Notes under the pieces: generated by a model
Told to the model about the DNA's origin: nothing
What the model saw: only the letters and a program-made list of their open reading frames with translations
Database searches by the model: none
Part shown: positions 1 through 64,000 of the stretch, piece by piece
How positions within the stretch are numbered: the stretch's first letter is position 1
Layout of the letters: each line of letters opens with the position of its first letter
Sequence record: NC_061446.1
Strand: one strand, 5' to 3'
Length of the DNA: 64,000 nt
Position numbers and translations under genes: made by a program

Positions 1-3000
1 TGCGATTGGCTGTTATACGAAGCAGTACCAGTGATGATAGCGCTCTGAACAGTGCTCACCGTGTTACCGATGATGGTGTTATTGCCTGGGTACGTGAACG
101 CTGTAGTAGAACCAGAGCTACGTGTGATAACAGGCGTCAGGTCGACAGTGGTGTTATCAGAGAACGTCAGACGGAGAATGTAGGTACCAGTCTCACCTTT
201 GTTCACAGCAGCAGGACCAATCAGCTCGCGCTTAGTGATCGTTGCAGCCTGATTGATAAGCGTAATCACTTTCTCAGGAGCGTAGGTCTTACCATCAACG
301 GTAACAGCAGCAGCACGAAGCGTAGCAGTCTGGTTCTGGCTAATCGAGTTAGCAGGTACGGTCAGCTTCACGCGAGTTGAAGTAGAGCCGACAGACATAG
401 TTGCATACGCAGCGCCCTGAGGCAGTGACCACGTTGGCAGAGAGGCATACTCGTTTGTTGCACCCGACAGGCGAGTAACACGAACGAAGTAGTCACCAGA
501 CACAGTGCCCTCAGTGATAGAGTCATCACCGATGATTTCCACTTTCGACACGTCATCAGTTGGACCAACAACGGTGAACTGGACGTTACCGGTCTTCGAT
601 ACGGTACCAACAGTCGCAGCTACGTTGAGCTGGAAGGTCAGAGTGCCGTAGAATCCGCTGAGTGCTTTCTTAGTGCGAATGCGCCAGCCAGTTGTTCCAC
701 CAGCAACGATCTCAAAGTATTCTTGAGCCGCAGTGGAGAGCGTGTAGGACAGCTCACCGCTTGTACCCTCACGAGTAGAAGAATCAGAGAACGTCAGTAC
801 GCTATGCAGGTCACGCGTTACACCAACAGCAGTACCGAAGTCATACACAGGCGATGGCGCTTGTGGCTGAACGGACAGCAGGCTGATAACGATGATGTTC
901 TTAATCAGCACGGACTTCTGAGCGTTACGCCCATCGTAAGTCGCACGAATCAGAACAGTTGTGTCCTGAGTCACTTCACCAGCAGACAGCACACCAGTTT
1001 GTGCGATGCTTGCAATTGCGCTACCCTGAATCACAGACCACGTCGGTGAAGCTACCTGACGGTCAGTACCATCAGAGAGAATTTCCCACGCGGTGTATTG
1101 CGCAGTAGTGTTCTCGTTCATCGAGTCGTTGCCGCGAATCTCCAGCGAGGTCACAGTTGGCGGATTACCAACGATAGACACAGGCAGGGTGGCAGTCTTC
1201 GTGATGCCGTTCTCAGTGTACGAAGCATACAACGTTACGCTGGTGTTAGCGATAGGCACAGCACCAACAACCAACTCTGAGTTGGCAAACGTTGCGTAGT
1301 TCGAAGCCTGCTGCAAACGGAACTCGTTCGGGCTGATCGTTGCAGTGTGTCCATCAGAGTAAGTAGCCAGCACCGTATACGGAGTGGTTGTCTTCTCTTG
1401 AACAGACGACGGGCCGACAATCTTAATGCTCGACAGGTCAACGACAGGCACAACATTCACGATTGTAATATCGAGCGTTGCGGACTTAGTGATGCCGTTC
1501 TCCGTGTACGTTGCAGACAGCTTAACAGGAATGTCCGAAGACACTTTGCCTGCGTTGACAGTCTTGTTCACGATAGTAACGATATCCAGTCGGTCAGCCG
1601 TAAACGTAGTCGGGTCAACCAGCTTGGTATGGCCATCAGAGTAAGTAGCGAGGAACGTATAGTTCGCGCTTTCTTCACTGCGAATAGTGTTCGCACCCTG
1701 AATAGCGAGAGAGGTCAGCGTTACCGCAGCAGTCTCTTTCAGAATAGTAACGTTCTTGTTACCAGTGACGGTCTGATCAGCCGTGATGTACGTCGCAGTC
1801 AGAACGATGTTGCGGTCCTGAGTTGTTTCTTTCTTCGCAGTAACCACGTTGCCACTGATAGTGGTGTAAGTGGTAGGAGCAGCAACGAAAGAGTTCGGCG
1901 TAATCATTTCAGTGTCGCCATTCGACCACGTAATCTTAAACGTGTAGGCTTCACTTTGCTGAGAAGCAATGGTAGAAGAACCAAGCACTTCGAGCAGCGT
2001 GATCAACTGAGCCTTAACAGTGACGTTCTTTGTCGCGCTAAAGGTCAGGCCGTTATACTGATAAGTAGCAGTCAGTTTGACCACGGTATCAGTAGAGACT
2101 TTCTTCGCAGTACCCTGCAGGCCAACGAGAGACAGAGCGTTCGCGTTATCCACCGTGAAGTTCGACGGCATGATAGTTGCGACGTTACCTGACTTGTAGC
2201 GAGCAGTCACGGTATAGGTCTCTTTCTGCTTATAGACCAGCGTGTCAGCACCAACGATGGAGATAGATACCAGCTCGTCGTCAGGGATGAATGCGTTCTT
2301 GATCAGCAGGTCGTAGGTAGCAGTTACCCAGTTGCCGTAAACAGGGTCACGCTTACGTGCCGTGACTTTCAGCACAACGTCGGCAGCGAGGTCAGGCGCA
2401 GACACTGTACCGTCCTGAGTGATAGTCACACCGATAACGTTCTCTTCGATGGACCATTCAACGCCAGTAGGGTTGTGCTCAATGCTGTTTGACCACTCAG
2501 CGTCGATGTTCAGTTTGACGCTACTGTTATCCGACATGTAGCTCGCGTTGCCTGGCAGGCTAATGCGCAAGTTAATCAGGTGAGGTGATTCCCACTCGAC
2601 GTTATCGGCGTTGGGCTTGACCCACTTACCGATATACTTGTTCGGGTTAACAGGGTCCTGATCGACAATCGCCAGAACATACCCAGGTTGCGGTTCGTTA
2701 GAGCTTGCGACTTCAACGAATGCAGTGGAGTTCAGGCGAATCATGGTACGCGCGTAATCAGGATGATCGTGATTAGTTGGGTAACGCGCATCGGCCATAC
2801 GTGGGTCAGAACTCGACACAGCGATAGGCATATCAGGGTCAGTCGGCTCAGTCTTAGTAACAACGCTACCAAGACGGCTGGTGGTCGCATGAGCGATTTC
2901 CAGATCACCTACTTCAATACCCAGATCAGCAGCGTTCTCCACAACGAAACGGAAGAACTGTTTCTGAGCAAACAACTGCGCGTAGTCAGTCACGGTTACC

Positions 3001-3275
3001 CATGAGCCACGGTGATTGCCGTCAGATACAGCAGAGGTACGACGCAGCACATACTGATACTGTGGGCTACCAGTGTTTGCGTCAATCCAAATCAGGTTGT
3101 ACGGCTTCTCAGAAAACGATGGCTCAGTCAGAGACACAACAACCTGATGCACTTCCGTTTGATCGTTCGCGTTAGGACGGAACAAGAAAGTGATTGGGTT
3201 ACGTGGCGTCAGACCGCGAGTACGAGCCAGAGCGATATACTGTTTAGCAAAGCCGTCGATCGTGGTTACGCTCAT
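1..3275 (-). CDS. Large Ig-like repeat virion fibre protein, runs off the left edge (>1091 aa; absent from the ORF track)
   Basis: ATG at 3275 overlaps the TGA of the upstream gene (ATGA). Hand translation begins MSVTTIDGFAKQYIALARTRG. It reads in frame at both ends and at the internal stretches I translated, ending ...ASYNSQS at the edge. Repeated ~90-aa Thr/Val-rich units (L.SI.I.G...Y.V.A.YSDG ... V.LTATY..NG). Confidence 0.85.
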   Translation of the reverse strand, partial: MSVTTIDGFAKQYIALARTRGLTPRNPITFLFRPNANDQTEVHQVVVSLTEPSFSEKPYNLIWIDANTGSPQYQYVLRRTSAVSDGNHRGSWVTVTDYAQLFAQKQFFRFVVENAADLGIEVGDLEIAHATTSRLGSVVTKTEPTDPDMPIAVSSSDPRMADARYPTNHDHPDYARTMIRLNSTAFVEVASSNEPQPGYVLAIVDQDPVNPNKYIGKWVKPNADNVEWESPHLINLRISLPGNASYMSDNSSVKLNIDAEWSNSIEHNPTGVEWSIEENVIGVTITQDGTVSAPDLAADVVLKVTARKRDPVYGNWVTATYDLLIKNAFIPDDELVSISIVGADTLVYKQKETYTVTARYKSGNVATIMPSNFTVDNANALSLVGLQGTAKKVSTDTVVKLTATYQYNGLTFSATKNVTVKAQLITLLEVLGSSTIASQQSEAYTFKITWSNGDTEMITPNSFVAAPTTYTTISGNVVTAKKETTQDRNIVLTATYITADQTVTGNKNVTILKETAAVTLTSLAIQGANTIRSEESANYTFLATYSDGHTKLVDPTTFTADRLDIVTIVNKTVNAGKVSSDIPVKLSATYTENGITKSATLDITIVNVVPVVDLSSIKIVGPSSVQEKTTTPYTVLATYSDGHTATISPNEFRLQQASNYATFANSELVVGAVPIANTSVTLYASYTENGITKTATLPVSIVGNPPTVTSLEIRGNDSMNENTTAQYTAWEILSDGTDRQVASPTWSVIQGSAIASIAQTGVLSAGEVTQDTTVLIRATYDGRNAQKSVLIKNIIVISLLSVQPQAPSPVYDFGTAVGVTRDLHSVLTFSDSSTREGTSGELSYTLSTAAQEYFEIVAGGTTGWRIRTKKALSGFYGTLTFQLNVAATVGTVSKTGNVQFTVVGPTDDVSKVEIIGDDSITEGTVSGDYFVRVTRLSGATNEYASLPTWSLPQGAAYATMSVGSTSTRVKLTVPANSISQNQTATLRAAAVTVDGKTYAPEKVITLINQAATITKRELIGPAAVNKGETGTYILRLTFSDNTTVDLTPVITRSSGSTTAFTYPGNNTIIGNTVSTVQSAIITGTASYNSQS
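1201..1649. repeat. DNA-level remnants of Ig-unit duplication
   Basis: CCATCAGAGTAAGTAGC is exact at 1351-1367 and 1633-1649; GTGATGCCGTTCTC is exact at 1201-1214 and 1489-1502. Confidence 0.8.
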
Positions 3276-3904
3276 TCATTATTCTCCAGAATGTCGGTCG
3301 CAATCAGATGGCCGTATGATGCTTTCACGGACGTATCAGCGATGAAGGTAGAACCATTGTCACCTACGTTTGCGTCCATGTTCACTTTGTCCTGCACGGT
3401 CTTCACTTCGACCAGAGGCTTCTCGGCGTGCATTTCATCGTGAGGCAGTGGTGTGCGCTTATCGGTGTTACGTGGGTCAGAGACAGATACGAACGTAGGA
3501 CGACCGACAGTAGCAGGCTCAGTGGTCAGGCGAGCAATACCGTATTCGTCAACAGACGCGTTAGGAATATCGCTACCACCACTAATGTCAGCAGGATCAT
3601 AATACTGCGGAGCCCACAGAGAGTTGAAGTTTTTCACTTCTTCCCACGTATTTTTGTAGCCACCAGCAGGCTCTTTGGATTTACGTGCAAGGAACTTGCG
3701 ATAGAACGCGCTGTTCACATCCATGCAAAGCCACACAACGTTCATCGGAAGCACAACGCCAACAGGCTCGGCTGAGGCGGTGATGAACGTACAACTGATG
3801 TTGAGTGTCGGGTTAATCTGACGAACGATTTGGTCTTTCGACGTATCATCCATAAAGCCCGTAACAGCCAACAGAGCAGCAGCGATTTCATTCAGTGTAG
3901 TCAT
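3272..3904 (-). CDS. Putative fibre protein, paralog 2 of trio
   Basis: Start moved to ATG 3904 (MTTLNE, GGAG upstream). Shares P.N..W....S..Y...L.R, W..V and A(S/T)...G...L motifs with its neighbours. Confidence 0.7.
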   Translation of the reverse strand: MTTLNEIAAALLAVTGFMDDTSKDQIVRQINPTLNISCTFITASAEPVGVVLPMNVVWLCMDVNSAFYRKFLARKSKEPAGGYKNTWEEVKNFNSLWAPQYYDPADISGGSDIPNASVDEYGIARLTTEPATVGRPTFVSVSDPRNTDKRTPLPHDEMHAEKPLVEVKTVQDKVNMDANVGDNGSTFIADTSVKASYGHLIATDILENNE

Positions 3905-3914
3905 AACCGCTCCG

Positions 3915-4553
3915 TTAGTCAGTAGGTTGGCCGAGTTCAGATTCACGTACCTTACGCCATTGAAGCGTATTGTCTTCAAGTACCATAACCTGATTCACAG
4001 CAGGAACCAGCTGGTCTTTGATAGGCACATGTTCTTCGCCGTAGCTACCGTTGATGGAGATCATAGTAGCAGGCTTCTCAGGGTGCGTGTGGTCTTTCGG
4101 GTCACGATTGTTAGACAACGTTTCATCACCCTCAAGCACAACGCGCGACTCGGCCTCTGGGTACGACAGATAGCCGATACCACGAGTAATAGAAGTCGCA
4201 AGCGGAGGCAGAGTTTGGTTGATGATTTTCAGATCGTTCGGGTCATACGTCTGTTCTCCCATGGCATCGTCATAGAAGTACAGCGCAGTCCAAACGTCTT
4301 TGTACGGGTCAGCCAGATCTTTCGTCGTGCGCTTGAACGCAGTGCGGAAAGTAGGCGACTCAGGGTCGTAGTCAATCCAGATCGCATTGATCGGAAGGAC
4401 GACATAACGTGGAACTGCATACGAGCAGTAGAACAACAGACCTAACTGCGAACCATCTTTGGGAAGACGGAACATGATTGGGTTTTTGTTCTGCTGGTGG
4501 ATATTCGTAAGCAACTCAACGTTACTGATGAACTGTTCAAGTTTCAGTTCCAT
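3915..4553 (-). CDS. Putative fibre protein, paralog 1 of trio
   Basis: 212-aa ORF; LPINAIWIDYDPESPTF, ATSITRGIGYL and RDPKDHTHP motifs are shared with the two downstream genes. Confidence 0.7.
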   Translation of the reverse strand: MELKLEQFISNVELLTNIHQQNKNPIMFRLPKDGSQLGLLFYCSYAVPRYVVLPINAIWIDYDPESPTFRTAFKRTTKDLADPYKDVWTALYFYDDAMGEQTYDPNDLKIINQTLPPLATSITRGIGYLSYPEAESRVVLEGDETLSNNRDPKDHTHPEKPATMISINGSYGEEHVPIKDQLVPAVNQVMVLEDNTLQWRKVRESELGQPTD

Positions 4554-4584
4554 TGTGTTCTCCGTTTACCAGAAGCGGTGGTTA

Positions 4585-4591
4585 AAATTAT
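4585..4591 (-). promoter_or_regulatory. Class 2 motif ATAATTT
   Basis: Upstream of the fibre trio; overlaps a stop codon. Confidence 0.4.
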
Positions 4592-5283
4592 ACAGGGTCG
4601 CCTGACTTAGGACTGGTAGAACCGTATTTAATACGGAACACATAGTCCAGGCTATCGAACGGGAAGTCATTGCGATAGACAACATAATCAAAGCCACCGA
4701 GACTGACTTCCGCTGCTCCTTGGAAGTTGAAGTCATTGAACTCCATAGCTCCATCCCATGAGCCAGAGAATCCCTGCGCTGTCTCTTGAAAATATCCATA
4801 GAGTAAACGCTTTGGCCATGCGACATAGAAGAAGCGGTTGTTATCAGACGTAGATTCGTTCGGTGGGCAAGTGATTGTTTGAGGACTCGATTCACCGAGA
4901 ATAGTAGTCAGAGAACGGAAGAATGTATCGTTGTAGTCTTGAATCGACAACACTTTATCGTGTATGCCAAAGCGAGGACCATATTCACCACTGAACGGCA
5001 CAGACACCCTAACTTTGTTCGACGTAGCATTGAGAGTGGTGCTGACGTTATATGCCTTAGCCACAAGGTCATGCTCGCCTGTATCAAAAGGCAGAGTGAA
5101 GTCGAAATATGCAGTCGTTCCAGAAGTAGGCAGGTCAAGTTTCTTGAGCACTGTACCCGCTGCATTCTCAATCTGGAGTGTACCACGCAAAGGCGGATTA
5201 TCCATTGCGACTAAGAATCGCAGTTCTTTGTTACGCAGCGAGAAGCAGTATTCCAAGTTACCTTGAATGGTCAAAGTAAGCAT
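4588..5283 (-). CDS. Hypothetical protein, probably virion-associated
   Basis: 231-aa beta-rich ORF between the sheath and fibre genes. Confidence 0.6.
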   Translation of the reverse strand: MLTLTIQGNLEYCFSLRNKELRFLVAMDNPPLRGTLQIENAAGTVLKKLDLPTSGTTAYFDFTLPFDTGEHDLVAKAYNVSTTLNATSNKVRVSVPFSGEYGPRFGIHDKVLSIQDYNDTFFRSLTTILGESSPQTITCPPNESTSDNNRFFYVAWPKRLLYGYFQETAQGFSGSWDGAMEFNDFNFQGAAEVSLGGFDYVVYRNDFPFDSLDYVFRIKYGSTSPKSGDPV

Positions 5284-5299
5284 AGAACCTCACAATACG

Positions 5300-5325
5300 A
5301 AAAAAGGAGGACCGAAGCCCTCCTC
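5300..5325 (-). terminator. Intrinsic terminator after the sheath gene
   Basis: GC stem with TTCG loop, then TTTTTT. Confidence 0.75.
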
Positions 5326-5330
5326 ATTGA

Positions 5331-7007
5331 TTACTGACTCAGAGTTGTGGAGGTACTGCCTGTCGGGTTGATGTTGAAACGATAGATCAGACGCTTCGTA
5401 GTACGCGTCGGGTCCAACACGATATCCAGAATCAGGTCGCCATTAGCGATAGTCTGGTTGGTGTTGTTGTTCTCGTCACAGACAACCTGATAGCCCTGAG
5501 AACCGGAGCTACCGCTACGCAGACCACGTGCCAGTTTGATTTCTTCGAGGAACTTCTCGACGATACCTTTCAGATAGCCACGCAGGATGCTATCGTTCGG
5601 GTCAAACAGGCCAACGCGGCAGGTGCGCTGACAGACTTCAAGCACGTAGCCCACCATACGCTGAATCTGAATCTGCTGGAAAGCAGAGTTCTGATTGTAC
5701 TGAGTGCTCGCTTCCCACACCGCATAGCCACCGCCCATAATATCAGGCAGCTTACGGATGTAGTTGACTTGCTCACGCGTCATTGCATCACGGTCATCCT
5801 GATCATACTTCTGAGCGATAGCATGGAAGTCGAGAGGACCAGATGCAGTGATACCAGCAGGTGCGAACCAGCTACCACGGTTGTTATCCGTGTAAGCAAA
5901 CACAGCACAGATCTGACCAACACACGCAGTCCACAGATAGCGGCCGGTGTCTTCGTCGAAGATCTTAATGTCAGGCGTATACAGAGCCATGTTGGTATCG
6001 TTGACGTTCAACGTCTGACGGCGATAACGAATCGCTTTCGACACAGACTGCTCGGACGACGGGATGCCGCAGATAACGAAACAGTTAACGTGCGCAGCAG
6101 CAGCGGCCTTCATACCACGGTGAATGATGTAATCCTGAGTAGGACTAATCAGCAGCGTCACACGAACTTCTTCCGGATCACCGAAGTATTCCTGATATGC
6201 TTTCGCAAAGTCATCAGAAGTACAGGTGTCACCGTCAGCACCGCCCTGGAAGAAGATGAAGTCGGTGGTAAAGAAGTCGATATCGGTGGTGAAGTACGGG
6301 TTGCGAACGAAGCGGAAGTTGGAGCTTTCGTTTTCCATCGCGTGATCGATACGATACTGGCGGTCGAACTCATCCGCATAATCGTACAGGCTGCACTGGT
6401 AAGAGTTTACCGGGTTGCTGCCATTCTGATAGTTCTCGTACTCGTCGATATAAAACAGCTTCGTGTTATACGACTTGCGGTCGTCAAACGGGTCGAGACC
6501 CTTAGGACAGGCCGGACGAATCTGCAACGCCATCTGGTTGTTCCAGTCACCTGGGTTTTCCAGAATAACGTAACCGATGATGTTATCGTTCAACGGGTCA
6601 GTAGGCAGGAAGCCCAGCTGATCAGGAGAATCTACACCGACGATGTTACCATCTTGGTCGGTGTATGGAGTGATACGCACTACAGGCTGAACAGCAGACG
6701 CGTCATCGACAGTAACCACACCGACCGCGTATTTTGCGTTCTTAGTGATACGGACGAATTTGAGCTGGTTAGTCTGTTTAGCAACAGGCAGCGCGAGATA
6801 CAGGCCGAGGCCATACTTGGGATCTTTTGCACCGAAGATGTTTTTCAAATCATCTTTATTACGCACATCAACACGCTGGTTTACAGGGCCGCGACGAGCC
6901 TGACCAACAATGCCTACTACTGCCGTAGATAAAGACGTTGCACCAACGGAGAGATCCCGTACACCAGTATAAACACCAGCAGAGGAATGCGTTGAGTTAA
7001 CGGGCAT
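5331..7007 (-). CDS. Contractile tail sheath protein
   Basis: Start moved to ATG 7007 (MPVNSTHSSAGVYT) after AAGGAG. N-terminal GIVGQARRGPVN and C-terminal SWFAPAG, QIQRMV, VVCDENNNT motifs are typical of T4 gp18-like sheaths. Confidence 0.92.
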   Translation of the reverse strand: MPVNSTHSSAGVYTGVRDLSVGATSLSTAVVGIVGQARRGPVNQRVDVRNKDDLKNIFGAKDPKYGLGLYLALPVAKQTNQLKFVRITKNAKYAVGVVTVDDASAVQPVVRITPYTDQDGNIVGVDSPDQLGFLPTDPLNDNIIGYVILENPGDWNNQMALQIRPACPKGLDPFDDRKSYNTKLFYIDEYENYQNGSNPVNSYQCSLYDYADEFDRQYRIDHAMENESSNFRFVRNPYFTTDIDFFTTDFIFFQGGADGDTCTSDDFAKAYQEYFGDPEEVRVTLLISPTQDYIIHRGMKAAAAAHVNCFVICGIPSSEQSVSKAIRYRRQTLNVNDTNMALYTPDIKIFDEDTGRYLWTACVGQICAVFAYTDNNRGSWFAPAGITASGPLDFHAIAQKYDQDDRDAMTREQVNYIRKLPDIMGGGYAVWEASTQYNQNSAFQQIQIQRMVGYVLEVCQRTCRVGLFDPNDSILRGYLKGIVEKFLEEIKLARGLRSGSSGSQGYQVVCDENNNTNQTIANGDLILDIVLDPTRTTKRLIYRFNINPTGSTSTTLSQ

Positions 7008-7033
7008 GATTTGTCTCCTTATATGACTGTCTG

Positions 7034-7040
7034 AAATTAT
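7034..7040 (-). promoter_or_regulatory. Class 2 motif ATAATTT
   Basis: Between a terminator and the sheath RBS. Confidence 0.55.
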
Positions 7041-7061
7041 CGTATAAGAGACTAGAAACGC

Positions 7062-7088
7062 AAAAGGGGCAGCCGAAGCCACCCCTTT
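7062..7088 (-). terminator. Intrinsic terminator (conserved GGGGTGGC-TTCG-GCTGCCCC type)
   Basis: Hairpin plus T-run after the DHH gene. Confidence 0.8.
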
Positions 7089-7091
7089 GTT

Positions 7092-8177
7092 TTAACAATC
7101 GCAACCTACGGAATCGAAGTCCAGTTTCAGTCCCGGATAGAGTTCATTGAACTCCGTCAGAGGCATATTGAAACCTGCGGCACTTGGATGCCCGTCGCCA
7201 CCACGAGTACGTGCAATGTAGCGAGCACTGCCTTTGTGGCCTTCCGGATATCCCTGCGAACGACAGCTAACATATACACGGTCCGGGTCACGATGACCTT
7301 TACGCACCAGCAGCACTGTTTGAAAGTGCGGATAGTTTTCGTAGACGTGTGCGCCAGTCTCAGACGCGATGTTCTTATCGCAAGGCACAACTGCGTGTTT
7401 AACACCGACCAGCGCGTTAGGCTCAGAGAAGTTGCTGTTTTCGTCAATCATGTGGCGAATCTTCGCGTCACGATCAGCGATTGCAGCCTCTCCCTGTTTG
7501 ATAATCTGCTCAATATCACCAGACAGGATAATCTTATATGCCTTACGCACGGTCGGAGGCATATCGGTGTAGATGATACCACACTTCTCAACGTCGCTAA
7601 ACACTTCCTTAGAGTAACCTTCGTAGAAAGCGAATGCACGTTTGTTGGTACGAATCCACAGATCGCGGTCAGACACCAGTTGGGCGCAGCGGATGATGTT
7701 GCCTGTGCAGGAGTATTGATGCTGCTGGAACTCACCGACATGCGCCATGTAGGCAAGCAGTGCGCCGCTACCGCCGGCAGCAAACGTCAGAGACACAGGA
7801 GAAACGTCGAGCGCAGCACATTCGGCAGCATACTTCTCTTGGTCACGAACATCGTGGTGGTCGAGAACTTTAAACCCACCAGCGCCGAAGCGTTTAGTGA
7901 AGATAGCCATCTGCTTTTCAGTCAGAGAGAAATCAACTACGACAACGCGGGTGTAACCTTTGGGATCTTTGATGAACTCACCTTTATCATCCTTGATGCC
8001 CTCAAGACCAGGCAGGTCTTGCAACAGTACACCGTTAGCGTCAACAATATCGCCTTGGTTTTCTGCATAGACAGCAGGATAGAAGTGAAGCGTATCATTG
8101 GGATACGCGAGTGCTGTGATGGCCGCAGCGAAACTGCCATCAGCACATCCTTGATGATAGACAACAAGTGTAGTCAT
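7092..8177 (-). CDS. DHH/DHHA1-family phosphoesterase
   Basis: YHQGCADG, VVVDFS, LDHH and C-terminal GGDGHPSAAGF motifs. Confidence 0.85.
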   Translation of the reverse strand: MTTLVVYHQGCADGSFAAAITALAYPNDTLHFYPAVYAENQGDIVDANGVLLQDLPGLEGIKDDKGEFIKDPKGYTRVVVVDFSLTEKQMAIFTKRFGAGGFKVLDHHDVRDQEKYAAECAALDVSPVSLTFAAGGSGALLAYMAHVGEFQQHQYSCTGNIIRCAQLVSDRDLWIRTNKRAFAFYEGYSKEVFSDVEKCGIIYTDMPPTVRKAYKIILSGDIEQIIKQGEAAIADRDAKIRHMIDENSNFSEPNALVGVKHAVVPCDKNIASETGAHVYENYPHFQTVLLVRKGHRDPDRVYVSCRSQGYPEGHKGSARYIARTRGGDGHPSAAGFNMPLTEFNELYPGLKLDFDSVGCDC

Positions 8178-8179
8178 GA

Positions 8180-9046
8180 CTAAACCCAGTGGTTGTTAGA
8201 ATTGTTTCCAGTTTGGGCAGCGCGAGCATGTGCAACCATCTGGCGCAAGCCCTCCAGCGTCCGTTCTAAGTGATCGCGATAGTGTTCGTCGGCAATGTTC
8301 ACACCGTGATGGAATGCTACAGTAAACAATTGCCATTCATTCGATTGGCGCAGTGCTTCCATTTTACGGTAAAGAATTTCACGACGCTCGCGGGCACGTA
8401 ACAAACGCTGAATTAAATTAAGTGGATCGTGAGATTTTGAAGCAAGTTCAATGTGAATTGCATCTAAACCCTCATAGTCCAAACGAGCCAAAGCCAGCTT
8501 TGCGTTCAGGAACAATTCGCGGCGCCGAAGCTGTTCTTCCTGAGGCATACTACGGCACTTATCCGGGTGCGTCATACGTGCAATGGCTTTGTAGATTGCC
8601 TTACACTTCTTAGCGAGGACGGCACGGGACCACTTCTCATGATCTGCCTGCTGGTCTGCATCACCTTCGTTATCACGCACTTCGTGGTCAGTGTCTTCCT
8701 CGAAGTTATCATCCACCAGCTTCTGCAAGTCTTCTGCATTCGCTTTGTCTTCGAGGTCATCGGACTCGGACATGTTGATAATGATGGACTGGAGTTCAGC
8801 GTTGAGACGCTCAATCTCCATAATAATCGGCTTGTTGTTTTTGTTCAGCTTGTCGATTACTTTGGTAACGCGTTCACAATCAGCACTGTAGCGTAGTTCG
8901 AGTGCGGCTACTTCTTCGAGGACTTCTTCAAGCGTTTCGCCGCCTTCCTCTCCAAGCTGATCCAGTTGTTGTTCATCCGCCAATTCGGTAGACGAGGCCA
9001 ACAGTGCTGGAAGTTGAGGGATAACCATCAACTGAGTATTTGTCAT
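8180..9046 (-). CDS. J-domain (DnaJ-like) co-chaperone protein
   Basis: KAIYKAIARMTHPDK contains the HPD signature, after an acidic coiled-coil N-terminus. Confidence 0.75.
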   Translation of the reverse strand: MTNTQLMVIPQLPALLASSTELADEQQLDQLGEEGGETLEEVLEEVAALELRYSADCERVTKVIDKLNKNNKPIIMEIERLNAELQSIIINMSESDDLEDKANAEDLQKLVDDNFEEDTDHEVRDNEGDADQQADHEKWSRAVLAKKCKAIYKAIARMTHPDKCRSMPQEEQLRRRELFLNAKLALARLDYEGLDAIHIELASKSHDPLNLIQRLLRARERREILYRKMEALRQSNEWQLFTVAFHHGVNIADEHYRDHLERTLEGLRQMVAHARAAQTGNNSNNHWV

Positions 9047-9237
9047 GGGCGAGTCAGCTCCGAGATTGGTTTAGCCACCAGCTCTGCAATGCGCGGCGGG
9101 CACTGAGGGTTGCGTTTTAAGTTCTTGTGCAACCACTGCAAGTTGTTACCAGACGAGGACACCTCAGCACGGAAGCTAGGCAGTTTAAGCTCGTCACGGT
9201 GTTTGGCCAGCAGCGCATTCAGTTCATTCAGCAACAT
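9043..9237 (-). CDS. Small hypothetical protein
   Basis: 64-aa ORF with AGGA RBS and a 4-nt overlap with the next gene. Confidence 0.65.
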   Translation of the reverse strand: MLLNELNALLAKHRDELKLPSFRAEVSSSGNNLQWLHKNLKRNPQCPPRIAELVAKPISELTRP

Positions 9238-9246
9238 TGTTTTTCC

Positions 9247-9867
9247 TTAAAGAGAAGAAGTCATCAGTTCGAGAACATTTGAAACCACATGCGCAGGACC
9301 GATAGAGATGCCGGTGTGCGCTTGCAGATGAATACGTTTCGTAAACAGTTCGAGCGGGTCAGGCCCGCCGCCTGTCACTACGATGCGAGGTATCTTTGGG
9401 AACATCTCAAGGATGTCACGCAGTCGTTCAATCTTATAGCTGGTGCTGTCCATCGTTACGTTGGTCAACACTAACAACGACGGTCGCTTGCTTTTGAGTT
9501 GTTCATAGTCGAAGCGATCACCATACAACGTTACCCAGCGAGGCTTGAGCGCTGTCTCTGCGCTGTCTTCTACCGCAGCGTTAAAGATATTCAGCGCTGC
9601 CATTTTCGCTCGGTAGTCATTCGGGAAACTGCTAATCACCGTGATGCGTGGATCAGTCTCGAATGGATTCTGAATCATCTTAGCAAGGTGAGTAAGTTGT
9701 TTGGTCTTTGATACAACACGACCCTTGAAGTAAGGCGACAGGGGTTTGTAGTCTTGCGCTGCCTCTACCACATCAAAGTTCTCGCGCTTGCCAAACAGGA
9801 GCTGGGGGTCTACACCCAGCGTCTGCATTTGCTTTGCCACAGCAGGTTCAAAATCGAATGTTAACAC
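9247..9867 (-). CDS. Hypothetical protein, possibly a degenerate DnaC/IstB-like AAA+ fold
   Basis: GTG start with GGAGG RBS; ITVISSFPNDYRAK, SLLVLTNV and PRIVVT fall where P-loop, Walker B and sensor strands would lie. Confidence 0.45.
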   Translation of the reverse strand: MLTFDFEPAVAKQMQTLGVDPQLLFGKRENFDVVEAAQDYKPLSPYFKGRVVSKTKQLTHLAKMIQNPFETDPRITVISSFPNDYRAKMAALNIFNAAVEDSAETALKPRWVTLYGDRFDYEQLKSKRPSLLVLTNVTMDSTSYKIERLRDILEMFPKIPRIVVTGGGPDPLELFTKRIHLQAHTGISIGPAHVVSNVLELMTSSL

Positions 9868-9892
9868 AATACCCTCCGTTGTTCATGTCAGG

Positions 9893-9901
9893 TATTTACA
9901 G
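9893..9901 (-). promoter_or_regulatory. Class 1 motif CTGTAAATA
   Basis: Exact copy ~25 nt upstream of the 9867 start. Confidence 0.6.
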
Positions 9902-10246
9902 ATTTGGGCTGCGCTGCCACACAACGAATTTGACGTTCAGAGCACGACCATCACTCAAGGCAGCTTCGCGTGGATCATGGCGATAAAAGTGTTTCTCCAG
10001 CTGCTCAGGTCTTTCGTGATAGACGACTGACGCATGAGCGGGATTGGGCACGGATTCATAGGTGTGACTCTCAATCACTACCAGATTGTCGATGCGAAGA
10101 ACACCAGGAACCTCGAACACAGTCGGCAGCTTGCTTGGTGTAGTTGCGGTACCAAGAACTGTCTCATGATACTCAACTAATGCTCTAACTAACGCACGGC
10201 CAGCAGCAGTAGTGAGCGTCAGATTATACTCGGTTCTAAATTCCAT
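9896..10246 (-). CDS. Hypothetical protein
   Basis: 116-aa ORF with AGGAG RBS. Confidence 0.7.
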   Translation of the reverse strand: MEFRTEYNLTLTTAAGRALVRALVEYHETVLGTATTPSKLPTVFEVPGVLRIDNLVVIESHTYESVPNPAHASVVYHERPEQLEKHFYRHDPREAALSDGRALNVKFVVWQRSPNL

Positions 10247-10261
10247 GGTGTTCTCCTATTA

Positions 10262-10633
10262 TTACATCAGTGGCATTTCTGGATCGACGTAGGTGTACAA
10301 GAACACCACGTTCCAACCGGAGGCAGCTTCCGGGTTATTGTGGAAGCGATATCCGTAGAACATCAGGATGCCCGTACTACCTTCTGCCAGTGTTGGGTCG
10401 TAGATAGTGAACGCTTCTTCCAACTTGAGCGCGTCAGCAATGCTGATAGCCCAGTTATCCAAATCGAACGGACCTTCTGGAACTTCCCACGAATACGAAT
10501 GCTTCTGCCAGTGTTCGGCTTGCATGTCAGTATCTTTGGAAATCCAGTCGAGATGTTTAAGTCCCATGTGCAGAGCGACAGCGCGAGGAATGCCGTGCTC
10601 GTTCATGTAACGCTGCAATTGATCAAGACGCAT
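10262..10633 (-). CDS. Hypothetical protein
   Basis: 123-aa ORF with AAGGA RBS, overlapping the upstream gene end. Confidence 0.7.
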   Translation of the reverse strand: MRLDQLQRYMNEHGIPRAVALHMGLKHLDWISKDTDMQAEHWQKHSYSWEVPEGPFDLDNWAISIADALKLEEAFTIYDPTLAEGSTGILMFYGYRFHNNPEAASGWNVVFLYTYVDPEMPLM

Positions 10634-10946
10634 TGCATAGTTCCTTAATGGTGCGTGGGAAGACTGTCACGTTAATGCGCGTGTGATCTTTGTGTTCAGG
10701 ATGCGGTAGACATTCATGAGACACAAGCCAGACGTTCGTGCATTCGAGTTTATCACGCATCACCATTAACAGGTTGGACATGACAGACACGCTATGCACG
10801 AAGTTAGAATAATCGAGAGTGAGGATCATTACTTCACTCGTCGGTTCTTCATCGCCTTGGTTCCACAGGCTAACGTTCATCGACAGGCGGGCTGCTTCAC
10901 TTCTCAACATATCCATATCGAGAGTGTGCGGTAAACGCTCTTTCAT
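10623..10946 (-). CDS. Hypothetical protein
   Basis: 107-aa ORF with AAGGAG RBS. Confidence 0.7.
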   Translation of the reverse strand: MKERLPHTLDMDMLRSEAARLSMNVSLWNQGDEEPTSEVMILTLDYSNFVHSVSVMSNLLMVMRDKLECTNVWLVSHECLPHPEHKDHTRINVTVFPRTIKELCNAS

Positions 10947-10984
10947 TTAAACTCCTTATAGCTTCAAAAGAGACAGTCTATAAA

Positions 10985-11470
10985 TTAGAGAGCGAGGCCT
11001 TTCAGAAGAAGACGCGCACAGGTCAGGAATTGACGTTGTTTGTTTTGAGGCAGCTTACGATAGAGCTGGAGGATATCCTCTAACGAGGCATCTTCATCGG
11101 TACTCACATGAACGCTTTCAATCGTGCCGAGTTCTCCTTTCATCCAGTTGGCTTTGGTGACAGTTAACAGGAAAGTACCTCGATACTCTTCCATGATACG
11201 ACCACCAGGCCCGCCAACAGGGTTACGAACTTTGGTATGCTCGATGTTTGCGATGCGCTGAATCGCTATACCGTCAGGGAACTGCGCAAACACCTCAGAC
11301 AGATCAATATCTGCCTTGTTGTCTGGTGCAGGAGATTTAGCAACGAATGTCACACGGAACGTTTCGCCGCCTTCAACGTCGTATTGACCATCATAGATGA
11401 TATTGTCGTTGGCCCGCAGCGTGTCAGTAATCAATTTGAAAATCGGATCTGAGAACATGCTATTCCTCAA
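10985..11470 (-). CDS. Hypothetical protein
   Basis: 161-aa ORF in the operon; the true start may be ATG 11458 (GAGGA upstream). Confidence 0.7.
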   Translation of the reverse strand: MRNSMFSDPIFKLITDTLRANDNIIYDGQYDVEGGETFRVTFVAKSPAPDNKADIDLSEVFAQFPDGIAIQRIANIEHTKVRNPVGGPGGRIMEEYRGTFLLTVTKANWMKGELGTIESVHVSTDEDASLEDILQLYRKLPQNKQRQFLTCARLLLKGLAL

Positions 11471-11975
11471 TATAGTTGACGAGCATACCGATATGATTTG
11501 TAATCATTGTCTTTTGCTCTGAGGTCAGCTCGCTATATGCAGGGATGTTAGGGAACTGACCCTTCATTGCGAGATAGATTGTTTGAATGTTCGGAACTTC
11601 CTGCTCGACTCGACCGCGATGAATAATACAACCGCGATAGATGAATGCAGACGCAGGCAATGAGGGGTTTAGTTGAACAGGATCGACACAATCATAGGCA
11701 ACCAACACAATCGTATTGCCGAACACCTCTTTCAGCATTGATAGAGGCTCGTCTGGGTTCTCACTTTCCAGATCGTATGTCTCATACGTCGCGTCAACGG
11801 TACTTGTCGCAGCACCGCCAATGTTGATGTTCAGGCGTAGGTCCATCTTCGTGTGAACATCACGCATATCGGGATGTGGTGTGAGAATAAAGCCCTTCTC
11901 CTCAAGGGCTTTACGCAGCATTTGGGAAAATTCGATACGGCCCCGTTTATGCTGCGGTGTGTTTTGTAACTGCAT
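11460..11975 (-). CDS. Hypothetical protein
   Basis: 171-aa ORF coupled to the helicase stop (TAATG). Confidence 0.7.
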   Translation of the reverse strand: MQLQNTPQHKRGRIEFSQMLRKALEEKGFILTPHPDMRDVHTKMDLRLNINIGGAATSTVDATYETYDLESENPDEPLSMLKEVFGNTIVLVAYDCVDPVQLNPSLPASAFIYRGCIIHRGRVEQEVPNIQTIYLAMKGQFPNIPAYSELTSEQKTMITNHIGMLVNYIEE

Positions 11976-13576
11976 TAGAATCGCCTCATGCCTAAGTTAG
12001 ATGGCTGGCCTTTCACACGCGCTTCTGGTTCGAAGTAGTCAGGCAGCTCGCTATCAAGCGCTTCACCTCTCGACACAACTCCCATCCAGTCACGCAGCTT
12101 CTTCGGTGTACGTTTAGCTTTCGCGTACCCAAACTTCCAGCACATCTTGAGAACGGAACGAGCACACTGCATCGAGCGGTCCATCTTCGGATCAATGAAC
12201 ATACGAATAACAGGTGTGCGTTTGTTTTCCATTGGCGTCAGAATACGACACGATTCCTGTTTCCAGTTCGGCTCGTTGTTCATCGGCATGATGTAGTACA
12301 GCGTGTCCCACTTAGGAACGTTCAGGCCTCGCTGCATCAGCTTACGCATACCGACAACGCAACGTATCTTACCTTCACGCGCTGCATCAATGATCGGCTT
12401 ACGCTTCTTCGCTTCTTTCGCACCGCCAAGGAACACAGCAGCAACTTCATCCATGTAATGCTCATTGATACGCTGCACCAGACGACGCGCTTGATCAGTG
12501 AACATGATTGGGATTGCGATACTTCGACCGGCATCTAGGTCTTTGATAATCCATTCAAAGATCTTATCGTTGCGGTCTGGATGGTTCGCAAGGAACTTAC
12601 AGAATCGCACCCAACCACTTTTGTTGTTGTAGTTCGCTTTCGACTGCACTCTATTTGAGGTCTTATGCAGAGTTACTTTCGGCACAAGCTCCTCAACAAA
12701 CGCCTCGGCAATCACAGGCCCGAAGATAGATTCAATCAGGTAGTGACGTCCGTCTTTACGTTTAGGAGTTGCAGTCAGGCCGAAGCGATACTTCATTTTC
12801 AGAGAGGCCAGTACGCGGCTGTAGCAGCTTGCGTTACCAGCGTGACATTCATCGACGAACAACGTACCGTAGTTCTCGTTCAGCAACTTGAGTCGCTTCT
12901 TCGAGTTCTTACTATCAGAGATCAAAGACTGATAGGTCACAAGGATGATCTGGAAGTTCTTATAGTCGTCCAGAGTCTTCGGGAATCCATACAGCTTCTT
13001 ACCGTGCTTCTCTTCCAGCTCAGGCAAGTTCGTCATCGCTTCGATAGTCTCTAAGAAACCATCGAGGAAGTCTTTCTGGTCAGCCATAATGACTGTACGG
13101 AAACCAGAGTGACATGCACCAGCAGTACCGATAACTGTCTTACCAGAACGAGGCGGTGCTTTAAACACACCACACAGTTCGCCGAACATCTTCTCGAAAG
13201 GCTCTTCCTGATATTCACGCAGCTTGCCTGTGAACTTCACTTTGTAGTCGTAAGGAACACGCGACGTACCATTAACGAACTTCACTTCTTTCAGGCTTAA
13301 CCCTGCTGTCTTTTCAAAACGGTGCATCTCACCATAAGGAATCGACACGTAACGCTTACCCTTAATGTCAGAGTATTTCGCCAGCACGGTTATATCAAGC
13401 AGACCGCCCTTTGAACACTGGCGGCATTCATCGGACGGTCGTATAGAACGAAACTCACAGTTCTTGCACACGGCATTTTCGAACTCGTAGTGAGTCATCT
13501 TCTTGATGATGTTGTCTGCGTCCACAACCTTAACTGGAATGTGCAGACGGCTATCGACCAATACTTTGGCAGTCAC
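11975..13576 (-). CDS. Superfamily 2 DNA helicase (UvsW-like) with N-terminal Cys cluster
   Basis: Walker A APPRSGKT, DECH box, GLTATP, GLNVP and QESCRILT motifs; CKNC...CRQC near the N-terminus. Confidence 0.88.
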   Translation of the reverse strand: MTAKVLVDSRLHIPVKVVDADNIIKKMTHYEFENAVCKNCEFRSIRPSDECRQCSKGGLLDITVLAKYSDIKGKRYVSIPYGEMHRFEKTAGLSLKEVKFVNGTSRVPYDYKVKFTGKLREYQEEPFEKMFGELCGVFKAPPRSGKTVIGTAGACHSGFRTVIMADQKDFLDGFLETIEAMTNLPELEEKHGKKLYGFPKTLDDYKNFQIILVTYQSLISDSKNSKKRLKLLNENYGTLFVDECHAGNASCYSRVLASLKMKYRFGLTATPKRKDGRHYLIESIFGPVIAEAFVEELVPKVTLHKTSNRVQSKANYNNKSGWVRFCKFLANHPDRNDKIFEWIIKDLDAGRSIAIPIMFTDQARRLVQRINEHYMDEVAAVFLGGAKEAKKRKPIIDAAREGKIRCVVGMRKLMQRGLNVPKWDTLYYIMPMNNEPNWKQESCRILTPMENKRTPVIRMFIDPKMDRSMQCARSVLKMCWKFGYAKAKRTPKKLRDWMGVVSRGEALDSELPDYFEPEARVKGQPSNLGMRRF

Positions 13577-13578
13577 AT

Positions 13579-14124
13579 CTATTTCCTTGAGTTCGGCAGA
13601 CCGTACTCACGCTGATTGATGATGTTCATCGTATCGACAAGTGCTCTGTATGCGAAGCCGCACTTATCAATGTCCTTGATATACAGGTCAAGCTCTTCCT
13701 TAAGCAACTCAAGTTGATCAGCGTAGCGGTAGTATTCGGCCATAATGTTTCTGACACAACGCTCGCGTTCTTTCGCAGCGCCGACGGCTTTCAGATCTTT
13801 TGCATACGTGACCGAGGCGTAATCCTGAAACCGTTCCAACATATCATTTAACAGTTTTGAGGCTGTATGAATATGCGTCATAATCTCAGTCATACGGCTT
13901 CGGTACGATTGATCTTGAATTATCGACTCGGCTACTTTGTTCAGTGCCTGCGGGTCAGAGATATTCAGTGTTCTGACCTTACGCATCTTGAACAGTCTAC
14001 GCGCTTCTTCTTGCAGCTCGGCCAAAGGTTGCTGAAAAATATCGTTGGTCTTATAAATATCTCTCAGCTTCTTATAGCGCTTGTCGTTCTTGACCTTTAT
14101 TCGAATGCGCTTTAGGTCGTCCAT
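13579..14124 (-). CDS. Putative UvsY-like recombination mediator
   Basis: Helical coiled-coil protein next to the UvsW-like helicase. C-terminal IDKCGFAYRALVD resembles the T4 UvsY C-terminus as I recall it (IKSRGFAIKHIQD). Confidence 0.5.
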   Translation of the reverse strand: MDDLKRIRIKVKNDKRYKKLRDIYKTNDIFQQPLAELQEEARRLFKMRKVRTLNISDPQALNKVAESIIQDQSYRSRMTEIMTHIHTASKLLNDMLERFQDYASVTYAKDLKAVGAAKERERCVRNIMAEYYRYADQLELLKEELDLYIKDIDKCGFAYRALVDTMNIINQREYGLPNSRK

Positions 14125-14570
14125 TAATCACCTTTGTCAGTTACGAGAATAGGACTCTCAGGAGTCTTGTGCGGCATAGCAAAGAAACTGCCATGCTCGT
14201 CTCGATAAATTAGCAGACCCCCAGAAGGACCTTCGATAGGACAGGTGAAGTTGTATAGTTTTTCGAGCGGAGGCATGTAGCCTACAGTCACTGCGTTAAA
14301 CGTACACCACTTCGCGGAGACTTCAAGCAGTGAGCCAACAACAGTGTCGGCTAGGCGCAGATACGATTGCTTGAAGTGGTAGCTATGTTCTATAGGCGCA
14401 ACGCTATCAATATCCAGCGAGTCACCGTACACAGCTTTATAGATCAGACAGAAACGACGACGCCCACGCGGGGCATTAGGTATTTCATACAGAACATCAT
14501 GTATGAGCGAACAAACGTCCCCAATGAGGACGTTTTTCTTAATAGCCAGTTTGGCCAGACGTGCCGTCAT
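14124..14570 (-). CDS. Hypothetical protein
   Basis: 148-aa ORF translationally coupled on both sides. Confidence 0.7.
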   Translation of the reverse strand: MTARLAKLAIKKNVLIGDVCSLIHDVLYEIPNAPRGRRRFCLIYKAVYGDSLDIDSVAPIEHSYHFKQSYLRLADTVVGSLLEVSAKWCTFNAVTVGYMPPLEKLYNFTCPIEGPSGGLLIYRDEHGSFFAMPHKTPESPILVTDKGD

Positions 14571-15745
14571 GCTGGCAGGTACCCAAAGTACAACAACGTG
14601 TGCGTGTCGAACTTATAGTTCAGACTGAATGCGTTCAGGCTATTGATGTTCGCACCGTGGAAGCCCATGTTGTGTCGTTCTTCACGCCCGATGTTACGCA
14701 GCAACTCACGGATGATACGCATGTCGAGCGAGGTACTAAACTCTTTCTCAACAGGCTTCGCCAGCTTCAAGCTGTCCTGTACGCTGCCGCTATCGTTACC
14801 AAACTTGAGTTTGAACTCCTGCTTCTTAACGAGGAGTTTCGCGTTCGTATTACCCTTCTTCTCAATCAGCGTTGAGATGTTAGCGAACGGAGCAGACAGG
14901 TCACCTTTAATCACACAACCAATCAGCGGCTTACCGAGTTGCGCAATCATGTTGTCCATGTAACGATAGTCTTCATCGCTTGCCTGAATCGGCGGCAGTG
15001 TCAGAACAAACGACTCCGCTTCGGCTGCGAATGAACTGCTGTCTACGTGGAACGTTACCTTCTCTTCACCGCAGAAGCGATAAATCAGATCGAACATTTC
15101 GCCAGTCAGACTGAAACGGAACGGCTTCACTTTCTTTTTCAGTGCAGCGCGATAGCGAGATGAAGTCCAGTGACCAGGACTGACGAGGCTCAGGCTCTCA
15201 CCGTCACAGATAACACGACACATCACGGTCTGGCCCGTGATTGTATCTTTCAACCGAGTCAGCTTAACGCCCTGAGTCATCGCGTCGATAACTTCACGCG
15301 TCATCTCATGGCCACCTTCGATATGGTGATGCAGACCCTGTTCGACCATTGGAATCTGCTCGGCCGATACCGGACGCAGTTTCACTTCTGCTTTGTACTT
15401 GCCTTTCTGTTCGCTGATGTTCAACGTCTTACCGTCGAACTCAACATTTAGCTCTTTACGCTTGCTGATCAGACCGGTCAACTGAATCGGGTCGATGTTC
15501 ATTACCGTGTCAGCGTCGGCGGTCGCGCCAGGAACGAGATAAGCAACGAAGGTATCAGGAGTACGGCCCAGAACGAACACGTCGGACTTATACGTCACCA
15601 GCAGGTGGATGTGAGTCAGCTTGTCGTCCGACTCAGAGAAACGCGTTACGCTATCAACACGTTTAAGAATATCTGACAGGAACGTACCGTTCAGCGTTAG
15701 GCTGCATTTCTTAGCGGGGTTCTTCGGCAATCGACAAGTCTTCAT
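14567..15745 (-). CDS. Putative sliding clamp (DNA polymerase III beta-like)
   Basis: 392 aa (three-domain beta-clamp size), alternating helix/strand pattern, N-terminus LSDILKRVDSV...IHLL, located two genes from the polymerase. Confidence 0.55.
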   Translation of the reverse strand: MKTCRLPKNPAKKCSLTLNGTFLSDILKRVDSVTRFSESDDKLTHIHLLVTYKSDVFVLGRTPDTFVAYLVPGATADADTVMNIDPIQLTGLISKRKELNVEFDGKTLNISEQKGKYKAEVKLRPVSAEQIPMVEQGLHHHIEGGHEMTREVIDAMTQGVKLTRLKDTITGQTVMCRVICDGESLSLVSPGHWTSSRYRAALKKKVKPFRFSLTGEMFDLIYRFCGEEKVTFHVDSSSFAAEAESFVLTLPPIQASDEDYRYMDNMIAQLGKPLIGCVIKGDLSAPFANISTLIEKKGNTNAKLLVKKQEFKLKFGNDSGSVQDSLKLAKPVEKEFSTSLDMRIIRELLRNIGREERHNMGFHGANINSLNAFSLNYKFDTHTLLYFGYLPA

Positions 15746-16004
15746 CTCTATCCTCTAAAACAAATTGTAGTGTGCCCTGTATATTTACAGCATTGAGGCG
15801 CTTGCCGGATGCTGCAATCAGTCCATTCAGAACGCCAACGAAGTCAGCGCTGTAACAGTCAGGTGCTATCTGGTGGACATAAATATCATCAGGCACGTCA
15901 CCTGGGTTAAGCTGCCAAGCAGTACGCAAGGCAGCACCCATGAATGCCGGACGTTCTACCAGATGCTTGTTCAGGAACGAACATATATCTTCGGCCGTCA
16001 TCAT
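15711..16004 (-). CDS. Hypothetical protein
   Basis: 97-aa ORF overlapping the polymerase stop by 4 nt. Confidence 0.6.
   Translation of the reverse strand: MMTAEDICSFLNKHLVERPAFMGAALRTAWQLNPGDVPDDIYVHQIAPDCYSADFVGVLNGLIAASGKRLNAVNIQGTLQFVLEDRDEDLSIAEEPR
15782..15790 (-). promoter_or_regulatory. Class 1 motif CTGTAAATA
   Basis: Exact copy upstream of the clamp gene. Confidence 0.65.
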
Positions 16005-19000
16005 TTCTTCGCAATCCCCTTAAGAGCAGATTTGAGCATGGACTTACTGAGTTTGATTTTCTTCTTAGGCGCAGCGCCCTCTGTAGAGGCAGCGGCTTTC
16101 TTCGCAGCTTCTTCCGCTTTGTACTTCTCGAACGTTTTAATGTTCTTCGGAAGTTCTGCCAGCCACTCCTTGATGTTCTTCTTGTCCTTGTTGGTGAGAG
16201 GATTAACTTTGTCCATGCTACGAATTTTAATATCGTTAGCCCAAAGCTGTTTCTTCATCCAATCGGACATGAGATGATACTGGTCTTCCATAATGCTGTC
16301 CAGTGTCTTCTCAACATCGAGGTCTTTCTCACCCAGCTCGTCACGCTTAATCTCAAGGCCGTCTTTAATGAGCTTCCTGAGTTGAACGTAAGAGAAGTTC
16401 CAACCCTGCACGTCTTTCTCTGACGCACCGATTTCAAAGTCAATCTCAGGTACGGACGTGAACTCAAACCCTTCGTGACGCTTCTGCACAACTTCGACCA
16501 CTGCGCTGGTCATCGCACGTTCGATCATATCGAGCGCAAGGAAGATCCATTTGTAATCGCAGTCAACGGTCAAGGAGTCGTGTACCGATACGTTCATGTC
16601 AAAGTCTGGGTACTCGCCATTCGCTTTCCAATACTCATATTTCATACGATCCAGAATACGAATCGCGGACATCATCAAGTCAGAACCGAAGCCCTGTACC
16701 GGACTGTTTACCGCACGACGGTCACACGCTGCATGAACCATGTTCGCTTCACGATGCGACTCTGGAAGCATCAGGCCCCAGAGGTGACGACGACGACCAA
16801 CTGGTGATTCAACAAAGAAGTTCTCATGTGCAAACTTCTGAATCTTATCGAACCACTTCAAGCCCACAGGGAATCGTTTAAGGAACTTGCTTTTGATTTC
16901 TTCAATCTCACCGACTTCACGTCCAGTTGATTTCGCAAGACCTTTGTTACCCTGCTGATAGATCAGGCCGAAGATTACTGTCTTAACCGCGTTACGTACG
17001 GACTTGGTTACGTCCATTACGTTTGGAATACCGAAGAAGTAAGCGGCGTTGATTTTGTGAACGTCACCCTCAGCTTCGACGCGGTGCTCAATCCACGGAT
17101 CAGGCACAGTACGGAAACGATGACGCAGCTTACGGCCTTGCTCGAATACGTCTGCAACGCCCTGGTCACCTGAGATGATTGACCAACCACGAACTTCGTG
17201 CGCTGAGTAGTCGACCTTGATAAGCAGGCGATTCTTACGCGCAATCAGAATACGTTTGATCAACTTACCCATCTCACTACGAGACGGTACCTGTTGCAAG
17301 TTCGGGTCAGATGCTGAGGTACGACCCGTTACAACTCCAAGATAACCATACGTCGGTCGAATTGAACGGTCATGTTTGAAGTCTTCTGATTCACCCCAGA
17401 GCTTGAGCAGGCTGTTAACGTAGGCGTTCTTGAGCTTGTACGCTTTGCCGAGTTTGGTATACAACGCAACCAAAGGCACATCCTTATACGCCTCCTGGAA
17501 GTCCTTGTCGAGCTTGCCCGCCTTCTTGCCGTTCTCACGTAACTGTTCCCCTTCTTTCAGAGGCTTGAGCTTCATCACATCGAAGAACAGAATCTGTTTG
17601 TGTTCCGACTTCGACATATCGAACTTGGTCACTTCGACTTTGCCCATAAGACCCATCTTAGGAACATTGTCGTCTTTGCAAATAACCTTGTTCGCAGCCT
17701 TAACCTCAGGGCTGTTCATGAACTCACGCTCTACGTTTCGAATTTCTTCGTTGATAGGGCTGTTCGGCAGGTTGAGCTTAAACAGGTAATCAATGTCTGC
17801 GCCTGCGCCTGTCGTTTCAAGAATCGAGAACGCATGAATCTGGTCGGAGATTTGCTCACTAACCATCGACTCATACTTCTTGTATTTAATATCGTTGGCT
17901 CGCTTTTGCTGTTGCTCTGCGATACGGAACGGAACGATAACGTCGAGGCCGGCATACTCCTGCACCGATTCGTCGAGGTCAACGTCTGCGATTGTCGCTC
18001 GCATCTCTTTACCGAACGACACTTCGTGGTACACCTGACAACCAAACTGCATCGTCAGGTTAGCCAAGTTATAATAACCGCTACCGGTAACGTTCAACAA
18101 CGACTTGGCGTTTTCATCGAACGCAAACTCACCCGCTTGAATATCCCAAACGTTTGCTGCATAACTACGGATGCCGAAGTTAGAGCGCATTACGTTCAGG
18201 TCGAACTTCGCGTTGGTATAGATCTGATATTTGTTCTCGTTGTCCTCGAAGTAATCTTTGAACAACTCACTTACCTTGCGTAGTTCTTTCGGACTGAATG
18301 GACTATCGCGGTGATAGATAGGGACAACATACGCTTTCTGACCGTCGGAAGATAACTGCACCGTCAAGATTTTATTCTTGATACGATTCAGGTTCTCTGT
18401 TTCGGTATCGACTGCAACCTTCTTGGCGCGCTTCATACGCTTCAAGATTTTCTCAAGTTGCTTGACCTTCGTTACATACACGAGGTCCCAGTTACGCTTC
18501 TTACCACACGTAACTTCATCGATCTTATAGCGCATACCCTTGTTAAGCCACGGCAACATCCAGCGAGCCATGTAACCTAACGTGTACGATGAACCTTTGA
18601 TGTGCATCGGGTTCAACACGGTGTGATAGCTGACGTTCGGCACATGGATAAAGCTGTGCTTCTTACCGTCATGCTTGAGCTTCGTTGGAATCTCAACACC
18701 GTACCAGTGCTCGTAATGATCTTTCGAGAACTGTATCTTCTCGCTGTTCAGTGCTTTGAACGGCGCTTTACCGAAGGTCAGAACATAGTCTGGCTTGTAC
18801 TCAACAATCAAATCACGAATACGATCCGCAAACGCTTGGTCTGCGTCTTCTTTGAACTGCTCGCCCTTGTCATACGTCTTGAACATGTTGTACGAGACAA
18901 CAAGGAAGTTCCAGTCGTCAAGAGTTGTCTTGGTCGGAAACGTATCTTCGAGATACTGCATCTGATTCAGGAACAACTCACCTTCCGTGCTACTGAATAT

Positions 19001-19171
19001 CTTGCCGCTACGCAAGTCTTCGGTAGGCATGTGATCGAGGACGAGAAGTGCTTTACCACCTTTGGCACTTTTACTTATGCCTTTTAGTATTCGAACACCG
19101 TCATACGTCTGCTGGTCAGCAAACTGTTCAGGTGGATCGAAGTCAAGAGCTACGTGCTTGATTTTCACCAT
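16001..19171 (-). CDS. polA: Family A DNA polymerase: UDG-like N-terminal domain, 3'-5' exonuclease, polymerase
   Basis: Exo I VAVDTETE, Exo II NAKFD, TGRTSASDPNLQQVP, motif A DYSAHE, motif B KTVIFGLIY, motif C VHDS. Confidence 0.95.
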   Translation of the reverse strand: MVKIKHVALDFDPPEQFADQQTYDGVRILKGISKSAKGGKALLVLDHMPTEDLRSGKIFSSTEGELFLNQMQYLEDTFPTKTTLDDWNFLVVSYNMFKTYDKGEQFKEDADQAFADRIRDLIVEYKPDYVLTFGKAPFKALNSEKIQFSKDHYEHWYGVEIPTKLKHDGKKHSFIHVPNVSYHTVLNPMHIKGSSYTLGYMARWMLPWLNKGMRYKIDEVTCGKKRNWDLVYVTKVKQLEKILKRMKRAKKVAVDTETENLNRIKNKILTVQLSSDGQKAYVVPIYHRDSPFSPKELRKVSELFKDYFEDNENKYQIYTNAKFDLNVMRSNFGIRSYAANVWDIQAGEFAFDENAKSLLNVTGSGYYNLANLTMQFGCQVYHEVSFGKEMRATIADVDLDESVQEYAGLDVIVPFRIAEQQQKRANDIKYKKYESMVSEQISDQIHAFSILETTGAGADIDYLFKLNLPNSPINEEIRNVEREFMNSPEVKAANKVICKDDNVPKMGLMGKVEVTKFDMSKSEHKQILFFDVMKLKPLKEGEQLRENGKKAGKLDKDFQEAYKDVPLVALYTKLGKAYKLKNAYVNSLLKLWGESEDFKHDRSIRPTYGYLGVVTGRTSASDPNLQQVPSRSEMGKLIKRILIARKNRLLIKVDYSAHEVRGWSIISGDQGVADVFEQGRKLRHRFRTVPDPWIEHRVEAEGDVHKINAAYFFGIPNVMDVTKSVRNAVKTVIFGLIYQQGNKGLAKSTGREVGEIEEIKSKFLKRFPVGLKWFDKIQKFAHENFFVESPVGRRRHLWGLMLPESHREANMVHAACDRRAVNSPVQGFGSDLMMSAIRILDRMKYEYWKANGEYPDFDMNVSVHDSLTVDCDYKWIFLALDMIERAMTSAVVEVVQKRHEGFEFTSVPEIDFEIGASEKDVQGWNFSYVQLRKLIKDGLEIKRDELGEKDLDVEKTLDSIMEDQYHLMSDWMKKQLWANDIKIRSMDKVNPLTNKDKKNIKEWLAELPKNIKTFEKYKAEEAAKKAAASTEGAAPKKKIKLSKSMLKSALKGIAKK

Positions 19172-19210
19172 CTAGTCCTATCAGAGTGTGTAACACAAAT
19201 CGATGGCTGT

Positions 19211-19219
19211 TATTTACAG
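19211..19219 (-). promoter_or_regulatory. Class 1 motif CTGTAAATA
   Basis: Exact copy between a terminator and polA. Confidence 0.7.
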
Positions 19220-19231
19220 ATTCCAGAAACG

Positions 19232-19258
19232 AAAAAGGGCACCCGAAGGCACCCTTTT
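19232..19258 (-). terminator. Intrinsic terminator
   Basis: GGGTGCC-TTCG-GGTGCCC plus TTTTT. Confidence 0.8.
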
Positions 19259-19267
19259 GATTAAATA

Positions 19268-20410
19268 TTACAGCGTAGATACGATAGCACGGAACACCTG
19301 ATATGCGCTCTGATAATCAGAGAAGGTACCCAGCTGCTCAAATGCAGACTTAGGCAGATCGCTAGGCGCACCAGCAGACGAATCGTACTTGGCGACAGTG
19401 AACTTGCCACGACCGCGAGCCTGTTTGATAGAGCCAGTCATTGACGCAGTCGGTCCGAACACAACACCAGTCTTGCTGCCGGTACCCATCACAAGGATGC
19501 AATCTTCATCGCCACCCATGTTAGCAACGGTAGCAGTCACGCTACGTTTCGGCGCAGGCAGTTGCATGGCTTTGAACATAGCCCTTACGTTCTCACCATC
19601 ACCACCCTTCATCAGCGCATCATACAGAAAGTCATAGCCGTTCGCGCTCGATGTGTTGCTTGTGCTAGGCATGCGAAGTTCAGCGGCAGTGCGCTCACCT
19701 TTCTTAGCAGCCGTAGCAATCTCGGCGTCAGTTGCGTCTTTGGTGGCCAGCAGTTTGATGACGTTCTTGATTGAACGCAGTTCGCCCAGATGAATCTGAA
19801 CCTTCTTGACCTTTTTGAGATGGTCACCAACGAAGGTCATCAGCCAGCCTTTCTGCTGCATGACAACAGCCACTTCCAGTTTCTTATACTGGAAAGAGAA
19901 CTGCTTGCCGGAAGCGTATAAGAACTTACCTGCTCCAGCTACAGGCTCAACAGCGCGAATGAAGTCGGGCGCATAGTCACGCGCATCGCTTCGGATCAGA
20001 CTGGAGTACGCAGGAGAAAACGTACCTACAGTAGTTACCGGGGCCTGTGGCTTCCCAGCACGAGGCTTAGCAACGACTTTGTTAGGGTCAGTTGCTTTGA
20101 TCTTGATTGCACGAAGACCGTTAATGGTAGCCACCAGCGTCCTGGCTTTATACAGGTTCTTCATGGCGGTGACAAGATTCTTGCCAGCAGCTTTCTTCGC
20201 AAGGGCGGTAGTCGCCGCTGCGTCGTTCAGCAGGTCAAGGACAGCGGACAGCTTCGCAGTGTCCAGCTCTTTGATTTTAACCAGCTCGTCAATCTTCTTA
20301 ACGATAAGTTTTGCGTTCTTACCGAAAAGGATTTCAGCGTTGGCGATCTGCGTTTTGTTCGCAGCAGAGACCGACACAACAGTGCCGGACGGGAGAGTGA
20401 TTTCGTGCAT
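19268..20410 (-). CDS. Lys/Ala-rich hypothetical protein with N-terminal VSVSA
   Basis: 380-aa ORF with AAGGA RBS and a downstream terminator. Confidence 0.75.
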   Translation of the reverse strand: MHEITLPSGTVVSVSAANKTQIANAEILFGKNAKLIVKKIDELVKIKELDTAKLSAVLDLLNDAAATTALAKKAAGKNLVTAMKNLYKARTLVATINGLRAIKIKATDPNKVVAKPRAGKPQAPVTTVGTFSPAYSSLIRSDARDYAPDFIRAVEPVAGAGKFLYASGKQFSFQYKKLEVAVVMQQKGWLMTFVGDHLKKVKKVQIHLGELRSIKNVIKLLATKDATDAEIATAAKKGERTAAELRMPSTSNTSSANGYDFLYDALMKGGDGENVRAMFKAMQLPAPKRSVTATVANMGGDEDCILVMGTGSKTGVVFGPTASMTGSIKQARGRGKFTVAKYDSSAGAPSDLPKSAFEQLGTFSDYQSAYQVFRAIVSTL

Positions 20411-20419
20411 TGCTGTTCC

Positions 20420-20986
20420 TTAACGTTTCTTGTTGGTCCAGTTGTTCTGCTTAACAGGCGCAGGTGAGGTGTTCTCTTCCGTGATTTCGTCGTCGGCGTC
20501 TTCTTCCTCGTCCTCGACGTCATCTACTTCCGGCTCAGGTTCAGGCTGCGGTTCAGCCTGTTTGACAGGAGTAGTCTCCATCACAGACGCAGCGAGGGGT
20601 GCCTGAGACTCAGTATTTACAGTAGCAACTGGCTCTGCTTCTGCGGCCTGACGCGCTTTAGCTACTTCACCAACAGCGTGTTCGTGAATAACGTCAGTGG
20701 TAAGCAGCGCGCCCTTATCTTTCAGGATTGCATCTGCTTTCTCTTGGTCCCATTGGTCCCACAGGATATCAAGAGTCTTGTAACCGTAGTTCATGCCTTT
20801 CGGCAGCTTGCCACGACCGTTGAACGGCAGACCGTTAGAAGGAGTAGCTGGCTCGAACTCGTCCATCATCTCCCACTTACGTTTAGCCTCGATACACTTC
20901 GGGCCCCAGACGCCATCGCAGGCACCGTCGTACAGACCAAGCATGGTCATGATGATCTGTAGCTTCTGATAGAATTTGTTCAGCAT
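20420..20986 (-). CDS. Peptidoglycan-binding (PGBD-like) protein with acidic tail
   Basis: LQIIMTMLGLYDGACDGVWGPKCIEA matches the PG_binding_1 pattern; Asp/Glu-rich C-terminus. Confidence 0.7.
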   Translation of the reverse strand: MLNKFYQKLQIIMTMLGLYDGACDGVWGPKCIEAKRKWEMMDEFEPATPSNGLPFNGRGKLPKGMNYGYKTLDILWDQWDQEKADAILKDKGALLTTDVIHEHAVGEVAKARQAAEAEPVATVNTESQAPLAASVMETTPVKQAEPQPEPEPEVDDVEDEEEDADDEITEENTSPAPVKQNNWTNKKR

Positions 20987-21002
20987 AACGTGTCCTCTTA
21001 TA

Positions 21003-21031
21003 GAAGGAGGGGCCGAAGCCCCTTACCTTTT
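21003..21031 (-). terminator. Probable terminator after the SNF2 gene
   Basis: GGGGC-TTCG-GCCCC hairpin with a weak T-tract. Confidence 0.55.
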
Positions 21032-24000
21032 AGACTGATTTGTTTTTCGACATGGTCAGTTTCAACTTGTCGAGTGCGCCAGTGACCTTTTTGATGTTCG
21101 TGACGGTGTAGCCTGCTTTCACGATCTTATTGATACGTGCTTTCGCAGTTGCCGCATTCTTCACGAATCCAATCCACATTCCAGGCGCCATGTCGAACGT
21201 ACCGAACTTACGAGTGTTCGGGATTTTCGTGCCGACGAAGCGTTTCATCTGCGGGTTGGTCTTCAGGTCGAACATGATACGCAGCCTGTCTTCCATGATC
21301 ATCGGATATGCCTTGACGTGTTTCTTATCAGAGGCAGACTTGTGACGAACGAGGAAGAACTTCGGCAGTTGCTCTTGACCCTTCGTTGCCAGCTTAACGT
21401 TGAAGCCCATACGCGGAGTAGACTCGTCAAAGAAGTCCAGTACAAACTCCAGACGCTTCTCCGACATACGGTCGAATTCCAGCTTCTTCTTAACTTCGAT
21501 GAAGTCCAGCATAGCTTCAAAGTCAGCGTAGTACGCACAGTCGTAGTAAACGTAATCGCCGAACTCAACGAACTCAAAGTCCTTGAGTGCTTTCGCATCA
21601 GGGTCAGTCGCGTTCGCATACAGTGCTACAAATCCGTTGTACACGGTAGGAGTCAGCTCCAGTGCCATATCAGCACCAGTCGCTTCTGCAACAGCTTTCG
21701 CACCAGGCTTCATACGAGTCGTGGTGTTAGCCAAAGGAGGCAGGTCAGCAGTCTTACGGCGACGAACTTTCTTGGCAGCTTCTTCAACACCTTCGTTGAT
21801 TGGCTTACCAGACTCTTTGTTCGCAGCACGTTTGGCAGCACGGGCAGCTTTACGCGCCTGAGCTTCAACCTTCTTCTCTGTCTCTTTCGTATCAGCCGTC
21901 TGCGTTTCATCAGCAACGGTGTCTTCAACTTCAACACGGTTAGCTTCTGCGTTTGCACGTTTGCGATCTTTCTCATTCGCCCACGGCTTACGCTGCTCGA
22001 AGAAACGTTTCAGGTCGTTCTTGTCTACCTTAGTAGCAATGTGAACTTTGGTCGCAGGAATTGCAACGGTCTCACCAGAGCCAGCCAGACGAACACGAAC
22101 GGTACTGATAGGACTATCGCCACGCAGCTTGCCGTCAACCATACGCACAGTCACAGACACGACAACACCGTTACCGAACTCAGTCACGACAGGTGCACGA
22201 TTCAGAGAATCTTTCAGCCCTTCGCCGCTAGTGAAGTTACGGTTACGCGCCCAATCCAACAGACGCTCAGTGCCCCAGCCATTACGATCAGGGATCTTCT
22301 GGTTAGCAACAAGCGGAGTCTGCTCCATCACGCGGAAGTCAGTCAGAGCCGGAGTAGCTGGCAGAGCCTGCATTGCTGCAACCGTTGTACGGCGCATCTC
22401 CTGGAACTCTTGAGACTCGATTTCGTTCAGGTCACGCTTCGCAAGGAAGTAGTCACCGAAGTCTTCCATCGTGTTGTTATCAATCAGCAGCTTCGCACTC
22501 ATTTTGATCGGGTCGAGCTTGTACTGGTCAAGTGCTTCGTAACGCTGGTTGCCTTTCTCGTCGAAGCGAGTCTTCTCCAGAGTCTTCCACATCAGACGTG
22601 CGACCTTACCAACTTCCAAGGTCTTGTTCGTCATAACCCAGTCGATGAACACAACTTCACGAGCCATGTCACCCGGCTTACCGTTCTCGTCCAACTTCGC
22701 AGCAGCAACGTCAGGACGGAAGATACGCGCAGTAGACTGGTCGTAAGTACCTGGTGACCACGGAGTATCGCAGCGGATGATGCGGCTACCCATCTGCATG
22801 TTGTGGCCTTCGGAGATTGCCTGCTCGTTCGCAATCAGAATCTGGACGTTGTTGTCAGTTTTGAATGCGTCGAGGTTAGCGTCTTTGTTCTGACCCAGCT
22901 TACCAACTTCACCGTGATACACCACAGCAACTTTCTTATAGTTGGCTGGCAGTGCGTTGTAGATGGCGTTTGCTGCACGAACGTAACGCGTAAAGACAAT
23001 CAGCTTGCCCTGAACTTCCGGCTTCCAGTAGTCCGGATCGTCCGGAGGCGGAACCATTGAAGGCGGCAGCGCTTGACGCTTGAACTCTTCGGACTGCTTA
23101 CGTGCCAGATACTTCTGACCGTTGTAGACAGCAATGTCCAGCTCACGCGGCTCTACGCCTGGCTTCCATTCGAAGATCTGTTGCTCACCGATCATGCGGT
23201 CGCGTTCTGGCTGCACTTCGAAGTGCTTACGAATACGGTCGATAATGGTCAGCACTTTCGCAGAAACGAAGTTGGTAACGCCAGCGGCTTCAAACGTCAT
23301 ACGAGCAACGTCATCACCCATCGGGTCAGTCAGCATCATTTCCATACGCTGGAAGTACATGTTCAGGTCAGCGTTGCTTGCCAGCAGTGCGCCTAAATCA
23401 TCACCCTCTTCGATCTCGTCTTCGTCAATATCAGAAGCGGTATCGCCATCACCACCACCAGCTTCGTCGTCATCGTCGTCACTGTTACCTGCTTTCTTCT
23501 TAGCAGACTTGGCCGCTTCGTCCAGCTTCTCCAGAACTTCCGCGTACATTGCGTTGTACACTTCCTGGTGAAGCGCAGAGTTAGGCACTGACGGATCATC
23601 GATCTCAACCTGGATGAAGGTATCAATCGGGTTCGGCAGCATGAACGCCCAATGCTTACGCTTGAACGAGATGAACGCCGTATGGTTAGCCATACGTGAG
23701 TGCGCACGACGAATCATTTCGATATCGTCTTTCGCGCCATCATACGCAACGTCCAGTGAATCACCGAACATAGCAGGCGTCATCAGTGCGGCCTGACCAA
23801 CGATATCACGCACACGGTCAGTTACCAGCGTACCAGTAGCGATACGAGCATAGCGGACGGACGGAGCAGTGAAGACCGCTTTGGTATTGAAGTGAACCTG
23901 AGAGCCAGCCTGACCGCCAGAGAAGTTCTTCACTTTGTGGGACTCGTCGAGCAACACATAGCTGAACTTGAAGCGGTTAACGAACTCAACAGCACCACGC

Positions 24001-26879
24001 ACACGAACACGAACACCGCCGATATCAACGTTGAACGTACCAGTTTGCAGATAGCTCAGGCCGACGATGAAGATTGTGTTACGAGGTGACTGAGAGATCA
24101 CATCGTACATGCGTTCTTCGCCCCACGTGTTCACGGTGTCAGCAGTGATAGGCACTGCGTTCCAGCCGTCAACGATTTTGTGGAGGTCGTCACACCAGTT
24201 CGCTACGAGGTTAGACGGACAGATGATCAGAGGACGAATCCCTTCTTCACCCAAATCGTCTAGCTCTTTGATGGTGGCCGCAATATCAGTCAGACCGATG
24301 ATTGTCTTACCACCGCCAGGCGCGATAAAGATTGTTGCAAAGCGCGGACGACGACGCAGAGTTTTGTGCGCTTCGACCTGATGCGGCAGCAACGCTGCAC
24401 CGTCTTTCAGACCCGGGATGCGGATATCATCAATGGTGATACCGCTATCAGGTTTCAGGCGTTCGATCTCAGTCTCAGCCGATTCGAAAATCTCAAGAGA
24501 CTTAGGAATCACATCGCTGTACATCGTAGCGAATGGCAGAATGATCTGTTGCAGACGACCTGAGCCTGGAGCCTGTTCGCTTTCAATCAGAGAACTAAAC
24601 AGCTTCTTGCGATCAGCACGTACAAGCGACTGCGCCATTTCACGGTACAACGCACCACCGAAGTAGTTGTTGAGGCGTGCCATGTCAGACAGCTTGGACT
24701 TCTCACCCATTACAAAGTAGTGAGTGTGCGACGGCAGTGATTCGGTAGCAGCCTGAATGCTTCCCATCTCGCTCATGGAAGTTGCAATCAGGTTAGAACC
24801 ACGCAGGCCAGCAGCATCGTTCAGCACACGAATCATGATACGCAGCATCGTCAGAGCAGGGCGCTCGTTAGACAGGTCTGGTACCGAGAAATCGTTAGCG
24901 ATCAGATTCTCATAGAGGTCTTTGTCCATCGGGCTTTCAGACAGAGCCGCATCTTCTGCGTCCATGCCGATTGCTTTACGTGCATTCTCCACCAGCGTTT
25001 TCAGGTCAGGAACTTGTTTGTTCTTGAGCATGAACTCGTAGGTCTGGCAGGTCTGCGCGATGATGTTCAGTAGCTCAGGCAGGTTAGAACCTTCGGTGGA
25101 ATTGTATTTGATCGTGGACTCACTCACACTCTCAACCAACTTACCGCTACCGGACTCAACTTTGGCAGCTTCAATCAGCGTGTCATATGACGGACGGAAC
25201 AGAGCCATACCACCAGATGCCTGATTGTGATAGATGTTACCAATCACGTTCGCAGCAGAACGGAAGTTAGGCGCTTCACCCGGCTCCGCAAAGTCGTAGC
25301 CGAGAGCATCAGCAACGTCCAGCGAGTTAGGTGACTTCATGCCGACAGTACGGGTTTCGTTAACTGCCAGACCGCCGCCGTTCGAGGTGTTCACGATCAG
25401 AGAGAAGTCAGGGTCGATACCGATGCACACGTCACTGAAACGAGACAGTGATTTGGCTTTCGTCTGCACATCACGGTCGAAGTCCAGATTACCGTTCTGG
25501 ATAGCGAACATGTTTGTACGCAGCGTGTCGTGCTCAGTAGACAGCGGCACACCTTTTTCGAACAGGTCTTCGAGGACGCCGTTGAGCGTGGTTTCGTAGG
25601 TCTTAACCATCTCAATGTCAATGTCTTCACGACGAGGTAATACGGCCATCGTACCGTTAGGCATGATAGTCATACCGTGTTCATCAGCAACCACGTCGTT
25701 AACCACATAGCCGAATTTCTCACGCAGCTTTTTCAGCTCAGGCAGAGAAGTGGCAGAAGTTACATAACGCGGAATACGAGCAGCACGGGTGATACCAGTA
25801 CGAGTAGAACCAGCAACACGGAAGTAGTAGCTCGCCCAACCCTGGAACCAACGATACAGACACATGGTCTGAGTGTCGGCACCCTGAGAGATATACTCCA
25901 CCAGCTCTTTTTCGAAGTTAACAATCAGGCCGCCTTCGACACGAATGTCGGTTGCCAGTGCTACTTCGTTGAAATCGACAGGCGTATCGTGACTGATCTT
26001 CATCGCTTGCAGCTTGCGATCAATCATCTGTTTGCCTGGGATAGAGCGAATGCCGATTGTCATGAAATCGCCCAGACCATCAACTACGGATTTTTCCAAG
26101 TTGCGGAACAGGTCAATATCAATGCCGTTCATCGACGGGTGAATAGAACGCAAAGCAGCGTTATACACAGACCAGTCTTTGTCAAGCGGGATACGAATCA
26201 TCTTCGTATCGAATGCGTTGGCGTTAGTACGCTCAGTGCCGAAGATATCCTTGTAGATAGTCTTTGCCACACGAATTGCAGACTGCGCAATATCGGAGCT
26301 GTAGGTACGCAGGTTGGCGCTTTCGAAGTTCGCGTCGTTATCAACACGAGGACGGTCGCTACCCTGATTGTTCAGAACGTTGAAGTTACCGTTCGAAGCC
26401 AGCGGGCTGGTGGGGCACGGAGTACCAGACATGATAATGTCTTTGCCGCCAGGGAAGCGCGTACTGTTTTCGATGATAGCGCCAGAAGATGCAGACAGGT
26501 GCTCGGCCAGAGCAGTCTTAATCTCACGACTCAGCTTGTCGCCGTTCAACATCATGTTGATTTTCAGCGAGGACGCTTCGACGTTGTTCTTGATACGCTT
26601 AACGAAATCATCCGGAGAGACTTCCAGCATATCTTCGAACTCTGCACCGTTAGTAACGATGTAGTTAATCAGGTCGAAGGCCGCGTAGATGCGAGCTACG
26701 GTAGAAGCGGTGAATACTGCCAGTGCTTCATAGTTACGACGGGACTTCCCTGTCGCGTACATCTTCGACGTCTTGGCGTCGAATTCGGGCGGCAAGGGCT
26801 TGATAGCAAGTGCCTGATTAAACGTATCGGCAATTTGCTGGGTAGCCGTTGCTGACGTACTAATCATCTGATTCATCAT
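21030..26879 (-). CDS. Giant SNF2-family helicase/ATPase (1949 aa)
   Basis: LLPHQVEA, APGGGKT, ICPSNLVANW, LDESHKVKN, ATGT, KLIVFT, EGHNMQ and PWSPGTYDQSTARIFR motifs; about 800 aa of unassigned N-terminus. Confidence 0.9.
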   Translation of the reverse strand: MMNQMISTSATATQQIADTFNQALAIKPLPPEFDAKTSKMYATGKSRRNYEALAVFTASTVARIYAAFDLINYIVTNGAEFEDMLEVSPDDFVKRIKNNVEASSLKINMMLNGDKLSREIKTALAEHLSASSGAIIENSTRFPGGKDIIMSGTPCPTSPLASNGNFNVLNNQGSDRPRVDNDANFESANLRTYSSDIAQSAIRVAKTIYKDIFGTERTNANAFDTKMIRIPLDKDWSVYNAALRSIHPSMNGIDIDLFRNLEKSVVDGLGDFMTIGIRSIPGKQMIDRKLQAMKISHDTPVDFNEVALATDIRVEGGLIVNFEKELVEYISQGADTQTMCLYRWFQGWASYYFRVAGSTRTGITRAARIPRYVTSATSLPELKKLREKFGYVVNDVVADEHGMTIMPNGTMAVLPRREDIDIEMVKTYETTLNGVLEDLFEKGVPLSTEHDTLRTNMFAIQNGNLDFDRDVQTKAKSLSRFSDVCIGIDPDFSLIVNTSNGGGLAVNETRTVGMKSPNSLDVADALGYDFAEPGEAPNFRSAANVIGNIYHNQASGGMALFRPSYDTLIEAAKVESGSGKLVESVSESTIKYNSTEGSNLPELLNIIAQTCQTYEFMLKNKQVPDLKTLVENARKAIGMDAEDAALSESPMDKDLYENLIANDFSVPDLSNERPALTMLRIMIRVLNDAAGLRGSNLIATSMSEMGSIQAATESLPSHTHYFVMGEKSKLSDMARLNNYFGGALYREMAQSLVRADRKKLFSSLIESEQAPGSGRLQQIILPFATMYSDVIPKSLEIFESAETEIERLKPDSGITIDDIRIPGLKDGAALLPHQVEAHKTLRRRPRFATIFIAPGGGKTIIGLTDIAATIKELDDLGEEGIRPLIICPSNLVANWCDDLHKIVDGWNAVPITADTVNTWGEERMYDVISQSPRNTIFIVGLSYLQTGTFNVDIGGVRVRVRGAVEFVNRFKFSYVLLDESHKVKNFSGGQAGSQVHFNTKAVFTAPSVRYARIATGTLVTDRVRDIVGQAALMTPAMFGDSLDVAYDGAKDDIEMIRRAHSRMANHTAFISFKRKHWAFMLPNPIDTFIQVEIDDPSVPNSALHQEVYNAMYAEVLEKLDEAAKSAKKKAGNSDDDDDEAGGGDGDTASDIDEDEIEEGDDLGALLASNADLNMYFQRMEMMLTDPMGDDVARMTFEAAGVTNFVSAKVLTIIDRIRKHFEVQPERDRMIGEQQIFEWKPGVEPRELDIAVYNGQKYLARKQSEEFKRQALPPSMVPPPDDPDYWKPEVQGKLIVFTRYVRAANAIYNALPANYKKVAVVYHGEVGKLGQNKDANLDAFKTDNNVQILIANEQAISEGHNMQMGSRIIRCDTPWSPGTYDQSTARIFRPDVAAAKLDENGKPGDMAREVVFIDWVMTNKTLEVGKVARLMWKTLEKTRFDEKGNQRYEALDQYKLDPIKMSAKLLIDNNTMEDFGDYFLAKRDLNEIESQEFQEMRRTTVAAMQALPATPALTDFRVMEQTPLVANQKIPDRNGWGTERLLDWARNRNFTSGEGLKDSLNRAPVVTEFGNGVVVSVTVRMVDGKLRGDSPISTVRVRLAGSGETVAIPATKVHIATKVDKNDLKRFFEQRKPWANEKDRKRANAEANRVEVEDTVADETQTADTKETEKKVEAQARKAARAAKRAANKESGKPINEGVEEAAKKVRRRKTADLPPLANTTTRMKPGAKAVAEATGADMALELTPTVYNGFVALYANATDPDAKALKDFEFVEFGDYVYYDCAYYADFEAMLDFIEVKKKLEFDRMSEKRLEFVLDFFDESTPRMGFNVKLATKGQEQLPKFFLVRHKSASDKKHVKAYPMIMEDRLRIMFDLKTNPQMKRFVGTKIPNTRKFGTFDMAPGMWIGFVKNAATAKARINKIVKAGYTVTNIKKVTGALDKLKLTMSKNKSV

Positions 26880-27370
26880 TCACCCAGTTTGGTATAGTTG
26901 TCAATCATAGACTGCCACACGCTCGGTACGGGCAAGCGACGGTCTGCGGCGATATCCGATAGCACAACGGCTAATGCGTAAGCACGAAGAGGACTAAGCC
27001 CTTCGAACTTGTCGCGCGTAAACACAGACGTGAGTTGTTCGTTGGTCAGTGTCTGATACTGCGCACGATACTCGGACAGATACGTGCCGTACTTACCGTC
27101 ATCAACCGGCATGGTATCAGGGATGCTCTGAATAGACAACAATGCTTTCGCAAGAGCGTCCATAATCAAAAGCAGATCAGCCTGATCATACGGTGTGATA
27201 TCTGGCACGTTTGAACGACCCAGCAGTTCGATGACTGACTGCGGAAGTTGAATAGGCTCTCGCGTTTGAGAGATGGACTTCATGATTCCTTCGGCAGCAC
27301 CAGCATACAGCTTACCGCTATCTGCGATGCCCTTCAAAAGAGTATGAAGCCGCGAGTTTACGTCAATCAC
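26876..27370 (-). CDS. Hypothetical protein
   Basis: Start moved to GTG 27370 after AGGAG. Confidence 0.65.
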   Translation of the reverse strand: MIDVNSRLHTLLKGIADSGKLYAGAAEGIMKSISQTREPIQLPQSVIELLGRSNVPDITPYDQADLLLIMDALAKALLSIQSIPDTMPVDDGKYGTYLSEYRAQYQTLTNEQLTSVFTRDKFEGLSPLRAYALAVVLSDIAADRRLPVPSVWQSMIDNYTKLGE

Positions 27371-27380
27371 GGTTCTTCTC

Positions 27381-28163
27381 CTAAATAAAAATGCTCTTGA
27401 CCAAAGTGTTGAGCCTCTTCTCCACAGCATGACGTTTGTACGTGGACAGGAAGCAGGTCAGCCTGCGCGATTGCAGATGCAGCGCAATAGCGTTACCCTT
27501 AACCCGCGCACAGTCAACCCCCAAATCAATACTCCACGGATGCCAAGCACGAGGTGCAAGCATCACTTGTTGAATTGTTGGGTAAGTGTCTGGCACAACA
27601 GGCAGAGGAGACTTTGCCAGTTTCTTCGTCAAATTATCAGTTTTGAACAAGGCTTTAGGCTGTTTGTTCGAAAACCAGTAAGGAACCTGCTTGTGCAGTA
27701 TCTCACCTACTTTCGGAATACCACCACGAGTTGTCTGCGGCACATACACCAGATAAATATCGATCGTGGTGTTGATGCAGTTAGCAACACGATTGTAGTC
27801 GCTGTTGGTTCGACTATGCACCTCAGCCAGCCTGAACTTATTGCTGAACTCAATACGTTGCAGCCATCTTTTCAGGTCAGCCTGTTGAATCTTGAGGAGT
27901 GCTTTTGCCTGCTCAAGAGAGTGCTTGGTAATCGGTGGGATAGGACGTAACAGGTACGTTGTGCTGCTACGAGCCAGAGAAGAAATAAACCCTTCTACAA
28001 CGCGCTGCATACCGAGAGGTTGTGGCAGCGAATGAAAGAGGTCAACCGCTGTTTGAGTTGAGATGTACGCACCCCAAGCCTCGATGTACTCAGGGCTAAC
28101 GCAGTCAGGAAAGTTGCGTAAGTCCAATCCCACGTCTGAGCCATATTTCTGCAAACGACTCAC
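27381..28163 (-). CDS. Hypothetical protein
   Basis: GTG start with GGAGG RBS, overlapping the HNH gene stop. Confidence 0.7.
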   Translation of the reverse strand: MSRLQKYGSDVGLDLRNFPDCVSPEYIEAWGAYISTQTAVDLFHSLPQPLGMQRVVEGFISSLARSSTTYLLRPIPPITKHSLEQAKALLKIQQADLKRWLQRIEFSNKFRLAEVHSRTNSDYNRVANCINTTIDIYLVYVPQTTRGGIPKVGEILHKQVPYWFSNKQPKALFKTDNLTKKLAKSPLPVVPDTYPTIQQVMLAPRAWHPWSIDLGVDCARVKGNAIALHLQSRRLTCFLSTYKRHAVEKRLNTLVKSIFI

Positions 28164-28525
28164 CGTCTACCTCCATGCAGCAGTCTCGAACCACGTCGGT
28201 TGTTACTGCCGATCTGATTGTTATCGCAGTCATAGCAAAGCAGTTCGAGGTTATGCTTCATGTTCGAACCACCTTTAGCATGACCAACTTTGTGGTTGAG
28301 AATGAGTTGAGGAGTACGAGTACCACAGCGCTCACATTGTTGGCCACGCTCGTCGATGATGCTCATTTTGAGACGTGTCCAATCACCCCTGTCCATACGA
28401 ACGTGAGTACCAGCGCGAGCACGTTCAAATCCCGTAACACCAGCAAGACGTTGAGAAGTGGACATGCTTCTTCCACGACCACCCATAGTTCTTGCTGCAA
28501 TACCGCCTTTTGGTCTGTATGCCAT
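28160..28525 (-). CDS. HNH endonuclease
   Basis: CERCG...LNHKVGHAKGGSNMKHNLELLCYDC. Confidence 0.85.
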   Translation of the reverse strand: MAYRPKGGIAARTMGGRGRSMSTSQRLAGVTGFERARAGTHVRMDRGDWTRLKMSIIDERGQQCERCGTRTPQLILNHKVGHAKGGSNMKHNLELLCYDCDNNQIGSNNRRGSRLLHGGRR

Positions 28526-28547
28526 GATGATCTCCTAAATACAGTTC

Positions 28548-28556
28548 TATTTACAG
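28548..28556 (-). promoter_or_regulatory. Class 1 motif CTGTAAATA
   Basis: Exact copy upstream of the HNH gene. Confidence 0.65.
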
Positions 28557-28558
28557 AC

Positions 28559-29383
28559 TTAGGCGCTCGCGCTAAATATCTGAACTGTCTTCGATAGACC
28601 TGCCTGATAGGCTTGCTCAATATCTTTCGCAGCGTTACGAATGATAGTCTCAGTCTGATTCTGAGCACCAGCAATCATTTCAACAGGCAGGTTCTTTTTA
28701 TTCCATGCGTTAATCTGGTGGAATACGCCAACCAGAATTGTACCAGCAGACTCAGCGAAAGGTCCCATGACTTCTTCATTGAGAATCTCTGCCAGTTGCG
28801 ACACATCGCGCAGCGCACGAAGGTCAGCGATGATTTCACGCATCTGGTTATAGAGTTGCATCAGTGCGTAAATATCACGGCTCTGTTTGGATTTCTTATA
28901 CTGCTCCTCACACAATCGCGCCATTGACTGACACTGCTTGAACATCGTCATGTACTCGGCAATCTGGTCGTTCTCTTGTTTGATAACGTCAGGCACTTCT
29001 GCCATGGCTTCAAGGAACTGACCTTCCAGAGCAACCACATCGGTGCTCAAACTCCGTGACTCTTTCTTCTTCTTTTTCTTTTTGATGGTGTCTACTGCAT
29101 TCTCTTTCTTTTTCTTAGCCTTCTTGGGCTTTGGTTCATCAAGAGACTGCATTGCCTTTTGAGATGCTGCAATATCCGAATAGAAGTCATCGGGATCAAT
29201 GTGTTTGGGCAGCACGTCTTTCGAAGGGTCGGACTTCTTTTTCTTCTTGACCTTAACGCCTTTGCTAACTGTCTTAGCTTTCTTGACGGTGGTCTTAGCT
29301 TTAACTTTCGCTTTACTCTTTTTCGCAGATGCTTTTGCAGGCTGGGCGAAAGAGCCAATGTCATCCAAGCTTATGGCCGCCAT
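28559..29383 (-). CDS. Hypothetical protein with Lys-rich N-terminus and helical C-terminus
   Basis: 274-aa ORF containing KKKKK tracts. Confidence 0.7.
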   Translation of the reverse strand: MAAISLDDIGSFAQPAKASAKKSKAKVKAKTTVKKAKTVSKGVKVKKKKKSDPSKDVLPKHIDPDDFYSDIAASQKAMQSLDEPKPKKAKKKKENAVDTIKKKKKKKESRSLSTDVVALEGQFLEAMAEVPDVIKQENDQIAEYMTMFKQCQSMARLCEEQYKKSKQSRDIYALMQLYNQMREIIADLRALRDVSQLAEILNEEVMGPFAESAGTILVGVFHQINAWNKKNLPVEMIAGAQNQTETIIRNAAKDIEQAYQAGLSKTVQIFSASA

Positions 29384-29405
29384 GTGAAAATCCTCAGTAG
29401 AAACG

Positions 29406-29433
29406 AAAAAGGGAACCCCGCGAGGCTCCCTTT
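29406..29433 (-). terminator. Intrinsic terminator
   Basis: GGGAGCC...GGTTCCC plus TTTTT. Confidence 0.7.
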
Positions 29434-29442
29434 AGGGTTTGT

Positions 29443-30249
29443 TTAGAAGCTGTGACCTTTGATGATAGCAGCAATCTTGCCGAAGTATTCCGGGCTGTAG
29501 CGGAACATCTTGGCATAGTAGTCCAGCAGCTTGTTAACGTCAACGCCAGCAGCGGCAGACACTGAATCAACCTGCGGGAAGTGTTTCTCGTCCAGCTCGT
29601 CGCCAGACAGAACAGCTACCATGCTCATGGAAGTGATCTGCTCTTCCTGACCCTGATCGTCAACAACGATGAAGCTGTTGTCGTCAGTTACGTTAGCGGC
29701 AACGAAGCCAACTTTCAACGCACCGGAGTTAGACACGAAGCTAACCATGTCACCACCAACAACGCTGGACAGTTCCAGATTGTGGCGAGCAACGGCCTGA
29801 GCCAGAGTAGGCATAGACGCCTGCAGGTTGACGGTAGCCGCACCAGACACAGAACGAATCATGTCGATCAGTTCAGAGTTGTCGTTCGCGTTGCTTTCGC
29901 GTACCAGAACGTCTTCACCGCTTTCGCTACGACGTACTGCCCACATGCGCTCGGACTTGTCCATGTACATGTTTTTCGACAGTGCCTGGAACTCGTCACC
30001 CATCTGCGACACAGGGATAACGTCCTGCATACGGCTGAGGATGGTACGAACGAAGCTGGTGGTTTTACCCTGCTCGATCATAGAAGACGCACCTTCAACA
30101 GGCATGTATTCACGATTGCAGGAAGCGCTTACGATGGCGCCGAAGTTGTCCGCGATGTTCTCGCCGACGTTGTGAGTTACTTGCACGATGGCCACGCTCT
30201 GAGTGTCGTTGAGCTGGTCAATCTGTTTGATGAAAGCCTTCATTGTCAT
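29443..30249 (-). CDS. Putative virion (head) structural protein
   Basis: 268 aa, AGGAG RBS, CTAATTT motif upstream, terminator downstream; internal RSVSG and DSVSA. Confidence 0.6.
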   Translation of the reverse strand: MTMKAFIKQIDQLNDTQSVAIVQVTHNVGENIADNFGAIVSASCNREYMPVEGASSMIEQGKTTSFVRTILSRMQDVIPVSQMGDEFQALSKNMYMDKSERMWAVRRSESGEDVLVRESNANDNSELIDMIRSVSGAATVNLQASMPTLAQAVARHNLELSSVVGGDMVSFVSNSGALKVGFVAANVTDDNSFIVVDDQGQEEQITSMSMVAVLSGDELDEKHFPQVDSVSAAAGVDVNKLLDYYAKMFRYSPEYFGKIAAIIKGHSF

Positions 30250-30272
30250 CTCCTGAATGTTTCGACAATATG

Positions 30273-30279
30273 AAATTAG
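30273..30279 (-). promoter_or_regulatory. Class 2 motif CTAATTT
   Basis: Intergenic, upstream of 30249. Confidence 0.55.
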
Positions 30280-30291
30280 TAAACTTAGGGT

Positions 30292-31455
30292 TTAGCCTGT
30301 CACGCGATACCGCGCATTGACCCAGATACTGCGGTTACCAACAGTAGCCCATTTGGTTGTTGGGCTGTTTGTGATGCCGAGCTTGCCAAGTGCGCGAGCA
30401 CCGTCAATCGCACCAGAACCCTGAGAACCATCACCGTCGTTGATTCCGGCCTTAGACAGTTTGTTCTTCAAGTTCGTAACAGGACCTTGAATCTGCGTTT
30501 CGAGTCTACCTAAAGCAGCTTCGATAGAAGGTGTTCGGTCCATGTTTAAGTTGACGACTTGCCCCGTAAAGTCGAAAGCCATTTGCCCTTCTGCCTGCAA
30601 TTGAGCAGCGAGCGCATAGTAGCAACTACAGGTAATCCAGCCATCTAAGATTGTACCTTGCATGTTCGTGCCGCTAAAGCCAGTAACACGCGGGCCAATC
30701 ATGTTGAACAGCGCAAGACCACGATAGAGATAACCAATCAGGTCAGCTTGCGTGTACTCCAGTTCAGGAATAACGTTGTGCTGACGTGCTTTGTTGATGT
30801 GGTCTTCCACCAGAGATGCAGCAATAAGAACCTGAGGCGTCACTGCCCAGAGCTTATATGTCAACATCTTGGTTGTCTTGCGTGAGGCAGAGGTGTAGTG
30901 CGCGATTAAACTAATCGGCTCAAGGCGACGAGTAGCAACCCACACAGGCACCTGAAACACGCAGGTCTTTGCACGGTTCACAATCATCTTCACACCCGCA
31001 TCGCCGGAGTCGATATCGGATGCAACGATTTGGTTATTGAGTGCGAGCTGGAATCTCAGCTTATCGCCACGAGTATCGAAGTGGAACGGCAACGTCAGTT
31101 CAAACGTTTCGTTATCACCGAACAGCGTAACGATATCCGTAACACGGTTCTCAGTCAGTGGCTCAACAATGAGTTCCTGACTCGACTGCATGATCCCTTC
31201 TTCGGAATCATAACGCCATTTGACTGTCAGACGTTTATCGTCCACCAGCCCCATGTTAGGAATCGCAACATCAGCAGTCCAATAGCCAGGAACTTCTCCC
31301 GGCGTTGCGACTACTTGAGCCAGCACCGATTTATCGTCAGGGTCAATGAGGCTTACGACAGGCCCCATATCGTCTGACTGCGGATAAACGGGCTGATCTA
31401 GATCATCGAAGAAACTCTCCTCGAGGACCAGTACGTTACCTTCTGTTGTGCGCAT
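30292..31455 (-). CDS. Putative neck/adaptor structural protein
   Basis: Start probably ATG 31455, one nt after the upstream TGA. Ig-like N-terminal half and helical C-terminal half (ADLIGYLYRGLALFN); function is inferred. Confidence 0.5.
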   Translation of the reverse strand: MRTTEGNVLVLEESFFDDLDQPVYPQSDDMGPVVSLIDPDDKSVLAQVVATPGEVPGYWTADVAIPNMGLVDDKRLTVKWRYDSEEGIMQSSQELIVEPLTENRVTDIVTLFGDNETFELTLPFHFDTRGDKLRFQLALNNQIVASDIDSGDAGVKMIVNRAKTCVFQVPVWVATRRLEPISLIAHYTSASRKTTKMLTYKLWAVTPQVLIAASLVEDHINKARQHNVIPELEYTQADLIGYLYRGLALFNMIGPRVTGFSGTNMQGTILDGWITCSCYYALAAQLQAEGQMAFDFTGQVVNLNMDRTPSIEAALGRLETQIQGPVTNLKNKLSKAGINDGDGSQGSGAIDGARALGKLGITNSPTTKWATVGNRSIWVNARYRVTG

Positions 31456-31456
31456 A

Positions 31457-32563
31457 TCAGTCTGCCTTAGTGAGTCCCAGATACTCAATCAGATTGCGTA
31501 GCTGGTCGTTATACCCACCTTCGATTAGCGCTCGCGCCATTGCGACGTGGTTCGAGTTAATCGTCCGCACCACTTTAGCCTGATACTCAGGAACGTTCTG
31601 CATGTTCTGGCTCAGGTTGTAGAAGTAACTACGAACGAAGTTGGTTCGTTCCACGTTGCTCGCTTCCATATCGCTTGTGTCCTGCGTAGGAGTCAGCAGC
31701 AGGTAGAGCGCAGCAAGTAGTTCAGGACTCTGGTCAACGATAGGCGATACCAACGACGCAGCAATCTTCGTCAGTCCTTTCGCAACAAAATCAACCACAG
31801 TCTTCTCGATGAACGCTGTACCTGCTTTACCTACGTTTGGCAAATACAAGCCAGGCAGGATGTAGATGCAGAAGTAAAGCGGAAAGTCTTTGCGCATCAC
31901 GTCAGAGATAAGCATCTCCGAGTAGTCTTTCCAGATGTTAACGTTGAAGTGCCATTCATCGTAAGGCACTGTACGCATCAGGTTCGACACTGACAGGTCT
32001 TTCACTTGGTTAGCCTGCGACGCAAGATCGCGAGCACTCTGCGAAGGACCAAGGTTCGAACTTGATACCAGCTGGACGTAGTTGCGTGTAACAGCACCAA
32101 CAGTGTTGTACACAACGTTCAGCATTTCAACACCATTACCGTTCAGCGCAAAGATAACCGAACGAGGAAGACCGATAGTGATGTACTCGTTATTATTGTC
32201 AACGCCCCACAAGCGCCAGTAACGCCCGCGACCGAGTTGAGTCATCGGCTGCGGGAGAATACGGTTAGCGCGAGGTTTCAGGCAGAACGTGAAGCAGATA
32301 CCGCTGTCAATCATGATCACTGAATCATCAGGACGATTCGAATAACCCATCGACATATCGTTATCCGTCGAGTACACGTTCACCAGAGTGAAGTTCAGCG
32401 ACTTGGTGAAAGGCATCTGAGCTTCAATCAAATAGGCGAGGACTTGACGAATGATAGTATCGAGCACATAAGGAGAAGCGCTACGCATTTGTTGTGGCCG
32501 ATACTGACCACCATACGTATTCTCCTTGAATGTGCGATCTACCTTGAAATGCGTTAACGCCAT
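31457..32563 (-). CDS. Hypothetical protein
   Basis: 368-aa ORF coupled to the upstream gene (TAATG). Confidence 0.7.
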   Translation of the reverse strand: MALTHFKVDRTFKENTYGGQYRPQQMRSASPYVLDTIIRQVLAYLIEAQMPFTKSLNFTLVNVYSTDNDMSMGYSNRPDDSVIMIDSGICFTFCLKPRANRILPQPMTQLGRGRYWRLWGVDNNNEYITIGLPRSVIFALNGNGVEMLNVVYNTVGAVTRNYVQLVSSSNLGPSQSARDLASQANQVKDLSVSNLMRTVPYDEWHFNVNIWKDYSEMLISDVMRKDFPLYFCIYILPGLYLPNVGKAGTAFIEKTVVDFVAKGLTKIAASLVSPIVDQSPELLAALYLLLTPTQDTSDMEASNVERTNFVRSYFYNLSQNMQNVPEYQAKVVRTINSNHVAMARALIEGGYNDQLRNLIEYLGLTKAD

Positions 32564-33846
32564 TACTTGACCGACTGTTTCAGCAGGCGTTTCTGTTGCG
32601 GATTCAGGCCCATAACATCTGCAATCTCGTCGATCTTACGCAGAGTCAGAACGCCCTTAGCAGTACCACCAGAACCGGTCAGAGAGATCTTAACGAACTC
32701 ACGACCGTTACGGCCGCTGACCATCTGATGCACAACGCTGTTCTTACCACCACGTCCTGCACGGAGCGCAGTAGATGCCATGCCCAGGATTTCAGTAACA
32801 GCTTCTTTCTTCTCGGTCGGGCTGAGGCCAGGAACGAGACGCACATACAGGCTGTCGTTCTGGACACGCACGTTGTCGAAGATTTCTTTCTTACGACCAC
32901 GAATGGTATGCTGTTGCAGACCCAGCGTAGTGGTGTCACGCAGGTTCTGAGTAGAACGGTTGATTGGCTTACGCTCGCTGTAGTTCAGGAAGCCGTCGAG
33001 AGCCATCAGGTGGTTGATGGTACGCTTCATTTCAGGAGCAGTAGCAATCTGACGACCCATCGGGAAGCTACCCGGAACCTTCTCGTCAACGATTGACGTC
33101 AGGAAGTTTTCGCTGATGCCGTTAGCAACCGCGATCGTGGTAGACAGTACCAGAGCATAGTTCGGGTAGTGCATACCGTCAGAGTTCACGAAGTTGTCGA
33201 TGAACACGTAGGTCTGGAAGCAGATCGGGTCAGTACCGGACGCGATGAAAGTACGAGTACGAATCTTCGAATAGTCTTCTTTATTCAGAATCTTCGACAG
33301 GTAGTTGGCGATGGTAGCAGCCAGCTTAGTGTGTTCTTTCGGCGCGCCGTTTTTAACGTCGATGCTCATGAGCTTAACCAGTTTGGTCTGCTGGTCTTTC
33401 GCCTGAGTAATAACGTTGAGCAGAGACTTAGCGGCTGCGTTCTGATCTTTGAATGCGCTGAAAGTCTTGCTGTTCAGAATCTGGTAGGCAACGGACAGTT
33501 CACCAATTGCCTGAGACAGTTGGCTTACCTGCTGGTTGTATTGAGCTTTGCTCTTAACGTCAGAAATATCGATCTTAGACAGGTCGATAACTTGGTTCAG
33601 GTCAATCGCTTTTGCCTGTTTGCCTTTGATTGAGCCTTCGATATCGGAGAGTTCGATGGCCTTAGCGCTGACGGACAGGAGTTTCTGCGGGATTTTAACT
33701 GACGTGGCGTTTGCGATAACTTTATCGAGTACGTTACGGAACTCTTTCGCTGTGCGGGCACCACGTAGGGCAGTCATGTTCCCAGAGCTATAGTCAACAG
33801 ATGCGCTGATACTGCTAACTTCATTGTTTTTGGCAGTCTTAGCCAT
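32563..33846 (-). CDS. Putative virion protein with N-terminal SSISA
   Basis: About 427 aa, GAGG RBS (ATG 33852 is an alternative start), CTAATTT motif upstream. Confidence 0.65.
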   Translation of the reverse strand: MAKTAKNNEVSSISASVDYSSGNMTALRGARTAKEFRNVLDKVIANATSVKIPQKLLSVSAKAIELSDIEGSIKGKQAKAIDLNQVIDLSKIDISDVKSKAQYNQQVSQLSQAIGELSVAYQILNSKTFSAFKDQNAAAKSLLNVITQAKDQQTKLVKLMSIDVKNGAPKEHTKLAATIANYLSKILNKEDYSKIRTRTFIASGTDPICFQTYVFIDNFVNSDGMHYPNYALVLSTTIAVANGISENFLTSIVDEKVPGSFPMGRQIATAPEMKRTINHLMALDGFLNYSERKPINRSTQNLRDTTTLGLQQHTIRGRKKEIFDNVRVQNDSLYVRLVPGLSPTEKKEAVTEILGMASTALRAGRGGKNSVVHQMVSGRNGREFVKISLTGSGGTAKGVLTLRKIDEIADVMGLNPQQKRLLKQSVK

Positions 33847-33884
33847 GATCATCCTCTACTGGGTCTAGTAATCATATCGAATAA

Positions 33885-33891
33885 AAATTAG
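33885..33891 (-). promoter_or_regulatory. Class 2 motif CTAATTT
   Basis: Intergenic, upstream of 33846. Confidence 0.55.
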
Positions 33892-33959
33892 CGACTCAGG
33901 CGTGTTTTGTCCGATATAGTGTTCGCACTGACTTTACAAATTTTGGTCGCTATAAACGC

Positions 33960-33992
33960 AAAAAGGGGCAGCCGAAGCCACCCCTTTTTTTT
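33960..33992. terminator. Intrinsic terminator after the H1-like gene, T-runs on both sides
   Basis: AAAAAGGGGCAGCCGAAGCCACCCCTTTTTTTT. Confidence 0.8.
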
Positions 33993-34023
33993 GTTTCGAG
34001 TAATGTCTTATCGACCAGGCCGA

Positions 34024-34701
34024 TTAAACAGTTACTTTACCTTTTGCTTTGGTCTTTGCTGCTTTTTTCGCGCCGGCTTTCTGAGCTGCGGTACCTTTGT
34101 GATGTACCTGCTTCTGGGTAGTTTCTTTACCCTTTTTCAGACGCGGCAGCGGTTTCAGCTTCGGCTTAACCAGAGTTACTGCTTTCGGAGCGACTTTCGG
34201 CGTTACCAGTTTGCCGTCTTTGATCATCGGCTTACGAGCTTTACGCGCGGCCAGACGAGCTTTCTGCTTCGCAACCAGGTTGCGGTAGCCGGCTTTCTGT
34301 TTGGCTTTCAGGTTGCTCAGAGCGATGGTCTGACGTTTCAGCAGCAGCTTACGTACCGCGCCCTGAGAGCTTGCGGTAGTTTTCAGGCCGGCCTGATATT
34401 TAGCCAGACGCTCTTTCAGACGCTGTTCGATAGACTTCGCTTTGCCTTTAGCTTTCTGCTTACGCAGGTGCGTGGCGCGCTCGTTGTCGAACTTTTTGTC
34501 CGCAGTGGTTTTCTTCGCAGCAGGCTTTTTAGCTTTAGCAGCTTTCGGAGCCTTTGCAGCTTTAGGTGCTTTCGCAGCCTTAGGCGCTTTGGTGGTTTTC
34601 GCCTTTTTGGTACCAGTAGCTTTGGTAGCTTTCGCTTTCTTAGCTTTGGAACCGCCTTTAACCGGATCGGTCGGAGATGCAAGTTTGCGTTTTACGGCCA
34701 T
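34024..34701 (-). CDS. Histone H1-like Lys/Ala-rich DNA-binding protein
   Basis: KAPKAAKAPKAAKAPKAAKAKKPAAKK repeats; very basic 225-aa ORF with its own promoter motif and terminator. Confidence 0.75.
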   Translation of the reverse strand: MAVKRKLASPTDPVKGGSKAKKAKATKATGTKKAKTTKAPKAAKAPKAAKAPKAAKAKKPAAKKTTADKKFDNERATHLRKQKAKGKAKSIEQRLKERLAKYQAGLKTTASSQGAVRKLLLKRQTIALSNLKAKQKAGYRNLVAKQKARLAARKARKPMIKDGKLVTPKVAPKAVTLVKPKLKPLPRLKKGKETTQKQVHHKGTAAQKAGAKKAAKTKAKGKVTV

Positions 34702-34768
34702 GATTATATCCTCAAGTTACAATTGAACTTTCGTCCTGTGGACATTAAGTTTTGAAATCAGCATGTAA

Positions 34769-34775
34769 AAATTAG
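34769..34775 (-). promoter_or_regulatory. Class 2 motif CTAATTT
   Basis: Intergenic, upstream of the H1-like gene. Confidence 0.5.
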
Positions 34776-34817
34776 TATATTCCCTAATACTTTCGTCAGG
34801 AATTTTCCTAAATCTTT

Positions 34818-35891
34818 TTACATAGCAGCATACCCTATTTCAGATAACACCGCGTTAAGTTCCTTGCGAGCACGGATGCGCAAGGACTTTTTAATCCCAG
34901 AAGCCTTCAGGTAATCCTTTAGGCCATCTCGTGGGTCAATGTCCGCAAGCGCCAGCTCACTAACATCAACTGTATCTATATTATCGAGATCGACACGTTT
35001 ATTCGTGGAATTTATTTGGGAAATGTTTGGGACGCGAGTACGGATATCTGCTGGGATCGACACGGTATCTTTAACAACAAGACGGTAGCGAATCGCAGGG
35101 TTTACTTCCAGACGTGACCAGTCTTTCTGATTTTCAATTGCAACTGTTTCCAATCTAAACCCAGGCTTGCTGTCAACAAACTTCTGTTGTACCACCAGCT
35201 CACCCTTCTTATACTGCACACGGATATGAATGAATCCTTTCGGCAGTGCTTCGCCAAACGTTTTCTGGTACGGTGACCCGCAGTAAGTGAAACGTTTCTT
35301 TTCCAGAACCTGATGCAGGTGGATGTGTCCGCTGATTGTATAATCGCGCGGGTCTACTTTGATATCCTTCTTTGTTTTAAGAGGACGTCCGTTATCGCCA
35401 AGCGCACCTACAGCTTCAACGTGGCAGAAGTTGAGGCAAGGCTTCTTATGCTTGATGCTTTCTTTCGCTGGGTGTGGCAGGAAGTTAACAACGATACCAT
35501 CAATCTCAACCTGCTTTGGTCGGAGATAGATATGCAGCGACTTGAGGAAGTCCCATTCGCAGAACGTCTTAATCAAGTCCATGCTGGTGCTCGACATATC
35601 GGCCCAGTCGTGGTTGCCGCCGCAGTACCACGTTTCGATAACGCCTTCGTATTTGAGGAAGAACTGGAGCAGCTTGCGCTTTGTTTCGTCATCCATTTTA
35701 AACTTGTCGGTTATGTCGCCCGGAACAAAGATGTGTCGAATGCCGTGCTCTACAGCGTACTGATAAATACGGTCGATCGTTTCAAGCTGACGGTCAACGT
35801 GATCAGTAGGGAAATGATTAGCAAGCCCTTCGAAGTGCCAGTCAGCGGTCACCAGAGCCTCTAACATCTCAGATACTTTTTTCTTTTTCAT
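34818..35891 (-). CDS. sbcD: SbcD/Mre11-like metallophosphoesterase nuclease
   Basis: TADWH, PGDITD, GGNHD, CH and SGHIH...YCGSP motifs; start moved to ATG 35891 (MKKKKVSEML). Confidence 0.88.
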   Translation of the reverse strand: MKKKKVSEMLEALVTADWHFEGLANHFPTDHVDRQLETIDRIYQYAVEHGIRHIFVPGDITDKFKMDDETKRKLLQFFLKYEGVIETWYCGGNHDWADMSSTSMDLIKTFCEWDFLKSLHIYLRPKQVEIDGIVVNFLPHPAKESIKHKKPCLNFCHVEAVGALGDNGRPLKTKKDIKVDPRDYTISGHIHLHQVLEKKRFTYCGSPYQKTFGEALPKGFIHIRVQYKKGELVVQQKFVDSKPGFRLETVAIENQKDWSRLEVNPAIRYRLVVKDTVSIPADIRTRVPNISQINSTNKRVDLDNIDTVDVSELALADIDPRDGLKDYLKASGIKKSLRIRARKELNAVLSEIGYAAM

Positions 35892-35920
35892 CAATACAAT
35901 CCACGAGTTTCTTTGACTGC

Positions 35921-35929
35921 TATTTACAG
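35921..35929 (-). promoter_or_regulatory. Class 1 motif CTGTAAATA
   Basis: Exact copy upstream of sbcD. Confidence 0.65.
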
Positions 35930-35944
35930 AATATGGTAGGTAAA

Positions 35945-36454
35945 TTAGGAGCGCCTGTTGAAGTTCAGCCAGTCTTTCCACCAATACGTAACGGGCTTGT
36001 TTTGCTTGAGTGCGTAGTCAATACAGTTCTGCGTACCGGAGGGTGCACCACAACACAATGAGATCAGGCGATCAGTTTCATCAACCATATAGTGATTGCG
36101 CTTGTTGAGTGCGAACCCAGCTTGACCGTCCATGTGAAGCCAGTCTTCTTTTGATGTAACTATTCTTACTTCGTGGCTTTTATTAAGAAGACCATCAAGT
36201 TCAATCACGCTACTGATTGGCCAGCGAGCATTGAACCCAGGATAAGGTAGACAGGAAACAACTTTATGTCCTTGGTCGATAGCAGCAGTCGCTACAGCCA
36301 TATCAAAGCCAAGAGCGCACCCGACGTAGATGATTGCATCGTCGTCCAGTGCGAGTAATCTGCGATGTGCGAAAGTATACAGGCGATCTTTTGCCTTAGG
36401 GCTGAATCCACCCAACGATTGTGGGCGATGACCAGTGAAGGATATCTTTTCCAT
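35945..36454 (-). CDS. SLOG-superfamily protein (YspA/DUF1273-like)
   Basis: ISFTGHRPQSLGG, GCALGFDMAVA, KRNHYMVD and SGTQNCIDYA motifs. Confidence 0.8.
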   Translation of the reverse strand: MEKISFTGHRPQSLGGFSPKAKDRLYTFAHRRLLALDDDAIIYVGCALGFDMAVATAAIDQGHKVVSCLPYPGFNARWPISSVIELDGLLNKSHEVRIVTSKEDWLHMDGQAGFALNKRNHYMVDETDRLISLCCGAPSGTQNCIDYALKQNKPVTYWWKDWLNFNRRS

Positions 36455-36460
36455 ACAGGG

Positions 36461-36469
36461 TATTTACAG
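36461..36469 (-). promoter_or_regulatory. Class 1 motif CTGTAAATA
   Basis: Exact copy 6 nt upstream of the SLOG gene ATG. Confidence 0.6.
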
Positions 36470-36493
36470 AAGCACGTCCATGTGCCGATACAA

Positions 36494-36859
36494 TTAGACC
36501 GTTACTTCTAGGTCATGATCGCCTGAGTTCCATACGAGTTCACGAATGTTTCGTGGCATGATGATGCAGCCAGAAGAGGCGGTACCAGGAGCCTTGATGC
36601 TGTCACCGTGCATCTGAAATGCAGAGCGACCGAACATCTCGTTCTCTTTTGCAGGAGTCAGATCCATAGCATACGGTCCTGTCTTCTGACTGGTACGAGG
36701 AGCATTCAGCGTGTAGTGACCTACAGGCAAGGGACCCATTCCCACGATGTTCTGACTGTCGTGTTTGTTCTTGTGTTCACCTTTACCTGCATATCCTGTA
36801 GCAATTAGTTTACCTGCCGAGTTATACAGACGGCCTGTTGTTTGTTCATACTTCCACAT
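36494..36859 (-). CDS. Tlde1/DUF2778-like L,D-transpeptidase-fold protein
   Basis: GYAGKG, GPLPVGHY and GRSAFQMHGD...SSGCI with His and Cys retained. Confidence 0.8.
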   Translation of the reverse strand: MWKYEQTTGRLYNSAGKLIATGYAGKGEHKNKHDSQNIVGMGPLPVGHYTLNAPRTSQKTGPYAMDLTPAKENEMFGRSAFQMHGDSIKAPGTASSGCIIMPRNIRELVWNSGDHDLEVTV

Positions 36860-36868
36860 AGAGACTCC

Positions 36869-37720
36869 TCAGATGTGTATGGTGGATTGTTTTAGTTGCA
36901 CATAAGGACGTGTACCTGGCTTCAGGTCTGCATCCACTTCGAAATCAACACCTTTAAGCAAACGCATAAAGACATTATCTGCCATGACCATAACAGCATG
37001 ACTCAGATTGATGGCCTCATTCTCAGCAGTGAGATTCTCCCCAGTAGCTCTATACTGGACAGGCCCCAAATTTTGATATGGCCTGTGTGTTCCGTTCTGT
37101 GCAGCACTGTTTGGATAAGTCCACATTGACAGGCAATCAACAAACAAAACAGAATCAGTCACGTCAGAAAATACAGGTGAGATATCTAAGATACCACCGG
37201 CGGGTCTGTTAGTGATCGGTATACTTTTTGTCGATAGCGTGGCGCCGTCCGAATACAGACCACGAACAGAATAACTTCTACCTAGATATGTACCGCTGTC
37301 CTCTGCTTTCCATGTAGGATATAAGATTGCTTCCACATCTCCCGGGTTCAGCACAGACACACGATTCTGCAAGGCCTGATAAGAGTACGCAGTAGGACCT
37401 TGTCTGTACTCGTCACCACCATTAGAAACATGATGGTGTATAATACCTACGTTTGATGAAGCAGTAGATATAGTGGGAGGTGCTGCATACTGGCTCTCAC
37501 CGTTTTTCGCGTACTTCAAGAAGGTGAGATAGTAGTTGTCGCCGACACGACCACGCACAGGGTTGAGTTGATTGTTAGTACCTAAGACCGTACGCGCTTG
37601 ACGCAACGTATCGTCGATGGTGTCTAAGGTAAATTCAGGAAGGTCGTCTTGATCATCAAAGAACATGACTGCGGGATGCACTGCTTCATTCAGCGCTGCG
37701 AAACTGGATAAATATTGCAT
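36869..37720 (-). CDS. Hypothetical protein, paralog of 41146-41988
   Basis: Shares MQY(L/I)SSF, LNPVRGR...LKY and C-terminal PGTRP. Confidence 0.75.
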   Translation of the reverse strand: MQYLSSFAALNEAVHPAVMFFDDQDDLPEFTLDTIDDTLRQARTVLGTNNQLNPVRGRVGDNYYLTFLKYAKNGESQYAAPPTISTASSNVGIIHHHVSNGGDEYRQGPTAYSYQALQNRVSVLNPGDVEAILYPTWKAEDSGTYLGRSYSVRGLYSDGATLSTKSIPITNRPAGGILDISPVFSDVTDSVLFVDCLSMWTYPNSAAQNGTHRPYQNLGPVQYRATGENLTAENEAINLSHAVMVMADNVFMRLLKGVDFEVDADLKPGTRPYVQLKQSTIHI

Positions 37721-37763
37721 GTTATATACCTTGGTTTTTTATTGATGTACCACGGCATAGCAC

Positions 37764-37796
37764 AAAAGGGCCTACACCTTTCGATGCAAGCCCTTT
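37764..37796 (-). terminator. Probable terminator
   Basis: AAAGGGC...GCCCTTT stem plus T-run. Confidence 0.6.
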
Positions 37797-37801
37797 GGGT
37801 G

Positions 37802-37939
37802 TCAGACTATGACTGTCTTGATCACATTACGGTTCTTCTTTGGGTCGAACCATACTTCTTCAATAATCTTGCCCATGCCGAAGTTGATCATCTGCACCGT
37901 ACGACGACGCACAAGCAACAGACGTTTTGACTGGAACAT
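37802..37939 (-). CDS. Small 45-aa protein (not in the ORF track)
   Basis: MFQSKRLLLVRRRTVQMINFGMGKIIEEVWFDPKKNRNVIKTVIV; TAAGGAG RBS; terminator immediately downstream. Confidence 0.6.
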   Translation of the reverse strand: MFQSKRLLLVRRRTVQMINFGMGKIIEEVWFDPKKNRNVIKTVIV

Positions 37940-37941
37940 GA

Positions 37942-38451
37942 TTACTCCTTAATCATCTTGACGCGTGTGTGATCAAAGATGCCGAAGGTAGGCACATCGT
38001 GGTGCTCACCCTCATTACCTTTAATCGAGTCATACCCAGCAAGTTTGAGTATCTTGCTGATCTCGGTATACTCGTCCCACCACATATAAACCCTTTTGTG
38101 CTGCGATGAAGGGATTAGGTTGTTGAGCGCGTCTAATCGTTTGACAAGAGTTATCGCCTCATCTTTGCCGACCAAATGCAACTGGAAGGCTTCCATGATA
38201 AGTTGTTTAACCCTTCTATAAATCTCAGCGAACTTTACTTCCGTCCACAGAGAACGGAACTTCAAGGTAGCATAGCGACCAGGGTCCGCATGAAATTTGT
38301 AGAGGCGCCCACCTTCTGCATACAGTTCAGCATACGCACGATCTGGAGTTACCCAAGTCATGTGCTGCTTCTTCGCATGATCGTCAGACCAGTCTTCTGC
38401 AAGACCGCGATAGTAGATTGTGGGCGCACTCAAGCTAACAAAGATCTGCAA
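37942..38451 (-). CDS. Putative ADP-ribosyltransferase-fold protein
   Basis: YYRG, TWVTPDRAYAELYA and LKLAGYDSI...TFGIFD resemble ART-PolyVal-like domains. Confidence 0.5.
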   Translation of the reverse strand: MQIFVSLSAPTIYYRGLAEDWSDDHAKKQHMTWVTPDRAYAELYAEGGRLYKFHADPGRYATLKFRSLWTEVKFAEIYRRVKQLIMEAFQLHLVGKDEAITLVKRLDALNNLIPSSQHKRVYMWWDEYTEISKILKLAGYDSIKGNEGEHHDVPTFGIFDHTRVKMIKE

Positions 38452-38454
38452 CGG

Positions 38455-39585
38455 TTACTTGCCGCCTTTCATCCAAGAGTTCTGAGCGGCCATACGATCT
38501 ACCTTGTCAAACTTCTGCAAGCGTTTGATGGACGCCTCCAGGCCTTTACGAGCAGACTGCAAGCTGTAGCCAGGCACGGAGCCTCCGCCGTTGCCGCCAA
38601 AGTTAGCGCGACTGTCCCACTTGCCTGTCTTAGGGTTTTTGCTCATGCGATAGCTTGCAGTGCCGAGCTTATACTCGATGCTGTTGCCTTTAACGCGGAA
38701 CTTACCTTTGGTGACACCGCCCTTCTCGATAAGGCTCTTAACGATGTTGGCGATCTCTTTAGAAGCAGGAGCGTGATCGTGTGCTTCGATACTAACTTTG
38801 GTGCCCGGCACACGCTTAGTAGTGAAGCTATCAAGCGCTACGTTACCGAGCTTTTTAACTTCTTTGTCTGGATTACCTTTCAGTGCTTCATCTAACGTCG
38901 ATGCTTTCTTCTTTGTCTTGGAAGTGAGCCCAAGATCGTTAGCGCGTTTTTCTTTCAGTGCTTTCGCTTTGGCTGGCGTGTGTGCTCCAGTGATAGCACC
39001 TTTCATTTTCTTAACAGGAGCTTTAGCGGCAGCTTTGGTTGTGGTCTTGCTGCCCAGCGCGTCGAAAGCGGCTTCTTTAACAAACTTAGGCTTGAATGCA
39101 CCACGCTTACCAGTAACGCCAAATTCAGTCAACTTGGTAGAGCGCACCGCTTTAATTGCTTTGGTCAGACCGGGATCGACCAGCACAATGTCAGTTGCAG
39201 ACAGAGGAAGATTCAAACCACCCAGACCGTGTTTCTTCGCATGGGAGTTTGCTTCTTTGATCAGAGTTTTAGCTTCCTTGATCAAAGTCTTGCCTTTAGC
39301 CTTGTCCTCTTTGGCGGCTCGTTGAGCATTCAGCTTATTTGGGCCTTTTGGACTTTTACCAGCCACAGCAGAGGCCTTTGCCGCATTAGTATAGTATTTC
39401 ATACCAGCAACAGCGGCAGTTTTAGCTTTCTTCAACAGACCAAGAACAGCTTGCAGTTCTGCTTTCTTCGCAGAGTTAACAACCAAAGTCTGAACGCCGC
39501 CGACTTTAGCGATCTTGTATGAAGGTTTCTTTGCAGCAGACTCGGACGCAACAGTCTGCCCAACATTGATTTTGATAAGTGCCAT
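38455..39585 (-). CDS. Lys/Ala-rich basic protein with N-terminal ASESA
   Basis: 376-aa ORF with GAGGA RBS. Confidence 0.75.
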   Translation of the reverse strand: MALIKINVGQTVASESAAKKPSYKIAKVGGVQTLVVNSAKKAELQAVLGLLKKAKTAAVAGMKYYTNAAKASAVAGKSPKGPNKLNAQRAAKEDKAKGKTLIKEAKTLIKEANSHAKKHGLGGLNLPLSATDIVLVDPGLTKAIKAVRSTKLTEFGVTGKRGAFKPKFVKEAAFDALGSKTTTKAAAKAPVKKMKGAITGAHTPAKAKALKEKRANDLGLTSKTKKKASTLDEALKGNPDKEVKKLGNVALDSFTTKRVPGTKVSIEAHDHAPASKEIANIVKSLIEKGGVTKGKFRVKGNSIEYKLGTASYRMSKNPKTGKWDSRANFGGNGGGSVPGYSLQSARKGLEASIKRLQKFDKVDRMAAQNSWMKGGK

Positions 39586-39594
39586 TTGGGTTCC

Positions 39595-40197
39595 TCAAAC
39601 CAGGGCTCTGCCTGGGAGATCGAAGTTTTTACCTGCCGAGTAATCACCCAGCGCCTGATATAGTGAGTCACGCAGCATTTGCTGAATGATATCCGAGTTG
39701 TGTGCCGAAGCGTCTTTGAAAGCAACCTCGATCGATTCATTCCTTGGATTCAATACAGCATAACGCAAGGGGCAGATCTTTTGCGCTTCACACCACGCGT
39801 CGATTCTGATTTGCAGGTCAGGTGTGATTGGAATACGGAAGTCTGACAGTTGAAACACAACGCTCTGGATAGGAGGAGGTGACGACTCTGACTTAACAGT
39901 GTCAGTGCCCAGCTTCTCCATAGCCATCGCCGCGTTGTACACGGAGGAGAACTTGGTCTTCAACGTGTTTGTTTCGACGAGCTTATAGCTATTCGCCGCA
40001 AGCCCTTGACGACGCAACTTGGCAATCTTAACAACATAATCACCAGAGTCGTCAGAAGCAAATGCAACGTAAGCGTAGAACGCGAAGCCAGACGCTTCAC
40101 GCAGCAACTTATGATCTAAGGCACGGTCGCCTATGATAACATTCAGTTGTTGCAGACCCATCTGGACTTCGCGTGACAGTGAAACGTAGATTTGCAT
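39595..40197 (-). CDS. Hypothetical protein with N-terminal MQIYVSLS
   Basis: 200-aa ORF coupled to the upstream gene (TAATG). Confidence 0.7.
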   Translation of the reverse strand: MQIYVSLSREVQMGLQQLNVIIGDRALDHKLLREASGFAFYAYVAFASDDSGDYVVKIAKLRRQGLAANSYKLVETNTLKTKFSSVYNAAMAMEKLGTDTVKSESSPPPIQSVVFQLSDFRIPITPDLQIRIDAWCEAQKICPLRYAVLNPRNESIEVAFKDASAHNSDIIQQMLRDSLYQALGDYSAGKNFDLPGRALV

Positions 40198-40535
40198 TAG
40201 CGCAGACGAGCGAGAGCCTGTTTAGCTTTTGCCAGAGTCTGTTCGTAGTTCGCTTCGTCGTCGAACTCAGGCTCCATGCGGATCTCGATGCCAGAGATAT
40301 TGAAGCCGACATCTTCGTCTTCATCTTTGGTCACCATACCGAAACGCGCAACGCCGTTTTTGTAGCTGATGAAACGGAAGTCGAGAATATCTTCCGGACC
40401 ACCCAGGTCAGACGGCATACCGTCGTCCAGCAGATCGAAGAACTCTTTCTTCGTCAGTTTGCTGAACACGGCATTGATAGCAGAGGCAGATTCGGACTTA
40501 ACAGCTTCTTCCAGATTCAGTTTGATAAGGGACAT
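40197..40535 (-). CDS. Acidic hypothetical protein with N-terminal KSESA
   Basis: 112-aa ORF with GGAG RBS. Confidence 0.7.
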   Translation of the reverse strand: MSLIKLNLEEAVKSESASAINAVFSKLTKKEFFDLLDDGMPSDLGGPEDILDFRFISYKNGVARFGMVTKDEDEDVGFNISGIEIRMEPEFDDEANYEQTLAKAKQALARLR

Positions 40536-40537
40536 GG

Positions 40538-41110
40538 TTAGTGTACTCCAACTTGTTTAGTGATTGTGATAACACGCTGGTACCAACCATAGATGTTATC
40601 TTCCTGAGTTTCATCTGCCTTTGCAATGTTCTTCAACTTCGCAATACGGCAGCCGTTATAGGCATAAGCCAATACTTTAATGTCGCGTACTTTGACGTAA
40701 GCGGCAAGAGCAGCCAGCGTCTTCGGACCAACATTCGCAGCAGGAGTAAAGTCAGGGTAGAGTTTACCACGACCATTCAAGATGTTCAGTTGGTCTTGCA
40801 GTTCAGCGATTGCTGCTGGTGGGCCTGAATTAACAGCGTAGTCGAATACCCACAGTGCCAACTCTTGGCTGTACTTCGCAATTTCATCACACTTGCAGAA
40901 GTCCCAGAAGTTGGCGCTGTAGATCTTATACGCAATCTCATAAGGCAGGTCTTGCATCGCACCCTTGTAACCATAGGCGCGAGCGTTCTTTTCAGTGACG
41001 CCCCAACGAGTAGGACCGCCACGGTCAGCAGCACGGTTAGTGTACTTCGAGCCACCTTCGCGATCAATAACCTCAGCGATGGCGTTCTTTCTAAACGTCA
41101 ATGCGTCCAT
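40538..41110 (-). CDS. Glycoside hydrolase family 108 lysozyme with C-terminal PG-binding domain
   Basis: REGG catalytic motif, DRGGPTRWGVT, FDYAVNSGP and C-terminal YGWYQR. Confidence 0.9.
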   Translation of the reverse strand: MDALTFRKNAIAEVIDREGGSKYTNRAADRGGPTRWGVTEKNARAYGYKGAMQDLPYEIAYKIYSANFWDFCKCDEIAKYSQELALWVFDYAVNSGPPAAIAELQDQLNILNGRGKLYPDFTPAANVGPKTLAALAAYVKVRDIKVLAYAYNGCRIAKLKNIAKADETQEDNIYGWYQRVITITKQVGVH

Positions 41111-41136
41111 AATAAAGCCCTCTGTTAGACAGATTA

Positions 41137-41143
41137 AAATTAG
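41137..41143 (-). promoter_or_regulatory. Class 2 motif CTAATTT
   Basis: Intergenic, upstream of the GH108 gene. Confidence 0.55.
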
Positions 41144-41145
41144 CG

Positions 41146-41988
41146 TTAGATGAACAAGTTTGTCTCTTTGAAGCGCATCTTAGGTCGAGTGCCCGGCGTA
41201 GCGTTGACTGCATGAAAATCGTTTGAGTCTAGCTTACAAAAGGCACGAAACTCTTTCAGATAACAAAACGCCTTATCAAGCACAACACTTTCATCATCAC
41301 CTGTTTGCGTCTGAGAGAACACGCCATCATACGATGGGAAAGAAATGCCTGGCTGCCCATTTGAACCTGATGCTCTTGCAGATATAGGAGTAGCCATCAT
41401 AGTGTACGGGTAGTTAGGAGTTTCGGTTGCCCGAAAAGTAGCAAACGTACACACGCCAGTACCACCAGCAGCAGAACAGGAACCAGAAGCATTCTCCCCT
41501 GTCTCTTTTGCATAGAGAGTGGTGAGTGTCCCTGTAGCATACTGACCATATGGACAGTTGCCATCATGCAAATTCATTGGAGGCATTAGAATCGGCTGAT
41601 TGCTCTGCATTCCAGTTGTCAGGAACACGGTCACATTGCCGCTCGCATTAAGGAACGAGTAAGACTGAGATTCCGCAATACTGGAGTTGCCGCTGAGTCC
41701 TTTACTTGTGTCCTGCTGAACAATGTCCGTGTCGTTATTCAGAGTCACCGGACTTCCGTACATATACTTCAAACAGGTGAAGTGATATTTGCCTGACTTA
41801 CGACCACGAACTGGATTTAAGAATCCGTTGAAGCCAAGAACAGCGCGAGCTTTACGTGCAAGCGCATTTGCTTTTGGCATATCGGTAATTGTGGAGAAGT
41901 CGGAAGACTCTCGGCTATCGTAGAGAAAAACATTAGGATTCGTGGGTGAAGGCCCACCCAACCCAAAGAACGAGGATATGTACTGCAT
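41146..41988 (-). CDS. Hypothetical protein, paralog of 36869-37720
   Basis: MQYISSF, LNPVRGRKSGKYHFTCLKY and PGTRP; GAGG RBS. Confidence 0.75.
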   Translation of the reverse strand: MQYISSFFGLGGPSPTNPNVFLYDSRESSDFSTITDMPKANALARKARAVLGFNGFLNPVRGRKSGKYHFTCLKYMYGSPVTLNNDTDIVQQDTSKGLSGNSSIAESQSYSFLNASGNVTVFLTTGMQSNQPILMPPMNLHDGNCPYGQYATGTLTTLYAKETGENASGSCSAAGGTGVCTFATFRATETPNYPYTMMATPISARASGSNGQPGISFPSYDGVFSQTQTGDDESVVLDKAFCYLKEFRAFCKLDSNDFHAVNATPGTRPKMRFKETNLFI

Positions 41989-42036
41989 GATTTCTACCTC
42001 AGGTAGGTTGTTAACAAGGTGCTACGCTCTAAGGTA

Positions 42037-42043
42037 AAATTAG
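42037..42043 (-). promoter_or_regulatory. Class 2 motif CTAATTT
   Basis: Just downstream of a terminator, upstream of 41988. Confidence 0.55.
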
Positions 42044-42056
42044 TGCCAAGATCGAC

Positions 42057-42076
42057 AAAAGGGGCCGAAGCCCCTT
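42057..42076 (-). terminator. Intrinsic terminator
   Basis: GGGGC-TTCG-GCCCC plus TTTT. Confidence 0.8.
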
Positions 42077-42425
42077 AGAATGTCCAACGTGTTGACCAAG
42101 CGATTAAGCCTGAGAGAATACCAATGTGAGACAGATACGCATACTGCAACACGTAACCCTTTACGTAGTGTTTGAGTCCACCAGCATACATCCCATCATA
42201 AACGGCAGCTATTATGGTGAACGACATTACGTAGGTGAATACGTGCCACTTGGTCATCTCCATCACCTCGTAACAGAACACAATCAGAAAGATAGCTACG
42301 GTCATGAGGTATACAGTGCGTTTGATTTCCGTCAGGTTAATACAGAGAACAACAGGACGTATCAGAAACGCAGCGAGTATCGACACCCAGATTAACGTTT
42401 CGTAATCGGTTGACATATTAGACAC
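42075..42425 (-). CDS. Small membrane protein
   Basis: 116 aa with about four hydrophobic segments. Confidence 0.65.
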   Translation of the reverse strand: MSNMSTDYETLIWVSILAAFLIRPVVLCINLTEIKRTVYLMTVAIFLIVFCYEVMEMTKWHVFTYVMSFTIIAAVYDGMYAGGLKHYVKGYVLQYAYLSHIGILSGLIAWSTRWTF

Positions 42426-43131
42426 CCTGATTGGCGAGATAGGTATCGGTGATATTCGAGGTCTTCTCTACGTTACCGCGAATGTAACCTATCTCGAACA
42501 CCTGAACGTTGTGTTTGACAACAGCTTCACCAACTGTCTCACACGCACCGCTATTCAGATCAAGGAAGGCCTGACACAAACGTTCTGCTACAGGCTTGGC
42601 CAAGATCTTCATCAGCGTATGCTTTTGGATTGCAGTCAGCTTGATAGGCAGCGCGTCAATCTCACGCTCGATGTTCTTACGTCCGCCGTGATAAATCCAG
42701 CGACAGATAGTTGCAGTCAAAGGCTTCTGGTGAGTCTTCGAGGGCAACGTGTAGATGTACGTCATCAGACGATAGAACAGGCTGCCGTCGATTGCACGTT
42801 TCTTGAGGTCATCAAGATACTTACCAACAGGACTCAGCTTACCTTTCTGTGGCTCCATCTGATCGAGTTTGAGATCAACATCAAGCCCGTAACGACGCAG
42901 CGTTTCAGAATGTCCAAACACAAACACAATGTGTTCGGGCATATCACGAATAGCAACAGCATTACGGCTATACTCTTTCTCGCCGACAACGAACATGTAC
43001 TTACGGTATTTCTTGGATGGGTCAATGACACCACCAAGTGGAACGAAGGTCACACGATCAGCCTGACCTTTCTTTCTCAGCCAGCCCAGCACTTGCTCTG
43101 GGCTTTGCCGCGTTACTGCGATTACAGGCAT
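42418..43131 (-). CDS. Hypothetical protein
   Basis: 237-aa ORF in the SbcC operon. Confidence 0.7.
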   Translation of the reverse strand: MPVIAVTRQSPEQVLGWLRKKGQADRVTFVPLGGVIDPSKKYRKYMFVVGEKEYSRNAVAIRDMPEHIVFVFGHSETLRRYGLDVDLKLDQMEPQKGKLSPVGKYLDDLKKRAIDGSLFYRLMTYIYTLPSKTHQKPLTATICRWIYHGGRKNIEREIDALPIKLTAIQKHTLMKILAKPVAERLCQAFLDLNSGACETVGEAVVKHNVQVFEIGYIRGNVEKTSNITDTYLANQGV

Positions 43132-43133
43132 CG

Positions 43134-43457
43134 TTACTCCACCGTATTAAGGGCTTGTGCCGTGTACTCACGCAGAGTACGTTCGATGTTTGAGGCCAGC
43201 GTCGGGTGACAGATAAGCTGGTGGTCTTTCATGTACACACGCAGCGAAGGACGCATCACCCTGCGAACCTGTGGATAGATACCGAAGATTTTATGCAGAG
43301 GAGTCTTGTAGTAAAACTCCTCCTGCTCGTCCATGCAGTTAATGTTTGCCACAACTTCGTACTTGGCAAAGATAGCTGGATTGCGATTGATATACGCAGG
43401 TTCAATCGGCACACTGCCTTTCTCGTGATCGCTATTTAACTGACCGAAGATCATCAC
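43134..43457 (-). CDS. Hypothetical protein
   Basis: 107-aa ORF overlapping the SbcC stop by 4 nt. Confidence 0.65.
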   Translation of the reverse strand: MMIFGQLNSDHEKGSVPIEPAYINRNPAIFAKYEVVANINCMDEQEEFYYKTPLHKIFGIYPQVRRVMRPSLRVYMKDHQLICHPTLASNIERTLREYTAQALNTVE

Positions 43458-45784
43458 ATTACCTTACGCGTTAACTTAGACACACCACCTTGCTTGGTGA
43501 TAGTCCATTGGTTGTCAGAGAAGTGCTCAACGTCCAGAGGGGTAATCCAGTAGACGTTAGGAATGATTTGCTTGAGAATCGGTAGGAAGTTCTTCACGAT
43601 ATGATCGCGTGTCGCATCACTACAGGAGTTCTCAGGTTCATCGAGCACAATAAAGTTTGTACGTCGATTAGCAGGAATGAATGGCATGATCGCTACAGCA
43701 AACAGCAGACGGAAACAGTTTGTCTCTGCACCACTCATGATTGCAATGTCCGTTGTCTTCTTCGACACCAGACGGGTAACGGTTGCACCAACACCCTGCT
43801 TGGTAGTAAACAGTTCGAAGTGCATCGGCTCAGGGAACACCAGACCAGAGTATTCGTTCAGCTTCTTCTCAATCTGTTTGATACGGCCTTCAACCGCTTT
43901 CAGTTTAAGAGCATTGTTGCTGTATGCCTTATACAGGACTTCGAATACTTTGCGCTTGTCGATCAGCGGTTGCAGGTCTGCGAGCTTGCTGCGAAGTTCA
44001 CGTAACGTTTCTTCGTAGTGTTCGTGCTCCTGAATGCGCATCTGGATGTTCTGTGCCTTACGCTCCTTCTTCTCAATGTCTGCGATCAGCTTTTCAACTT
44101 CGGCGCTAACCTTTTTGTACTCACCGTCGATCAGATAGAACTCACGGTCAGGCTTACCAACGCCTTTGATTGCAGCACGAAGGTCTTTCAGAATCTCAAG
44201 GTCCTTGATTCGGTTCTTGATTGTCTTACGGGCTTTCTTAGGCTGCTTAACCGCTTTAGGCTTCTTGAGAGCATCACGCTTGGCCACCAGCTTCTCGTAC
44301 TTCTTCGCTGTCTCGAACTGTTCTTCGATTTCATCCAGCTTAGTGCCGATTGCCTTGAGTTGCTTTTCAAGGTCTTTGCGTTTATGCTTCGGCTTCTTGA
44401 CCTTCTCTGCCTGCAATTCAGTGAGCTGGTCATTCAGCTTGTAGTAGTCAAGAGCTTCGATACACTCGTCAATGATCGACTGAGCTTTCGTTGCAGCGCG
44501 GGCCATAGCTTTCAGGTCAACATCTTGTCCACAGGTAGGGCATGAGTTGCCGTCGTGATCGTGTTCCTGAAACGCACGATACGCCTGAACTATTGCTTTG
44601 GATTCTGCGCGGGCATCTTGTGCCTCTTCCTGAGTTCGTTTAGGAGCTTTGAGCTTAGACAGCTTTTTACTGAGCTTGTCCACGGCTTCTCGCCAGTCGT
44701 CGTACTCTTCCTGTTGTTCATCGACTTTCTCCAGTAACGCTTCGAGGCTCTCTTCCTCTTTTACCAGTGCTCCGTGCTTCTTACGCAGCTTCTTGTTGTC
44801 AAGCGCCGCAACGTCACCGAGTGCTTTGATTTTCTTTTTGACTTCGGATAGCTCGGTCTGATATTCGTCCAGTGCTTCCACAAAGTCATCGTAACGGTCA
44901 TGCTCGATCAACAGACCACGTAAGGTATTCAGTTCACCTTTGAGGTCGTCCGTCTCGATGCCTAACGTGTCGAGTTCATGCTTGAGCTTCTCATACTTCT
45001 TCGCGGTTGTGCGCTGAGTACCGAGTTCAATCAGGAGTTCCGACAGTTCGTTACGTTTGGCCTTCATCTTATCCGACTGCTTGATGATTGCAGCCAGCGT
45101 GTTCTTTTCTTCGGCGTGAATAGACAGCGCGTTTTGTTTACGCTGAGTAACGTCCAGCATGTCCGCCAGACCTTTAGATTCTGTCTCGGCATCTTTAGCC
45201 AAGTCCAGTTTCTTCTTCAACGCCGCACGGATGTTATCGAACACATCCAGATTGAATAACGAGGTCAGGTACTTTAAACGATCAGCAGGTTGCGCACGTT
45301 GGAAGGGATGCGGTATCTGCGACTGAATGTAGGCATAGCTGTAGAACTCGTCTTTCGACAACGGCCAATGCTTTGAGATCCACGAACGCGCTACGTCCTG
45401 ACGACCGACCTTCTGGTCTTCACCGTTGTAGTAAACTTTATAGCTCTTGGCTGTTTGCTCGATACGAACAATACCGCCCAACGGAGATTCCCATGACAGA
45501 TCGATAACGCTGCCCTTACTGAGCATGTTACCCTTGTCTTTCTTTTTCAGAGCAAGAGGGTCAGCTTCGTAGAGCAGCGTAGGTATTGCACCGAACAGGA
45601 GACTTTTGCCTACGCCGTTCGTATTGTCTTTAACGTTTGGACTGTCGAGGTTTCTGCCGCAGATAGTTGCGAAGCCTTCACTGTCCAATGTGTCAATATC
45701 AAGTTCTTTGTACACGCCAACATCGCGGAGATGAATCTCTTTTAATCCGATGCCGTGGTTCTGCTTTTGCTTCGCTTTGGCCAT
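43454..45784 (-). CDS. sbcC: SbcC/Rad50-like ATPase
   Basis: Walker A NGVGKS, long coiled coil, Zn hook CPTCGQ, signature MSGAE, Walker B IVLDE. Confidence 0.9.
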   Translation of the reverse strand: MAKAKQKQNHGIGLKEIHLRDVGVYKELDIDTLDSEGFATICGRNLDSPNVKDNTNGVGKSLLFGAIPTLLYEADPLALKKKDKGNMLSKGSVIDLSWESPLGGIVRIEQTAKSYKVYYNGEDQKVGRQDVARSWISKHWPLSKDEFYSYAYIQSQIPHPFQRAQPADRLKYLTSLFNLDVFDNIRAALKKKLDLAKDAETESKGLADMLDVTQRKQNALSIHAEEKNTLAAIIKQSDKMKAKRNELSELLIELGTQRTTAKKYEKLKHELDTLGIETDDLKGELNTLRGLLIEHDRYDDFVEALDEYQTELSEVKKKIKALGDVAALDNKKLRKKHGALVKEEESLEALLEKVDEQQEEYDDWREAVDKLSKKLSKLKAPKRTQEEAQDARAESKAIVQAYRAFQEHDHDGNSCPTCGQDVDLKAMARAATKAQSIIDECIEALDYYKLNDQLTELQAEKVKKPKHKRKDLEKQLKAIGTKLDEIEEQFETAKKYEKLVAKRDALKKPKAVKQPKKARKTIKNRIKDLEILKDLRAAIKGVGKPDREFYLIDGEYKKVSAEVEKLIADIEKKERKAQNIQMRIQEHEHYEETLRELRSKLADLQPLIDKRKVFEVLYKAYSNNALKLKAVEGRIKQIEKKLNEYSGLVFPEPMHFELFTTKQGVGATVTRLVSKKTTDIAIMSGAETNCFRLLFAVAIMPFIPANRRTNFIVLDEPENSCSDATRDHIVKNFLPILKQIIPNVYWITPLDVEHFSDNQWTITKQGGVSKLTRKVM

Positions 45785-45987
45785 TAGATATACTCGAATG
45801 CTTCTTCCTGAATAAGACCTTTACCGTGAATCTGCTCGAACACTTCGATCTCGTCATCGGTATACGGCTCGGCTGCTTCTGCAATCACATCGTAACTGAC
45901 AGATTCGTCTTTGCGGCCTTCACCGTAGTAATGAACAGGCTTGACGATGCGCCAGACAGGGACTTGTATTAGTTCGCGCTCTAACAT
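45784..45987 (-). CDS. Small hypothetical protein
   Basis: 67 aa, TAATG-coupled on both sides. Confidence 0.65.
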   Translation of the reverse strand: MLERELIQVPVWRIVKPVHYYGEGRKDESVSYDVIAEAAEPYTDDEIEVFEQIHGKGLIQEEAFEYI

Positions 45988-46196
45988 TAGTGGAATACCG
46001 CAGTTGGTTCAACCCACAATTCAGCAGCATTATACTTTTTACGCAGCTCGTTCAGTACGGTATCAGACACAGGGCTGGTGGACGAGAAGATACACTGAGG
46101 CACTTTCTCTTCCTGACCTGTTACCGGATTAATATCGTGGTCGTGACGCATTACGTTCCAGCGTTTGTTTACGCGGATATTGATAGTGTGTTCCAT
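45987..46196 (-). CDS. Small hypothetical protein
   Basis: 69 aa; first gene after a CTGTAAATA motif. Confidence 0.65.
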   Translation of the reverse strand: MEHTINIRVNKRWNVMRHDHDINPVTGQEEKVPQCIFSSTSPVSDTVLNELRKKYNAAELWVEPTAVFH

Positions 46197-46232
46197 AGTT
46201 GTATGCCCAGGTTTGGTATGAAAGATACTGCT

Positions 46233-46241
46233 TATTTACAG
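46233..46241 (-). promoter_or_regulatory. Class 1 motif CTGTAAATA
   Basis: Exact copy heading the sbcC operon. Confidence 0.7.
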
Positions 46242-46293
46242 TTTCTAGGCGTATAGACAAAAAGAAGGGCCACCAGCAATGGCAGCCCTGTCT

Positions 46294-46743
46294 TTAGTAG
46301 CGTCTTGGTTTCTTTGGCTTCTTAATCTTGGTGGACTTAGGACGCTTGATACGCTGCAAGGCCTTACGTGCCTCAGCAATCTGACCAGACAGAGTAGCGC
46401 GTTGTTTCTTCACGGCATCTGTATCTTGGTCAGTGCCTTTCAGTTTATCAAGGCGGTTCCACTCTTTGACCAAACGATCAACGACAGCAGCACGACTAAC
46501 ACGTTGCTGGTTGGTACGCACAATATCCTGCTGCGTCTTTACCGAGCGTTGCGCTTCTAATACTTTGGCACGTCCTGACTCAATGCCTTTCGTATCACCG
46601 TCAGACTGTTTTTCGTTGAGCGTCTTACGTGCGACGGTTGCTCTGCGTTGTGCTCCTTTCAGATCATCACGCGAGTTCTCTAAACTGACTTTCGTTTCTT
46701 CAAGTGGGCTGGTACGCGCACTCAAGCTAATGAGGATTTTCAT
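46294..46743 (-). CDS. Basic coiled-coil protein with N-terminal MKILISLSA
   Basis: 149 aa, GGAG RBS, Lys-rich tail. Confidence 0.7.
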   Translation of the reverse strand: MKILISLSARTSPLEETKVSLENSRDDLKGAQRRATVARKTLNEKQSDGDTKGIESGRAKVLEAQRSVKTQQDIVRTNQQRVSRAAVVDRLVKEWNRLDKLKGTDQDTDAVKKQRATLSGQIAEARKALQRIKRPKSTKIKKPKKPRRY

Positions 46744-46759
46744 AACGGCTCCAGAAATG

Positions 46760-46786
46760 AAAAAGGGCAGCCGAAGCCACCCTTTT
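46760..46786 (-). terminator. Intrinsic terminator (conserved type)
   Basis: GGGTGGC-TTCG-GCTGCCC plus TTTTT. Confidence 0.75.
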
Positions 46787-46874
46787 GTAGAATGGCGCGC
46801 TATGCACCCGACTGTTAAGTCTACTACGGTTATTTTACCTCGCAGTAGTCAGCGAGGAGATTGGGATCACCTCC

Positions 46875-47411
46875 TCATGCTGATTGAAGATCGACAACTT
46901 CCTCGTCTTCTATATCAGCGGCAGACCACGAACGAAGCACGGACGCATTGCCGCGATTGCCTGTCAGCATAGTACGCACTGCTGGTTTGGCATCGCGCTC
47001 TGCATAGTAGTTGCTAAGAGCGTTCTCATTAGCGAACCACAAAATGGAGTGACCACCTTTCGGGCAGATCAGGAATTGTGCTGGACGCTGCGGAACGTTC
47101 AACGTCATATAAAAATCACCAGCACCAGTAGGACCCATCATAGGCATGGGTTTCATGATCTGCATAAAATCGTTGGCATCTTTAAGGCGAGTATCGCCTA
47201 ACAGCCAGAGAGCACCTTCTTCACCTTCACGCACGGCAGACAATGTGCCTTTGCGAGTAGTGATTGAACCGAATACATCCTGATCAAATCGAGCCAGACC
47301 AAAGATAAGCGATGCGAGTTTCTTCAAATCAGGAGTGGTGCATGGGCTATCAATTTTCGCCATGCCCTCAGACCCAACTGTAATCTTCGAGAGTGATACA
47401 AAGATTTCCAT
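46875..47411 (-). CDS. Hypothetical protein with N-terminal MEIFVSLS
   Basis: 178 aa with an ATAATTT motif upstream. Confidence 0.7.
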   Translation of the reverse strand: MEIFVSLSKITVGSEGMAKIDSPCTTPDLKKLASLIFGLARFDQDVFGSITTRKGTLSAVREGEEGALWLLGDTRLKDANDFMQIMKPMPMMGPTGAGDFYMTLNVPQRPAQFLICPKGGHSILWFANENALSNYYAERDAKPAVRTMLTGNRGNASVLRSWSAADIEDEEVVDLQSA

Positions 47412-47447
47412 TATTGTCTTCCAGAGCTGTATGATTAATTGTAGTTA

Positions 47448-47454
47448 AAATTAT
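47448..47454 (-). promoter_or_regulatory. Class 2 motif ATAATTT
   Basis: Just downstream of a terminator, upstream of 47411. Confidence 0.5.
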
Positions 47455-47478
47455 CGTTCAGTCAGACATTTCTGAAAT

Positions 47479-47510
47479 AAAAATGGGCAGCACTTTGGCC
47501 ACCCATTTTT
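47479..47510. terminator. Terminator after the clamp loader gene
   Basis: AAAAATGGG...CCCATTTTT symmetric hairpin. Confidence 0.7.
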
Positions 47511-47520
47511 CACTTATTTA

Positions 47521-48810
47521 TCACTTCTTCTTTTTCTTTTTCTTTTTCTTCTTAGGCTCGTCGTCTTCTTCATCGTCGTTGCCTAAATCAACAGTCAACT
47601 TACCGCTGTAGATGTTCGCCATCACTTCGGTAATTCCAGTCTCCAGCATAATATCTGCCGGCACCGAAGTTGAGTTGAATGCCACTTCTGCATCAGCCAG
47701 AGCTTTCTGCAAATACACCAAACTGACCAGATTGACTTTGATGTTGTCTTTCTTGATCATGTTCATGAACATCTTGAGACCCGCAGACTGCCACTTATTC
47801 GTTTCGGCGTAATGCCCCAACACACCGTGAATAATCCAACGAGCTTTCGCTACGATTGCACGAGGGTTGTTTGCTTCACGCAGGAACTGAATAACACCGA
47901 TCAGGTCCATAGACAGATAAGCACCAATCATCTGAACTGCTTTCGCTTCCATGTCGATTTCTGGATCAGCAGCAGCCAGTTCAGCAACGAGGTTCTTATC
48001 AAAGTCTTCACCACCACGAACAGAGGCGTAGATGTTTTGCAGCATGGTGATTGCACCACGCATCTGTCCACCAGCGTACTCTGCTACCTGATGAAGTGCC
48101 GCTTCTGCTTTATCACGCGCCTTGTCTTTCTTCGGCAGGATATCAAGCTGACCACTGATCTCAATCAGGCGTTTATGAATCACGTCAGTTGCAATCGGTC
48201 TGATCGGCAGTTGCGTCATACGACTGATCATCGTGCCTTTCATCTTCTCAGGGTTCGTTGTTACGAAGATGAAGACTACGTGCGCTGGAGGCTGTTCGGT
48301 AATCTTGAGCAGCTTGGATTCAGCAGCACTGGACATGAGGTGCGATTCGTCGAAGATGAACACACGACGTTTGAACATCGGGCTTAACGGGGCCGAGTCA
48401 ACAATCTTCTGTGAGCCTTCAACTTTACCTGCATCGCCGCCCATATCGAACTCTTGTTCGTCAGGATGTGCGCCACGGTCGTGCATCTCACACGAACGAC
48501 ACTTACCGCAGGCAGAGAACGAATCGCAGTTGATATACTTCGCCACCAGACGTGCGAACGTTGTCTTGCCTGAACCAAGATGACCTGTGATAATCATTGT
48601 TGACGGAATCGTTTTCGACTTCTGCCAACCCTTCATGATCTTCACGATGTGATCTTGACCCACGTAATCTTCGATACGCTTCGGTCGGAACTGATCTGCA
48701 AAGTTAACCGTGGTCAACTCAACAGACTCGGAAGAACCGCTTTTCTTTTTCGATGGCTTATCGTCACCGAACGAACGCGACTTCTTCTTTTTCTTTTCTT
48801 CTTTCGCCAT
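47521..48810 (-). CDS. dnaX: Clamp-loader AAA+ subunit (DnaX gamma/tau-like)
   Basis: RPKRIEDYVGQDH, GHLGSGKTT, Zn module CDSFSACGKCRSC, IFDESH, LLKITEQPP...FIFVTT. Confidence 0.88.
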   Translation of the reverse strand: MAKEEKKKKKSRSFGDDKPSKKKSGSSESVELTTVNFADQFRPKRIEDYVGQDHIVKIMKGWQKSKTIPSTMIITGHLGSGKTTFARLVAKYINCDSFSACGKCRSCEMHDRGAHPDEQEFDMGGDAGKVEGSQKIVDSAPLSPMFKRRVFIFDESHLMSSAAESKLLKITEQPPAHVVFIFVTTNPEKMKGTMISRMTQLPIRPIATDVIHKRLIEISGQLDILPKKDKARDKAEAALHQVAEYAGGQMRGAITMLQNIYASVRGGEDFDKNLVAELAAADPEIDMEAKAVQMIGAYLSMDLIGVIQFLREANNPRAIVAKARWIIHGVLGHYAETNKWQSAGLKMFMNMIKKDNIKVNLVSLVYLQKALADAEVAFNSTSVPADIMLETGITEVMANIYSGKLTVDLGNDDEEDDEPKKKKKKKKKK

Positions 48811-48846
48811 TTTACTTCGCCCTTTATTTTGATGCGTTACACCAGT

Positions 48847-48855
48847 AATTTACAG
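48847..48855 (-). promoter_or_regulatory. Class 1 variant CTGTAAATT
   Basis: Upstream of the clamp loader gene. Confidence 0.55.
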
Positions 48856-48949
48856 ATTTTAGACAAAAAGAAAGGACCACATCTCAAAGTGAGAGGGTCC
48901 TTATTTATAAGGTGTTGGATGATAACACATCGGCAGTGGGCGCTGACGA

Positions 48950-49147
48950 TTAGGCAAAGCACATTTCCCAGCGTGGTACAACGCGGAAGAACTGCTTAAA
49001 GTTGGACGGCGGATTCTTCTTGATTGATTCAAGTTTCTGTTCCACTACGTCATAATCTTTTATGCCACTCTCTACGGTGTGAGTGGTGAATGTACCGTCA
49101 GCCTGAATCAAGTCGGCGACAACACGGTAGCTTGGTTTACGAAGCAT
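48950..49147 (-). CDS. Small hypothetical protein
   Basis: 65 aa, AGGAG RBS, CTGTAAACA upstream. Confidence 0.65.
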   Translation of the reverse strand: MLRKPSYRVVADLIQADGTFTTHTVESGIKDYDVVEQKLESIKKNPPSNFKQFFRVVPRWEMCFA

Positions 49148-49187
49148 CTATTCTCCTGTGTAAAAATTTTCTCGTTCTTCTGAATTA

Positions 49188-49196
49188 TGTTTACAG
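49188..49196 (-). promoter_or_regulatory. Class 1 variant CTGTAAACA
   Basis: Upstream of the 49147 start. Confidence 0.5.
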
Positions 49197-49239
49197 TTTA
49201 CTGCGAGTAGTCACACAAGAATAAAGTCAGACAAATCTT

Positions 49240-49572
49240 AAACTCCAATAGACTCTCATGGAAAGCATATTGGAGTCCACCCTCGCCAGATGACGGTCCA
49301 GCCAGGGCTTTCTCCCCGTGTCTTTCAATTGCACCGACACGGTAGCGCTTGCGGTCTTACGCTCCCTGTGGCTTGCGAACATATCGGCAGGTAGCAGGGT
49401 TCGCAGCCTAGAGCAGCCGCTTTCGGCCATTAGCGATAACGCGGTGTTACGCTAGTTGGCCTGACTCTGTGGCCGAGTCCGTACAAAAAAGAGTTCGGCC
49501 TATCCCCAAATTCGGCAAAAGAAACAGGCCGAACTAAACAGTCAGCGCAAACTCCTTATGCACTGTTTTGTA
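49240..49572 (-). ncRNA. Candidate structured non-coding RNA (no class recognised)
   Basis: The longest gap without a credible gene (only a 67-aa ORF lacking an RBS) is tiled by at least 8 inverted repeats. Strand is inferred from the upstream CTAATTT and the U-tract. Confidence 0.5.
49484..49535 (-). terminator. Terminator-like hairpin inside the candidate ncRNA
   Basis: Perfect 10-bp AGTTCGGCCT/AGGCCGAACT stem followed by CTTTTTT on the minus strand. Confidence 0.65.
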
Positions 49573-49579
49573 CTGTTAC

Positions 49580-49586
49580 AAATTAG
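49580..49586 (-). promoter_or_regulatory. Class 2 motif CTAATTT
   Basis: Upstream of the candidate ncRNA; no gene follows. Confidence 0.45.
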
Positions 49587-49614
49587 AAACATCCTGCAAT
49601 AAATCAGACAATTC

Positions 49615-50202
49615 TTAGTCTAACATTGGAATAAGATTTTGCAGAAAATGCTCACGGTCAAACGACGAAATTCTGTGCGGATGATCAATGTGCATGTTCC
49701 ATGGTTTGTTGAATAGCAGTACGCTACGAGGCAGCACCAGTTGCTCACCGACGCGAGTGAACTTATCCCGCACGGCAGTAACAGGATTATCATCGACAAG
49801 GACGTAGGTACCTTCGCCGTGTACTTCGTTCAGATACGCAATCTTGTCAGGATGCTGGCGGCTATCCAAAACATGAATGTGATCGAACAACGACAGGTGC
49901 TTCTCCAAAGACTTGCGCGTGTTGCGTTCGCCTTTAGGGTGATAGCCTCTGTGTGTACAAATACCCGCACTGAAACCTTCACGTACCAACATCGCAACCG
50001 TCTGGATGAAGTAGTCACGCATGTTGGCTTCGAGCATAAAGCGGCCGTCTTCCAGCATATCAATAAACGGCTGCTTACCATTCTCAGGCGTGATGTAGGA
50101 ATCGGTACCTGGATAGATTCCCCAGTTCATCAGATAGCACAACATAAAGTTATGCGTGTCGAATGCTGTGTCGTCCATGTCGAAGAAAATCTTCTTAATC
50201 AT
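49615..50202 (-). CDS. HAD-superfamily 5'(3')-deoxyribonucleotidase-like phosphatase
   Basis: IFFDMDDT, ICTHRG, DKIAYL, LVDD and LFNKPWN motifs. Confidence 0.8.
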   Translation of the reverse strand: MIKKIFFDMDDTAFDTHNFMLCYLMNWGIYPGTDSYITPENGKQPFIDMLEDGRFMLEANMRDYFIQTVAMLVREGFSAGICTHRGYHPKGERNTRKSLEKHLSLFDHIHVLDSRQHPDKIAYLNEVHGEGTYVLVDDNPVTAVRDKFTRVGEQLVLPRSVLLFNKPWNMHIDHPHRISSFDREHFLQNLIPMLD

Positions 50203-50546
50203 TAGTGCCTCGTACTTTTGACAACCAAAGGAATGTCATTGATGAAAGCGAGAGTTAGCAACTCACCATTATGGCGCAATCGCATTTCATCGGCATTCAT
50301 TACGACAACAATATCGGCGAGAGGATCTACCTTGAACGTTGGGACTTCGATAAGCTGTGCTTCCACTTCGCTTTCTTCGTCGTCAACAACGTAATAGCCT
50401 CCATACATTAATACAGTGTCACCTGAATCTACAAGGTGACCAACGATACACTCGTCACCATCAATAACCATATGCAGCGGCTGATCGATGTAGTAACCGT
50501 TACCGTCATCTGAGTCGAACTCAAAGTCGAAGTCCTCGTCGCCCAT
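50202..50546 (-). CDS. Highly acidic small protein
   Basis: 114 aa; hand count of 27 Asp/Glu versus 5 Lys/Arg. Confidence 0.7.
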   Translation of the reverse strand: MGDEDFDFEFDSDDGNGYYIDQPLHMVIDGDECIVGHLVDSGDTVLMYGGYYVVDDEESEVEAQLIEVPTFKVDPLADIVVVMNADEMRLRHNGELLTLAFINDIPLVVKSTRH

Positions 50547-50549
50547 AAT

Positions 50550-51125
50550 CTATGCCCTCAAATCAACCAAGATAGATGCAGACAAATCTCGAAGCATGTC
50601 ACGACCGAGAGGTGTGTACATTGTTTGGGAAACTACAATTCGTTCAAGGAAGAGGCGAGAACTGATAACGTCCTGTCCTGTGCGCTGTTGAACGAAATCA
50701 ATTATGGCTGATGGCGGTTGAATGAGGAACGTTAAGATCTCAGCGTCATGCAGGACGCTACCCATCTCTGTAACAGGACGCATCTCTGTTTCCTGATCGA
50801 GAATGTATGAGATTACACGATCTTCATTACCAATGTTGCGATGTGTTTTAAAGAACTTGCGAGCAGCACTCACGGTGCACATAAAATCGTACTCCGAAGA
50901 AGTCGGCATACGGAGAAAGAGTGAAGCTAAGAGCAGGTTTATTTCTAACTGCGGGCCTTGCTCGATGTTTAACATGGCATGAGAGGTCAGTACCACATCT
51001 AACGAGAAGTCACGAGTGTAGAGCGGGTGAGAGTTCGCTGTCTGATCAAAGTAGTCGAGAGCCATGTGCAGCCCTCGACGTTTTAACAGGTGCTCTGCCT
51101 TGATACGGTTCAGGCGGTGCATCAC
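50550..51125 (-). CDS. Hypothetical protein, possibly degenerate HD-domain fold
   Basis: SHPLY...V...ML and VLHDAEIL echo HD hydrolases, but the central HD dyad is absent. Confidence 0.5.
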   Translation of the reverse strand: MMHRLNRIKAEHLLKRRGLHMALDYFDQTANSHPLYTRDFSLDVVLTSHAMLNIEQGPQLEINLLLASLFLRMPTSSEYDFMCTVSAARKFFKTHRNIGNEDRVISYILDQETEMRPVTEMGSVLHDAEILTFLIQPPSAIIDFVQQRTGQDVISSRLFLERIVVSQTMYTPLGRDMLRDLSASILVDLRA

Positions 51126-52096
51126 TCGGCGCCACGAATCTCTTTGAGAGAGTTCTTGATCGCTTTGCGCAGCGTCTTACCAGTGTCAATGCCGTCGATG
51201 TGACGAGCAAACACATTCGCAAACAACGTGGTTGGATTCTTCATGATTGCTTTGTCGAGGTCAGGACGACCCTCAGCAATCTGAATCTCACCTGGCCAGA
51301 GTTCGGCAACTGCCTGACTGTCGTTAGCGGCAATCAGCTCTAGTTCACGGACCGAGATACTGTTCTGGCGAGCAATCGTGCGGAAGATCATGTCAACGAA
51401 AGGCAGCAGGTCTTCGGACACAACGTTCTTCACGTCTTTCGCATCACCAGCTCGCTGGAAATCTTCCAGCAGGCCTTCGAGGTGAGTCTGCGTGATCTTC
51501 TGGACGTTACGCAGTTTCTTGAACAGCATCATCCAGCGGACTTTGCGTTTAGAACTCAGCAGGTGCGTCCACACTGATTCGCCTAAGGCAATCATCAATT
51601 TGTTGTAGACGTCAACCGACACGCAATCACGATCAACAAACACAGTGATCTCGTCGTGCCACTCGTCCTTCTTGAACTTCGTTCGGAAGGAGTGAGTCTT
51701 CGACCCTGATTGCTGGACGAAGTTGATTTGCTTGCAGCGGCGCATAGCCTCCTGAAGGCCGTACTTCTCAATCACCTTCGGAAGTTTCTTCACGGCCAGA
51801 CGACAGGCTTTAGCGACTTCTGCTTCGCGCCCGTAGAGAGCGAGACGAGGCAGACCACCATAGACAGGCATTGATGCGTAAGGTCGGACAGTGACACCGC
51901 ATACAGACATGCCTGGCTCAGGGTCTGGCCCCAAGACAGCCAGCACGTCACCCGCTTTGGGACTGAACTTGATCGTTTCTGTTTCCGGCGCACCAAGCGT
52001 GTTAGCCAGAATGCCAACAGTGTTGCCGGTTGCCAGAACAAGATGATTCTTGTTACCTTGCCTTACGACAAGGTAATCATTTTCACTATGTTTCAT
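51122..52096 (-). CDS. Hypothetical protein
   Basis: 324-aa ORF with regular codon usage. Confidence 0.75.
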   Translation of the reverse strand: MKHSENDYLVVRQGNKNHLVLATGNTVGILANTLGAPETETIKFSPKAGDVLAVLGPDPEPGMSVCGVTVRPYASMPVYGGLPRLALYGREAEVAKACRLAVKKLPKVIEKYGLQEAMRRCKQINFVQQSGSKTHSFRTKFKKDEWHDEITVFVDRDCVSVDVYNKLMIALGESVWTHLLSSKRKVRWMMLFKKLRNVQKITQTHLEGLLEDFQRAGDAKDVKNVVSEDLLPFVDMIFRTIARQNSISVRELELIAANDSQAVAELWPGEIQIAEGRPDLDKAIMKNPTTLFANVFARHIDGIDTGKTLRKAIKNSLKEIRGAE

Positions 52097-52104
52097 AACG
52101 GCCT

Positions 52105-52623
52105 TTAAAAGATTGAGTCAGCGATATTGTAGGTGTGCACCTGTGCGGTATGCCCACGACAGATACGACCTTCGGATTGCTCGAACGTTGCAGGACGCCA
52201 GTCTTCTTTGGCTTCAATGGAGACGATGACTTGCTCGTCCCCCATGTCACCGTCTTCGAGAGTTCCAGCGATCATGCGAAGCGCAGCAGGTCGGTCTTTG
52301 CCGAGATGCGATAACTCCGCAATCATGACACGCGGCTTGGTACGATCACCAAGTTCGTCGAGCGCCCAGCCAAGCTCAGACAGAGAACGAATTTGGTACG
52401 CTTCAACTTGAGCGTTACCACTGTACTCGTCTGGTCCGAAATAAACAATTTCAAAATCGTTGACGTCGGTTTGACTGACAAAGAAGTGAGGTGCGTCCAC
52501 CATAATAGAAGGTGAGGCGCACATCTGGAGCATGCCCATGTATGGATTAGGAATCTCACGGGCTTCTACCGAACAGGACTTCCCAGCAAAACTTTGGATT
52601 ATGCTGTGTGCGAGATTATTCAT
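52105..52623 (-). CDS. Hypothetical protein
   Basis: Start moved to ATG 52623 (MNNLAHS) after GAGG. Confidence 0.7.
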   Translation of the reverse strand: MNNLAHSIIQSFAGKSCSVEAREIPNPYMGMLQMCASPSIMVDAPHFFVSQTDVNDFEIVYFGPDEYSGNAQVEAYQIRSLSELGWALDELGDRTKPRVMIAELSHLGKDRPAALRMIAGTLEDGDMGDEQVIVSIEAKEDWRPATFEQSEGRICRGHTAQVHTYNIADSIF

Positions 52624-52630
52624 TGTAACC

Positions 52631-52825
52631 TCAGTTCTCAGGAGTAGGTTTGGTCGGGCTTGGTGTATACATAAAACCATAGCCCACCATTTTGTTTTGT
52701 TGACGCTTTGCTTGCTGCTTGCGTTTGATCTCGGCGTCACGCTTGTCCAGCTCGTCAAAGATACCTACGCGGCGAGCATAACGAAACTTCGGATGTACGG
52801 AGATATGTTTGACGATAGCTGTCAT
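52631..52825 (-). CDS. Small basic protein
   Basis: 64 aa with GAGGA RBS, filling the operon gap. Confidence 0.6.
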   Translation of the reverse strand: MTAIVKHISVHPKFRYARRVGIFDELDKRDAEIKRKQQAKRQQNKMVGYGFMYTPSPTKPTPEN

Positions 52826-52835
52826 GCGTTATTCC

Positions 52836-53303
52836 TCAATCGGGTTTTTCAAGTTGCCTGTGAATGAAGTACATCATATCGTCATCTTCATCCTCCGGCT
52901 CGTAAAGATCTAGCTTTGGAAAATTCCAAGCGACCTCTACTTCATATCGCCTAAGTGCGAACATTATCGCTGCATCAATTTCTTGATAAACGCATTCGAA
53001 AGGCTTTAAGTAAGGATAGGACAGGCATAAAGTTTTTATTGGCTCAGGCGGGCAAGTCTTCAACCACGGAACTATCTCAGCAAGAGATTTCTCCAGCAGT
53101 TCTTTACTTCCGTACTTAGGCCAGTCCTCAAGAAGAAGTTTGGTTATGTACTTCTTTCGATTCTTAGCGAGTGCCGCATATTCCCGAGTAAGAAATTTCT
53201 CAACGCCTTTCTCTGGAACAGTTTGTTTCTTTGCGGCTAGAACGATTTCAAGTTTGACCGCTATGCGCAATCGAGCCAACTGACTGCATTTAACTTTCGG
53301 CAT
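52836..53303 (-). CDS. Hypothetical protein coupled to the Pol-like gene
   Basis: 155 aa, TAATG overlap with 53303-54952. Confidence 0.65.
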   Translation of the reverse strand: MPKVKCSQLARLRIAVKLEIVLAAKKQTVPEKGVEKFLTREYAALAKNRKKYITKLLLEDWPKYGSKELLEKSLAEIVPWLKTCPPEPIKTLCLSYPYLKPFECVYQEIDAAIMFALRRYEVEVAWNFPKLDLYEPEDEDDDMMYFIHRQLEKPD

Positions 53304-54952
53304 TAATCATCACCCATAAAATCAAGGGTATCAGAGAATTTCTTAATGATGAACTTCGCCTTAGCCGACTGGACGTCACCCTTAGATTTCATTAGGGCGC
53401 CATCGTGTTCAAGCGAGTAAACGATTTCAACATTACCACTTAGAATCGCCTCAAACAAATGATTCGATTCAATGCCAGATATGCAATGACTCATGGTTCG
53501 TCGTCGCACCTTACGAGACGAGATACATTGGTCATGTTCGAGAACATACTTGGCTCCAGTATCGCACGTCAGCAACATTCCTTCGGACGTATAGCGGAAT
53601 CGCTTGGAATAAATATCACATAGTCTCTGTAGCGCTTCGATGAAATGCTTGCAGTCTATGTTCCACGACTCCACAAAGTCGTAGACCTCACTCAGATTTT
53701 TAAAGTGAGGTCTAAGCGCCATCACAGCACTCGCCCTAGGGCTTTTCGCCAACCTGTCCGCACTGAACAGCGTTCCATAAAAACAAATTTTCACCAGCTT
53801 CTTCGATAGGCGAGTGTTGTTTGGGTTAGCTTGTTGGAGTTTATCTACAATGTCATTTACAGAATGTACATCGTCAAGGAAGCTGCACTCGATGCCGTTG
53901 TCTGCAAACTCCTTACGGATGATGTTGAGCTGACTGCTCTCCATATCCCAGTTATCGCCAACAACACTACATGCCTGTTTAAGAACGGCAGGGAATGATT
54001 GGAACCCACCACCCTGTTCGAACAGACGCCCACCGACTCGCGCAATTGTATACGCTGGGTAGTATCTGATTATCAGAGGTTCCTCGGACACGATCTGAAT
54101 CGGTCCCGAAAGAATCGCCTGTAGACAACTCATTACCTGATGATATTGTTTTAAGGCCTTTCGTGTCCCTCTGAAACTCTTAACAGTCAGATAATCGAGA
54201 ATGGGGTCGATAGCAATTTCGTTTGGCCCTATCTTCTTCAACACCGCATTATAGAGCTTACGCGCAGCACGATCCCGATTAGAGTTCAGTCCGTATTTTG
54301 CGTTGCCTCCGGACAGGTCATGCTTTCGAGGCTTGAAAGGTTTGTTAGCACTCGCGCTGATCATATCCATAATCGTTTGACCGAATCGTTCTTGAACCGC
54401 CTTCAATGGACTATAGAGTCTCGTTAGCTCAAGAATTTCACGACTGGACTTAGGGCGATTCGGGTACATCGCGTCTAAGTGCTTTCGCTTGATGCGGAAC
54501 TCTCGACAACGACCAGGCGATCCCGGCGTTTTCTTTTTATACTTCTTGTAGTCCATTACATTAGCGATAAGCCACTCAAGGGCTCGGCTGAAATGTTTTT
54601 CAGTTCGTTCCCATTTTGGACCTACTGGACCACGTAACTTATTTTCGCACCCGAATACCATCGGAAGCTCTTTGACTCCAAGTTTTCTGCTGAACGGCAC
54701 CCACACGGTACCAAACTTTTCAAACTTCTTTCTTTTTGTCGGATAAAGCGAGGATTGAAGCACATGCCAGAAAAATAGATTGATCTGACGGCGAAACTCG
54801 GCTTCATGCTTCGCTGGACCGTCATACGGGCATTTCTCAACAACATTATCCCTCACCCACACCAGAGGTTCTAGCTCTTGGTGAGTGGGATTTCGCGTCA
54901 AGACCGCTTTGCCCTTTTTCATAAAAGAAGACATTCGAATCTCCTGAATCAC
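53303..54952 (-). CDS. Divergent family A / TV-Pol-like polymerase-fold protein
   Basis: GGRL..FQSFP, NWDMESSQ, VKICFYGTLF, ISGIES and LEHDG occur in PolA motif order; no exonuclease motifs seen. Confidence 0.6.
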   Translation of the reverse strand: MIQEIRMSSFMKKGKAVLTRNPTHQELEPLVWVRDNVVEKCPYDGPAKHEAEFRRQINLFFWHVLQSSLYPTKRKKFEKFGTVWVPFSRKLGVKELPMVFGCENKLRGPVGPKWERTEKHFSRALEWLIANVMDYKKYKKKTPGSPGRCREFRIKRKHLDAMYPNRPKSSREILELTRLYSPLKAVQERFGQTIMDMISASANKPFKPRKHDLSGGNAKYGLNSNRDRAARKLYNAVLKKIGPNEIAIDPILDYLTVKSFRGTRKALKQYHQVMSCLQAILSGPIQIVSEEPLIIRYYPAYTIARVGGRLFEQGGGFQSFPAVLKQACSVVGDNWDMESSQLNIIRKEFADNGIECSFLDDVHSVNDIVDKLQQANPNNTRLSKKLVKICFYGTLFSADRLAKSPRASAVMALRPHFKNLSEVYDFVESWNIDCKHFIEALQRLCDIYSKRFRYTSEGMLLTCDTGAKYVLEHDQCISSRKVRRRTMSHCISGIESNHLFEAILSGNVEIVYSLEHDGALMKSKGDVQSAKAKFIIKKFSDTLDFMGDD

Positions 54953-54976
54953 TTCTTTTCTTCGTTTTCTTCTTGT

Positions 54977-54985
54977 TGTTTACAG
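54977..54985 (-). promoter_or_regulatory. Class 1 variant CTGTAAACA
   Basis: Upstream of the Pol-like gene. Confidence 0.5.
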
Positions 54986-55120
54986 AAACCTCTTGCTTTG
55001 CAAGGCGATACAAGGCAGGTAGAAGAACAAGCAACGCTGGGCGATCGAGCGGCGCGCTCAAGGCACGGGATATACGGATATACATGAGGGCTTTAGGCGC
55101 ACTCCGTTTTTGAGCCACCA

Positions 55121-55327
55121 AAAAGGAAGAACCACACCCTCATACGTTAAAACCCATGTCCTATACGCTTAAACATATACCCAGGAGCGATCACAATTTT
55201 CAAAAAGATCTACCCGAAACCATGTAAATTTTTTTCAAATTTGGAGAGATTTCTGTCCATTTTTCACCCAATGGGTCAAAAACAGAGGAAAAACCCGAAT
55301 AAAATCAAGGACTTTTCCTCTTCTGCA
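55121..55327. other. AT-rich non-coding tract (possible origin or promoter region)
   Basis: Hand count 65/180 G+C (36%) over 55141-55320; A/T tracts; imperfect repeats ATACGTTAAAAC / ATACGCTTAAAC. Confidence 0.4.
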
Positions 55328-55987
55328 CTACTTTTTCTGAGAAACGCGTTTACCGAGCTTCACTCCGATCTGCGTCAGAATGCGTTTAACAGTCTCTCCG
55401 TCATGCTCTTCCATAGCAGCGGCTAAGCGTTCGCCCTGTTCGCGCGATAGCTCAGGCATAACCATTTTAAGCATCTGCGAACGTAGTTTTGCGCTCTTGG
55501 ATTTGCCTTTCGAGACAGACACGCCCTCATTCGCCTTAAGCGCACTGCTAATCGCTTTCTGCACACGACGATCACCAAAAATGTCGCCGAATATGTCACC
55601 GAACAGGTCCTTGAACGACAATCCGCCGCCCATAATGTCGTCTTTCGTGAAACGAACAGGTACACCCAGCGCATTAGTCTTCGCGCAGTGCGTACTTTCA
55701 ACCTGATTTGTTGTGCGTCCACCAGCACGGAAGTTCTCGTCAGGACGTGATGCCTTGCCCTCTGCGCCCGGCTTAGTGTTGCCGTTGCGCAAATCTGGAT
55801 CGCCTTCAACCTGTTTGTTTTGATCAAACATATCGTCGGCAGTTTCGCTTTGATTTGGGTCGAACGGGATCTTACCTGTCAGCTTGTTTGGATCTGGCCA
55901 GCTATCAGGAATATCAGACGCAGGCTGTGCCTTGTTCGTCATATCACCGTTTGCTTCACCACTCAAACTGATCTTAATACGAGTCAT
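55328..55987 (-). CDS. Hypothetical protein with N-terminal IKISLSG
   Basis: 219 aa, AGGAG RBS. Confidence 0.7.
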   Translation of the reverse strand: MTRIKISLSGEANGDMTNKAQPASDIPDSWPDPNKLTGKIPFDPNQSETADDMFDQNKQVEGDPDLRNGNTKPGAEGKASRPDENFRAGGRTTNQVESTHCAKTNALGVPVRFTKDDIMGGGLSFKDLFGDIFGDIFGDRRVQKAISSALKANEGVSVSKGKSKSAKLRSQMLKMVMPELSREQGERLAAAMEEHDGETVKRILTQIGVKLGKRVSQKK

Positions 55988-55996
55988 TTGAATCTC

Positions 55997-57106
55997 CTAT
56001 CGAATTTTATAGCCTTTGAAAATGTTATACGCAATCTCTTTGCGCTGTACGGGACGAGTGACGCACACCCATTCCCACTGATCGTTTTTCGCTGTGCGTT
56101 TCTTCGGTGCTTCCATAACTTTCAGCACGTAGTTTTTGAAAGGCAGAACGAGAATGTCTTCCGGCTCAATTGCACCGCTGCGAGCAGGCAGAACTACCGT
56201 GATGTTACCAACAGTCAGTTCCTGATCGTAGTTCAGCACGTTTGCTTCTTCGCTGATGTTGCCTTTAACAGGCGGAACACCCAAGTCAAAGATCATGGTG
56301 CAGTGCGTGAAAGCCTCAATGCCTTTGACGCGAATCGTTACATGCTTACCGCGCCAGCGCTCCAGATTCTCTGCTGTCAGATCGACTTCAACGCCGTTCA
56401 CTAGCAGCATAGGACGTGGGAAAGCAGGAAGCAGAGTTTCATTCAGACGTACCGAATAAGTCGCCTGCGTAAAGTATTTTGGAATAAGCTGATCAAAATC
56501 AGCGTAGCCGTCTTTACGTACCTGTCTGAATGTTGCAGGGCTGGTGGACTGATCAAGAGTATAGCCCGCCAGCTCTTTAATGTGATGGTGCGTAGCGATG
56601 TTGTATACAAAGCCAGTGCTGATAAAGCCCGGCACAACACCCTGACGGAAACAGATACCGCAGTTCGCAACGTTGCCGCCGTCCCATTTGACGTCGAACT
56701 CCTCACCAGAGTCTACGCCCATAATATCGGCTGCGTCCATAACGGCGTTCATGCCATCATCAATATCGTCGAGGGTTACTGCCTGGCGTCCACCGCCAAA
56801 CATGCCTTTGCCTACGGTATCGATCTTAACGCCGCCTGACATTGAATCAGATTCTCGTCCAAGACTTTTCATGCCTGCCGGAATATTGTCCATAATGTCG
56901 TTCTCAACCTTGTTGCAGCTACAGGTGAGACCCATCTTCGCTTTCTTGAAGATGACAATATCGGTGGCGTCAACCGCAAGCGCCTGTTCGACTTTGGATT
57001 GCACGACCTTCTGAATACTGTCGAGGCGTTGCTGGACACGTTCAGTTTCGTAGGTCTTGTGCCTGTCATAGGTATTTCGTGGTCTCCCACGTTCAATCCA
57101 GCTCAT
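55997..57106 (-). CDS. Putative head-completion/neck protein
   Basis: CSC...CGICFRQG...GF Cys pattern and C-terminal EPEDILV...NYVLKV; CTAATTT motif upstream; function is inferred. Confidence 0.5.
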   Translation of the reverse strand: MSWIERGRPRNTYDRHKTYETERVQQRLDSIQKVVQSKVEQALAVDATDIVIFKKAKMGLTCSCNKVENDIMDNIPAGMKSLGRESDSMSGGVKIDTVGKGMFGGGRQAVTLDDIDDGMNAVMDAADIMGVDSGEEFDVKWDGGNVANCGICFRQGVVPGFISTGFVYNIATHHHIKELAGYTLDQSTSPATFRQVRKDGYADFDQLIPKYFTQATYSVRLNETLLPAFPRPMLLVNGVEVDLTAENLERWRGKHVTIRVKGIEAFTHCTMIFDLGVPPVKGNISEEANVLNYDQELTVGNITVVLPARSGAIEPEDILVLPFKNYVLKVMEAPKKRTAKNDQWEWVCVTRPVQRKEIAYNIFKGYKIR

Positions 57107-57129
57107 AAAAGTTCTCCTCTGTGTGCTTG

Positions 57130-57136
57130 AAATTAG
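57130..57136 (-). promoter_or_regulatory. Class 2 motif CTAATTT
   Basis: Intergenic, upstream of 57106. Confidence 0.55.
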
Positions 57137-57205
57137 TGACTAAGAATTTAGGACCTTCTGCCTAGCAAATACTTATTTATAGTATGTTAAATCACGGAGC
57201 CTAAC

Positions 57206-57754
57206 ATGCGTATTCTCTCAGGCGACCCGGGAAAAGTTAACTTCGCGTTGTCTGTTACTGAATTTACGGACAATCGCATTAACATACTCGGTACGCGGAT
57301 GTTTCAACATCCAATCCAGAACCTGCATTACGATATGCGCCAGCCGGTCAAAGAGTTCATGAAGGAGCTCGAAGACATATGGAAGCGCTATGGACCGTTT
57401 GATGCGATGTGCTTTGAACGATTCCAGTCACGCGGATTAGGCGGCAACACCATTGAAGCAATCAGTCTGATGCTTGGTGTGCTGTCCATGTTCGCGCTGA
57501 AAAAGAATTGCCCGATCGATTTGATTACGGCCAGTCAGTGGAAGAACGCGTTTAACCGCACTATGGACCTCAAGGGTTATTACGCGGAATACAATCTGAC
57601 TTCGAAAAAGAGCCGCAAAGCGATTCACGAATTTGACGCAAGCCTTATTGGCATGTATACCTTCTACCGCCAGACGAACCGGAAACCTTTTGTGGGCTTC
57701 AACAGAATCGTTGACGTTTACGTTCCGAAGTTCTTGGCAGCACCTGTACTGTGA
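57206..57754 (+). CDS. ruvC: RuvC-like Holliday junction resolvase
   Basis: ILSGDPG, FERFQSRG, ASQWK and HEFDA carboxylate motifs. Confidence 0.8.
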   Translation: MRILSGDPGKVNFALSVTEFTDNRINILGTRMFQHPIQNLHYDMRQPVKEFMKELEDIWKRYGPFDAMCFERFQSRGLGGNTIEAISLMLGVLSMFALKKNCPIDLITASQWKNAFNRTMDLKGYYAEYNLTSKKSRKAIHEFDASLIGMYTFYRQTNRKPFVGFNRIVDVYVPKFLAAPVL

Positions 57755-57761
57755 GGCAAAC

Positions 57762-58127
57762 ATGGAACACGAACAACTGCTCGCTCTCGTTAAAGATGTA
57801 GTGTCTGAATTTGGCACTCCTGTATACCTCGATCGTGGTCAGGTTGGCGAGAACAGCCGCACGTATGCCACTATCGAAACTCTGATCAACGTTCAGTCCG
57901 ACGCGCAAGGCACGACGCTGCTGCAAGATCTGAAAGCGAAGATCGCAGAGTATGTTGAACTGCTGCATACCGAAGGTGCAACGCGCTCTATTGACGGAGC
58001 CATTCAGCGTCTGGAACCTGTTACTCAGGGTCAGAAGTTTACCTACCGCGACCCGATGGTAAACGAAATTCCCAACGGTGTGCTGTACTCTGTCTCCATT
58101 GGTTTTCCCATGTTTGTGGCCAATTAA
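57762..58127 (+). CDS. Hypothetical protein
   Basis: Start moved to ATG 57762 (MEHEQ) after GAGG. Confidence 0.7.
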   Translation: MEHEQLLALVKDVVSEFGTPVYLDRGQVGENSRTYATIETLINVQSDAQGTTLLQDLKAKIAEYVELLHTEGATRSIDGAIQRLEPVTQGQKFTYRDPMVNEIPNGVLYSVSIGFPMFVAN

Positions 58128-58128
58128 T

Positions 58129-58137
58129 CTGTAAATA
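58129..58137 (+). promoter_or_regulatory. Class 1 motif CTGTAAATA
   Basis: Exact copy on the plus strand upstream of plus-strand gene 58174, so orientation follows gene direction. Confidence 0.7.
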
Positions 58138-58173
58138 TCCTTACTTGGTTAACATGGCTCGTGGGATATAGAA

Positions 58174-58866
58174 ATGGCGAAGTTGAAGAAAGAACAAAAG
58201 GCAGTTGTGGCTAAAAAACCTGCGAAGGTCAAGAAGTCCAAAGCCGTCAAAACAAATAAAGGAAAAGCAGTAGCTATTCATGTTGTTCAGGACACGCGTC
58301 CGATTGTGCATTGCCCTGAAATGGAAGAAAAGCCTCAACCGTTTCGTTTTCGTGGCCAGTGCCCGATCACAACATGTCAGTATTGCACCCGCGAAACGCC
58401 TAACGGCTGCATGGCGCTTGACCGCAAAGAAGCTGCCGACCGTTCAATCTCTAACAGGGAGATCGCTTATTACAAACGTGGCCTCTTCCCAGAACTCAAA
58501 GAGATGGATCAAAAGCAATTGGACAATACGATTCGACGCGCACAAAATCGTACCCGTACTGCTATCTGTCTTACTATGTTTATTGCCGGGATTGATGATT
58601 CTGATTGCGATAGGTCTTTTGAGTACATAGAAGGCCGCAGTCGCATTGTCGATCAGGTCCATAACTATCTGGTGCAGACGTTCAATGATTACCGTCCGTG
58701 GATGCTGGCGTATCTCGATGACGAAGAACGTTTCTCTCAGATGGTAGGCAAGATAACCAATTCTGACTTTAATTTAGGTATGGCACTGCGGTTAACGCCT
58801 CGTAAGTATCAGACGTTCTGCCAGTCGCTGCAAAACCTTAAACAATCTGGAGACTCAAATGAGTGA
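58174..58866 (+). CDS. Putative Zn-binding, HTH-containing regulator
   Basis: Lys-rich N-terminus, CPITTCQYC...GC, then SISNREIA...TIRRA. Confidence 0.45.
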   Translation: MAKLKKEQKAVVAKKPAKVKKSKAVKTNKGKAVAIHVVQDTRPIVHCPEMEEKPQPFRFRGQCPITTCQYCTRETPNGCMALDRKEAADRSISNREIAYYKRGLFPELKEMDQKQLDNTIRRAQNRTRTAICLTMFIAGIDDSDCDRSFEYIEGRSRIVDQVHNYLVQTFNDYRPWMLAYLDDEERFSQMVGKITNSDFNLGMALRLTPRKYQTFCQSLQNLKQSGDSNE

Positions 58867-60628
58867 AATCTTCTCTCTCGATCAGTATCGCGCTATGATT
58901 AAGCGCAACATCCTGAGCGAGCCTCAGATGCTGGTGAAGAACCAAACCCAACCGCTGGGCCAAATCTCTTTCCAGTGCCCTGGTGACAACTTCAAAATGA
59001 AGGACGTCATCATCCCAGCAACTCGTAACGCTGTTGACCTGACACAACAGGCACCGTTGGAAAATCTGCTGGCGTGTAGCCAACTGAAATCTTTGATTCA
59101 GTTGCAGCGTATCGCACTGCTGAATCCTGACGATATGCCTACGCCTGGCGAAGGTGTTTCTCAGCCTTCCCTGTCTCAGCCGCCTGTCGCTGGTGCGCTG
59201 TCTGTTGACGGTACAACTATCCCGAACGCTGTTGTGATCGTTGAGCAGAACGGTAACGTCTGGACTGGTACTTCTAACGGCAGCGGTGTATTCACTGTTG
59301 ACGTGTCTGGTCTGGAAGAAGGTCCGTTCTCTATCACTGTAACTGCGACCGGTTATACTCCTGCACGTTTCGACTACGAAGCAGGCCCGCAACCACGGCA
59401 ACCAATGCCTGAACCGACTGTACACGCTGTCTTTAAAGAGACGACTGTTTCGGGAACGACTGTTGCGAATGCTAATATCGTTGTGTCTGTGGCAAGCAAA
59501 CAGTTTACCGGTCAGGCAGATGATCAGGGTGCGTTCTCTGTGAACGTTGACCCGCTGCCGTTTGGCACTATCTACCTGACGCTCACTGCCGATGGATATC
59601 TGGACAAGCAGGTTGATGTTGTTGTCGATAGCGTTCCAGGTCTGGCTCAGATTGATGCAACCGCATTCCTGTCTACTGACCTGTCTGGTAAAGCAAACCC
59701 TAACGGTGAAGTCGAAATCATGATCGACGGTCAGTCCAATCAGTTCGCTACTGCTGATGCGCAGGGTAACTGGACTGCAACTGTCGGCGCGATTAAAGGC
59801 GCTGTGTCTATTCGTGCTCTGGAAATTGATGGGTACGACGAAGCGACTGCTACCATGCAACCGACCAAGCGGCAGTTTGGTGCAATCGCTGTTGATGACG
59901 CTGATGCGTTCGGCGAGACCCGTACCGAAGTCACAGGTACTATCGCTGGTCTGAATGCCGAAGCGAATGACATTGCTGTTACGGTAACAGTTCAGGCGGG
60001 CGTGTACGAAGGTACTGTCAATCTGGCTGCTGGCACTTTCAACATCTCTGGTGTTGATGCAAAAGCTGGTGTGGGCTCTACTGGTGTGGTCAACGTTACC
60101 TCTGCGTTCTACGAAGATGGTTCAACGTCGTTCACTATTCTGGAAGAGTTCTCTCCGCCTACGTTGCAGCAAGCACAGGATGGCCAGACTGCTGTAGTCG
60201 GCGATACAGCCGCTTCTACTCAGGTTAAAATCACGATGAACGGCGAAACCAAAACTGCGTCTTCAAATGCGCAGGGTGCGTTCAGCGTTGGCGGCTTCAC
60301 TAACGTTGTCCCAGGTCCGGTCACTATCGAACTGTCTCGCGCTCAGTATCTGACTGCAACCTTCCAGGTCACTCAGGTAGTTCAGGCGCTGGCACAACTC
60401 GACGCTGATCTGAAAGCTGGTGAAGAGACTGTTGCAGGTCAAGCAACTCCTGGCTCCAATGTTACCTTGACGCAGGGTAGCGTTACTGGTGACGCAGTAG
60501 CAGATGCAAGCACTGGTGAGTTCATTATTACGCTGTCCGGCCCTCTGGTTGAAGGTCAGGCTCAGCTTGTAGCGCAACATGCTGGCTATGTTGACTACAC
60601 CGACACCTTAGCTGTCGCGGCAGCTTAA
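58859..60628 (+). CDS. Ig-like repeat virion (decoration-type) protein
   Basis: Repeated V.G.T.A..V.......A(D/N)AQG.F.V units after an N-terminal domain shared with 60681-61334. Confidence 0.75.
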   Translation: MSEIFSLDQYRAMIKRNILSEPQMLVKNQTQPLGQISFQCPGDNFKMKDVIIPATRNAVDLTQQAPLENLLACSQLKSLIQLQRIALLNPDDMPTPGEGVSQPSLSQPPVAGALSVDGTTIPNAVVIVEQNGNVWTGTSNGSGVFTVDVSGLEEGPFSITVTATGYTPARFDYEAGPQPRQPMPEPTVHAVFKETTVSGTTVANANIVVSVASKQFTGQADDQGAFSVNVDPLPFGTIYLTLTADGYLDKQVDVVVDSVPGLAQIDATAFLSTDLSGKANPNGEVEIMIDGQSNQFATADAQGNWTATVGAIKGAVSIRALEIDGYDEATATMQPTKRQFGAIAVDDADAFGETRTEVTGTIAGLNAEANDIAVTVTVQAGVYEGTVNLAAGTFNISGVDAKAGVGSTGVVNVTSAFYEDGSTSFTILEEFSPPTLQQAQDGQTAVVGDTAASTQVKITMNGETKTASSNAQGAFSVGGFTNVVPGPVTIELSRAQYLTATFQVTQVVQALAQLDADLKAGEETVAGQATPGSNVTLTQGSVTGDAVADASTGEFIITLSGPLVEGQAQLVAQHAGYVDYTDTLAVAAA

Positions 60629-60637
60629 TCCTTTTAC

Positions 60638-60653
60638 AGGGGCTTCGGCCCCT
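60638..60653 (+). terminator. Hairpin after the Ig-repeat gene
   Basis: AGGGGC-TTCG-GCCCCT; no T-run on the plus strand. Confidence 0.5.
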
Positions 60654-60680
60654 AATAGAAATGAAATTCGGAGATTTACA

Positions 60681-61334
60681 ATGAGCAAGCAAAAGACTAC
60701 CGTACAGCCGATTACTCTCGCAACCTATAACGAGCGCTACGGCAAAGACACAGTTGCACCGATGTATGTCGCTAACCGTACCGAGCCGCGTGGCAACGTA
60801 ATGTTCAGCGCGAAAGACGATCTCGGCCAGCCAGTGCCTGTACTCGTACCTGCAACTTTCATCCCGATCGATCTGACCCAGCAGGCTACTAAAGACAGCC
60901 TGTTGCAGTCTACTCACCTGCGTCGCGCCCTGACTATGGGCCAGCTGGTTATCATCGACACCAAGAGCGCCGAAGAGTATCTGCGTAACAGCAAGATCGC
61001 TCAGACCGAGATGCGTAATCTGAATAAGATGAACGCGTCTATCGCTGCTGACCTGGGCGAAGAAACTGGCGAACTGGCTGCAATCGATCTGGGCGGCGGC
61101 AGCAAGAAGAAAGAGATCCTGTTCGAAGACGGTGATCAGTATTCTTCCAACCAGTTCGTTAACGCATTCATCATGCGAGCGCAAGAAGACAGCGGCGAGT
61201 CCGACGACAATCTGGAACGTGAATTCCTGTCTCGCGGTCTCGGCCTGCCTGTGTCTGAGCTGAACATTCTGCGCGAGCACATCACTCGTCCGGCAATCGT
61301 TGAGCTGATCGTTCAGGCGCTTGACGACGCGTAA
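60681..61334 (+). CDS. Putative virion protein sharing a domain with 58859-60628
   Basis: V.NRTEPRG...VPAT..PIDLTQQA..DSLL motif. Confidence 0.7.
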   Translation: MSKQKTTVQPITLATYNERYGKDTVAPMYVANRTEPRGNVMFSAKDDLGQPVPVLVPATFIPIDLTQQATKDSLLQSTHLRRALTMGQLVIIDTKSAEEYLRNSKIAQTEMRNLNKMNASIAADLGEETGELAAIDLGGGSKKKEILFEDGDQYSSNQFVNAFIMRAQEDSGESDDNLEREFLSRGLGLPVSELNILREHITRPAIVELIVQALDDA

Positions 61335-61349
61335 TCCAAAGCTACAAAC

Positions 61350-61388
61350 AAAAAAAATGGGAGGCCCCGAAAGGAGTCTCCCATTTTT
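61350..61388. terminator. Bidirectional terminator between convergent genes
   Basis: A-run, ATGGGAG...CTCCCAT stem, T-run. Confidence 0.8.
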
Positions 61389-61389
61389 A

Positions 61390-61560
61390 TTACTGCTGCT
61401 GTTCTCTCATGCGATCAAGAAACGCTTTACCTGCGCCCGGCACAAGCACTCGCGGCTCGAAAGGAATCTTATTGATTCTGCCCTGCATGTTACGGCGAAA
61501 GCGTTCACGTAGTGCCTGAACGGTGTGTTGCTTAAACTGCTTTCTGAATTTCAAAGCCAT
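61390..61560 (-). CDS. Small basic 56-aa protein (not in the ORF track)
   Basis: MALKFRKQFKQHTVQALRERFRRNMQGRINKIPFEPRVLVPGAGKAFLDRMREQQQ; AAGGA RBS, starting one nt after the primase stop. Confidence 0.6.
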   Translation of the reverse strand: MALKFRKQFKQHTVQALRERFRRNMQGRINKIPFEPRVLVPGAGKAFLDRMREQQQ

Positions 61561-61561
61561 T

Positions 61562-62620
61562 CTACTTTCCTTTCTTCTCTATTGCCTTTGGTCTATTCCA
61601 CCCAAGTTCTTTCGCTGGCATGATGCACTTCTTACCGTGAATATCACGCAGCGTCATACGAACTTCTTTGATCAACTTGAATGGTGCGTTGTCGGGGTCG
61701 AGCTTAATCAGCTTACCGTCTTCATCAAACTCACGAGGTAGTTTAAAGTGCTTGACCGGTACTGGTGAGTTACGTTCAAATTCATCTTTGATCTTTGTGC
61801 GCAACAACTTCCCACCACCATCGTTATCTGTCATCGTATAGACAACACTCACGCCAAGCATTTCAATCGTTCTGCGTTTCGTTTCACCAAACTGCTCTGC
61901 ACCGAGAACAGCCAGCGCTGGTATTCCGTATGACAGGAGAGCCAGAGCATCTCGCGGCCCTTCGACAAGAACGATGTATCGCAACTTGTACTTCTTCAAA
62001 CACTCTTTCACAAGCGGCAGAGGGAACAGGCCTTTGTCTTTTGCCCAATCGCCTTGCGAGTTCACATAGCTGGTGCCGTTCATTTGCTTACGCAGATAAG
62101 CTGCAATCCCACCTATGTATTTCGTTCCATGCTTACACGGAAAGAAACAAACGTTTGTGCCTGTGTGCTGTGCATTAAGCAAACCACCAGCAGCACGAAC
62201 AAGCGCACCCGGATAGCCACGCCACTCAACATCGAGCGGCCACTCCATGTATGACTTACGTCCGAGTGCTTTCATCAACAGACCGACAGACGGATAAGTA
62301 CCAATCTTCGAGCCAATCTGATCATACGTTTTAAGCAATGCACTGAGCGAGTTCGTTCCTGCGTCTTTTAACGCCCAGCCTTTGATCTCTTGCAGTCGAG
62401 CATGAGCCGCTAATTTGTTCCAGCCGCCCTTCTCGCCGCAGCCGAAGCAGTGAAAGAATCCGAGTGGTATCTCCATGCCTACAGAAGTGTAAATACCACA
62501 ACTAGGAGTCTTATCACTGTGGAACGGACAGCACACCATAACAGTGTCGCCGTTATATTTCTTCTCGCCCGGCAGTTTACCTATTTCGTCAAGAATTATC
62601 TGATGAACGTCTTCTGCCAT
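61562..62620 (-). CDS. dnaG: DnaG-type DNA primase
   Basis: CHC2 finger CCPFHSDKTPSC...CFGCG; TOPRIM LVEGPRDAL and TDNDGGG. Confidence 0.9.
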   Translation of the reverse strand: MAEDVHQIILDEIGKLPGEKKYNGDTVMVCCPFHSDKTPSCGIYTSVGMEIPLGFFHCFGCGEKGGWNKLAAHARLQEIKGWALKDAGTNSLSALLKTYDQIGSKIGTYPSVGLLMKALGRKSYMEWPLDVEWRGYPGALVRAAGGLLNAQHTGTNVCFFPCKHGTKYIGGIAAYLRKQMNGTSYVNSQGDWAKDKGLFPLPLVKECLKKYKLRYIVLVEGPRDALALLSYGIPALAVLGAEQFGETKRRTIEMLGVSVVYTMTDNDGGGKLLRTKIKDEFERNSPVPVKHFKLPREFDEDGKLIKLDPDNAPFKLIKEVRMTLRDIHGKKCIMPAKELGWNRPKAIEKKGK

Positions 62621-62659
62621 ACCATCCTCTGTCTATTTCGTAATTTACGCATATAAGCA

Positions 62660-62668
62660 TATTTACAG
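62660..62668 (-). promoter_or_regulatory. Class 1 motif CTGTAAATA
   Basis: Exact copy upstream of the primase gene. Confidence 0.7.
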
Positions 62669-62685
62669 ATATAGGGATAACTAGA

Positions 62686-63021
62686 ATGGGTAACCAGCAT
62701 CGTTATGTAGCTTCGGTAGAACGTCGCTTTTATGGACCTCAATGGTTGGCGCTATGCGACCTGATTAAGGTAGAGCCTCAGACGTGTGGTGCGTTCGCAA
62801 AGAACGGTCATATGATGGGCCTGACTCTGCCTAAAGAGTTTGATGTTGAAGCTGCAACAAAGAGCCTGCGCCTTGTCTACTCAGTCAAGGAAGAAGACGT
62901 GGCCGTGCGCTGTTACCTGTTCGGTACTCGCTACTACAAGTTCGTTTTCTTTGAACAAACAATTGCCGTAAGCGAGGATGATTATGAGAACGTTCGCAAA
63001 CGTACCAGCGCGAGTCAATGA
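62686..63021 (+). CDS. Hypothetical protein
   Basis: 111-aa ORF divergent from the primase gene. Confidence 0.65.
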   Translation: MGNQHRYVASVERRFYGPQWLALCDLIKVEPQTCGAFAKNGHMMGLTLPKEFDVEAATKSLRLVYSVKEEDVAVRCYLFGTRYYKFVFFEQTIAVSEDDYENVRKRTSASQ

Positions 63022-64000
63022 TACTCGCGCTCTGTCTCGCATCGGCAAGATGATCGATGCGGCACTCGACGTAAAAAATCAAGAGAAGCGCTGGCCAAAG
63101 AAACGCGTCAGTCCTTCAATGTTTCCTATCTGCGCGATTCAAGAAACTGCCAAACTGATTTACCAGAAGCACAACAAGTGCATGACAGGTGAGTCTGGTA
63201 CGTTGCTGAACATCTTTGCGAAAGCAGGGACAGGGATGCACGAATCGTTACAGAACGCACTGGGTCATAGTGGTCAGATGGTTGGCCACTGGAAATGTAC
63301 GAACGAAAAATGCCCTGAATACCCAAAGACCAAAGGTAAAATGGTTGACGGTAAATATAAGAAGGGCAAGTACACGCGAACTCGAAGCACGAACAATCGC
63401 TGTCCGACGTGTGATAAACCCATGGCTTATGCAGAACTAAAAGTCCTGTATAAGTCACTCAAGGGTTACGTCGATGGACTGATTGATAATCTTGATGGCA
63501 CGTATAGCCTGATCGATTTGAAATCGACTATGGTGACCAAAGCTGCTGACGGATCTTTCTTCGTTAAGTATCACCGCTTCCAGATCGCAACATACGCATA
63601 CCTGCTGAAAAAACGTTACGGCTACAACATCGTGGATTACACTCTGGTTTACGTGCCGCGCGACAACCCGAAGAAGTTTGTCGAAAAGACCTTTGTGTTT
63701 GACGAGGCAGAGTCTAAACGTGCCAAAGACTTTATGATGGAACAAATACGCGCATGGGATGCCGCGGTAAAATCGGCGCGCACTGGTGATCTGCTGCCAG
63801 CTATTAAACGAAAGCCGTGCAAGAGCGCTGAGTATTATTGGGACGAGTTCCACGGATATGACACATGCCCTTTTGTTGACTATTGCTTTATTCAATCACA
63901 CATGATTGACTTCATGAAGAAGTTAGAGCAGCGAATCATGGCCAACCCCGACCTAACTTATATGGAAATTGTAAGCACTGGTCGGAAAACTCAACAACAA
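62984..64000 (+). CDS. Cas4-like PD-(D/E)XK exonuclease, runs off the right edge (absent from the ORF track)
   Basis: Hand translation from ATG 62984 (GAGGA RBS): PSMFPIC, GTGMH, GYVDG, IDLKS, QIATY and C-terminal C...C..YC; open to 64000. Confidence 0.8.
   Translation, partial: MRTFANVPARVNDTRALSRIGKMIDAALDVKNQEKRWPKKRVSPSMFPICAIQETAKLIYQKHNKCMTGESGTLLNIFAKAGTGMHESLQNALGHSGQMVGHWKCTNEKCPEYPKTKGKMVDGKYKKGKYTRTRSTNNRCPTCDKPMAYAELKVLYKSLKGYVDGLIDNLDGTYSLIDLKSTMVTKAADGSFFVKYHRFQIATYAYLLKKRYGYNIVDYTLVYVPRDNPKKFVEKTFVFDEAESKRAKDFMMEQIRAWDAAVKSARTGDLLPAIKRKPCKSAEYYWDEFHGYDTCPFVDYCFIQSHMIDFMKKLEQRIMANPDLTYMEIVSTGRKTQQQ

Follow-up and report, generated by a model that had tools for sequence, protein, structure and literature searches.

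A putative phage-specific promoter class without a -35 box upstream of replication and recombination genes in Erwinia jumbo phage pEa_SNUABM_30

Jumbo phages without an RNA polymerase of their own are generally assumed to redirect the enzyme of the host through their own sigma factors, and we know of almost no promoter–sigma pair that has been defined for phages of this kind. A short word, CTGTAAATA, recurs ahead of replication genes in a 64,000 nt window (bases 124001-188000) of the 260 kb Erwinia phage pEa_SNUABM_30 (Alexandravirus; record NC_061446.1). The question is whether this word is a promoter and, if so, which protein reads it. Very probably it is the core of a promoter that switches on the genes of DNA replication and recombination. 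We favour, with a probability of roughly 0.8, the reading that the full element, AAT-CTGTAAA-TA, is a phage-specific promoter in one piece (-10-type, without a -35), which would be recognised by a phage sigma-like protein on the host core RNA polymerase. We infer promoter function, start site, timing and reader from sequence. Positions below are those of the window, and the promoter class is referred to as class 1.

The window holds 10 exact copies of CTGTAAATA against 0.54 expected by chance; in 100 shuffles the largest count was 4 and none (0/100) reached 10. An earlier note on this DNA had listed nine of these copies, all of which (9/9) were recovered with the right coordinates and strands, and its chance expectation of about 0.5 agrees with the shuffling; the tenth copy (20614-20622, minus strand) is absent from that list. 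The three one-mismatch copies that it named (48847, 49188 and 54977) are all real and lie on the minus strand. As a class, one-mismatch words are hardly enriched in the window (18 vs 11 expected), so these three carry weight by their position and flanks alone. The whole genome contains 27 exact copies against about 2 expected, and 27/27 are sense, co-oriented with the gene blocks: 20 are found at most 110 nt upstream of a start codon, two in long gene-free gaps and five within genes. Among upstream words of the genome the 8-mer TCTGTAAA is the most enriched (21 genes vs 0.9 expected; the counts are approximate), and it occurs a single time antisense in non-coding DNA. A strand bias of the shorter word CTGTAAA is seen also within coding DNA.

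Gene-proximal, co-oriented placement, also claimed previously, is seen throughout the window, mostly with gaps of 6-40 nt. On the minus strand, the copy at 9893..9901 (core aatCTGTAAATA) lies 25 nt from the GTG start of gp159 (9247-9867), a small protein of phrog_20094 ‘DNA polymerase’, and has an orthologous site in Y3 and NCTB. The class-1 core at 15782..15790 (-) is placed in the 3' end of the preceding gene, 36 nt from the start of gp168 (14567-15745), a sliding-clamp-like processivity factor (phrog_947); it is kept in Y3, JA11 and NCTB. The core at 19211..19219 (-) is preceded by a hairpin and T-run terminator and followed after 39 nt by the start of PolA (16001-19171; PF00476 and PF01612), and the order terminator, motif, PolA is also found in Y3, Yoloswag, PaBG and PhiXhv-12. 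The tenth exact copy, 20614..20622 (-), lies within the coding sequence 20420-20986 and lacks the AAT prefix; it is probably a chance or non-functional occurrence. The core at 28548..28556 (-), 22 nt from the HNH endonuclease gene gp176 (28160-28525), is kept in Y3 and Yoloswag, and that at 35921..35929 (-), 29 nt from the SbcD-like nuclease gene gp183 (34818-35891), in Y3, JA11 and PaBG. The phosphoesterase match of gp183 (PF12850, E 1.2e-05) is slightly below Pfam's own cutoff; the record of a relative labels the counterpart a recombination endonuclease. At 36461..36469 (-) the core is only 6 nt from the ATG of gp184 (35945-36454; SLOG/DprA-like). Here the predicted +1 A would be the first base of the start codon, so that the gp184 mRNA would be leaderless.

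The core at 46233..46241 (-) heads the operon gp199-gp198-SbcC (43454-46196; SbcC assigned by phrog_77), directly 3' of a terminator (46289-46266); it lies 36 nt from the ATG of the open reading frame and 81 nt from the annotated start. Among the one-mismatch copies, 48847..48855 (-) (CTGTAAATT, variant core aatCTGTAAATT) is preceded by a T-run and lies 36 nt from the clamp-loader gene gp202 (47521-48810; PF13177), and 49188..49196 (-) (CTGTAAACA, variant core aaaCTGTAAACA) lies 40 nt from the small reading frame gp203 (48950-49147). The third, 54977..54985 (-) (variant core CTGTAAACA), is 24 or 42 nt, for the two possible starts, from gp211 (53303-54934/54952), whose orthologues in Y3, Yoloswag and JA11 are also preceded by a motif. 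The only copy on the plus strand, 58129..58137 (core taatCTGTAAATA), is kept in Yoloswag, JA11 and NCTB; it lies 36 nt from gp216 (58174-58866; unknown function), the first gene of the plus-strand operon gp216-gp218. Finally, the core at 62660..62668 (-), kept in Y3, Yoloswag and PhiXhv-12, lies 39 nt from the DnaG-type primase gene gp220 (61562-62620; PF01807 and Toprim).

A logo of 39 sites gives AAT-CTGTAAA-TA as the full element. All information sits in 12 positions and in an A at +15, beyond which every position is <0.25 bit; there is zero information at the place of a -35 box. The A at +15 stands at a fixed distance of seven bases 3' of the motif and is likely the transcription start. 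With this A as +1, the element would have T at -12, A at -11 and A at -7, the last in 32/39 sites. The G of the element, which is the second position of TGTAAATA, is invariant. Terminators are found directly upstream of several copies, other copies sit in the last codons of the preceding gene, and the distance to the start codon, typically 6-40 nt in the window, ranges to >100 nt overall. Together, this supports the view of an oriented promoter element of the -10-only kind.

The genes behind the motif form a functional set: PolA, clamp, clamp loader, primase, SbcD, the SbcC operon and two polymerase-like genes (one of them putative) in the window, and ligase, SSB and both sigma-like genes (gp235 and the gp329 operon) outside it. 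Of the identities previously given, those of polA, clamp, loader, primase and sbcC are borne out by Pfam or PHROG and that of sbcD by a match slightly short of the Pfam cutoff, while the ‘Pol-like’ gene at 53303-54934 (gp211) matches solely a PHROG of unknown function. The claim that the motif marks replication and recombination genes holds, virion genes having GCTAATTT instead: virion and lysis genes, the endolysin gene for instance, are preceded by this second box, (C)GCTAATTT. True extended -10 promoters of the host type are located before small genes at 205-256 kb. Canonical sigma70 promoters show no enrichment in the genome (11 vs 20 expected), and class 1 as a degenerate set of host promoters was rejected on this ground. 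Judged from gene content alone, class 1 would be of ‘middle’ timing, and the three types of site suggest a programme of three stages (extended -10, CTGTAAATA as middle, GCTAATTT).

The motif and much of the gene set are kept in relatives that infect Erwinia, Dickeya, Pseudomonas, Xanthomonas and Vibrio; a Burkholderia phage has the variant AGTAAATA. The base that precedes GTAAATA is T, but A in BCSR5 and G in Aura. In 7/8 related genomes the motif word heads the list of upstream k-mers, with approximate gene calls. Orthologues of motif-bearing genes carry the motif more often than those of motif-less genes in Y3 (22/28 vs 7/213), Yoloswag (10/22 vs 7/173), JA11 (10/22 vs 7/141) and NCTB (7/13 vs 8/76); the automatic gene calls are incomplete and put a number of starts in the wrong place, which makes both the k-mer and the orthologue counts approximate. 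Orthologous sites are kept across genomes of 42-56% GC, and for PolA and SSB the motif is retained where the flanks have fully diverged across relatives.

In the mechanism that we favour, the host core RNA polymerase with a phage-encoded sigma-like subunit would bind the element, and transcription would begin at the conserved A seven bases 3' of it. This would yield short-leader mRNAs for PolA, clamp, clamp loader, primase, ligase, SSB, SbcCD and the two polymerase-like genes, and the same promoter class also precedes gp235 and the gp329 operon. The best-surviving alternative, though an improbable one, is that the motif is the box of a phage activator which redirects the host sigma70 holoenzyme, like the MotA box at T4 middle promoters, whose functional gene class is the same. 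The geometry differs from the MotA type: a -10-like element at fixed spacing is absent (<0.25 bit beyond the +15 A), and at several genes the 6-29 nt to the start codon are too short for a -30 box, a -10, a start and a ribosome site.

We consider it still less probable that class 1 represents the late promoter type of T4, redeployed to replication genes; its readers would then be a minimal sigma like gp55, a co-activator like gp33 and the sliding clamp. The T4 late promoter is an 8-bp A/T-rich, -10-only element without a -35, with a start about 6-7 nt downstream. The likeness to it that had been noted is real in that class 1 is also A/T-rich and -10-only without a -35, with a predicted start at a similar distance, that TGTAAATA differs from TATAAATA of T4 at one position, and that the phage encodes a clamp and a clamp loader. 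It is a resemblance only: here a G is invariant at position 2 and AATC is conserved upstream, TATAAATA itself has 4 occurrences in the genome, and T4 late promoters drive virion genes, whereas the targets of class 1 are replication genes and the late genes have GCTAATTT. Neither gp55 (phrog_234, phrog_12791) nor gp33 (PF16805) gave a match at E<=10 in a six-frame search of the whole record, which very divergent homologues could escape.

Equally improbable is a signal at the RNA level, that is a processing site or a translational operator in 5' leaders. Strict sense orientation and nearness to start codons would also be compatible with such a signal, but its distance to the start codon or Shine-Dalgarno is variable (6 to >100 nt), several copies come directly behind strong terminators, at which transcripts from further upstream stop, and the conserved A at a fixed +7 suits an initiation site. 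An artefact of composition or codon usage, or a chance repeat, to which the five coding-sequence copies and the bias of CTGTAAA in coding DNA might point, is effectively refuted by the shuffles (0/100 match the count), by the enrichment of the word, along with its conserved flanks, in upstream DNA that is non-coding, and by retention at orthologous sites.

Concerning the reader of the proposed promoter, a phage sigma-like factor had been suggested, together with a search of the rest of the genome for such genes. This search yielded two, gp235 and gp329, both outside the window; the evidence on which of them reads class 1 conflicts. Fold comparison places gp235 with sigma70 regions 1.2-2 (Z 15.7), and the protein belongs to phrog_17569 (E 5.5e-156); a sequence search against the PDB gave no match, so its domain is identified by fold comparison alone. 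gp329 is ECF sigma-like by fold comparison (Z 8-10), belongs to phrog_19229 (E 3.8e-161), evolves fast and carries a 140-residue N-terminal extension. Of the neighbours of the sigma gene, gp234 and gp238-gp244 gave no informative family matches; the sigma itself is carried by roughly 90 genomes.

Presence and absence of the two families was not decisive, as both are found in nearly all clade members (phrog_17569 and phrog_19229 are both in Lu11, PaBG, NCTB, PhiXhv-12 and Aura). BCSR5 alone is without a detectable gp329-like gene, yet retains a variant of the motif; this is a single data point, and a weak one because the gp329-like family evolves fast. The promoters of the two genes point the other way: class 1 and a host-type extended -10 promoter both precede the gp329 operon, whereas gp235 has class 1 only, with no early-type promoter found in 7 kb upstream, and the logic of a cascade thus contradicts the BCSR5 pointer. 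ECF-like sigmas normally require a -35 box, which is missing here; sigma70-like domain 2 normally prefers T at -7, where the motif has A. We place gp329 first among the candidates, at somewhat less than an even chance, and gp235 a close second; a reader other than these two is unlikely. Runs labelled ‘RNA’ were set aside as transcript evidence: they are single 47-61 kb contigs from a relative ~90-95% identical, with DNA-like coverage and without 5' ends.

More tentatively than either assignment, GTAAATA may be a pan-clade box read by gp329 without -35 contact, within a two-sigma, three-stage cascade on the host RNA polymerase. gp329 would be made first from its host-type extended -10 promoter and then amplify itself; it would switch on gp235, which in turn would read the late GCTAATTT box. 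If true, the phage would have two private -35-less promoter classes, and the box would have been retained very long in the clade.

Several known systems can be compared with class 1. In SPO1 (gp28, then gp33/34) and phiEco32 (gp36), phage sigma-family proteins redirect the host core RNA polymerase in temporal classes; likewise, this phage has a pair of sigma-like genes and a pair of putative private promoter classes, but the promoter words and sigma families differ, and both private classes here are without a -35 element. As in extended -10 sigma70 promoters (TGnTATAAT), a TG adjoins a hexamer starting with TA and a -35 is dispensable; unlike in these, the TG abuts TAAATA without the one-base spacer and -7 is A, not T. 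ECF-sigma promoters combine a conserved AAC-type -35 with a short GT-containing -10. The -35 is absent here; an ECF-like protein (gp329) is encoded, and the TGTA of the motif presumably resembles ECF -10 words.

What this adds is a sharply defined and widely conserved putative promoter class with a clear replisome and recombination gene set and two named candidate readers. It may help to annotate biocontrol phages of Erwinia and Dickeya (limits of operons, a gene that is likely leaderless, unannotated gaps) and is a possible source of short promoter parts dependent on a phage factor. A full-text literature search for CTGTAAATA, or for CTGTAAA with phage and promoter, returned chance matches only, and a paper on Dickeya jumbo phage is silent on promoters and on sigma.

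No new principle is involved, as the motif was already predicted in 2012 in a distant relative, Pseudomonas phage Lu11 (genome paper: Adriaenssens et al. 2012, J Virol 86:6369). The GenBank record of Lu11 (NC_017972) puts the label ‘putative middle/late promoter’ on CTGTAAATACATAGTA and words like it; these features are bioinformatic predictions, as in pEa_SNUABM_30. The word has 33 copies in Lu11 against 2 for a control word. Both phages share the identical core CTGTAAAT(A/G), an A-rich 5' flank (AAAA in Lu11 vs AAT here) and a GTA about 5 nt downstream, and Lu11 also encodes homologues of gp235 (36% identity) and gp329. Crude gene calls are a possible cause of the 0/7 Lu11 orthologues of motif-bearing genes with a motif; by eye, the motif is found upstream of the Lu11 SSB. 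As here, it is gene-oriented in Lu11 and precedes SSB and the operon containing a sigma gene. With its over-represented core, A-rich flank, gene-oriented placement near starts and the sigma-like proteins of the clade, pEa_SNUABM_30 fits the putative CTGTAAAT promoter class shared by jumbo phages of the Lu11/PaBG/Alexandra type.

Exact copies of CTGTAAATA, the core word of the probable class-1 promoter, were judged over the whole annotated record of Erwinia phage pEa_SNUABM_30 (NC_061446.1, genus Alexandravirus, 259,771 bp), in which the window spans positions 124001-188000. The window contains ten of them against 0.54 expected, a number reached by no shuffle. The nine exact copies listed in the earlier note are all correct and its three one-mismatch copies (48847, 49188 and 54977) are all present; the tenth, absent from that list, lies at 20614 on the minus strand, within a CDS and without the usual flank. 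The whole genome contains 27 exact copies: all 14 on the plus strand are found in plus-strand gene blocks and all 13 on the minus strand in minus-strand blocks. Of the 27, 20 have a start codon at most 110 nt downstream, five are intragenic, and the other two, at record 84053 and 255159, are in long stretches devoid of genes. Non-coding DNA holds TCTGTAAA 22 times in sense and once in antisense orientation, a clear departure from the equal coding and antisense frequency which the earlier note had set against its own claim. The copy at 84053 is directed into 1.3 kb without an annotated gene (record 82727-84065), where a gene missed in annotation, a pseudogene or an RNA may be hidden.

The genes which bear the motif are, as had been claimed, those of replication and recombination. 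Within the window the motif precedes the genes of PolA (PF00476, PF01612), a clamp-like processivity factor (phrog_947), the clamp loader (PF13177), a DnaG-type primase, an SbcD-like phosphoesterase, an operon with SbcC as its last gene (phrog_77), a small 'DNA polymerase' protein (phrog_20094), an HNH endonuclease, a SLOG/DprA-like protein, a putative polymerase-like protein and gp216. Outside the window, the motif is found at the NAD-ligase, SSB, NTP pyrophosphohydrolase and gp235 sigma genes, and in the gap ahead of the operon containing gp329. It is almost never found at virion and lysis genes.

Based on 39 upstream sites, all with CTGTAAA, the information of the logo is confined to AAT-CTGTAAA-TA and a single A seven bases past the last A; the -35 region of these sites shows no conservation. 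The single A occurs at 25 of the 39 sites and frequently follows G/T and C/T. If this downstream A is +1, the motif would read T(-14) G(-13) T(-12) A(-11) A A T A(-7), that is, a one-piece -10-type promoter. The distance to the start codon is short and variable (6 to about 100 nt), which speaks against the motif being a -30 activator box or a translational operator. At gp184 (SLOG/DprA-like; window 36454-36469, minus strand) the ATG lies 6 nt past the motif and coincides with the predicted +1 A, making its transcript a candidate leaderless mRNA. Several copies, e.g. those of PolA, the SbcC operon and the clamp loader, have a G+C-rich hairpin and T-run 5-15 nt upstream, and this order is the classic terminator-then-promoter layout. 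Sequence and comparative evidence give good support to reading CTGTAAATA as a phage promoter that consists of a -10 element only and serves the replication programme. The public RNA-labelled runs holding the stretch yield no 5' ends, because their contents are single 47-61 kb contigs from a relative.

The GenBank record of phage Lu11 contains 16-nt 'putative middle/late promoter' features (CTGTAAATACATAGTA, CTGTAAATACAGTGTA and CTGTAAATGGTGAGTA). These match the motif, whose prediction thus dates from 2012, and the pEa_SNUABM_30 motif belongs to the class predicted there. Comparison of genomes indicates that it is conserved over a much wider phage clade than previously recorded. Exact copies of CTGTAAATA, with those of the reversed word as control in brackets, number 26 (1) in phB78, 31 (1) in Y3, 29 (5) in Yoloswag, 16 (2) in JA11, 33 (2) in Lu11, 18 (1) in PhiXhv-12, 6 (2) in NCTB, 4 (1) in Aura, 0 (0) in PaBG and 4 (3) in T4. 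In a blind ranking of upstream k-mers over whole genomes, a word of the TGTAAA(T) or GTAAATA family is top in most, comes right after one other word in JA11 and BCSR5, and is only marginally listed in PaBG (GAAACTGT). The family takes the forms GGTAAATA and AGTAAATA in Aura and BCSR5, and its consensus flanks are a/t-rich in all genomes. GR11A has TGTAAATA upstream of 23 genes vs 0.3 expected, and BCSR5 has GTAAATA 38 times vs 3.2 expected. In most phages GTAAATA follows a T; in Burkholderia phage BCSR5 this base is A (23/38) and in Pseudomonas phage Aura it is G (13/22), a difference that might reveal covariation with the protein which reads the motif.

Orthologues were assigned as reciprocal best hits. 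The motif is found at 22/28 Y3 orthologues of motif-bearing genes vs 7/213 of motif-less genes; the corresponding fractions are 10/22 vs 7/173 in Yoloswag, 10/22 vs 7/141 in JA11, 7/13 vs 8/76 in NCTB and 3/8 vs 2/72 in PaBG. It precedes SSB in seven genera. Upstream of PolA, the layout of hairpin, T-run, motif, about 35 nt and ATG is common to SNUABM_30, Y3, Yoloswag, PaBG and PhiXhv-12, while the flanking sequence is unrelated. A metagenome relative, approximately 90-95% identical, has 1247 extra bases in its PolA gene (window 17303-17319), which may stem from insertion of an intron, intein or homing endonuclease. In the same relative, 596 bases upstream of PolA (window 19224-19821) are replaced by 176 others; homology breaks off 5 nt before the motif is reached, which suggests that the gene travels together with its promoter as a single module.

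No RNA polymerase subunit genes are annotated in the pEa_SNUABM_30 record. Reviews state, in general terms only, that the sigma factors of RNAP-less jumbo phages probably steer host RNAP to phage promoters (PMC7824862; PMC13282480). The earlier note had likened the motif to the T4 gp55 late promoter; as membership this does not hold, and no match to the gp55 or gp33 family is found anywhere in the genome. It had also proposed a search for sigma-like genes beyond the window, where two such proteins are indeed encoded, gp235 and gp329. The former (345 aa; record 193631-194668, 5.6 kb past the window end) is the only annotated 'RNA polymerase sigma factor'. Its residues 4-234 superpose on sigma70 regions 1.2-2 (Z 15.7, rmsd 3.3 Å, 223 residues), followed by a disordered linker and a small helical C-terminal domain; its alignment consensus includes Y-I-K-W-W-I, which we take to resemble the region 2.3 melting motif. 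The latter (379 aa) is the orthologue of PaBG gp112, suspected to be sigma-like by the PaBG authors (PMC7412058). Behind an N-terminal extension of 140 residues, its residues 142-379 superpose on ECF sigmas (sigmaH, sigmaL, sigmaE and AlgU) with Z of 8-10, modest for helical proteins; sigma factors occupy nearly all top rows of its structural matches, and the sigma2 part alone gives an rmsd of 2.3-3.1 Å.

We assign gp329 a probability of roughly 0.45 of being the reader of the motif. Besides the motif, a host-type extended -10 promoter lies ahead of its operon, so gp329 could be the first to be made; ahead of gp235 there is the motif only, and no early-type promoter was found in 7 kb upstream. 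Furthermore, the TAATTT core (T-12, A-11, T-7) of GCTAATTT, the box borne by virion and lysis genes, would be a better match than TAAATA for a sigma70-like reader, and TGTAAA presumably resembles the GT-containing ECF -10 words. Placed second, gp235 is almost as likely. Proteins like it are found in Alexandra-like phages, Y3, Yoloswag, Dickeya JA11/29/33, NCTB, Lu11, PaBG, Xanthomonas PhiXhv-12, the Pseudomonas vB_PpuM group, Vibrio GR7B/GR11A, and Burkholderia and Achromobacter jumbo phages, usually in the gene order sigma-SSB-RecA/UvsX. Most fully analysed genomes with such a sigma show enrichment of the GTAAATA core, the exceptions being PaBG and NCTB (shorter TGTAAA core only); BCSR5 keeps it, and the search there gave no gp329-family match. 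T(-12) and A(-11) of the motif would also fit a sigma70-type domain 2. Any other protein is an improbable reader.

Two further putative promoter classes are seen. (C)GCTAATTT is located 22-45 nt ahead of structural and lysis genes, e.g. those of the PAAR protein, the connector region and endolysin. In the window it stands on the minus strand at 30273, 33885, 41137, 42037 and 57130 (record 154273, 157885, 165137, 166037 and 181130). It also lacks a -35, orthologous sites of Y3, Yoloswag, JA11, NCTB, Lu11 and PaBG retain the TAATTT core, and the class is probably late. About ten host-type extended -10 promoters (TGnTATAAT-like) precede small genes between 205 and 256 kb of the record (205700-256000), e.g. 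at 210577, 227209, 236219, 238394 and 251092, often with a conserved CTGGWCAAAAT box (AATAACTGGWCAAAAT) some 25-35 nt upstream; they are likely the early class. Canonical -35/-10 sigma70 promoters show no enrichment. With timing taken from gene content only, the simplest reading is an order of early (host sigma70), CTGTAAATA replication 'middle' and GCTAATTT virion late promoters.

The 359-nt gene-free gap before the gp329 operon (record 255153-255513) contains the class-1 motif, a perfect extended -10 (TGATATAAT) and then TATACTATAAT; the layout is similar in Yoloswag, and the gap could also encode a small RNA. Close relatives of pEa_SNUABM_30 appear widespread in plant-associated samples: 55-83% of the 31-mers of window 15000-20000 are found in soil, silage and food metagenome runs.

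What the first reader, a model, noticed from the sequence alone, without database searches (positions are those of the whole stretch)
19268..55987. Shared N-terminal S-x-S-(A/G/R/K) peptide on about 10 unrelated proteins: candidate capsid-targeting/maturation code
Seen, group A: MQIFVSLSA (38451), MQIYVSLSR (40197), MKILISLSA (46743), MEIFVSLSK (47411), MTRIKISLSG (55987). Group B: MALIKINVGQTVASESA (39585), MSLIKLNLEEAVKSESA (40535). Group C: MMNQMISTSA (SNF2, 26879), MHEITLPSGTVVSVSA (20410), MAKTAKNNEVSSISA (33846). Internal copies also occur: LSVSA, KSESS, RSVSG, DSVSA. The sequences after the motif are unrelated (ART-like, Lys-rich, acidic, helicase), so this is not gene duplication. Several of these genes follow the class 2 motif, and none of the identified replication enzymes starts with it. 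Established: T4 internal proteins share a short N-terminal capsid-targeting sequence removed by the prohead protease, and phiKZ-like proteases cut a short consensus. Inference: this phage tags injected cargo with a new SxS signal, probably cut by its prohead protease.
Basis: partly seen in the sequence, partly recalled or inferred. Interest (0 to 1): 0.85.

Follow-up and report, generated by a model that had tools for sequence, protein, structure and literature searches.

The report
N-terminal S-x-S tag on phage proteins
A jumbo Erwinia phage puts the same short N-terminal peptide, ending in Ser-x-Ser, on many unrelated proteins, and comparative evidence suggests it is a new address-and-cut label that loads cargo into the capsid, like the capsid targeting sequence of phage T4 but with a different code.

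Summary
The window is Erwinia jumbo phage pEa_SNUABM_30 (Alexandravirus). All ten N-termini are present as described.

The core signal is stronger than reported:
- Nine proteins genome-wide start M-x-[IVL]-x-[VI]-S-[LI]-S. Codons differ, and similarity stops after the tag.
- Hydrophobic-x-S-x-S ends within the first 20 residues in 24 proteins, against 7.3±2.7 expected.
- The tags are conserved in distant relatives (Yoloswag, JA29, fHe-Yen9-02, PaBG, a marine contig).

The same S-x-S unit recurs elsewhere:
- It is found, position-conserved with a variable middle residue, in head-assembly proteins: the acidic scaffold-like protein (14 sites vs 2.4), the N-terminal regions of the major capsid protein and portal, and the N-terminus of the prohead protease across about 40 homologues.
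- S-x-S pairs are conserved 43% vs 15% expected. Other X-x-X pairs are not.

Homologues of the tagged ADP-ribosyltransferase-fold protein gp188 in T4-like phages carry a T4-type capsid targeting sequence at the same position. In PaBG, the orthologue of the tagged 217-kDa helicase and a protein carrying the longer tag are virion proteins.

Best reading: a capsid-targeting propeptide cut after S-x-S by a T4 gp21-like protease. Cleavage and packaging are inferred, not shown. This is a new variant of a known kind.

The parts
37942..38451 (-). gp188, 169 aa, ADP-ribosyltransferase-fold cargo. Class A tag MQIFVSLS is at nt 38428-38451 (TTG start).
   Evidence: The tag was verified. The AlphaFold model has pLDDT 92, with only residues 1-7 below 50 and the fold starting at residue 12. 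Six of 32 family members hit Pfam ART-PolyVal. Fold hits are ART-fold proteins. Homologues carry either S-x-S tags or T4-type capsid targeting sequences.
39595..40197 (-). gp190, 200 aa. Class A tag MQIYVSLS is at nt 40174-40197. There is also an internal site TVKSES|S at residues 101-106.
   Evidence: The tag is conserved in Yoloswag (MEKVVSLSA), JA29 (MEILVSISA) and fHe-Yen9-02 (MRISISLSA). The internal site is conserved in JA29 as SLS-SPPP.
46294..46743 (-). gp200, 149 aa, basic coiled-coil-like protein. Class A tag MKILISLS is at nt 46720-46743.
   Evidence: Orthologues start MEILISLSQ, MQVLISLSK and MEIVISLSM.
46875..47411 (-). gp201, 178 aa. Class A tag MEIFVSLS is at nt 47388-47411. A TAATTT promoter-like motif lies 43 nt upstream.
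   Evidence: Orthologues start MQIVFSLSK (JA29) and MRIFVSMSG (fHe-Yen9-02). The Yoloswag orthologue lacks the tag and starts MSGLIVKNK, about where the mature end is predicted.
55328..55987 (-). gp212, 219 aa. Tag MTRIKISLS is at nt 55961-55987.
   Evidence: The Yoloswag orthologue starts MKLKINLSES and the fHe-Yen9-02 orthologue MKISISLN. The tag is only partly conserved.
38455..39585 (-). gp189, 376 aa, Lys/Ala-rich. Class B (long) tag MALIKINVGQTVASES is at nt 39538-39585.
   Evidence: Orthologues have ..LVSESA..IQSTSA and ..VISESA. The PaBG virion protein gp83 starts MLIKINLLEAV and is also Lys-rich, but BLASTP finds no homology between them.
40197..40535 (-). gp191, 112 aa, acidic. Class B tag MSLIKLNLEEAVKSES is at nt 40488-40535.
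   Evidence: The fHe-Yen9-02 orthologue starts MTAIKLNLGKNVKSESS.
19268..20410 (-). gp171, 380 aa. Class B-like tag MHEITLPSGTVVSVS is at nt 20366-20410.
   Evidence: Orthologues start MPLINLNLNTGVASTSA, MTTISLKVDSVSA and MSILKFKETISSESA, so S-x-S-A is conserved in all.
21030..26876 (-). gp173, 1948 aa, SNF2-type helicase (217 kDa). Tag MNQMISTS is at nt 26853-26876.
   Evidence: Orthologues start MLISTSK, MQIFSTSA and MLISTSK. The PaBG orthologue gp202 (30% identity over 1968 aa; N-terminus MGSLFTLNSLSAA) is band 1 of the virion gel at 221 kDa.
32563..33846 (-). gp181, 427 aa. Tag MAKTAKNNEVSSIS is at nt 33805-33846, with a second site KLLSVS|A at residues 56-60. A TAATTT motif lies 45 nt upstream.
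   Evidence: Both sites are conserved in three distant phages (SIS/SIS/SAS/STS, and SVS/SLS/SLS/SVS).
26876..27370 (-). gp174, 164 aa. Candidate propeptide of about 34 residues ending MKSIS|Q (nt 27269-27283).
   Evidence: The site is conserved as SIS/SIS/SVS/SLS in four phages. The PaBG orthologue gp201 has IDSLS|R at the same place.
29443..30243 (-). gp178, 266 aa, next to the head-tail connector gene.
   Evidence: All six sites are position-conserved in four phages with a variable middle residue. A TAATTT motif lies 36 nt upstream.

Best explanation
Hydrophobic-x-S-x-S is the recognition and cleavage motif of the prohead maturation protease of this phage group. That protease is gp140, which lies outside the window at record 108021-108800 and is T4 gp21-like.

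Two kinds of short N-terminal propeptide end in the motif:
- class A, 8 residues: M-x-[IVL]-x-[VI]-S-[LI]-S
- class B, 14-17 residues: M-x-L-I-K-[IL]-N-...-[VI]-x-S-x-S

They act like the T4 capsid targeting sequence. They dock otherwise unrelated proteins onto the scaffolding core while the prohead assembles, and are cut off during maturation. This leaves the cargo inside the head with the DNA, probably for delivery into the next host. The cargo includes an ART-fold enzyme, a Nudix hydrolase, a 217-kDa SNF2 helicase, basic Lys-rich proteins and several proteins of unknown function.

Shown here:
- The tags exist and exceed chance.
- They are conserved as peptides, not as DNA.
- They are modular and lie outside the predicted folds.
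- The S-x-S unit is under selection and concentrated in head-assembly proteins.
- Homologous cargo in T4-like phages carries T4-type targeting sequences.
- Two relatives of tagged proteins are virion proteins in PaBG.

Inferred:
- That cleavage occurs, and that it falls after the second Ser.
- That gp140 is the enzyme.
- That the tag is what targets the protein.
- That the cargo is ejected into the host.
For: 1. The tags are real. Nine proteins carry the strict octapeptide, [VI]SLS is almost absent elsewhere, and the codons differ. Phi-x-S-x-S ends within the first 20 residues in 24 proteins, against 7.3±2.7 expected, or 10.7±3.1 when N-terminal composition is kept.

2. The tags are conserved in orthologues of 31-70% identity in Yoloswag, JA29 and fHe-Yen9-02. 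They also occur in a TARA marine contig that carries the same protease family.

3. The motif marks head proteins.
- The scaffold-like acidic protein has 14 S.S[AGST] sites against 2.4 expected (0 of 500 shuffles reach it). The same holds in Yoloswag and JA29, and the sites align with a variable middle residue.
- The portal has 6 against 1.05.
- The major capsid protein has LSES|T and, in the variable linker, HSHS|G / HSES|S / VSES|H near residue 68. PaBG's capsid protein loses about 20% on maturation.
- The protease N-terminus has Phi-x-S-x-S-F conserved down to about 40% identity and is disordered in the model.
- gp178 has six conserved sites.

4. S-x-S pairs are conserved in both Yoloswag and JA29 in 29 of 68 cases (43%), against 15% expected from single-Ser conservation. 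T, A, D, E and K pairs match expectation.

5. The gp188 family shows the tag is modular. The domain starts at residue 12. Lineage-specific N-termini are either the S-x-S type (MQIQLSLSG, MRIIISLSG, MKLILSMSA) or the T4 type (MKTFKQFITEK and similar). The T4-type members sit in T4-like contigs, within a 7-gene locus that shares that targeting sequence. Contigs L023 and L025 each have three adjacent genes with S-x-S tags.

6. PaBG virion proteins include the helicase orthologue and gp83, which starts MLIKINLLEAV.

7. The best PDB fold match of the protease model is T4 gp21. His124 and Ser181 are invariant.

8. Tagged genes gp146, gp181, gp201 and gp243, and the gp193-gp188 operon, follow the TAATTT motif that also precedes structural genes. 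None of the 18 genes behind the CTGTAAATA motif is tagged.
Against: - No mass spectrometry, N-terminal sequencing or genetics exists for any phage of this group that shows cleavage at S-x-S or tag-dependent packaging.
- The PaBG list is a 14-band gel. None of the class A proteins' orthologues is on it.
- Lu11 lacks the motif in its scaffold, capsid-protein linker and protease, so the code is not universal in the protease family.
- The fold match to T4 gp21 is weak (E 0.07, TM 0.45).
- A T4-like L/I-x-E site (LIQE|A, about residue 84) in the capsid protein would fit the '20%' figure equally well.
- Two other peptidase-like genes could be the enzyme instead: gp139 (HExxH, KMPT-N) and gp207.
- 'MSLIK' also starts tail-fibre-like proteins (gp101, gp106), so class B may partly reflect something else.
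- PaBG gp83 shows no BLASTP similarity to gp189.
Confidence: 0.62

Rival explanations
1. The tag is a docking or assembly peptide, or a propeptide, but the responsible enzyme or the fate differs. Either it is not cleaved at all (a beta-strand that binds a common partner), or it is cut by another phage peptidase: gp139 (HExxH metallopeptidase next to the protease gene) or gp207.
For: The alternating hydrophobic pattern M-x-I-x-V-S-L-S looks like an amphipathic strand (direct reading of the sequences). gp139 has a KMPT-N domain plus HELAH, and the tagged gp146 has the same domain straight after its tag. gp207 is annotated as a peptidase and is conserved.
Against: The S-x-S-F site at the N-terminus of gp140 itself, conserved across the family, points to autoprocessing by gp140. 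The many sites in the scaffold-like protein fit cleavage into small peptides better than docking. The position-equivalent T4-type sequence is a cleaved propeptide.
Confidence: 0.17
2. S-x-S is a sequon for a post-translational modification, not a protease site. Candidates are O-glycosylation by the glycosyltransferase encoded in the head module (gp143), or phosphorylation.
For: A glycosyltransferase gene sits three genes from the protease and is syntenic in Yoloswag, JA29, Lu11 and metagenomic relatives. Many sites lie in acidic surroundings (DFDSESS).
Against: The motif is concentrated in internal or transient proteins (scaffold, protease, propeptide regions) and at the extreme N-termini of enzymes. 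It is not enriched in the exposed decoration protein or the mature capsid-protein body. This explanation does not account for the hydrophobic prefix, nor for the swap with T4-type targeting sequences on homologous cargo. Lu11 keeps the glycosyltransferase but lacks the motif.
Confidence: 0.06
3. The tag controls something unrelated to the capsid, such as a degron, a localisation signal, or a binding site for a host or phage factor during infection.
For: Several tagged genes (gp224, gp234, gp117) lie among non-structural genes, and no promoter of the structural type was seen directly upstream of them.
Against: The same unit occurs in capsid, portal, scaffold and protease proteins. The helicase orthologue is in virions. 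Homologous cargo in T4-like phages carries the capsid targeting sequence.
Confidence: 0.08
4. It is chance, compositional bias, or faded paralogy of one ancestral gene.
For: Group C alone is within chance. One look-alike site (gp180) is not conserved.
Against: Shuffle controls reject chance. The tags are conserved in orthologues of 31-70% identity. The tagged proteins have different folds and families: Nudix, ART fold, SNF2 helicase. The tag also appears on and off within a single family.
Confidence: 0.02

Closest known systems
Capsid targeting sequence (CTS) of phage T4 internal proteins (IPI, IPII, IPIII, Alt), removed by prohead protease gp21
   Same: A short N-terminal propeptide of about 10 residues is shared by otherwise unrelated proteins. 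It ends in the same short motif at which the protease cuts the major head proteins. The cargo includes ADP-ribosyltransferases and basic DNA-associated proteins, and the tag is modular and lineage-specific (PMC9026906, PMC3012670, PMC5694885). The gp188 family carries either tag type at the same position.
   Different: The sequence is unrelated. The putative P1 and P3 residues are Ser, whereas T4 has Glu at P1 and Leu/Ile at P3. There is a second, longer tag class. The phage group is different (Alexandravirus and relatives, capsid protein only distantly related). Nothing has been shown experimentally.
Propeptide processing in phiKZ, 201phi2-1 and SPN3US giant phages (S/A/G-X-E or A-X-E motif)
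   Same: Jumbo myoviruses in which many head and ejection proteins, the portal, the capsid protein and the protease itself are cut at one tripeptide motif. Multiple sites fall within the propeptides (PMC5694885).
   Different: Those proteases cut after Glu. Here [SAG].E is depleted in the scaffold-like protein (12 observed vs 20.7 expected). Most of their propeptides are longer than 100 residues and are not shared between proteins, whereas here they are 8-17 residues and shared.
ART-PolyVal domains of phage polyvalent proteins (Pfam PF18760)
   Same: gp188 belongs to a family whose members hit this Pfam model. The family occurs as a domain in giant proteins of 2,000-5,000 residues and sits next to ART-PolyVal genes. 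Arg15 and Glu147 are invariant, and fold matches are ART-fold proteins.
   Different: gp188 itself does not reach the Pfam threshold. Here it is a stand-alone 169-residue protein with an S-x-S tag. Activity and target are unknown.

Membership tests
T4-type capsid targeting sequence / internal protein system | Short (10-20 residue) N-terminal peptide shared by proteins with unrelated bodies | tested here: met
   Nine proteins carry the octapeptide, and there are further class B tags. BLASTP similarity is limited to the N-terminus.
T4-type capsid targeting sequence / internal protein system | The tag ends in the same cleavage motif that marks the major head proteins (capsid protein, scaffold, protease) | tested here: met
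   S-x-S is enriched and position-conserved in the scaffold-like protein, the capsid protein's N-terminal region, the portal and the protease N-terminus. This is a sequence pattern only; no cleavage was observed.
T4-type capsid targeting sequence / internal protein system | Cleavage C-terminal to Glu in L/I-x-E, with the T4-like tag sequence (aromatic residues at 4 and 7, L/I at 8, E at 10) | tested here: not met
   The tags here have Ser at the corresponding positions. T4-type tags are seen only on homologues in T4-like contigs.
T4-type capsid targeting sequence / internal protein system | The tag is necessary and sufficient for packaging, and is removed in the mature virion | not testable with these tools
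   This needs virion proteomics and reporter fusions. The only indirect support is the PaBG virion list.
T4-type capsid targeting sequence / internal protein system | Prohead protease of the T4 gp21 / herpesvirus assemblin fold with a His/Ser catalytic pair | tested here: inconclusive
   The model has pLDDT 86.9. The top PDB hit is T4 gp21 (5jbl), but it is weak (E 0.07, probability 0.66, TM 0.45). His124 and Ser181 are invariant. PHROG annotates it as head maturation protease.
phiKZ/SPN3US-type head protein processing | Cleavage motif S/A/G-X-E (or A-X-E) in head proteins | tested here: not met
   [SAG].E is under-represented in the scaffold-like protein of all five phages examined.
ART-PolyVal (PF18760), for gp188 | Match to the family model and conserved catalytic Arg and Glu | tested here: inconclusive
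   gp188 alone has no Pfam hit. Six of 32 aligned homologues hit PF18760 (best E 4.6e-9). R15 and E147 are invariant. Fold hits are ART-fold proteins at weak E-values.

The most novel reading that the evidence does not exclude
A whole clade of jumbo phages uses a capsid-loading code that has not been described before. The clade includes Alexandravirus, Yoloswagvirus, Salmondvirus, fHe-Yen9-02, partly Baikalvirus PaBG, and marine relatives. The code is hydrophobic-x-Ser-x-Ser at the end of an 8- or roughly 15-residue N-terminal peptide, read by a gp21-like protease that has switched its P1 preference from Glu to Ser. With this code the packaged and ejected protein set can be read from sequence alone: at least 15 proteins, including a 217-kDa SNF2 helicase, an ART-fold enzyme and a Nudix hydrolase. 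The same cargo families exchange tags when they move between phage lineages.
Probability: 0.55. Interest if true: 0.72.

Novelty: new variant of a known kind. Interest (0 to 1): 0.66.

Why it matters
If the code holds, four things follow.

1. It gives a sequence rule for predicting which proteins of a poorly studied jumbo-phage clade are packaged and probably delivered into the host. Candidates include counter-defence and host-takeover enzymes.
2. It shows that capsid-targeting tags are interchangeable address labels that co-vary with the head protease. The same ART-type cargo carries a T4-type or an S-x-S-type tag depending on the phage lineage.
3. It documents a new specificity in the gp21/assemblin-type protease family.
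4. It offers an 8-residue tag for loading foreign proteins into large capsids, as was done with the T4 sequence.

It also corrects annotations. The record's 'ATPase' is an acidic scaffold-like protein, and the 71-residue 'DNA ligase' is a small Zn-ribbon protein with two S-x-S sites.

Tried and rejected
- **DNA-level element at gene starts** (promoter, recombination cassette): rejected, because the codons differ between tags.
- **Hidden paralogy:** BLASTP among the ten proteins finds only the N-termini. Pfam and PHROGs give no shared family.
- **phiKZ-type S/A/G-X-E motif:** depleted, not enriched.
- **Sequence search of the protease and gp188 against PDB chains:** nothing useful.
- **Word-based homology search for gp188:** close relatives only. 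The exhaustive HMMER search was needed.
- **Proteomics literature** for Alexandravirus, AD1, Yoloswag, Y3 and fHe-Yen9-02: none found in the library. Only the 14-band PaBG gel exists.
- **BLASTP of PaBG gp83, gp84 and the gp202 N-terminus against the proteome:** no hits. Full-length gp202 does match gp173.
- **tblastn of the T4-type homologue P0091 against the phage collection:** only the Erwinia/Dickeya phages. Its origin was settled through metagenome contigs instead.
- **First structure job:** It was rerun with P0010.
- **gp180 RSASP and the gp186/gp193 MQY[LI]SSF N-termini:** considered and rejected as members, because they are not conserved as S-x-S.


Full report
**Identity of the window.** The window is identical to Erwinia phage pEa_SNUABM_30 (NC_061446.1, 259,771 bp, genus Alexandravirus), record positions 124001-188000. 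The phage belongs to the jumbo-phage group that also holds Dickeya phages AD1 and JA29, Erwinia phages Alexandra, Y3 and Yoloswag, and Pseudomonas phages PaBG and Lu11 (PMC7412058). I fetched the rest of the genome in pieces and used the 330 RefSeq coding sequences as the proteome.

**The observation.**
- All ten N-terminal peptides are present at the stated coordinates. gp188 starts with TTG.
- RefSeq starts the helicase one codon later (MNQMISTSA). That places S-T-S at residues 6-8, as in group A.
- BLASTP among the proteins finds similarity only in the first 8-19 residues.
- The serine and leucine codons differ between genes. Selection therefore acts on the peptide, not on DNA.

**More members genome-wide.**
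- gp224 (MEIYVSLSQ), gp234 (MEIYVSLSH) and gp243 (MEIYVSLSK).
- The Nudix hydrolase gp117 (MMINVSLSA). Its Nudix domain begins at residue 22.
- Looser members: gp146, gp130, gp118 and gp244.

**Statistics.**
- [VI]SLS occupies residues 5-9 of nine proteins and occurs only four times in 78,412 internal positions.
- In the window alone the count is 10 of 70, against 1.8±1.2.
- The better description is hydrophobic-x-S-x-S. This ends within the first 20 residues in 24 proteins, against 7.3±2.7.
- The residue after the second serine is not constrained.

**Conservation in relatives.** I fetched the syntenic regions of Yoloswag, JA29 and Yersinia phage fHe-Yen9-02. Their gp201 orthologues are only 34-42% identical to the window's.
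- Tags are conserved at the N-termini of the orthologues of gp171, gp173, gp181, gp189, gp190, gp191, gp200, gp201 and gp224. The middle residue varies.
- Examples for the helicase: MNQMISTSA, MLISTSK, MQIFSTSA and MLISTSK, and in PaBG MGSLFTLNSLSAA.
- A similar site in gp180 is not conserved and is probably chance.
- The Yoloswag orthologue of gp201 has no tag and begins about where the tag ends in the others. This is a natural demonstration that the tag is a separable module.

**The same unit in head-assembly proteins.** All of these lie outside the window.
- The 671-residue acidic protein between the decoration-like protein and the protease is annotated 'ATPase' but looks like a scaffold or core protein. 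It has 14 S.S[AGST] sites against 2.4 expected (0 of 500 shuffles). Yoloswag has 16 against 3.2, JA29 13 against 3.4 and PaBG 6 against 1.6. Lu11 has none.
- In the alignment these sites coincide while the middle residue changes (SQS/SES/SLS).
- The portal has IRSES|S and FVSQS|A near its N-terminus, and 6 sites against 1.05 overall.
- The major capsid protein has a conserved LSES|T. In an otherwise variable linker it has HSHS|G, HSES|S and VSES|H around residue 68. That would remove about 19% of the protein. PaBG's capsid protein is reported to lose about 20%.
- The prohead protease gp140 starts MDQSIRSES|F. Among 45 homologues down to about 40% identity the pattern hydrophobic-x-S-x-S-F is the consensus, although the preceding length varies from 2 to 30 residues.
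- gp178, beside the head-tail connector gene, has six internal sites, all conserved in four phages.
- A formal test over 17 orthologue families: both serines of S-x-S are kept in Yoloswag and JA29 in 29 of 68 cases (43%), against 15% expected from single-serine conservation. T, A, D, E, K and other pairs behave as expected. The middle residue of conserved S-x-S is identical in only 48% of cases.
- The phiKZ-type [SAG]-x-E motif is depleted in the scaffold-like protein.

**The protease.**
- PHROGs calls gp140 a head maturation protease.
- The AlphaFold model of the 93%-identical Alexandra protein has pLDDT 86.9. Residues 1-17, which hold the S-x-S-F site, are below 50.
- Its best PDB fold match is T4 gp21. 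The match is an order of magnitude better than the next hit but weak in absolute terms (E 0.07, TM 0.45).
- His124 and Ser181 are invariant.
- gp139, next to it, carries a KMPT-N domain and an HExxH motif. It is an alternative candidate enzyme.

**The gp188 family as a natural swap experiment.**
- An exhaustive HMMER search found 83 relatives of gp188. Some are stand-alone proteins of about 165 residues. Others are domains inside proteins of 2,000-5,000 residues.
- Six of 32 aligned members hit Pfam ART-PolyVal. Arg15 (YRG) and Glu147 are invariant.
- The gp188 model (pLDDT 92.1) matches ART-fold proteins: an anti-CRISPR, RES and ParT toxins of toxin-antitoxin systems, and tankyrases.
- Only residues 1-7 of the model are disordered, and the fold starts at residue 12.
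- In the alignment the conserved domain is preceded by lineage-specific N-termini of two kinds. The first is the S-x-S type (MQIQLSLSG, MRIIISLSG, MKLILSMSA).
- The second is a type with aromatic residues at positions 4 and 7, Leu/Ile at 8 and Glu at 10 (MKTFKQFITEK, MKSFSQFINEK, MITFSQFISEK, MNNFKQFLIEK).
- The second kind lies in T4-like contigs that carry Gp23, Portal_T4, gp19, gp15, gp53, gp5 and gp6 family genes.
- In contig L020 seven neighbouring genes with unrelated bodies, one of them an ART-PolyVal, share that 10-residue N-terminus.
- This is the arrangement described for T4 internal proteins. There, residues 4 and 7 of the capsid targeting sequence matter for targeting, and residues 8 and 10 for processing (PMC9026906; PMC3012670).
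- In S-x-S-type contigs L023 and L025, three neighbouring genes each share an S-x-S tag: an ART-PolyVal, the gp188 homologue and a third gene.
- The same cargo families thus carry the tag that fits the phage lineage they sit in.
- A marine contig with a protease 44% identical to gp140 has MKIDLLSVSG, MLVSLSR..LVSESA..LVSASG and ..LESLSA N-termini next to its head genes.

**Virion evidence.** The only proteomic data in the group is a 14-band gel of PaBG (PMC7412058).
- Band 1 is gp202 (221 kDa). It is 30% identical over 1,968 residues to the tagged helicase gp173.
- Band 9 is gp83. It starts MLIKINLLEAV, like class B, and is Lys-rich like gp189. BLASTP does not link the two proteins.
- Band 8 is a very basic protein placed like window gp182.
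- The authors note proteolytic processing of several virion proteins but give no sites.

**Expression context.**
- A motif [CAT]TAATTT[CTA][ATC] lies 30-74 nt upstream of 15 genes. These include the decoration-like and scaffold-like genes, tail genes and the endolysin. They also include the tagged gp146, gp181, gp201 and gp243, and gp193, which heads the gp193-gp188 operon.
- A different motif, CTGTAAA[TC]A, precedes 18 mostly replication-type genes. None of them is tagged.
- That the first motif is the late promoter is an inference from the genes it precedes.

**Interpretation.** The most economical reading is that hydrophobic-x-S-x-S is the cleavage motif of the prohead protease, and that the shared N-terminal peptides are capsid-targeting propeptides, functionally equivalent to the T4 sequence.
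- What makes this a variant rather than a member: the sequence, the serines in place of Leu/Ile and Glu, two tag lengths, and the phage clade.
- All previously characterised proteases of this kind in T4, phiKZ, 201phi2-1 and SPN3US cut after glutamate (PMC5694885).
- What remains inference: that cleavage happens and where exactly it falls, which enzyme does it, that the tag is sufficient for packaging, and that the cargo is ejected.

**Weak points.**
- There is no direct proteomics.
- The motif is absent in Lu11.
- The structural match to gp21 is weak.
- A Glu site in the capsid protein fits the 20% figure equally well.
- Other peptidases exist in the genome.
- Class B overlaps with the N-termini of tail-fibre-like proteins.

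**Rivals.** Docking without cleavage or cleavage by another enzyme; a modification sequon linked to the head-module glycosyltransferase; a non-capsid signal; and chance. Each is listed with its tests.

**Verdict.** The finding is a new variant of a known kind of system. It deserves a virion N-terminome and a simple co-expression cleavage assay.

Noticed in passing
window 47454 (upstream of gp201), 33891 (gp181), 30279 (gp178), about 42043 (gp193), about 41143 (gp192), about 57136 (gp213); others outside the window: A promoter-like motif [CAT]TAATTT[CTA][ATC] lies 30-74 nt upstream of 15 genes, mostly structural or tagged. Only 25 copies exist in the whole genome on both strands. It is probably the late promoter read with the phage sigma factor gp235.
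   Followed up: partly
window, upstream of gp170, gp176, gp183, gp184, gp199, gp203, gp211, gp216, gp220; others outside the window: A second motif, CTGTAAA[TC]A, lies 8-110 nt upstream of 18 genes, mostly for replication, recombination or regulation (SbcD, primase, sigma factor, SSB, ligase). None of these genes carries the tag.
   Followed up: partly
window 46744-46790 (upstream of gp200) and many intergenic sites, e.g. upstream of gp170 and gp177: A GC-rich hairpin (GGGTGGCTTCGGCTGCCC-like) is followed by TTTTCRTTTCTGGAG immediately before start codons. This looks like a terminator fused to a conserved leader or ribosome-binding region, and it is repeated across the genome.
   Followed up: no
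record 106897-108021 (gp139) and 114134-116020 (gp146), outside the window: Two proteins carry the Pfam KMPT-N domain. gp139 also has an HELAH zinc-peptidase motif and sits between the scaffold-like gene and the prohead protease. gp146 has the domain directly after an MVLSVSA tag.
   Followed up: partly
record 104805-106820, outside the window: The gene annotated 'ATPase' has no ATPase signature. It is a very acidic, Cys-pair-containing protein with long D/E runs and 14 S-x-S sites, placed like a scaffold or core protein. Tool outputs mask its label (gp138) as 'xxxxx'.
   Followed up: partly
record 5367-5582, outside the window: The 71-residue protein between terminase and portal is annotated 'DNA ligase'. 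It is a small CxxC...CxxC protein with VKSES|G and SVES|T sites, so the annotation is probably spurious.
   Followed up: no
window 36869-37720 (gp186) and 41146-41988 (gp193): Two paralogue-like proteins of about 280 residues start MQYLSSF / MQYISSF (orthologues MQFVTNF, MQFISTA). This is a shared N-terminus that does not fit the S-x-S rule.
   Followed up: partly
L026 4414-6656 (metagenome contig with a protease 43% identical to gp140): Three adjacent genes start M-x-x-IRI-[YH]-x-DGTFE-[AT]. This may be another tag class in a distant relative. Together with Lu11's lack of S-x-S, it hints that the code has changed more than once within the protease family.
   Followed up: no
L020 10001-13538 (T4-like metagenome contig): An internal-protein-like locus of seven genes shares an M-K-[TS]-F-K-Q-F-I-x-E N-terminus. 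It includes an ART-PolyVal gene and a gp188 homologue. gp188-family genes sit next to ART-PolyVal genes in three unrelated contigs, which suggests a functional pair.
   Followed up: partly
L027 14500-14970 (TARA marine contig): A DarA_C-domain protein (the family of phage P1's packaged anti-restriction protein) starts MLVSLCAEDK, a near-tag, and lies within the head gene block.
   Followed up: no
window 34024-34701 (gp182): A very basic Lys/Ala-rich protein follows the TAATTT motif. It lies next to SbcD, as does PaBG gp191, which is an abundant virion protein. It has no S-x-S tag, so basic internal proteins may enter the head by another route.
   Followed up: no

Follow-up and report, generated by a model that had tools for sequence, protein, structure and literature searches.

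A conserved RNA structure is very probably encoded on the minus strand of a 467-nt gap in the replication module of an Erwinia jumbo phage, to judge from the base-pair substitutions found among its relatives. The predicted RNA contains an H-type pseudoknot, followed by a module in which two mutually exclusive helices, A:B and B:C, are probably both conserved. A cis-acting conformational switch in the transcription unit of the replication genes was the best explanation of its function, and the chances that it is right or wrong were judged to be about even. The element is of a familiar kind, namely phage RNAs that are structured and combine a pseudoknot with a helix switch. Its family and the wiring of the switch are new; the family is regarded as new because no Rfam family, no annotation and no description in the literature searched was found for it.

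Genomic context of the gap

The window analysed was a stretch of 64,000 nucleotides from sequence record NC_061446.1, and its source was Erwinia jumbo phage pEa_SNUABM_30 (Alexandravirus, 259.8 kb). The gap (49148-49614 of the window) showed 100% identity to positions 173148-173614 of the pEa_SNUABM_30 record, and both genes bordering it lie on the minus strand. In the sense of transcription, the 5' neighbour encodes a 195-aa HAD-superfamily protein, whose PHROG matches were polynucleotide-kinase/phosphatase-like families and for which a PDB sequence search was uninformative. The 3' neighbour encodes a 65-aa protein (start codon at 49147) and is followed by the gene for a 429-aa clamp loader. 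Homology searches with the 65-aa protein (Pfam, PHROG, PDB sequence) returned nothing informative, and its gene was absent from the JA-type phages described below. At both termini of the clamp loader (47521-48810, minus strand) there are low-complexity tails rich in lysine; the long A/G homopolymer-like runs in their coding sequence are potential slippage sites.

The gap was conserved at 70-100% identity in 46 phage records, which belonged to Alexandravirus, Sasquatchvirus Y3 and the unclassified SNUABM_25 group, and no feature was annotated within it in any of the 46. The GC content peaked at 57.5% at 49300-49499, compared with 39-50% in the surroundings, in line with the GC-rich region described in the initial annotation of this DNA. 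The same annotation had placed the element in the largest intergenic gap. This may not hold strictly, as a crude tiling with ORFs of at least 50 aa left other gaps that were as large or larger (31721-32562, 35985-36493, 2193-2687 and 57755-58173).

Search for known RNA families

The whole window was searched with Rfam 15 (4227 models, including riboswitches, ribozymes, 6S, SRP, RNase P, GOLLD/ROOL/HEARO and T-box), and no match reached the gathering threshold. At E<=10, the region 49100-49650 gave only junk matches of at most 19 bits, and in five diverged relatives no match overlapped the element. ARAGORN found 0 tRNA and 0 tmRNA genes in the window. These results agreed with the initial annotation, which had recognised no hallmarks of tRNA, tmRNA or other known RNAs. 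Its proposal of an undescribed phage non-coding RNA was supported by these searches, by the 46 records with no annotation and by the strong covariation described in the next section; the ribozyme that it had offered as the other possibility gained no specific support, with no Rfam ribozyme model matched at E<=10.

Strand, covariation and extent of the RNA

The minus strand of the region 49225-49600 folded to -146.6 kcal/mol (z = -4.8; 0 of 100 shuffles), and the plus strand folded to -121.5 kcal/mol (z = -3.3). When RNAalifold was applied to the 22-sequence alignment, energies of -92.8 and -45.9 were obtained for the minus and plus strands, respectively. The final model contained 260 G.U cells versus 24 A.C cells, the latter being the pattern expected of a plus-strand RNA, and its pairing amounted to 92.6% when it was read as minus-strand RNA and to 82.8% when it was read as plus-strand RNA. 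The functional strand of the structured RNA is the minus strand because of the RNAalifold energies, the excess of G.U over A.C, and the location on this strand of the flanking genes and of a terminator-like hairpin with a U-run.

Covariation was studied in an alignment of 434 columns and 22 relatives, the tree of which is shallow and includes many near-identical Korean isolates. In this alignment, 92.6% of the cells of the 111 modelled pairs were paired, compared with 31-45% in controls in which the partners were slid by 1-3 columns. Compensatory changes, with both sides changed, were present in 35 of the 111 pairs, and the observed score was reached by 0 of 500 shuffles. The core alone, without the 5' domain, gave the same covariation result. 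Compensatory substitution beyond the controls is what is expected of a structured functional RNA, and collecting homologs for covariation, which had been recommended at the outset, gave a strong signal.

The features of the model are listed below in the order of transcription.

49573 to 49481, minus strand: 5' domain (clamp helix, P0 and T1), taken from the MFE fold and pair conservation
49573-66 with 49488-81, minus strand: clamp helix, GUACAAAA with UUUUGUAC, invariant
49565-59 with 49549-43, minus strand: hairpin P0, 3 compensatory pairs, invariant GGAGU in the loop
49535-20 with 49507-492, minus strand: terminator-like hairpin T1, followed by 6 U, 6 compensatory pairs
49479 to 49463, minus strand: hairpin P1, GACUC/GAGUC with GGCC in the loop, invariant and so providing no covariation evidence
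49461 to 49425, minus strand: long hairpin P2, invariant loop ACACCGCG, 2 compensatory pairs
49420-10 with 49365-51, minus strand: P3, which encloses P4; 3 compensatory pairs in P3c
49408-399 with 49380-70, minus strand: P4, loop GCUACCU, 7 compensatory pairs
49360 to 49354, minus strand: invariant junction GUAAGAC inside the 3' strand of P3
49348 to 49316, minus strand: H-type pseudoknot with crossing stems S1 and S2 and an A-rich loop 3
49348-44 with 49335-31, minus strand: pseudoknot stem S1, GCGCU with GGUGC, 2 compensatory pairs
49342-36 with 49322-16, minus strand: pseudoknot stem S2, identical to P5, 5 compensatory pairs
49315 to 49279, minus strand: segment A with P6; GGAG at 49315-12 plus AAA
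49308-297 with 49290-279, minus strand: hairpin P6, loop CCGUCA
49278-68, minus strand: segment B, GGACUCCAAUA, the 5' strand of P7
49250-40, minus strand: segment C, UAUUGGAGUUU, the 3' strand of P7
49278 to 49240, minus strand: P7, formed by 49278-68 with 49250-40 (B:C) plus an inner stem and loop

The RNA core comprises approximately 240 nt (49479-49240), and the length increases to approximately 335 nt if the 5' domain, from approximately 49573, shares the transcript. The initial annotation gave an extent of 49240-49482 and listed the stems in plus-strand coordinates; the core is covered by that range, and the structure reaches further, to approximately 49573, through P0, T1 and the clamp helix. 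Five of the seven stems of its multi-branched drawing were retained, namely 49242-50/49268-76 (P7) and 49425-40/49446-61 (P2), both conserved in the relatives, 49316-22/49336-42 (P5), conserved with compensatory changes, 49374-80/49399-405 (P4), conserved with the 7 compensatory pairs listed, and 49463-67/49475-79 (P1), invariant in the relatives. The other two stems did not survive the pair counts. The enclosing stem, 49301-07/49364-72, was only 53-70% paired, with one of its pairs formed in 1 of the 22 sequences, and the AGCG/CGCT stem, 49344-47/49360-63, was 78% paired; neither stem had the support of a compensatory change. The bases of both stems were assigned to the better-supported P6, P3 and pseudoknot S1.

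Hairpins of the 5' part

The U-run after T1 comprised 6-12 U in all 22 relatives, and its length (49485-49491 in the window) varied from 6 to 12 U even among otherwise near-identical relatives. With its covarying hairpin and U-run, T1 is a candidate intrinsic terminator; the consensus scan made no call for it, its loop being longer than 8 nt. A helix around T1 and its U-tract was found with unrelated sequences in three lineages: GUACAAAA/UUUUGUAC, and UGCACG/UGUGCA and GCGUUU/AAACGC, the lineages with other sequences being pEa_SNUABM_5 and fHe-Yen9-02. The conservation of this helix bracketing T1 and the U-tract implies that some transcription reads through T1, and it appears that transcripts reading past T1 carry a selected structure. 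In pEp_SNUABM_52, the loop of P2 contains a 10-nt tandem duplication.

The P3 domain and the pseudoknot

P3 of the SNUABM_25 group carries an insertion of 2 bp that was matched on both strands (GCGAGG/CCUCGC versus GCGG/CCGC). The pseudoknot was identified when the interval from GUAAGAC to GGGGAG was searched without bias for the H-type pseudoknot with the best score, in 19 distinct sequences from eight lineages. The same topology was the best-scoring one in all 19 sequences, and its score was reached by 0-5 of 200 shuffles. Compensatory changes were present in both crossing stems, as expected of an H-type pseudoknot. The sequences of S1 were GCGCU/GGUGC, ACGUU/GACGU, GGGCGCG/CGCGCCU, GGUGUG/CGCACC and AAGCGC/GCGCUU, depending on the lineage, and those of S2 were CCGUGUC/GACACGG, CCCUC/GAGGG, CCCAC/GUGGG and CCUCU/AGAGG. 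The third loop was A-rich and 6-9 nt long. The end of the pseudoknot was flush with GGGGAG, except in fHe-Yen9-02, where it was located 3 nt upstream.

Two alternative helices after the pseudoknot

P7 is a nearly perfect hairpin with a continuous 11-bp base and an inner stem, 17-20 bp altogether. Its 5' strand, segment B (..ACUCC), also serves as the 3' strand of P6 and can pair alternatively with the upstream segment A (GGAG..), which closes P6, or with the downstream segment C (..GGAGU), which forms P7. In Alexandravirus, the overlap of A:B and B:C consists only of the invariant GGAG/CUCC, 4-5 bp, and carries no covariation information. In JA13, L042, L191 and fHe-Yen9-02, the formation of B:C dissolves the entire A:B helix. 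In these four distant lineages, the predicted energies of the two states were comparable (e.g., -21.3 and -32.8 kcal/mol in JA13), and A and C were identical at 7-10 of 12 positions and were both complementary to B, with a sequence that differed between lineages. At position x3, B was U/G/C/C, A was A/U/G/G and C was A/C/G/G across these lineages. At position x1, a change from A to U in B was paralleled by a change from U to A in A as well as in C. The internal loop of A:B had become Watson-Crick paired in Y3. Because changes in B were matched in both A and C, both helices appear to be under selection, i.e., the RNA would be a conformational switch, and A:B and B:C were considered probable as two conserved, mutually exclusive helices. 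Mutually exclusive helices that share a strand beside the sensor domain are a property of riboswitches, and in the present RNA A, B and C covaried together across lineages.

The other property of riboswitches, an alternative helix that is an intrinsic terminator or sequesters a ribosome-binding site, was not found. No lineage had a U-tract after P7, and P7 did not overlap a ribosome-binding site, the Shine-Dalgarno sequence of the 65-aa gene being approximately 90 nt downstream. A promoter motif, described below, also lies between the RNA and the next gene. Since there is neither a U-tract nor an overlap with the ribosome-binding site and a probable promoter intervenes, the read-out of a classical riboswitch is missing, and the same observations count against a cis switch in general. 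The interpretation of the GGAG motifs as Shine-Dalgarno mimics or parts of a leader-peptide gene was rejected: no start codon is conserved after C, and the loop of P0 keeps GGAGU, not a full Shine-Dalgarno sequence.

Distribution and lineage variation of the family

A covariance model was built only from the 22 close relatives. It found full-length syntenic homologs in pEa_SNUABM_5 (Rivsvirus; 41 bits) and in two IMG/VR contigs (33 bits) and, with lower scores, full-length syntenic matches in Dickeya phage JA13 (Salmondvirus; 24.5 bits) and Yersinia phage fHe-Yen9-02 (16.9 bits). More JA-type (Salmondvirus-like) copies were present in the contigs L042 (111 kb) and L191 (257 kb), and the short metagenome contig L124 contained an intermediate form of the RNA. 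The JA-type RNA is a reduced form in which P0/T1, P1, P2 and the loop motif of P4 are missing. A core common to all members consists of P3 with GUAAGAC, the pseudoknot, GGGGAG, P6, ACUCCAA and P7.

The position of the terminator depended on the lineage. It was located 5' of the core in Alexandravirus, Y3, SNUABM_5 and fHe-Yen9-02 and 3' of the core in the JA-type, in which the RNA directly follows the HAD stop codon and is itself followed by a strong terminator. The stretch 3' of the RNA in the JA-type (L034 3795-3885; L042 985-1055; L191 2380-2455) contains CTATAAA/CTAAAA, the conserved sequence AUUACCCUG and this strong terminator, and may represent a separate very small transcript.

In fHe-Yen9-02, the RNA match lies under an annotated 68-aa "hypothetical protein", and the true neighbour is a homolog of the 65-aa gene. 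Hypothetical CDSs were annotated over the RNA homolog at L033 3765-3971 (fHeYen902_106c) and L023 2630-2755 (pEaSNUABM5_00214); one of these two CDSs is on the opposite strand, and each is probably a spurious call over the RNA gene.

Pattern scans for A..B..C in metagenome and genome contigs gave, beyond the known phage contigs and L124, only chance matches, which had neither the upstream GUAAGAC/pseudoknot region nor a covariance-model match. Protein-anchored searches with the HAD-like protein and a clamp-loader alignment recovered the same clade only, plus one new JA-type contig, L191. The family appears to be confined to one clade of Enterobacterales jumbo phages (Erwinia, Dickeya, Yersinia), because the motif scans of metagenome and prokaryotic genome collections otherwise gave chance matches only.

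The RNA occupied one place per record, with one covariance-model match in the 64-kb window, and a repeated mobile element was rejected for this single copy and for its neighbours, the HAD-like protein, the 65-aa protein and the clamp loader. Exactly two copies of the 11-mer TTGTCTGAYTT are present on the minus strand, at 49601-49611 and 49224-49234, bracketing the structured gap; its count is not above chance for the window. A mobile element based on this flanking repeat was likewise rejected, the repeat not being conserved outside the Alexandravirus, Y3 and SNUABM_25 groups.

Transcription signals around the RNA

A consensus promoter and terminator scan of 48700-50000 made no calls. Two candidate promoters are listed below.

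49611 to 49582, minus strand: weak candidate promoter of the host type directly behind the HAD stop codon, TTGTCT (49611-49606), an 18-nt spacer and TCTAAT (49587-49582)
49196 to 49181, minus strand: CTGTAAA promoter-like motif, located between the RNA and the 65-aa gene, outside the fold

TTGTCT and TCTAAT were invariant in the 22 relatives, and the 17-18-nt spacer between them was variable in sequence. This pattern hints at a sigma-70-like promoter, which was not called by the sigma-70 scan because position 2 of its -10 hexamer is not A.

The motif CTGTAAA(TA) recurs 30-45 nt 5' of many start codons, on the coding strand and often right after a terminator. Its sites are at 58129 on the plus strand and at 62668, 54985, 49196, 48855, 46241, 35929, 28556, 19219, 15790 and 9901 on the minus strand, of which 49196 lies ahead of the 65-aa gene and 48855, just after a terminator, ahead of the clamp loader. 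CTGTAAA(TA) is probably a phage-specific promoter, because PaBG, which is related to this phage group, has a sigma-70-family factor of its own (PMC7412058). The RNA is located upstream of the motif at 49196 and would therefore not simply serve as the 5' UTR for transcripts initiated at this motif. The space that separates the 65-aa gene from the clamp loader contains a clean terminator hairpin with a U-run (48855-48905, minus strand), and AAAATCTGTAAAT comes immediately after it. This terminator-promoter cassette ahead of the clamp loader recurs in the JA-type phages.

Comparison with known regulatory RNAs

The structure described here resembles the operators of T4 replication genes (the gene 32 pseudoknot, gene 43, RegA) as a phage RNA structure with an H-type pseudoknot among replication genes, and this likeness suggests, by analogy, autoregulation by a replication protein. 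However, each T4 operator is a short structure adjoining the ribosome-binding site, whereas the pseudoknot in the phage RNA (49348-49316) is approximately 170 nt upstream of the next start codon (49147) and belongs to a multi-domain fold with no sequence similarity to these operators; the arrangement of the gene 32-type operator, with the structure abutting the ribosome-binding site, is not found here. As a long near-perfect hairpin between early-operon genes, P7 is similar to RNase III hairpins (T7 R1.1, lambda sib/N leader) and, by analogy with them, could define the 3' end of the RNA. Unlike in those hairpins, a strand of P7 is also conserved as the partner of another helix.

GOLLD, ROOL, HEARO and the T4 stable RNAs C and D are likewise ornate, conserved, phage-borne RNAs, but the present RNA matches none of their models, is smaller and is found in one clade of Enterobacterales jumbo phages at one fixed locus. 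A superficial likeness to T-box leaders was also observed, with AGGGUGGA resembling the start of the T-box sequence, a codon-like loop (CCGUCA) and alternative helices. The T-box assignment was rejected: UGGN is not conserved (UGGA, UGAA and CUAA occur), and no Rfam T-box match was obtained. Unlike a T-box leader, the RNA lacks a terminator and the Stem I architecture. Such leaders are found mainly in Gram-positive bacteria, not in Gram-negative hosts such as those of these phages.

Proposed function and alternatives

According to the preferred explanation, the RNA would be made within the transcription unit of the replication module, either by read-through of T1 or from the promoter next to the HAD stop codon, and would work in cis as a conformational switch. 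The A:B pairing would close P6 and stack on the pseudoknot. A small ligand, a metal ion or a phage protein might stabilise the pseudoknot together with the A:B stack and in this way set the ratio of A:B to B:C, and this ratio would decide whether the long P7 duplex forms. P7 would be a determinant of transcript processing or stability (e.g., an RNase III-type hairpin), so that its formation would modulate the transcripts reaching the 65-aa and clamp-loader genes. The parts of this explanation differ in strength. A cis-regulatory output is proposed only tentatively, with the balance of probability somewhat against it. The boldest version is a new class of jumbo-phage-specific pseudoknot switch, in the broad sense a riboswitch, that responds to a ligand or protein and whose read-out, in place of a terminator or a ribosome-binding site, is P7 as a processing or stability hairpin gating the replisome genes; it is a speculative proposal of low probability. 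If true, the P7-hairpin read-out would introduce a regulatory logic that is so far undescribed in phage replication modules.

The main rival, an RNA that acts in trans, was considered less likely. It would be a stable stand-alone molecule, for example an RNP scaffold, a decoy or sponge for a host or phage protein, or a ribosome-directed RNA presenting GGAGU, which is processed from, or terminated within, the early replication operon, and the two-state module would be its own working cycle. A large, ornate fold with the conserved loops CCGUCA/CCGACA, ACACCGCG, GCUACCU and, in P0, GGAGU would suit such an RNA, as would its single copy per genome, the terminator before or after the core by lineage and the separate promoter motif of the downstream gene. 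The JA-type form, which directly follows the HAD gene and ends at a strong terminator, is similar to an sRNA derived from a 3' UTR. The lineage-variable position of the terminator fits a cis element equally well, and mutually exclusive helices that are conserved occur more typically in cis switches than in stand-alone RNAs; the 65-aa neighbour, with no informative homology and absent from the JA-type, was also counted against this alternative. A new class of classical metabolite or ion riboswitch, tuning the replication genes to nucleotide or ion status, appears unlikely. Its aptamer would be P3 with the GUAAGAC junction and the pseudoknot, and A/B/C would be its expression platform. The covarying pseudoknot with its A-rich third loop and the invariant junction purines are indeed like those of pseudoknot-aptamer riboswitches (preQ1-II/III, SAM-II/V, fluoride), the pair of mutually exclusive helices with a common strand, directly 3' of the pseudoknot, is like that of helix-swap riboswitches, and a HAD phosphatase-like protein and a clamp loader would be fitting nucleotide and replication enzyme neighbours. 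However, at 240-335 nt the RNA is far larger than the pseudoknot riboswitches named and, unlike them, has no match to an Rfam model. Moreover, its platform controls neither a terminator nor a Shine-Dalgarno sequence, and the next gene lies beyond a promoter motif. The number of universally conserved nucleotides is small, and its occurrence in one phage clade and a single genomic context offers no regulon-type evidence.

Three further alternatives are less probable by far. A self-cleaving or otherwise catalytic RNA is very unlikely: a conserved pseudoknotted fold with invariant junction nucleotides is generic evidence for it, and the search at E<=10 that matched no ribozyme model stands against it, together with the failure to recognise any conserved cleavage-site architecture and any repeat or mobile-element context. 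The location inside the replication module would also be appropriate for a replication origin or a single-strand initiation signal that folds as ssDNA, in which strand-specific folding with G.T wobbles is allowed. Such a DNA-level element is nevertheless extremely improbable. The origin reading was rejected for the lack of an inflection of GC skew at the site, there are no iterons and no AT-rich unwinding element, and the pseudoknot with an A-rich loop, the terminator-like hairpin and its U-tract on the same strand, and an orientation that agrees with that of transcription point to RNA. That the gap merely codes for a 67-aa protein (ORF 49227-49430, minus strand) or is a chance GC-rich relic has a practically negligible probability. 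The ORF is present in the window and in three close relatives, but in most relatives it is truncated, frame-shifted or absent despite the conservation of the nucleotide sequence, it has no Pfam or PHROG match, and the substitutions track base pairing, not codons. The initial annotation had named conservation of this ORF as a protein as a finding that would speak against an RNA, and the broken or shifted frames show the opposite.

Significance

Jumbo phages are largely unannotated and, to our knowledge, their non-coding RNAs are almost unstudied. The element described here represents a new RNA family with good support; it contains a pseudoknot, and the comparative evidence for its two alternative conformations is unusually clear. 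At least two annotated "hypothetical proteins" in the relatives are probably mis-called over the RNA gene. Should the switch prove responsive to a ligand or to a phage protein, it would represent a new sensor class. The phages that carry the element in their replication module are under development for the biocontrol of fire blight and soft rot, and the element offers a tractable model for the timing or tuning of replisome genes in a large lytic phage.
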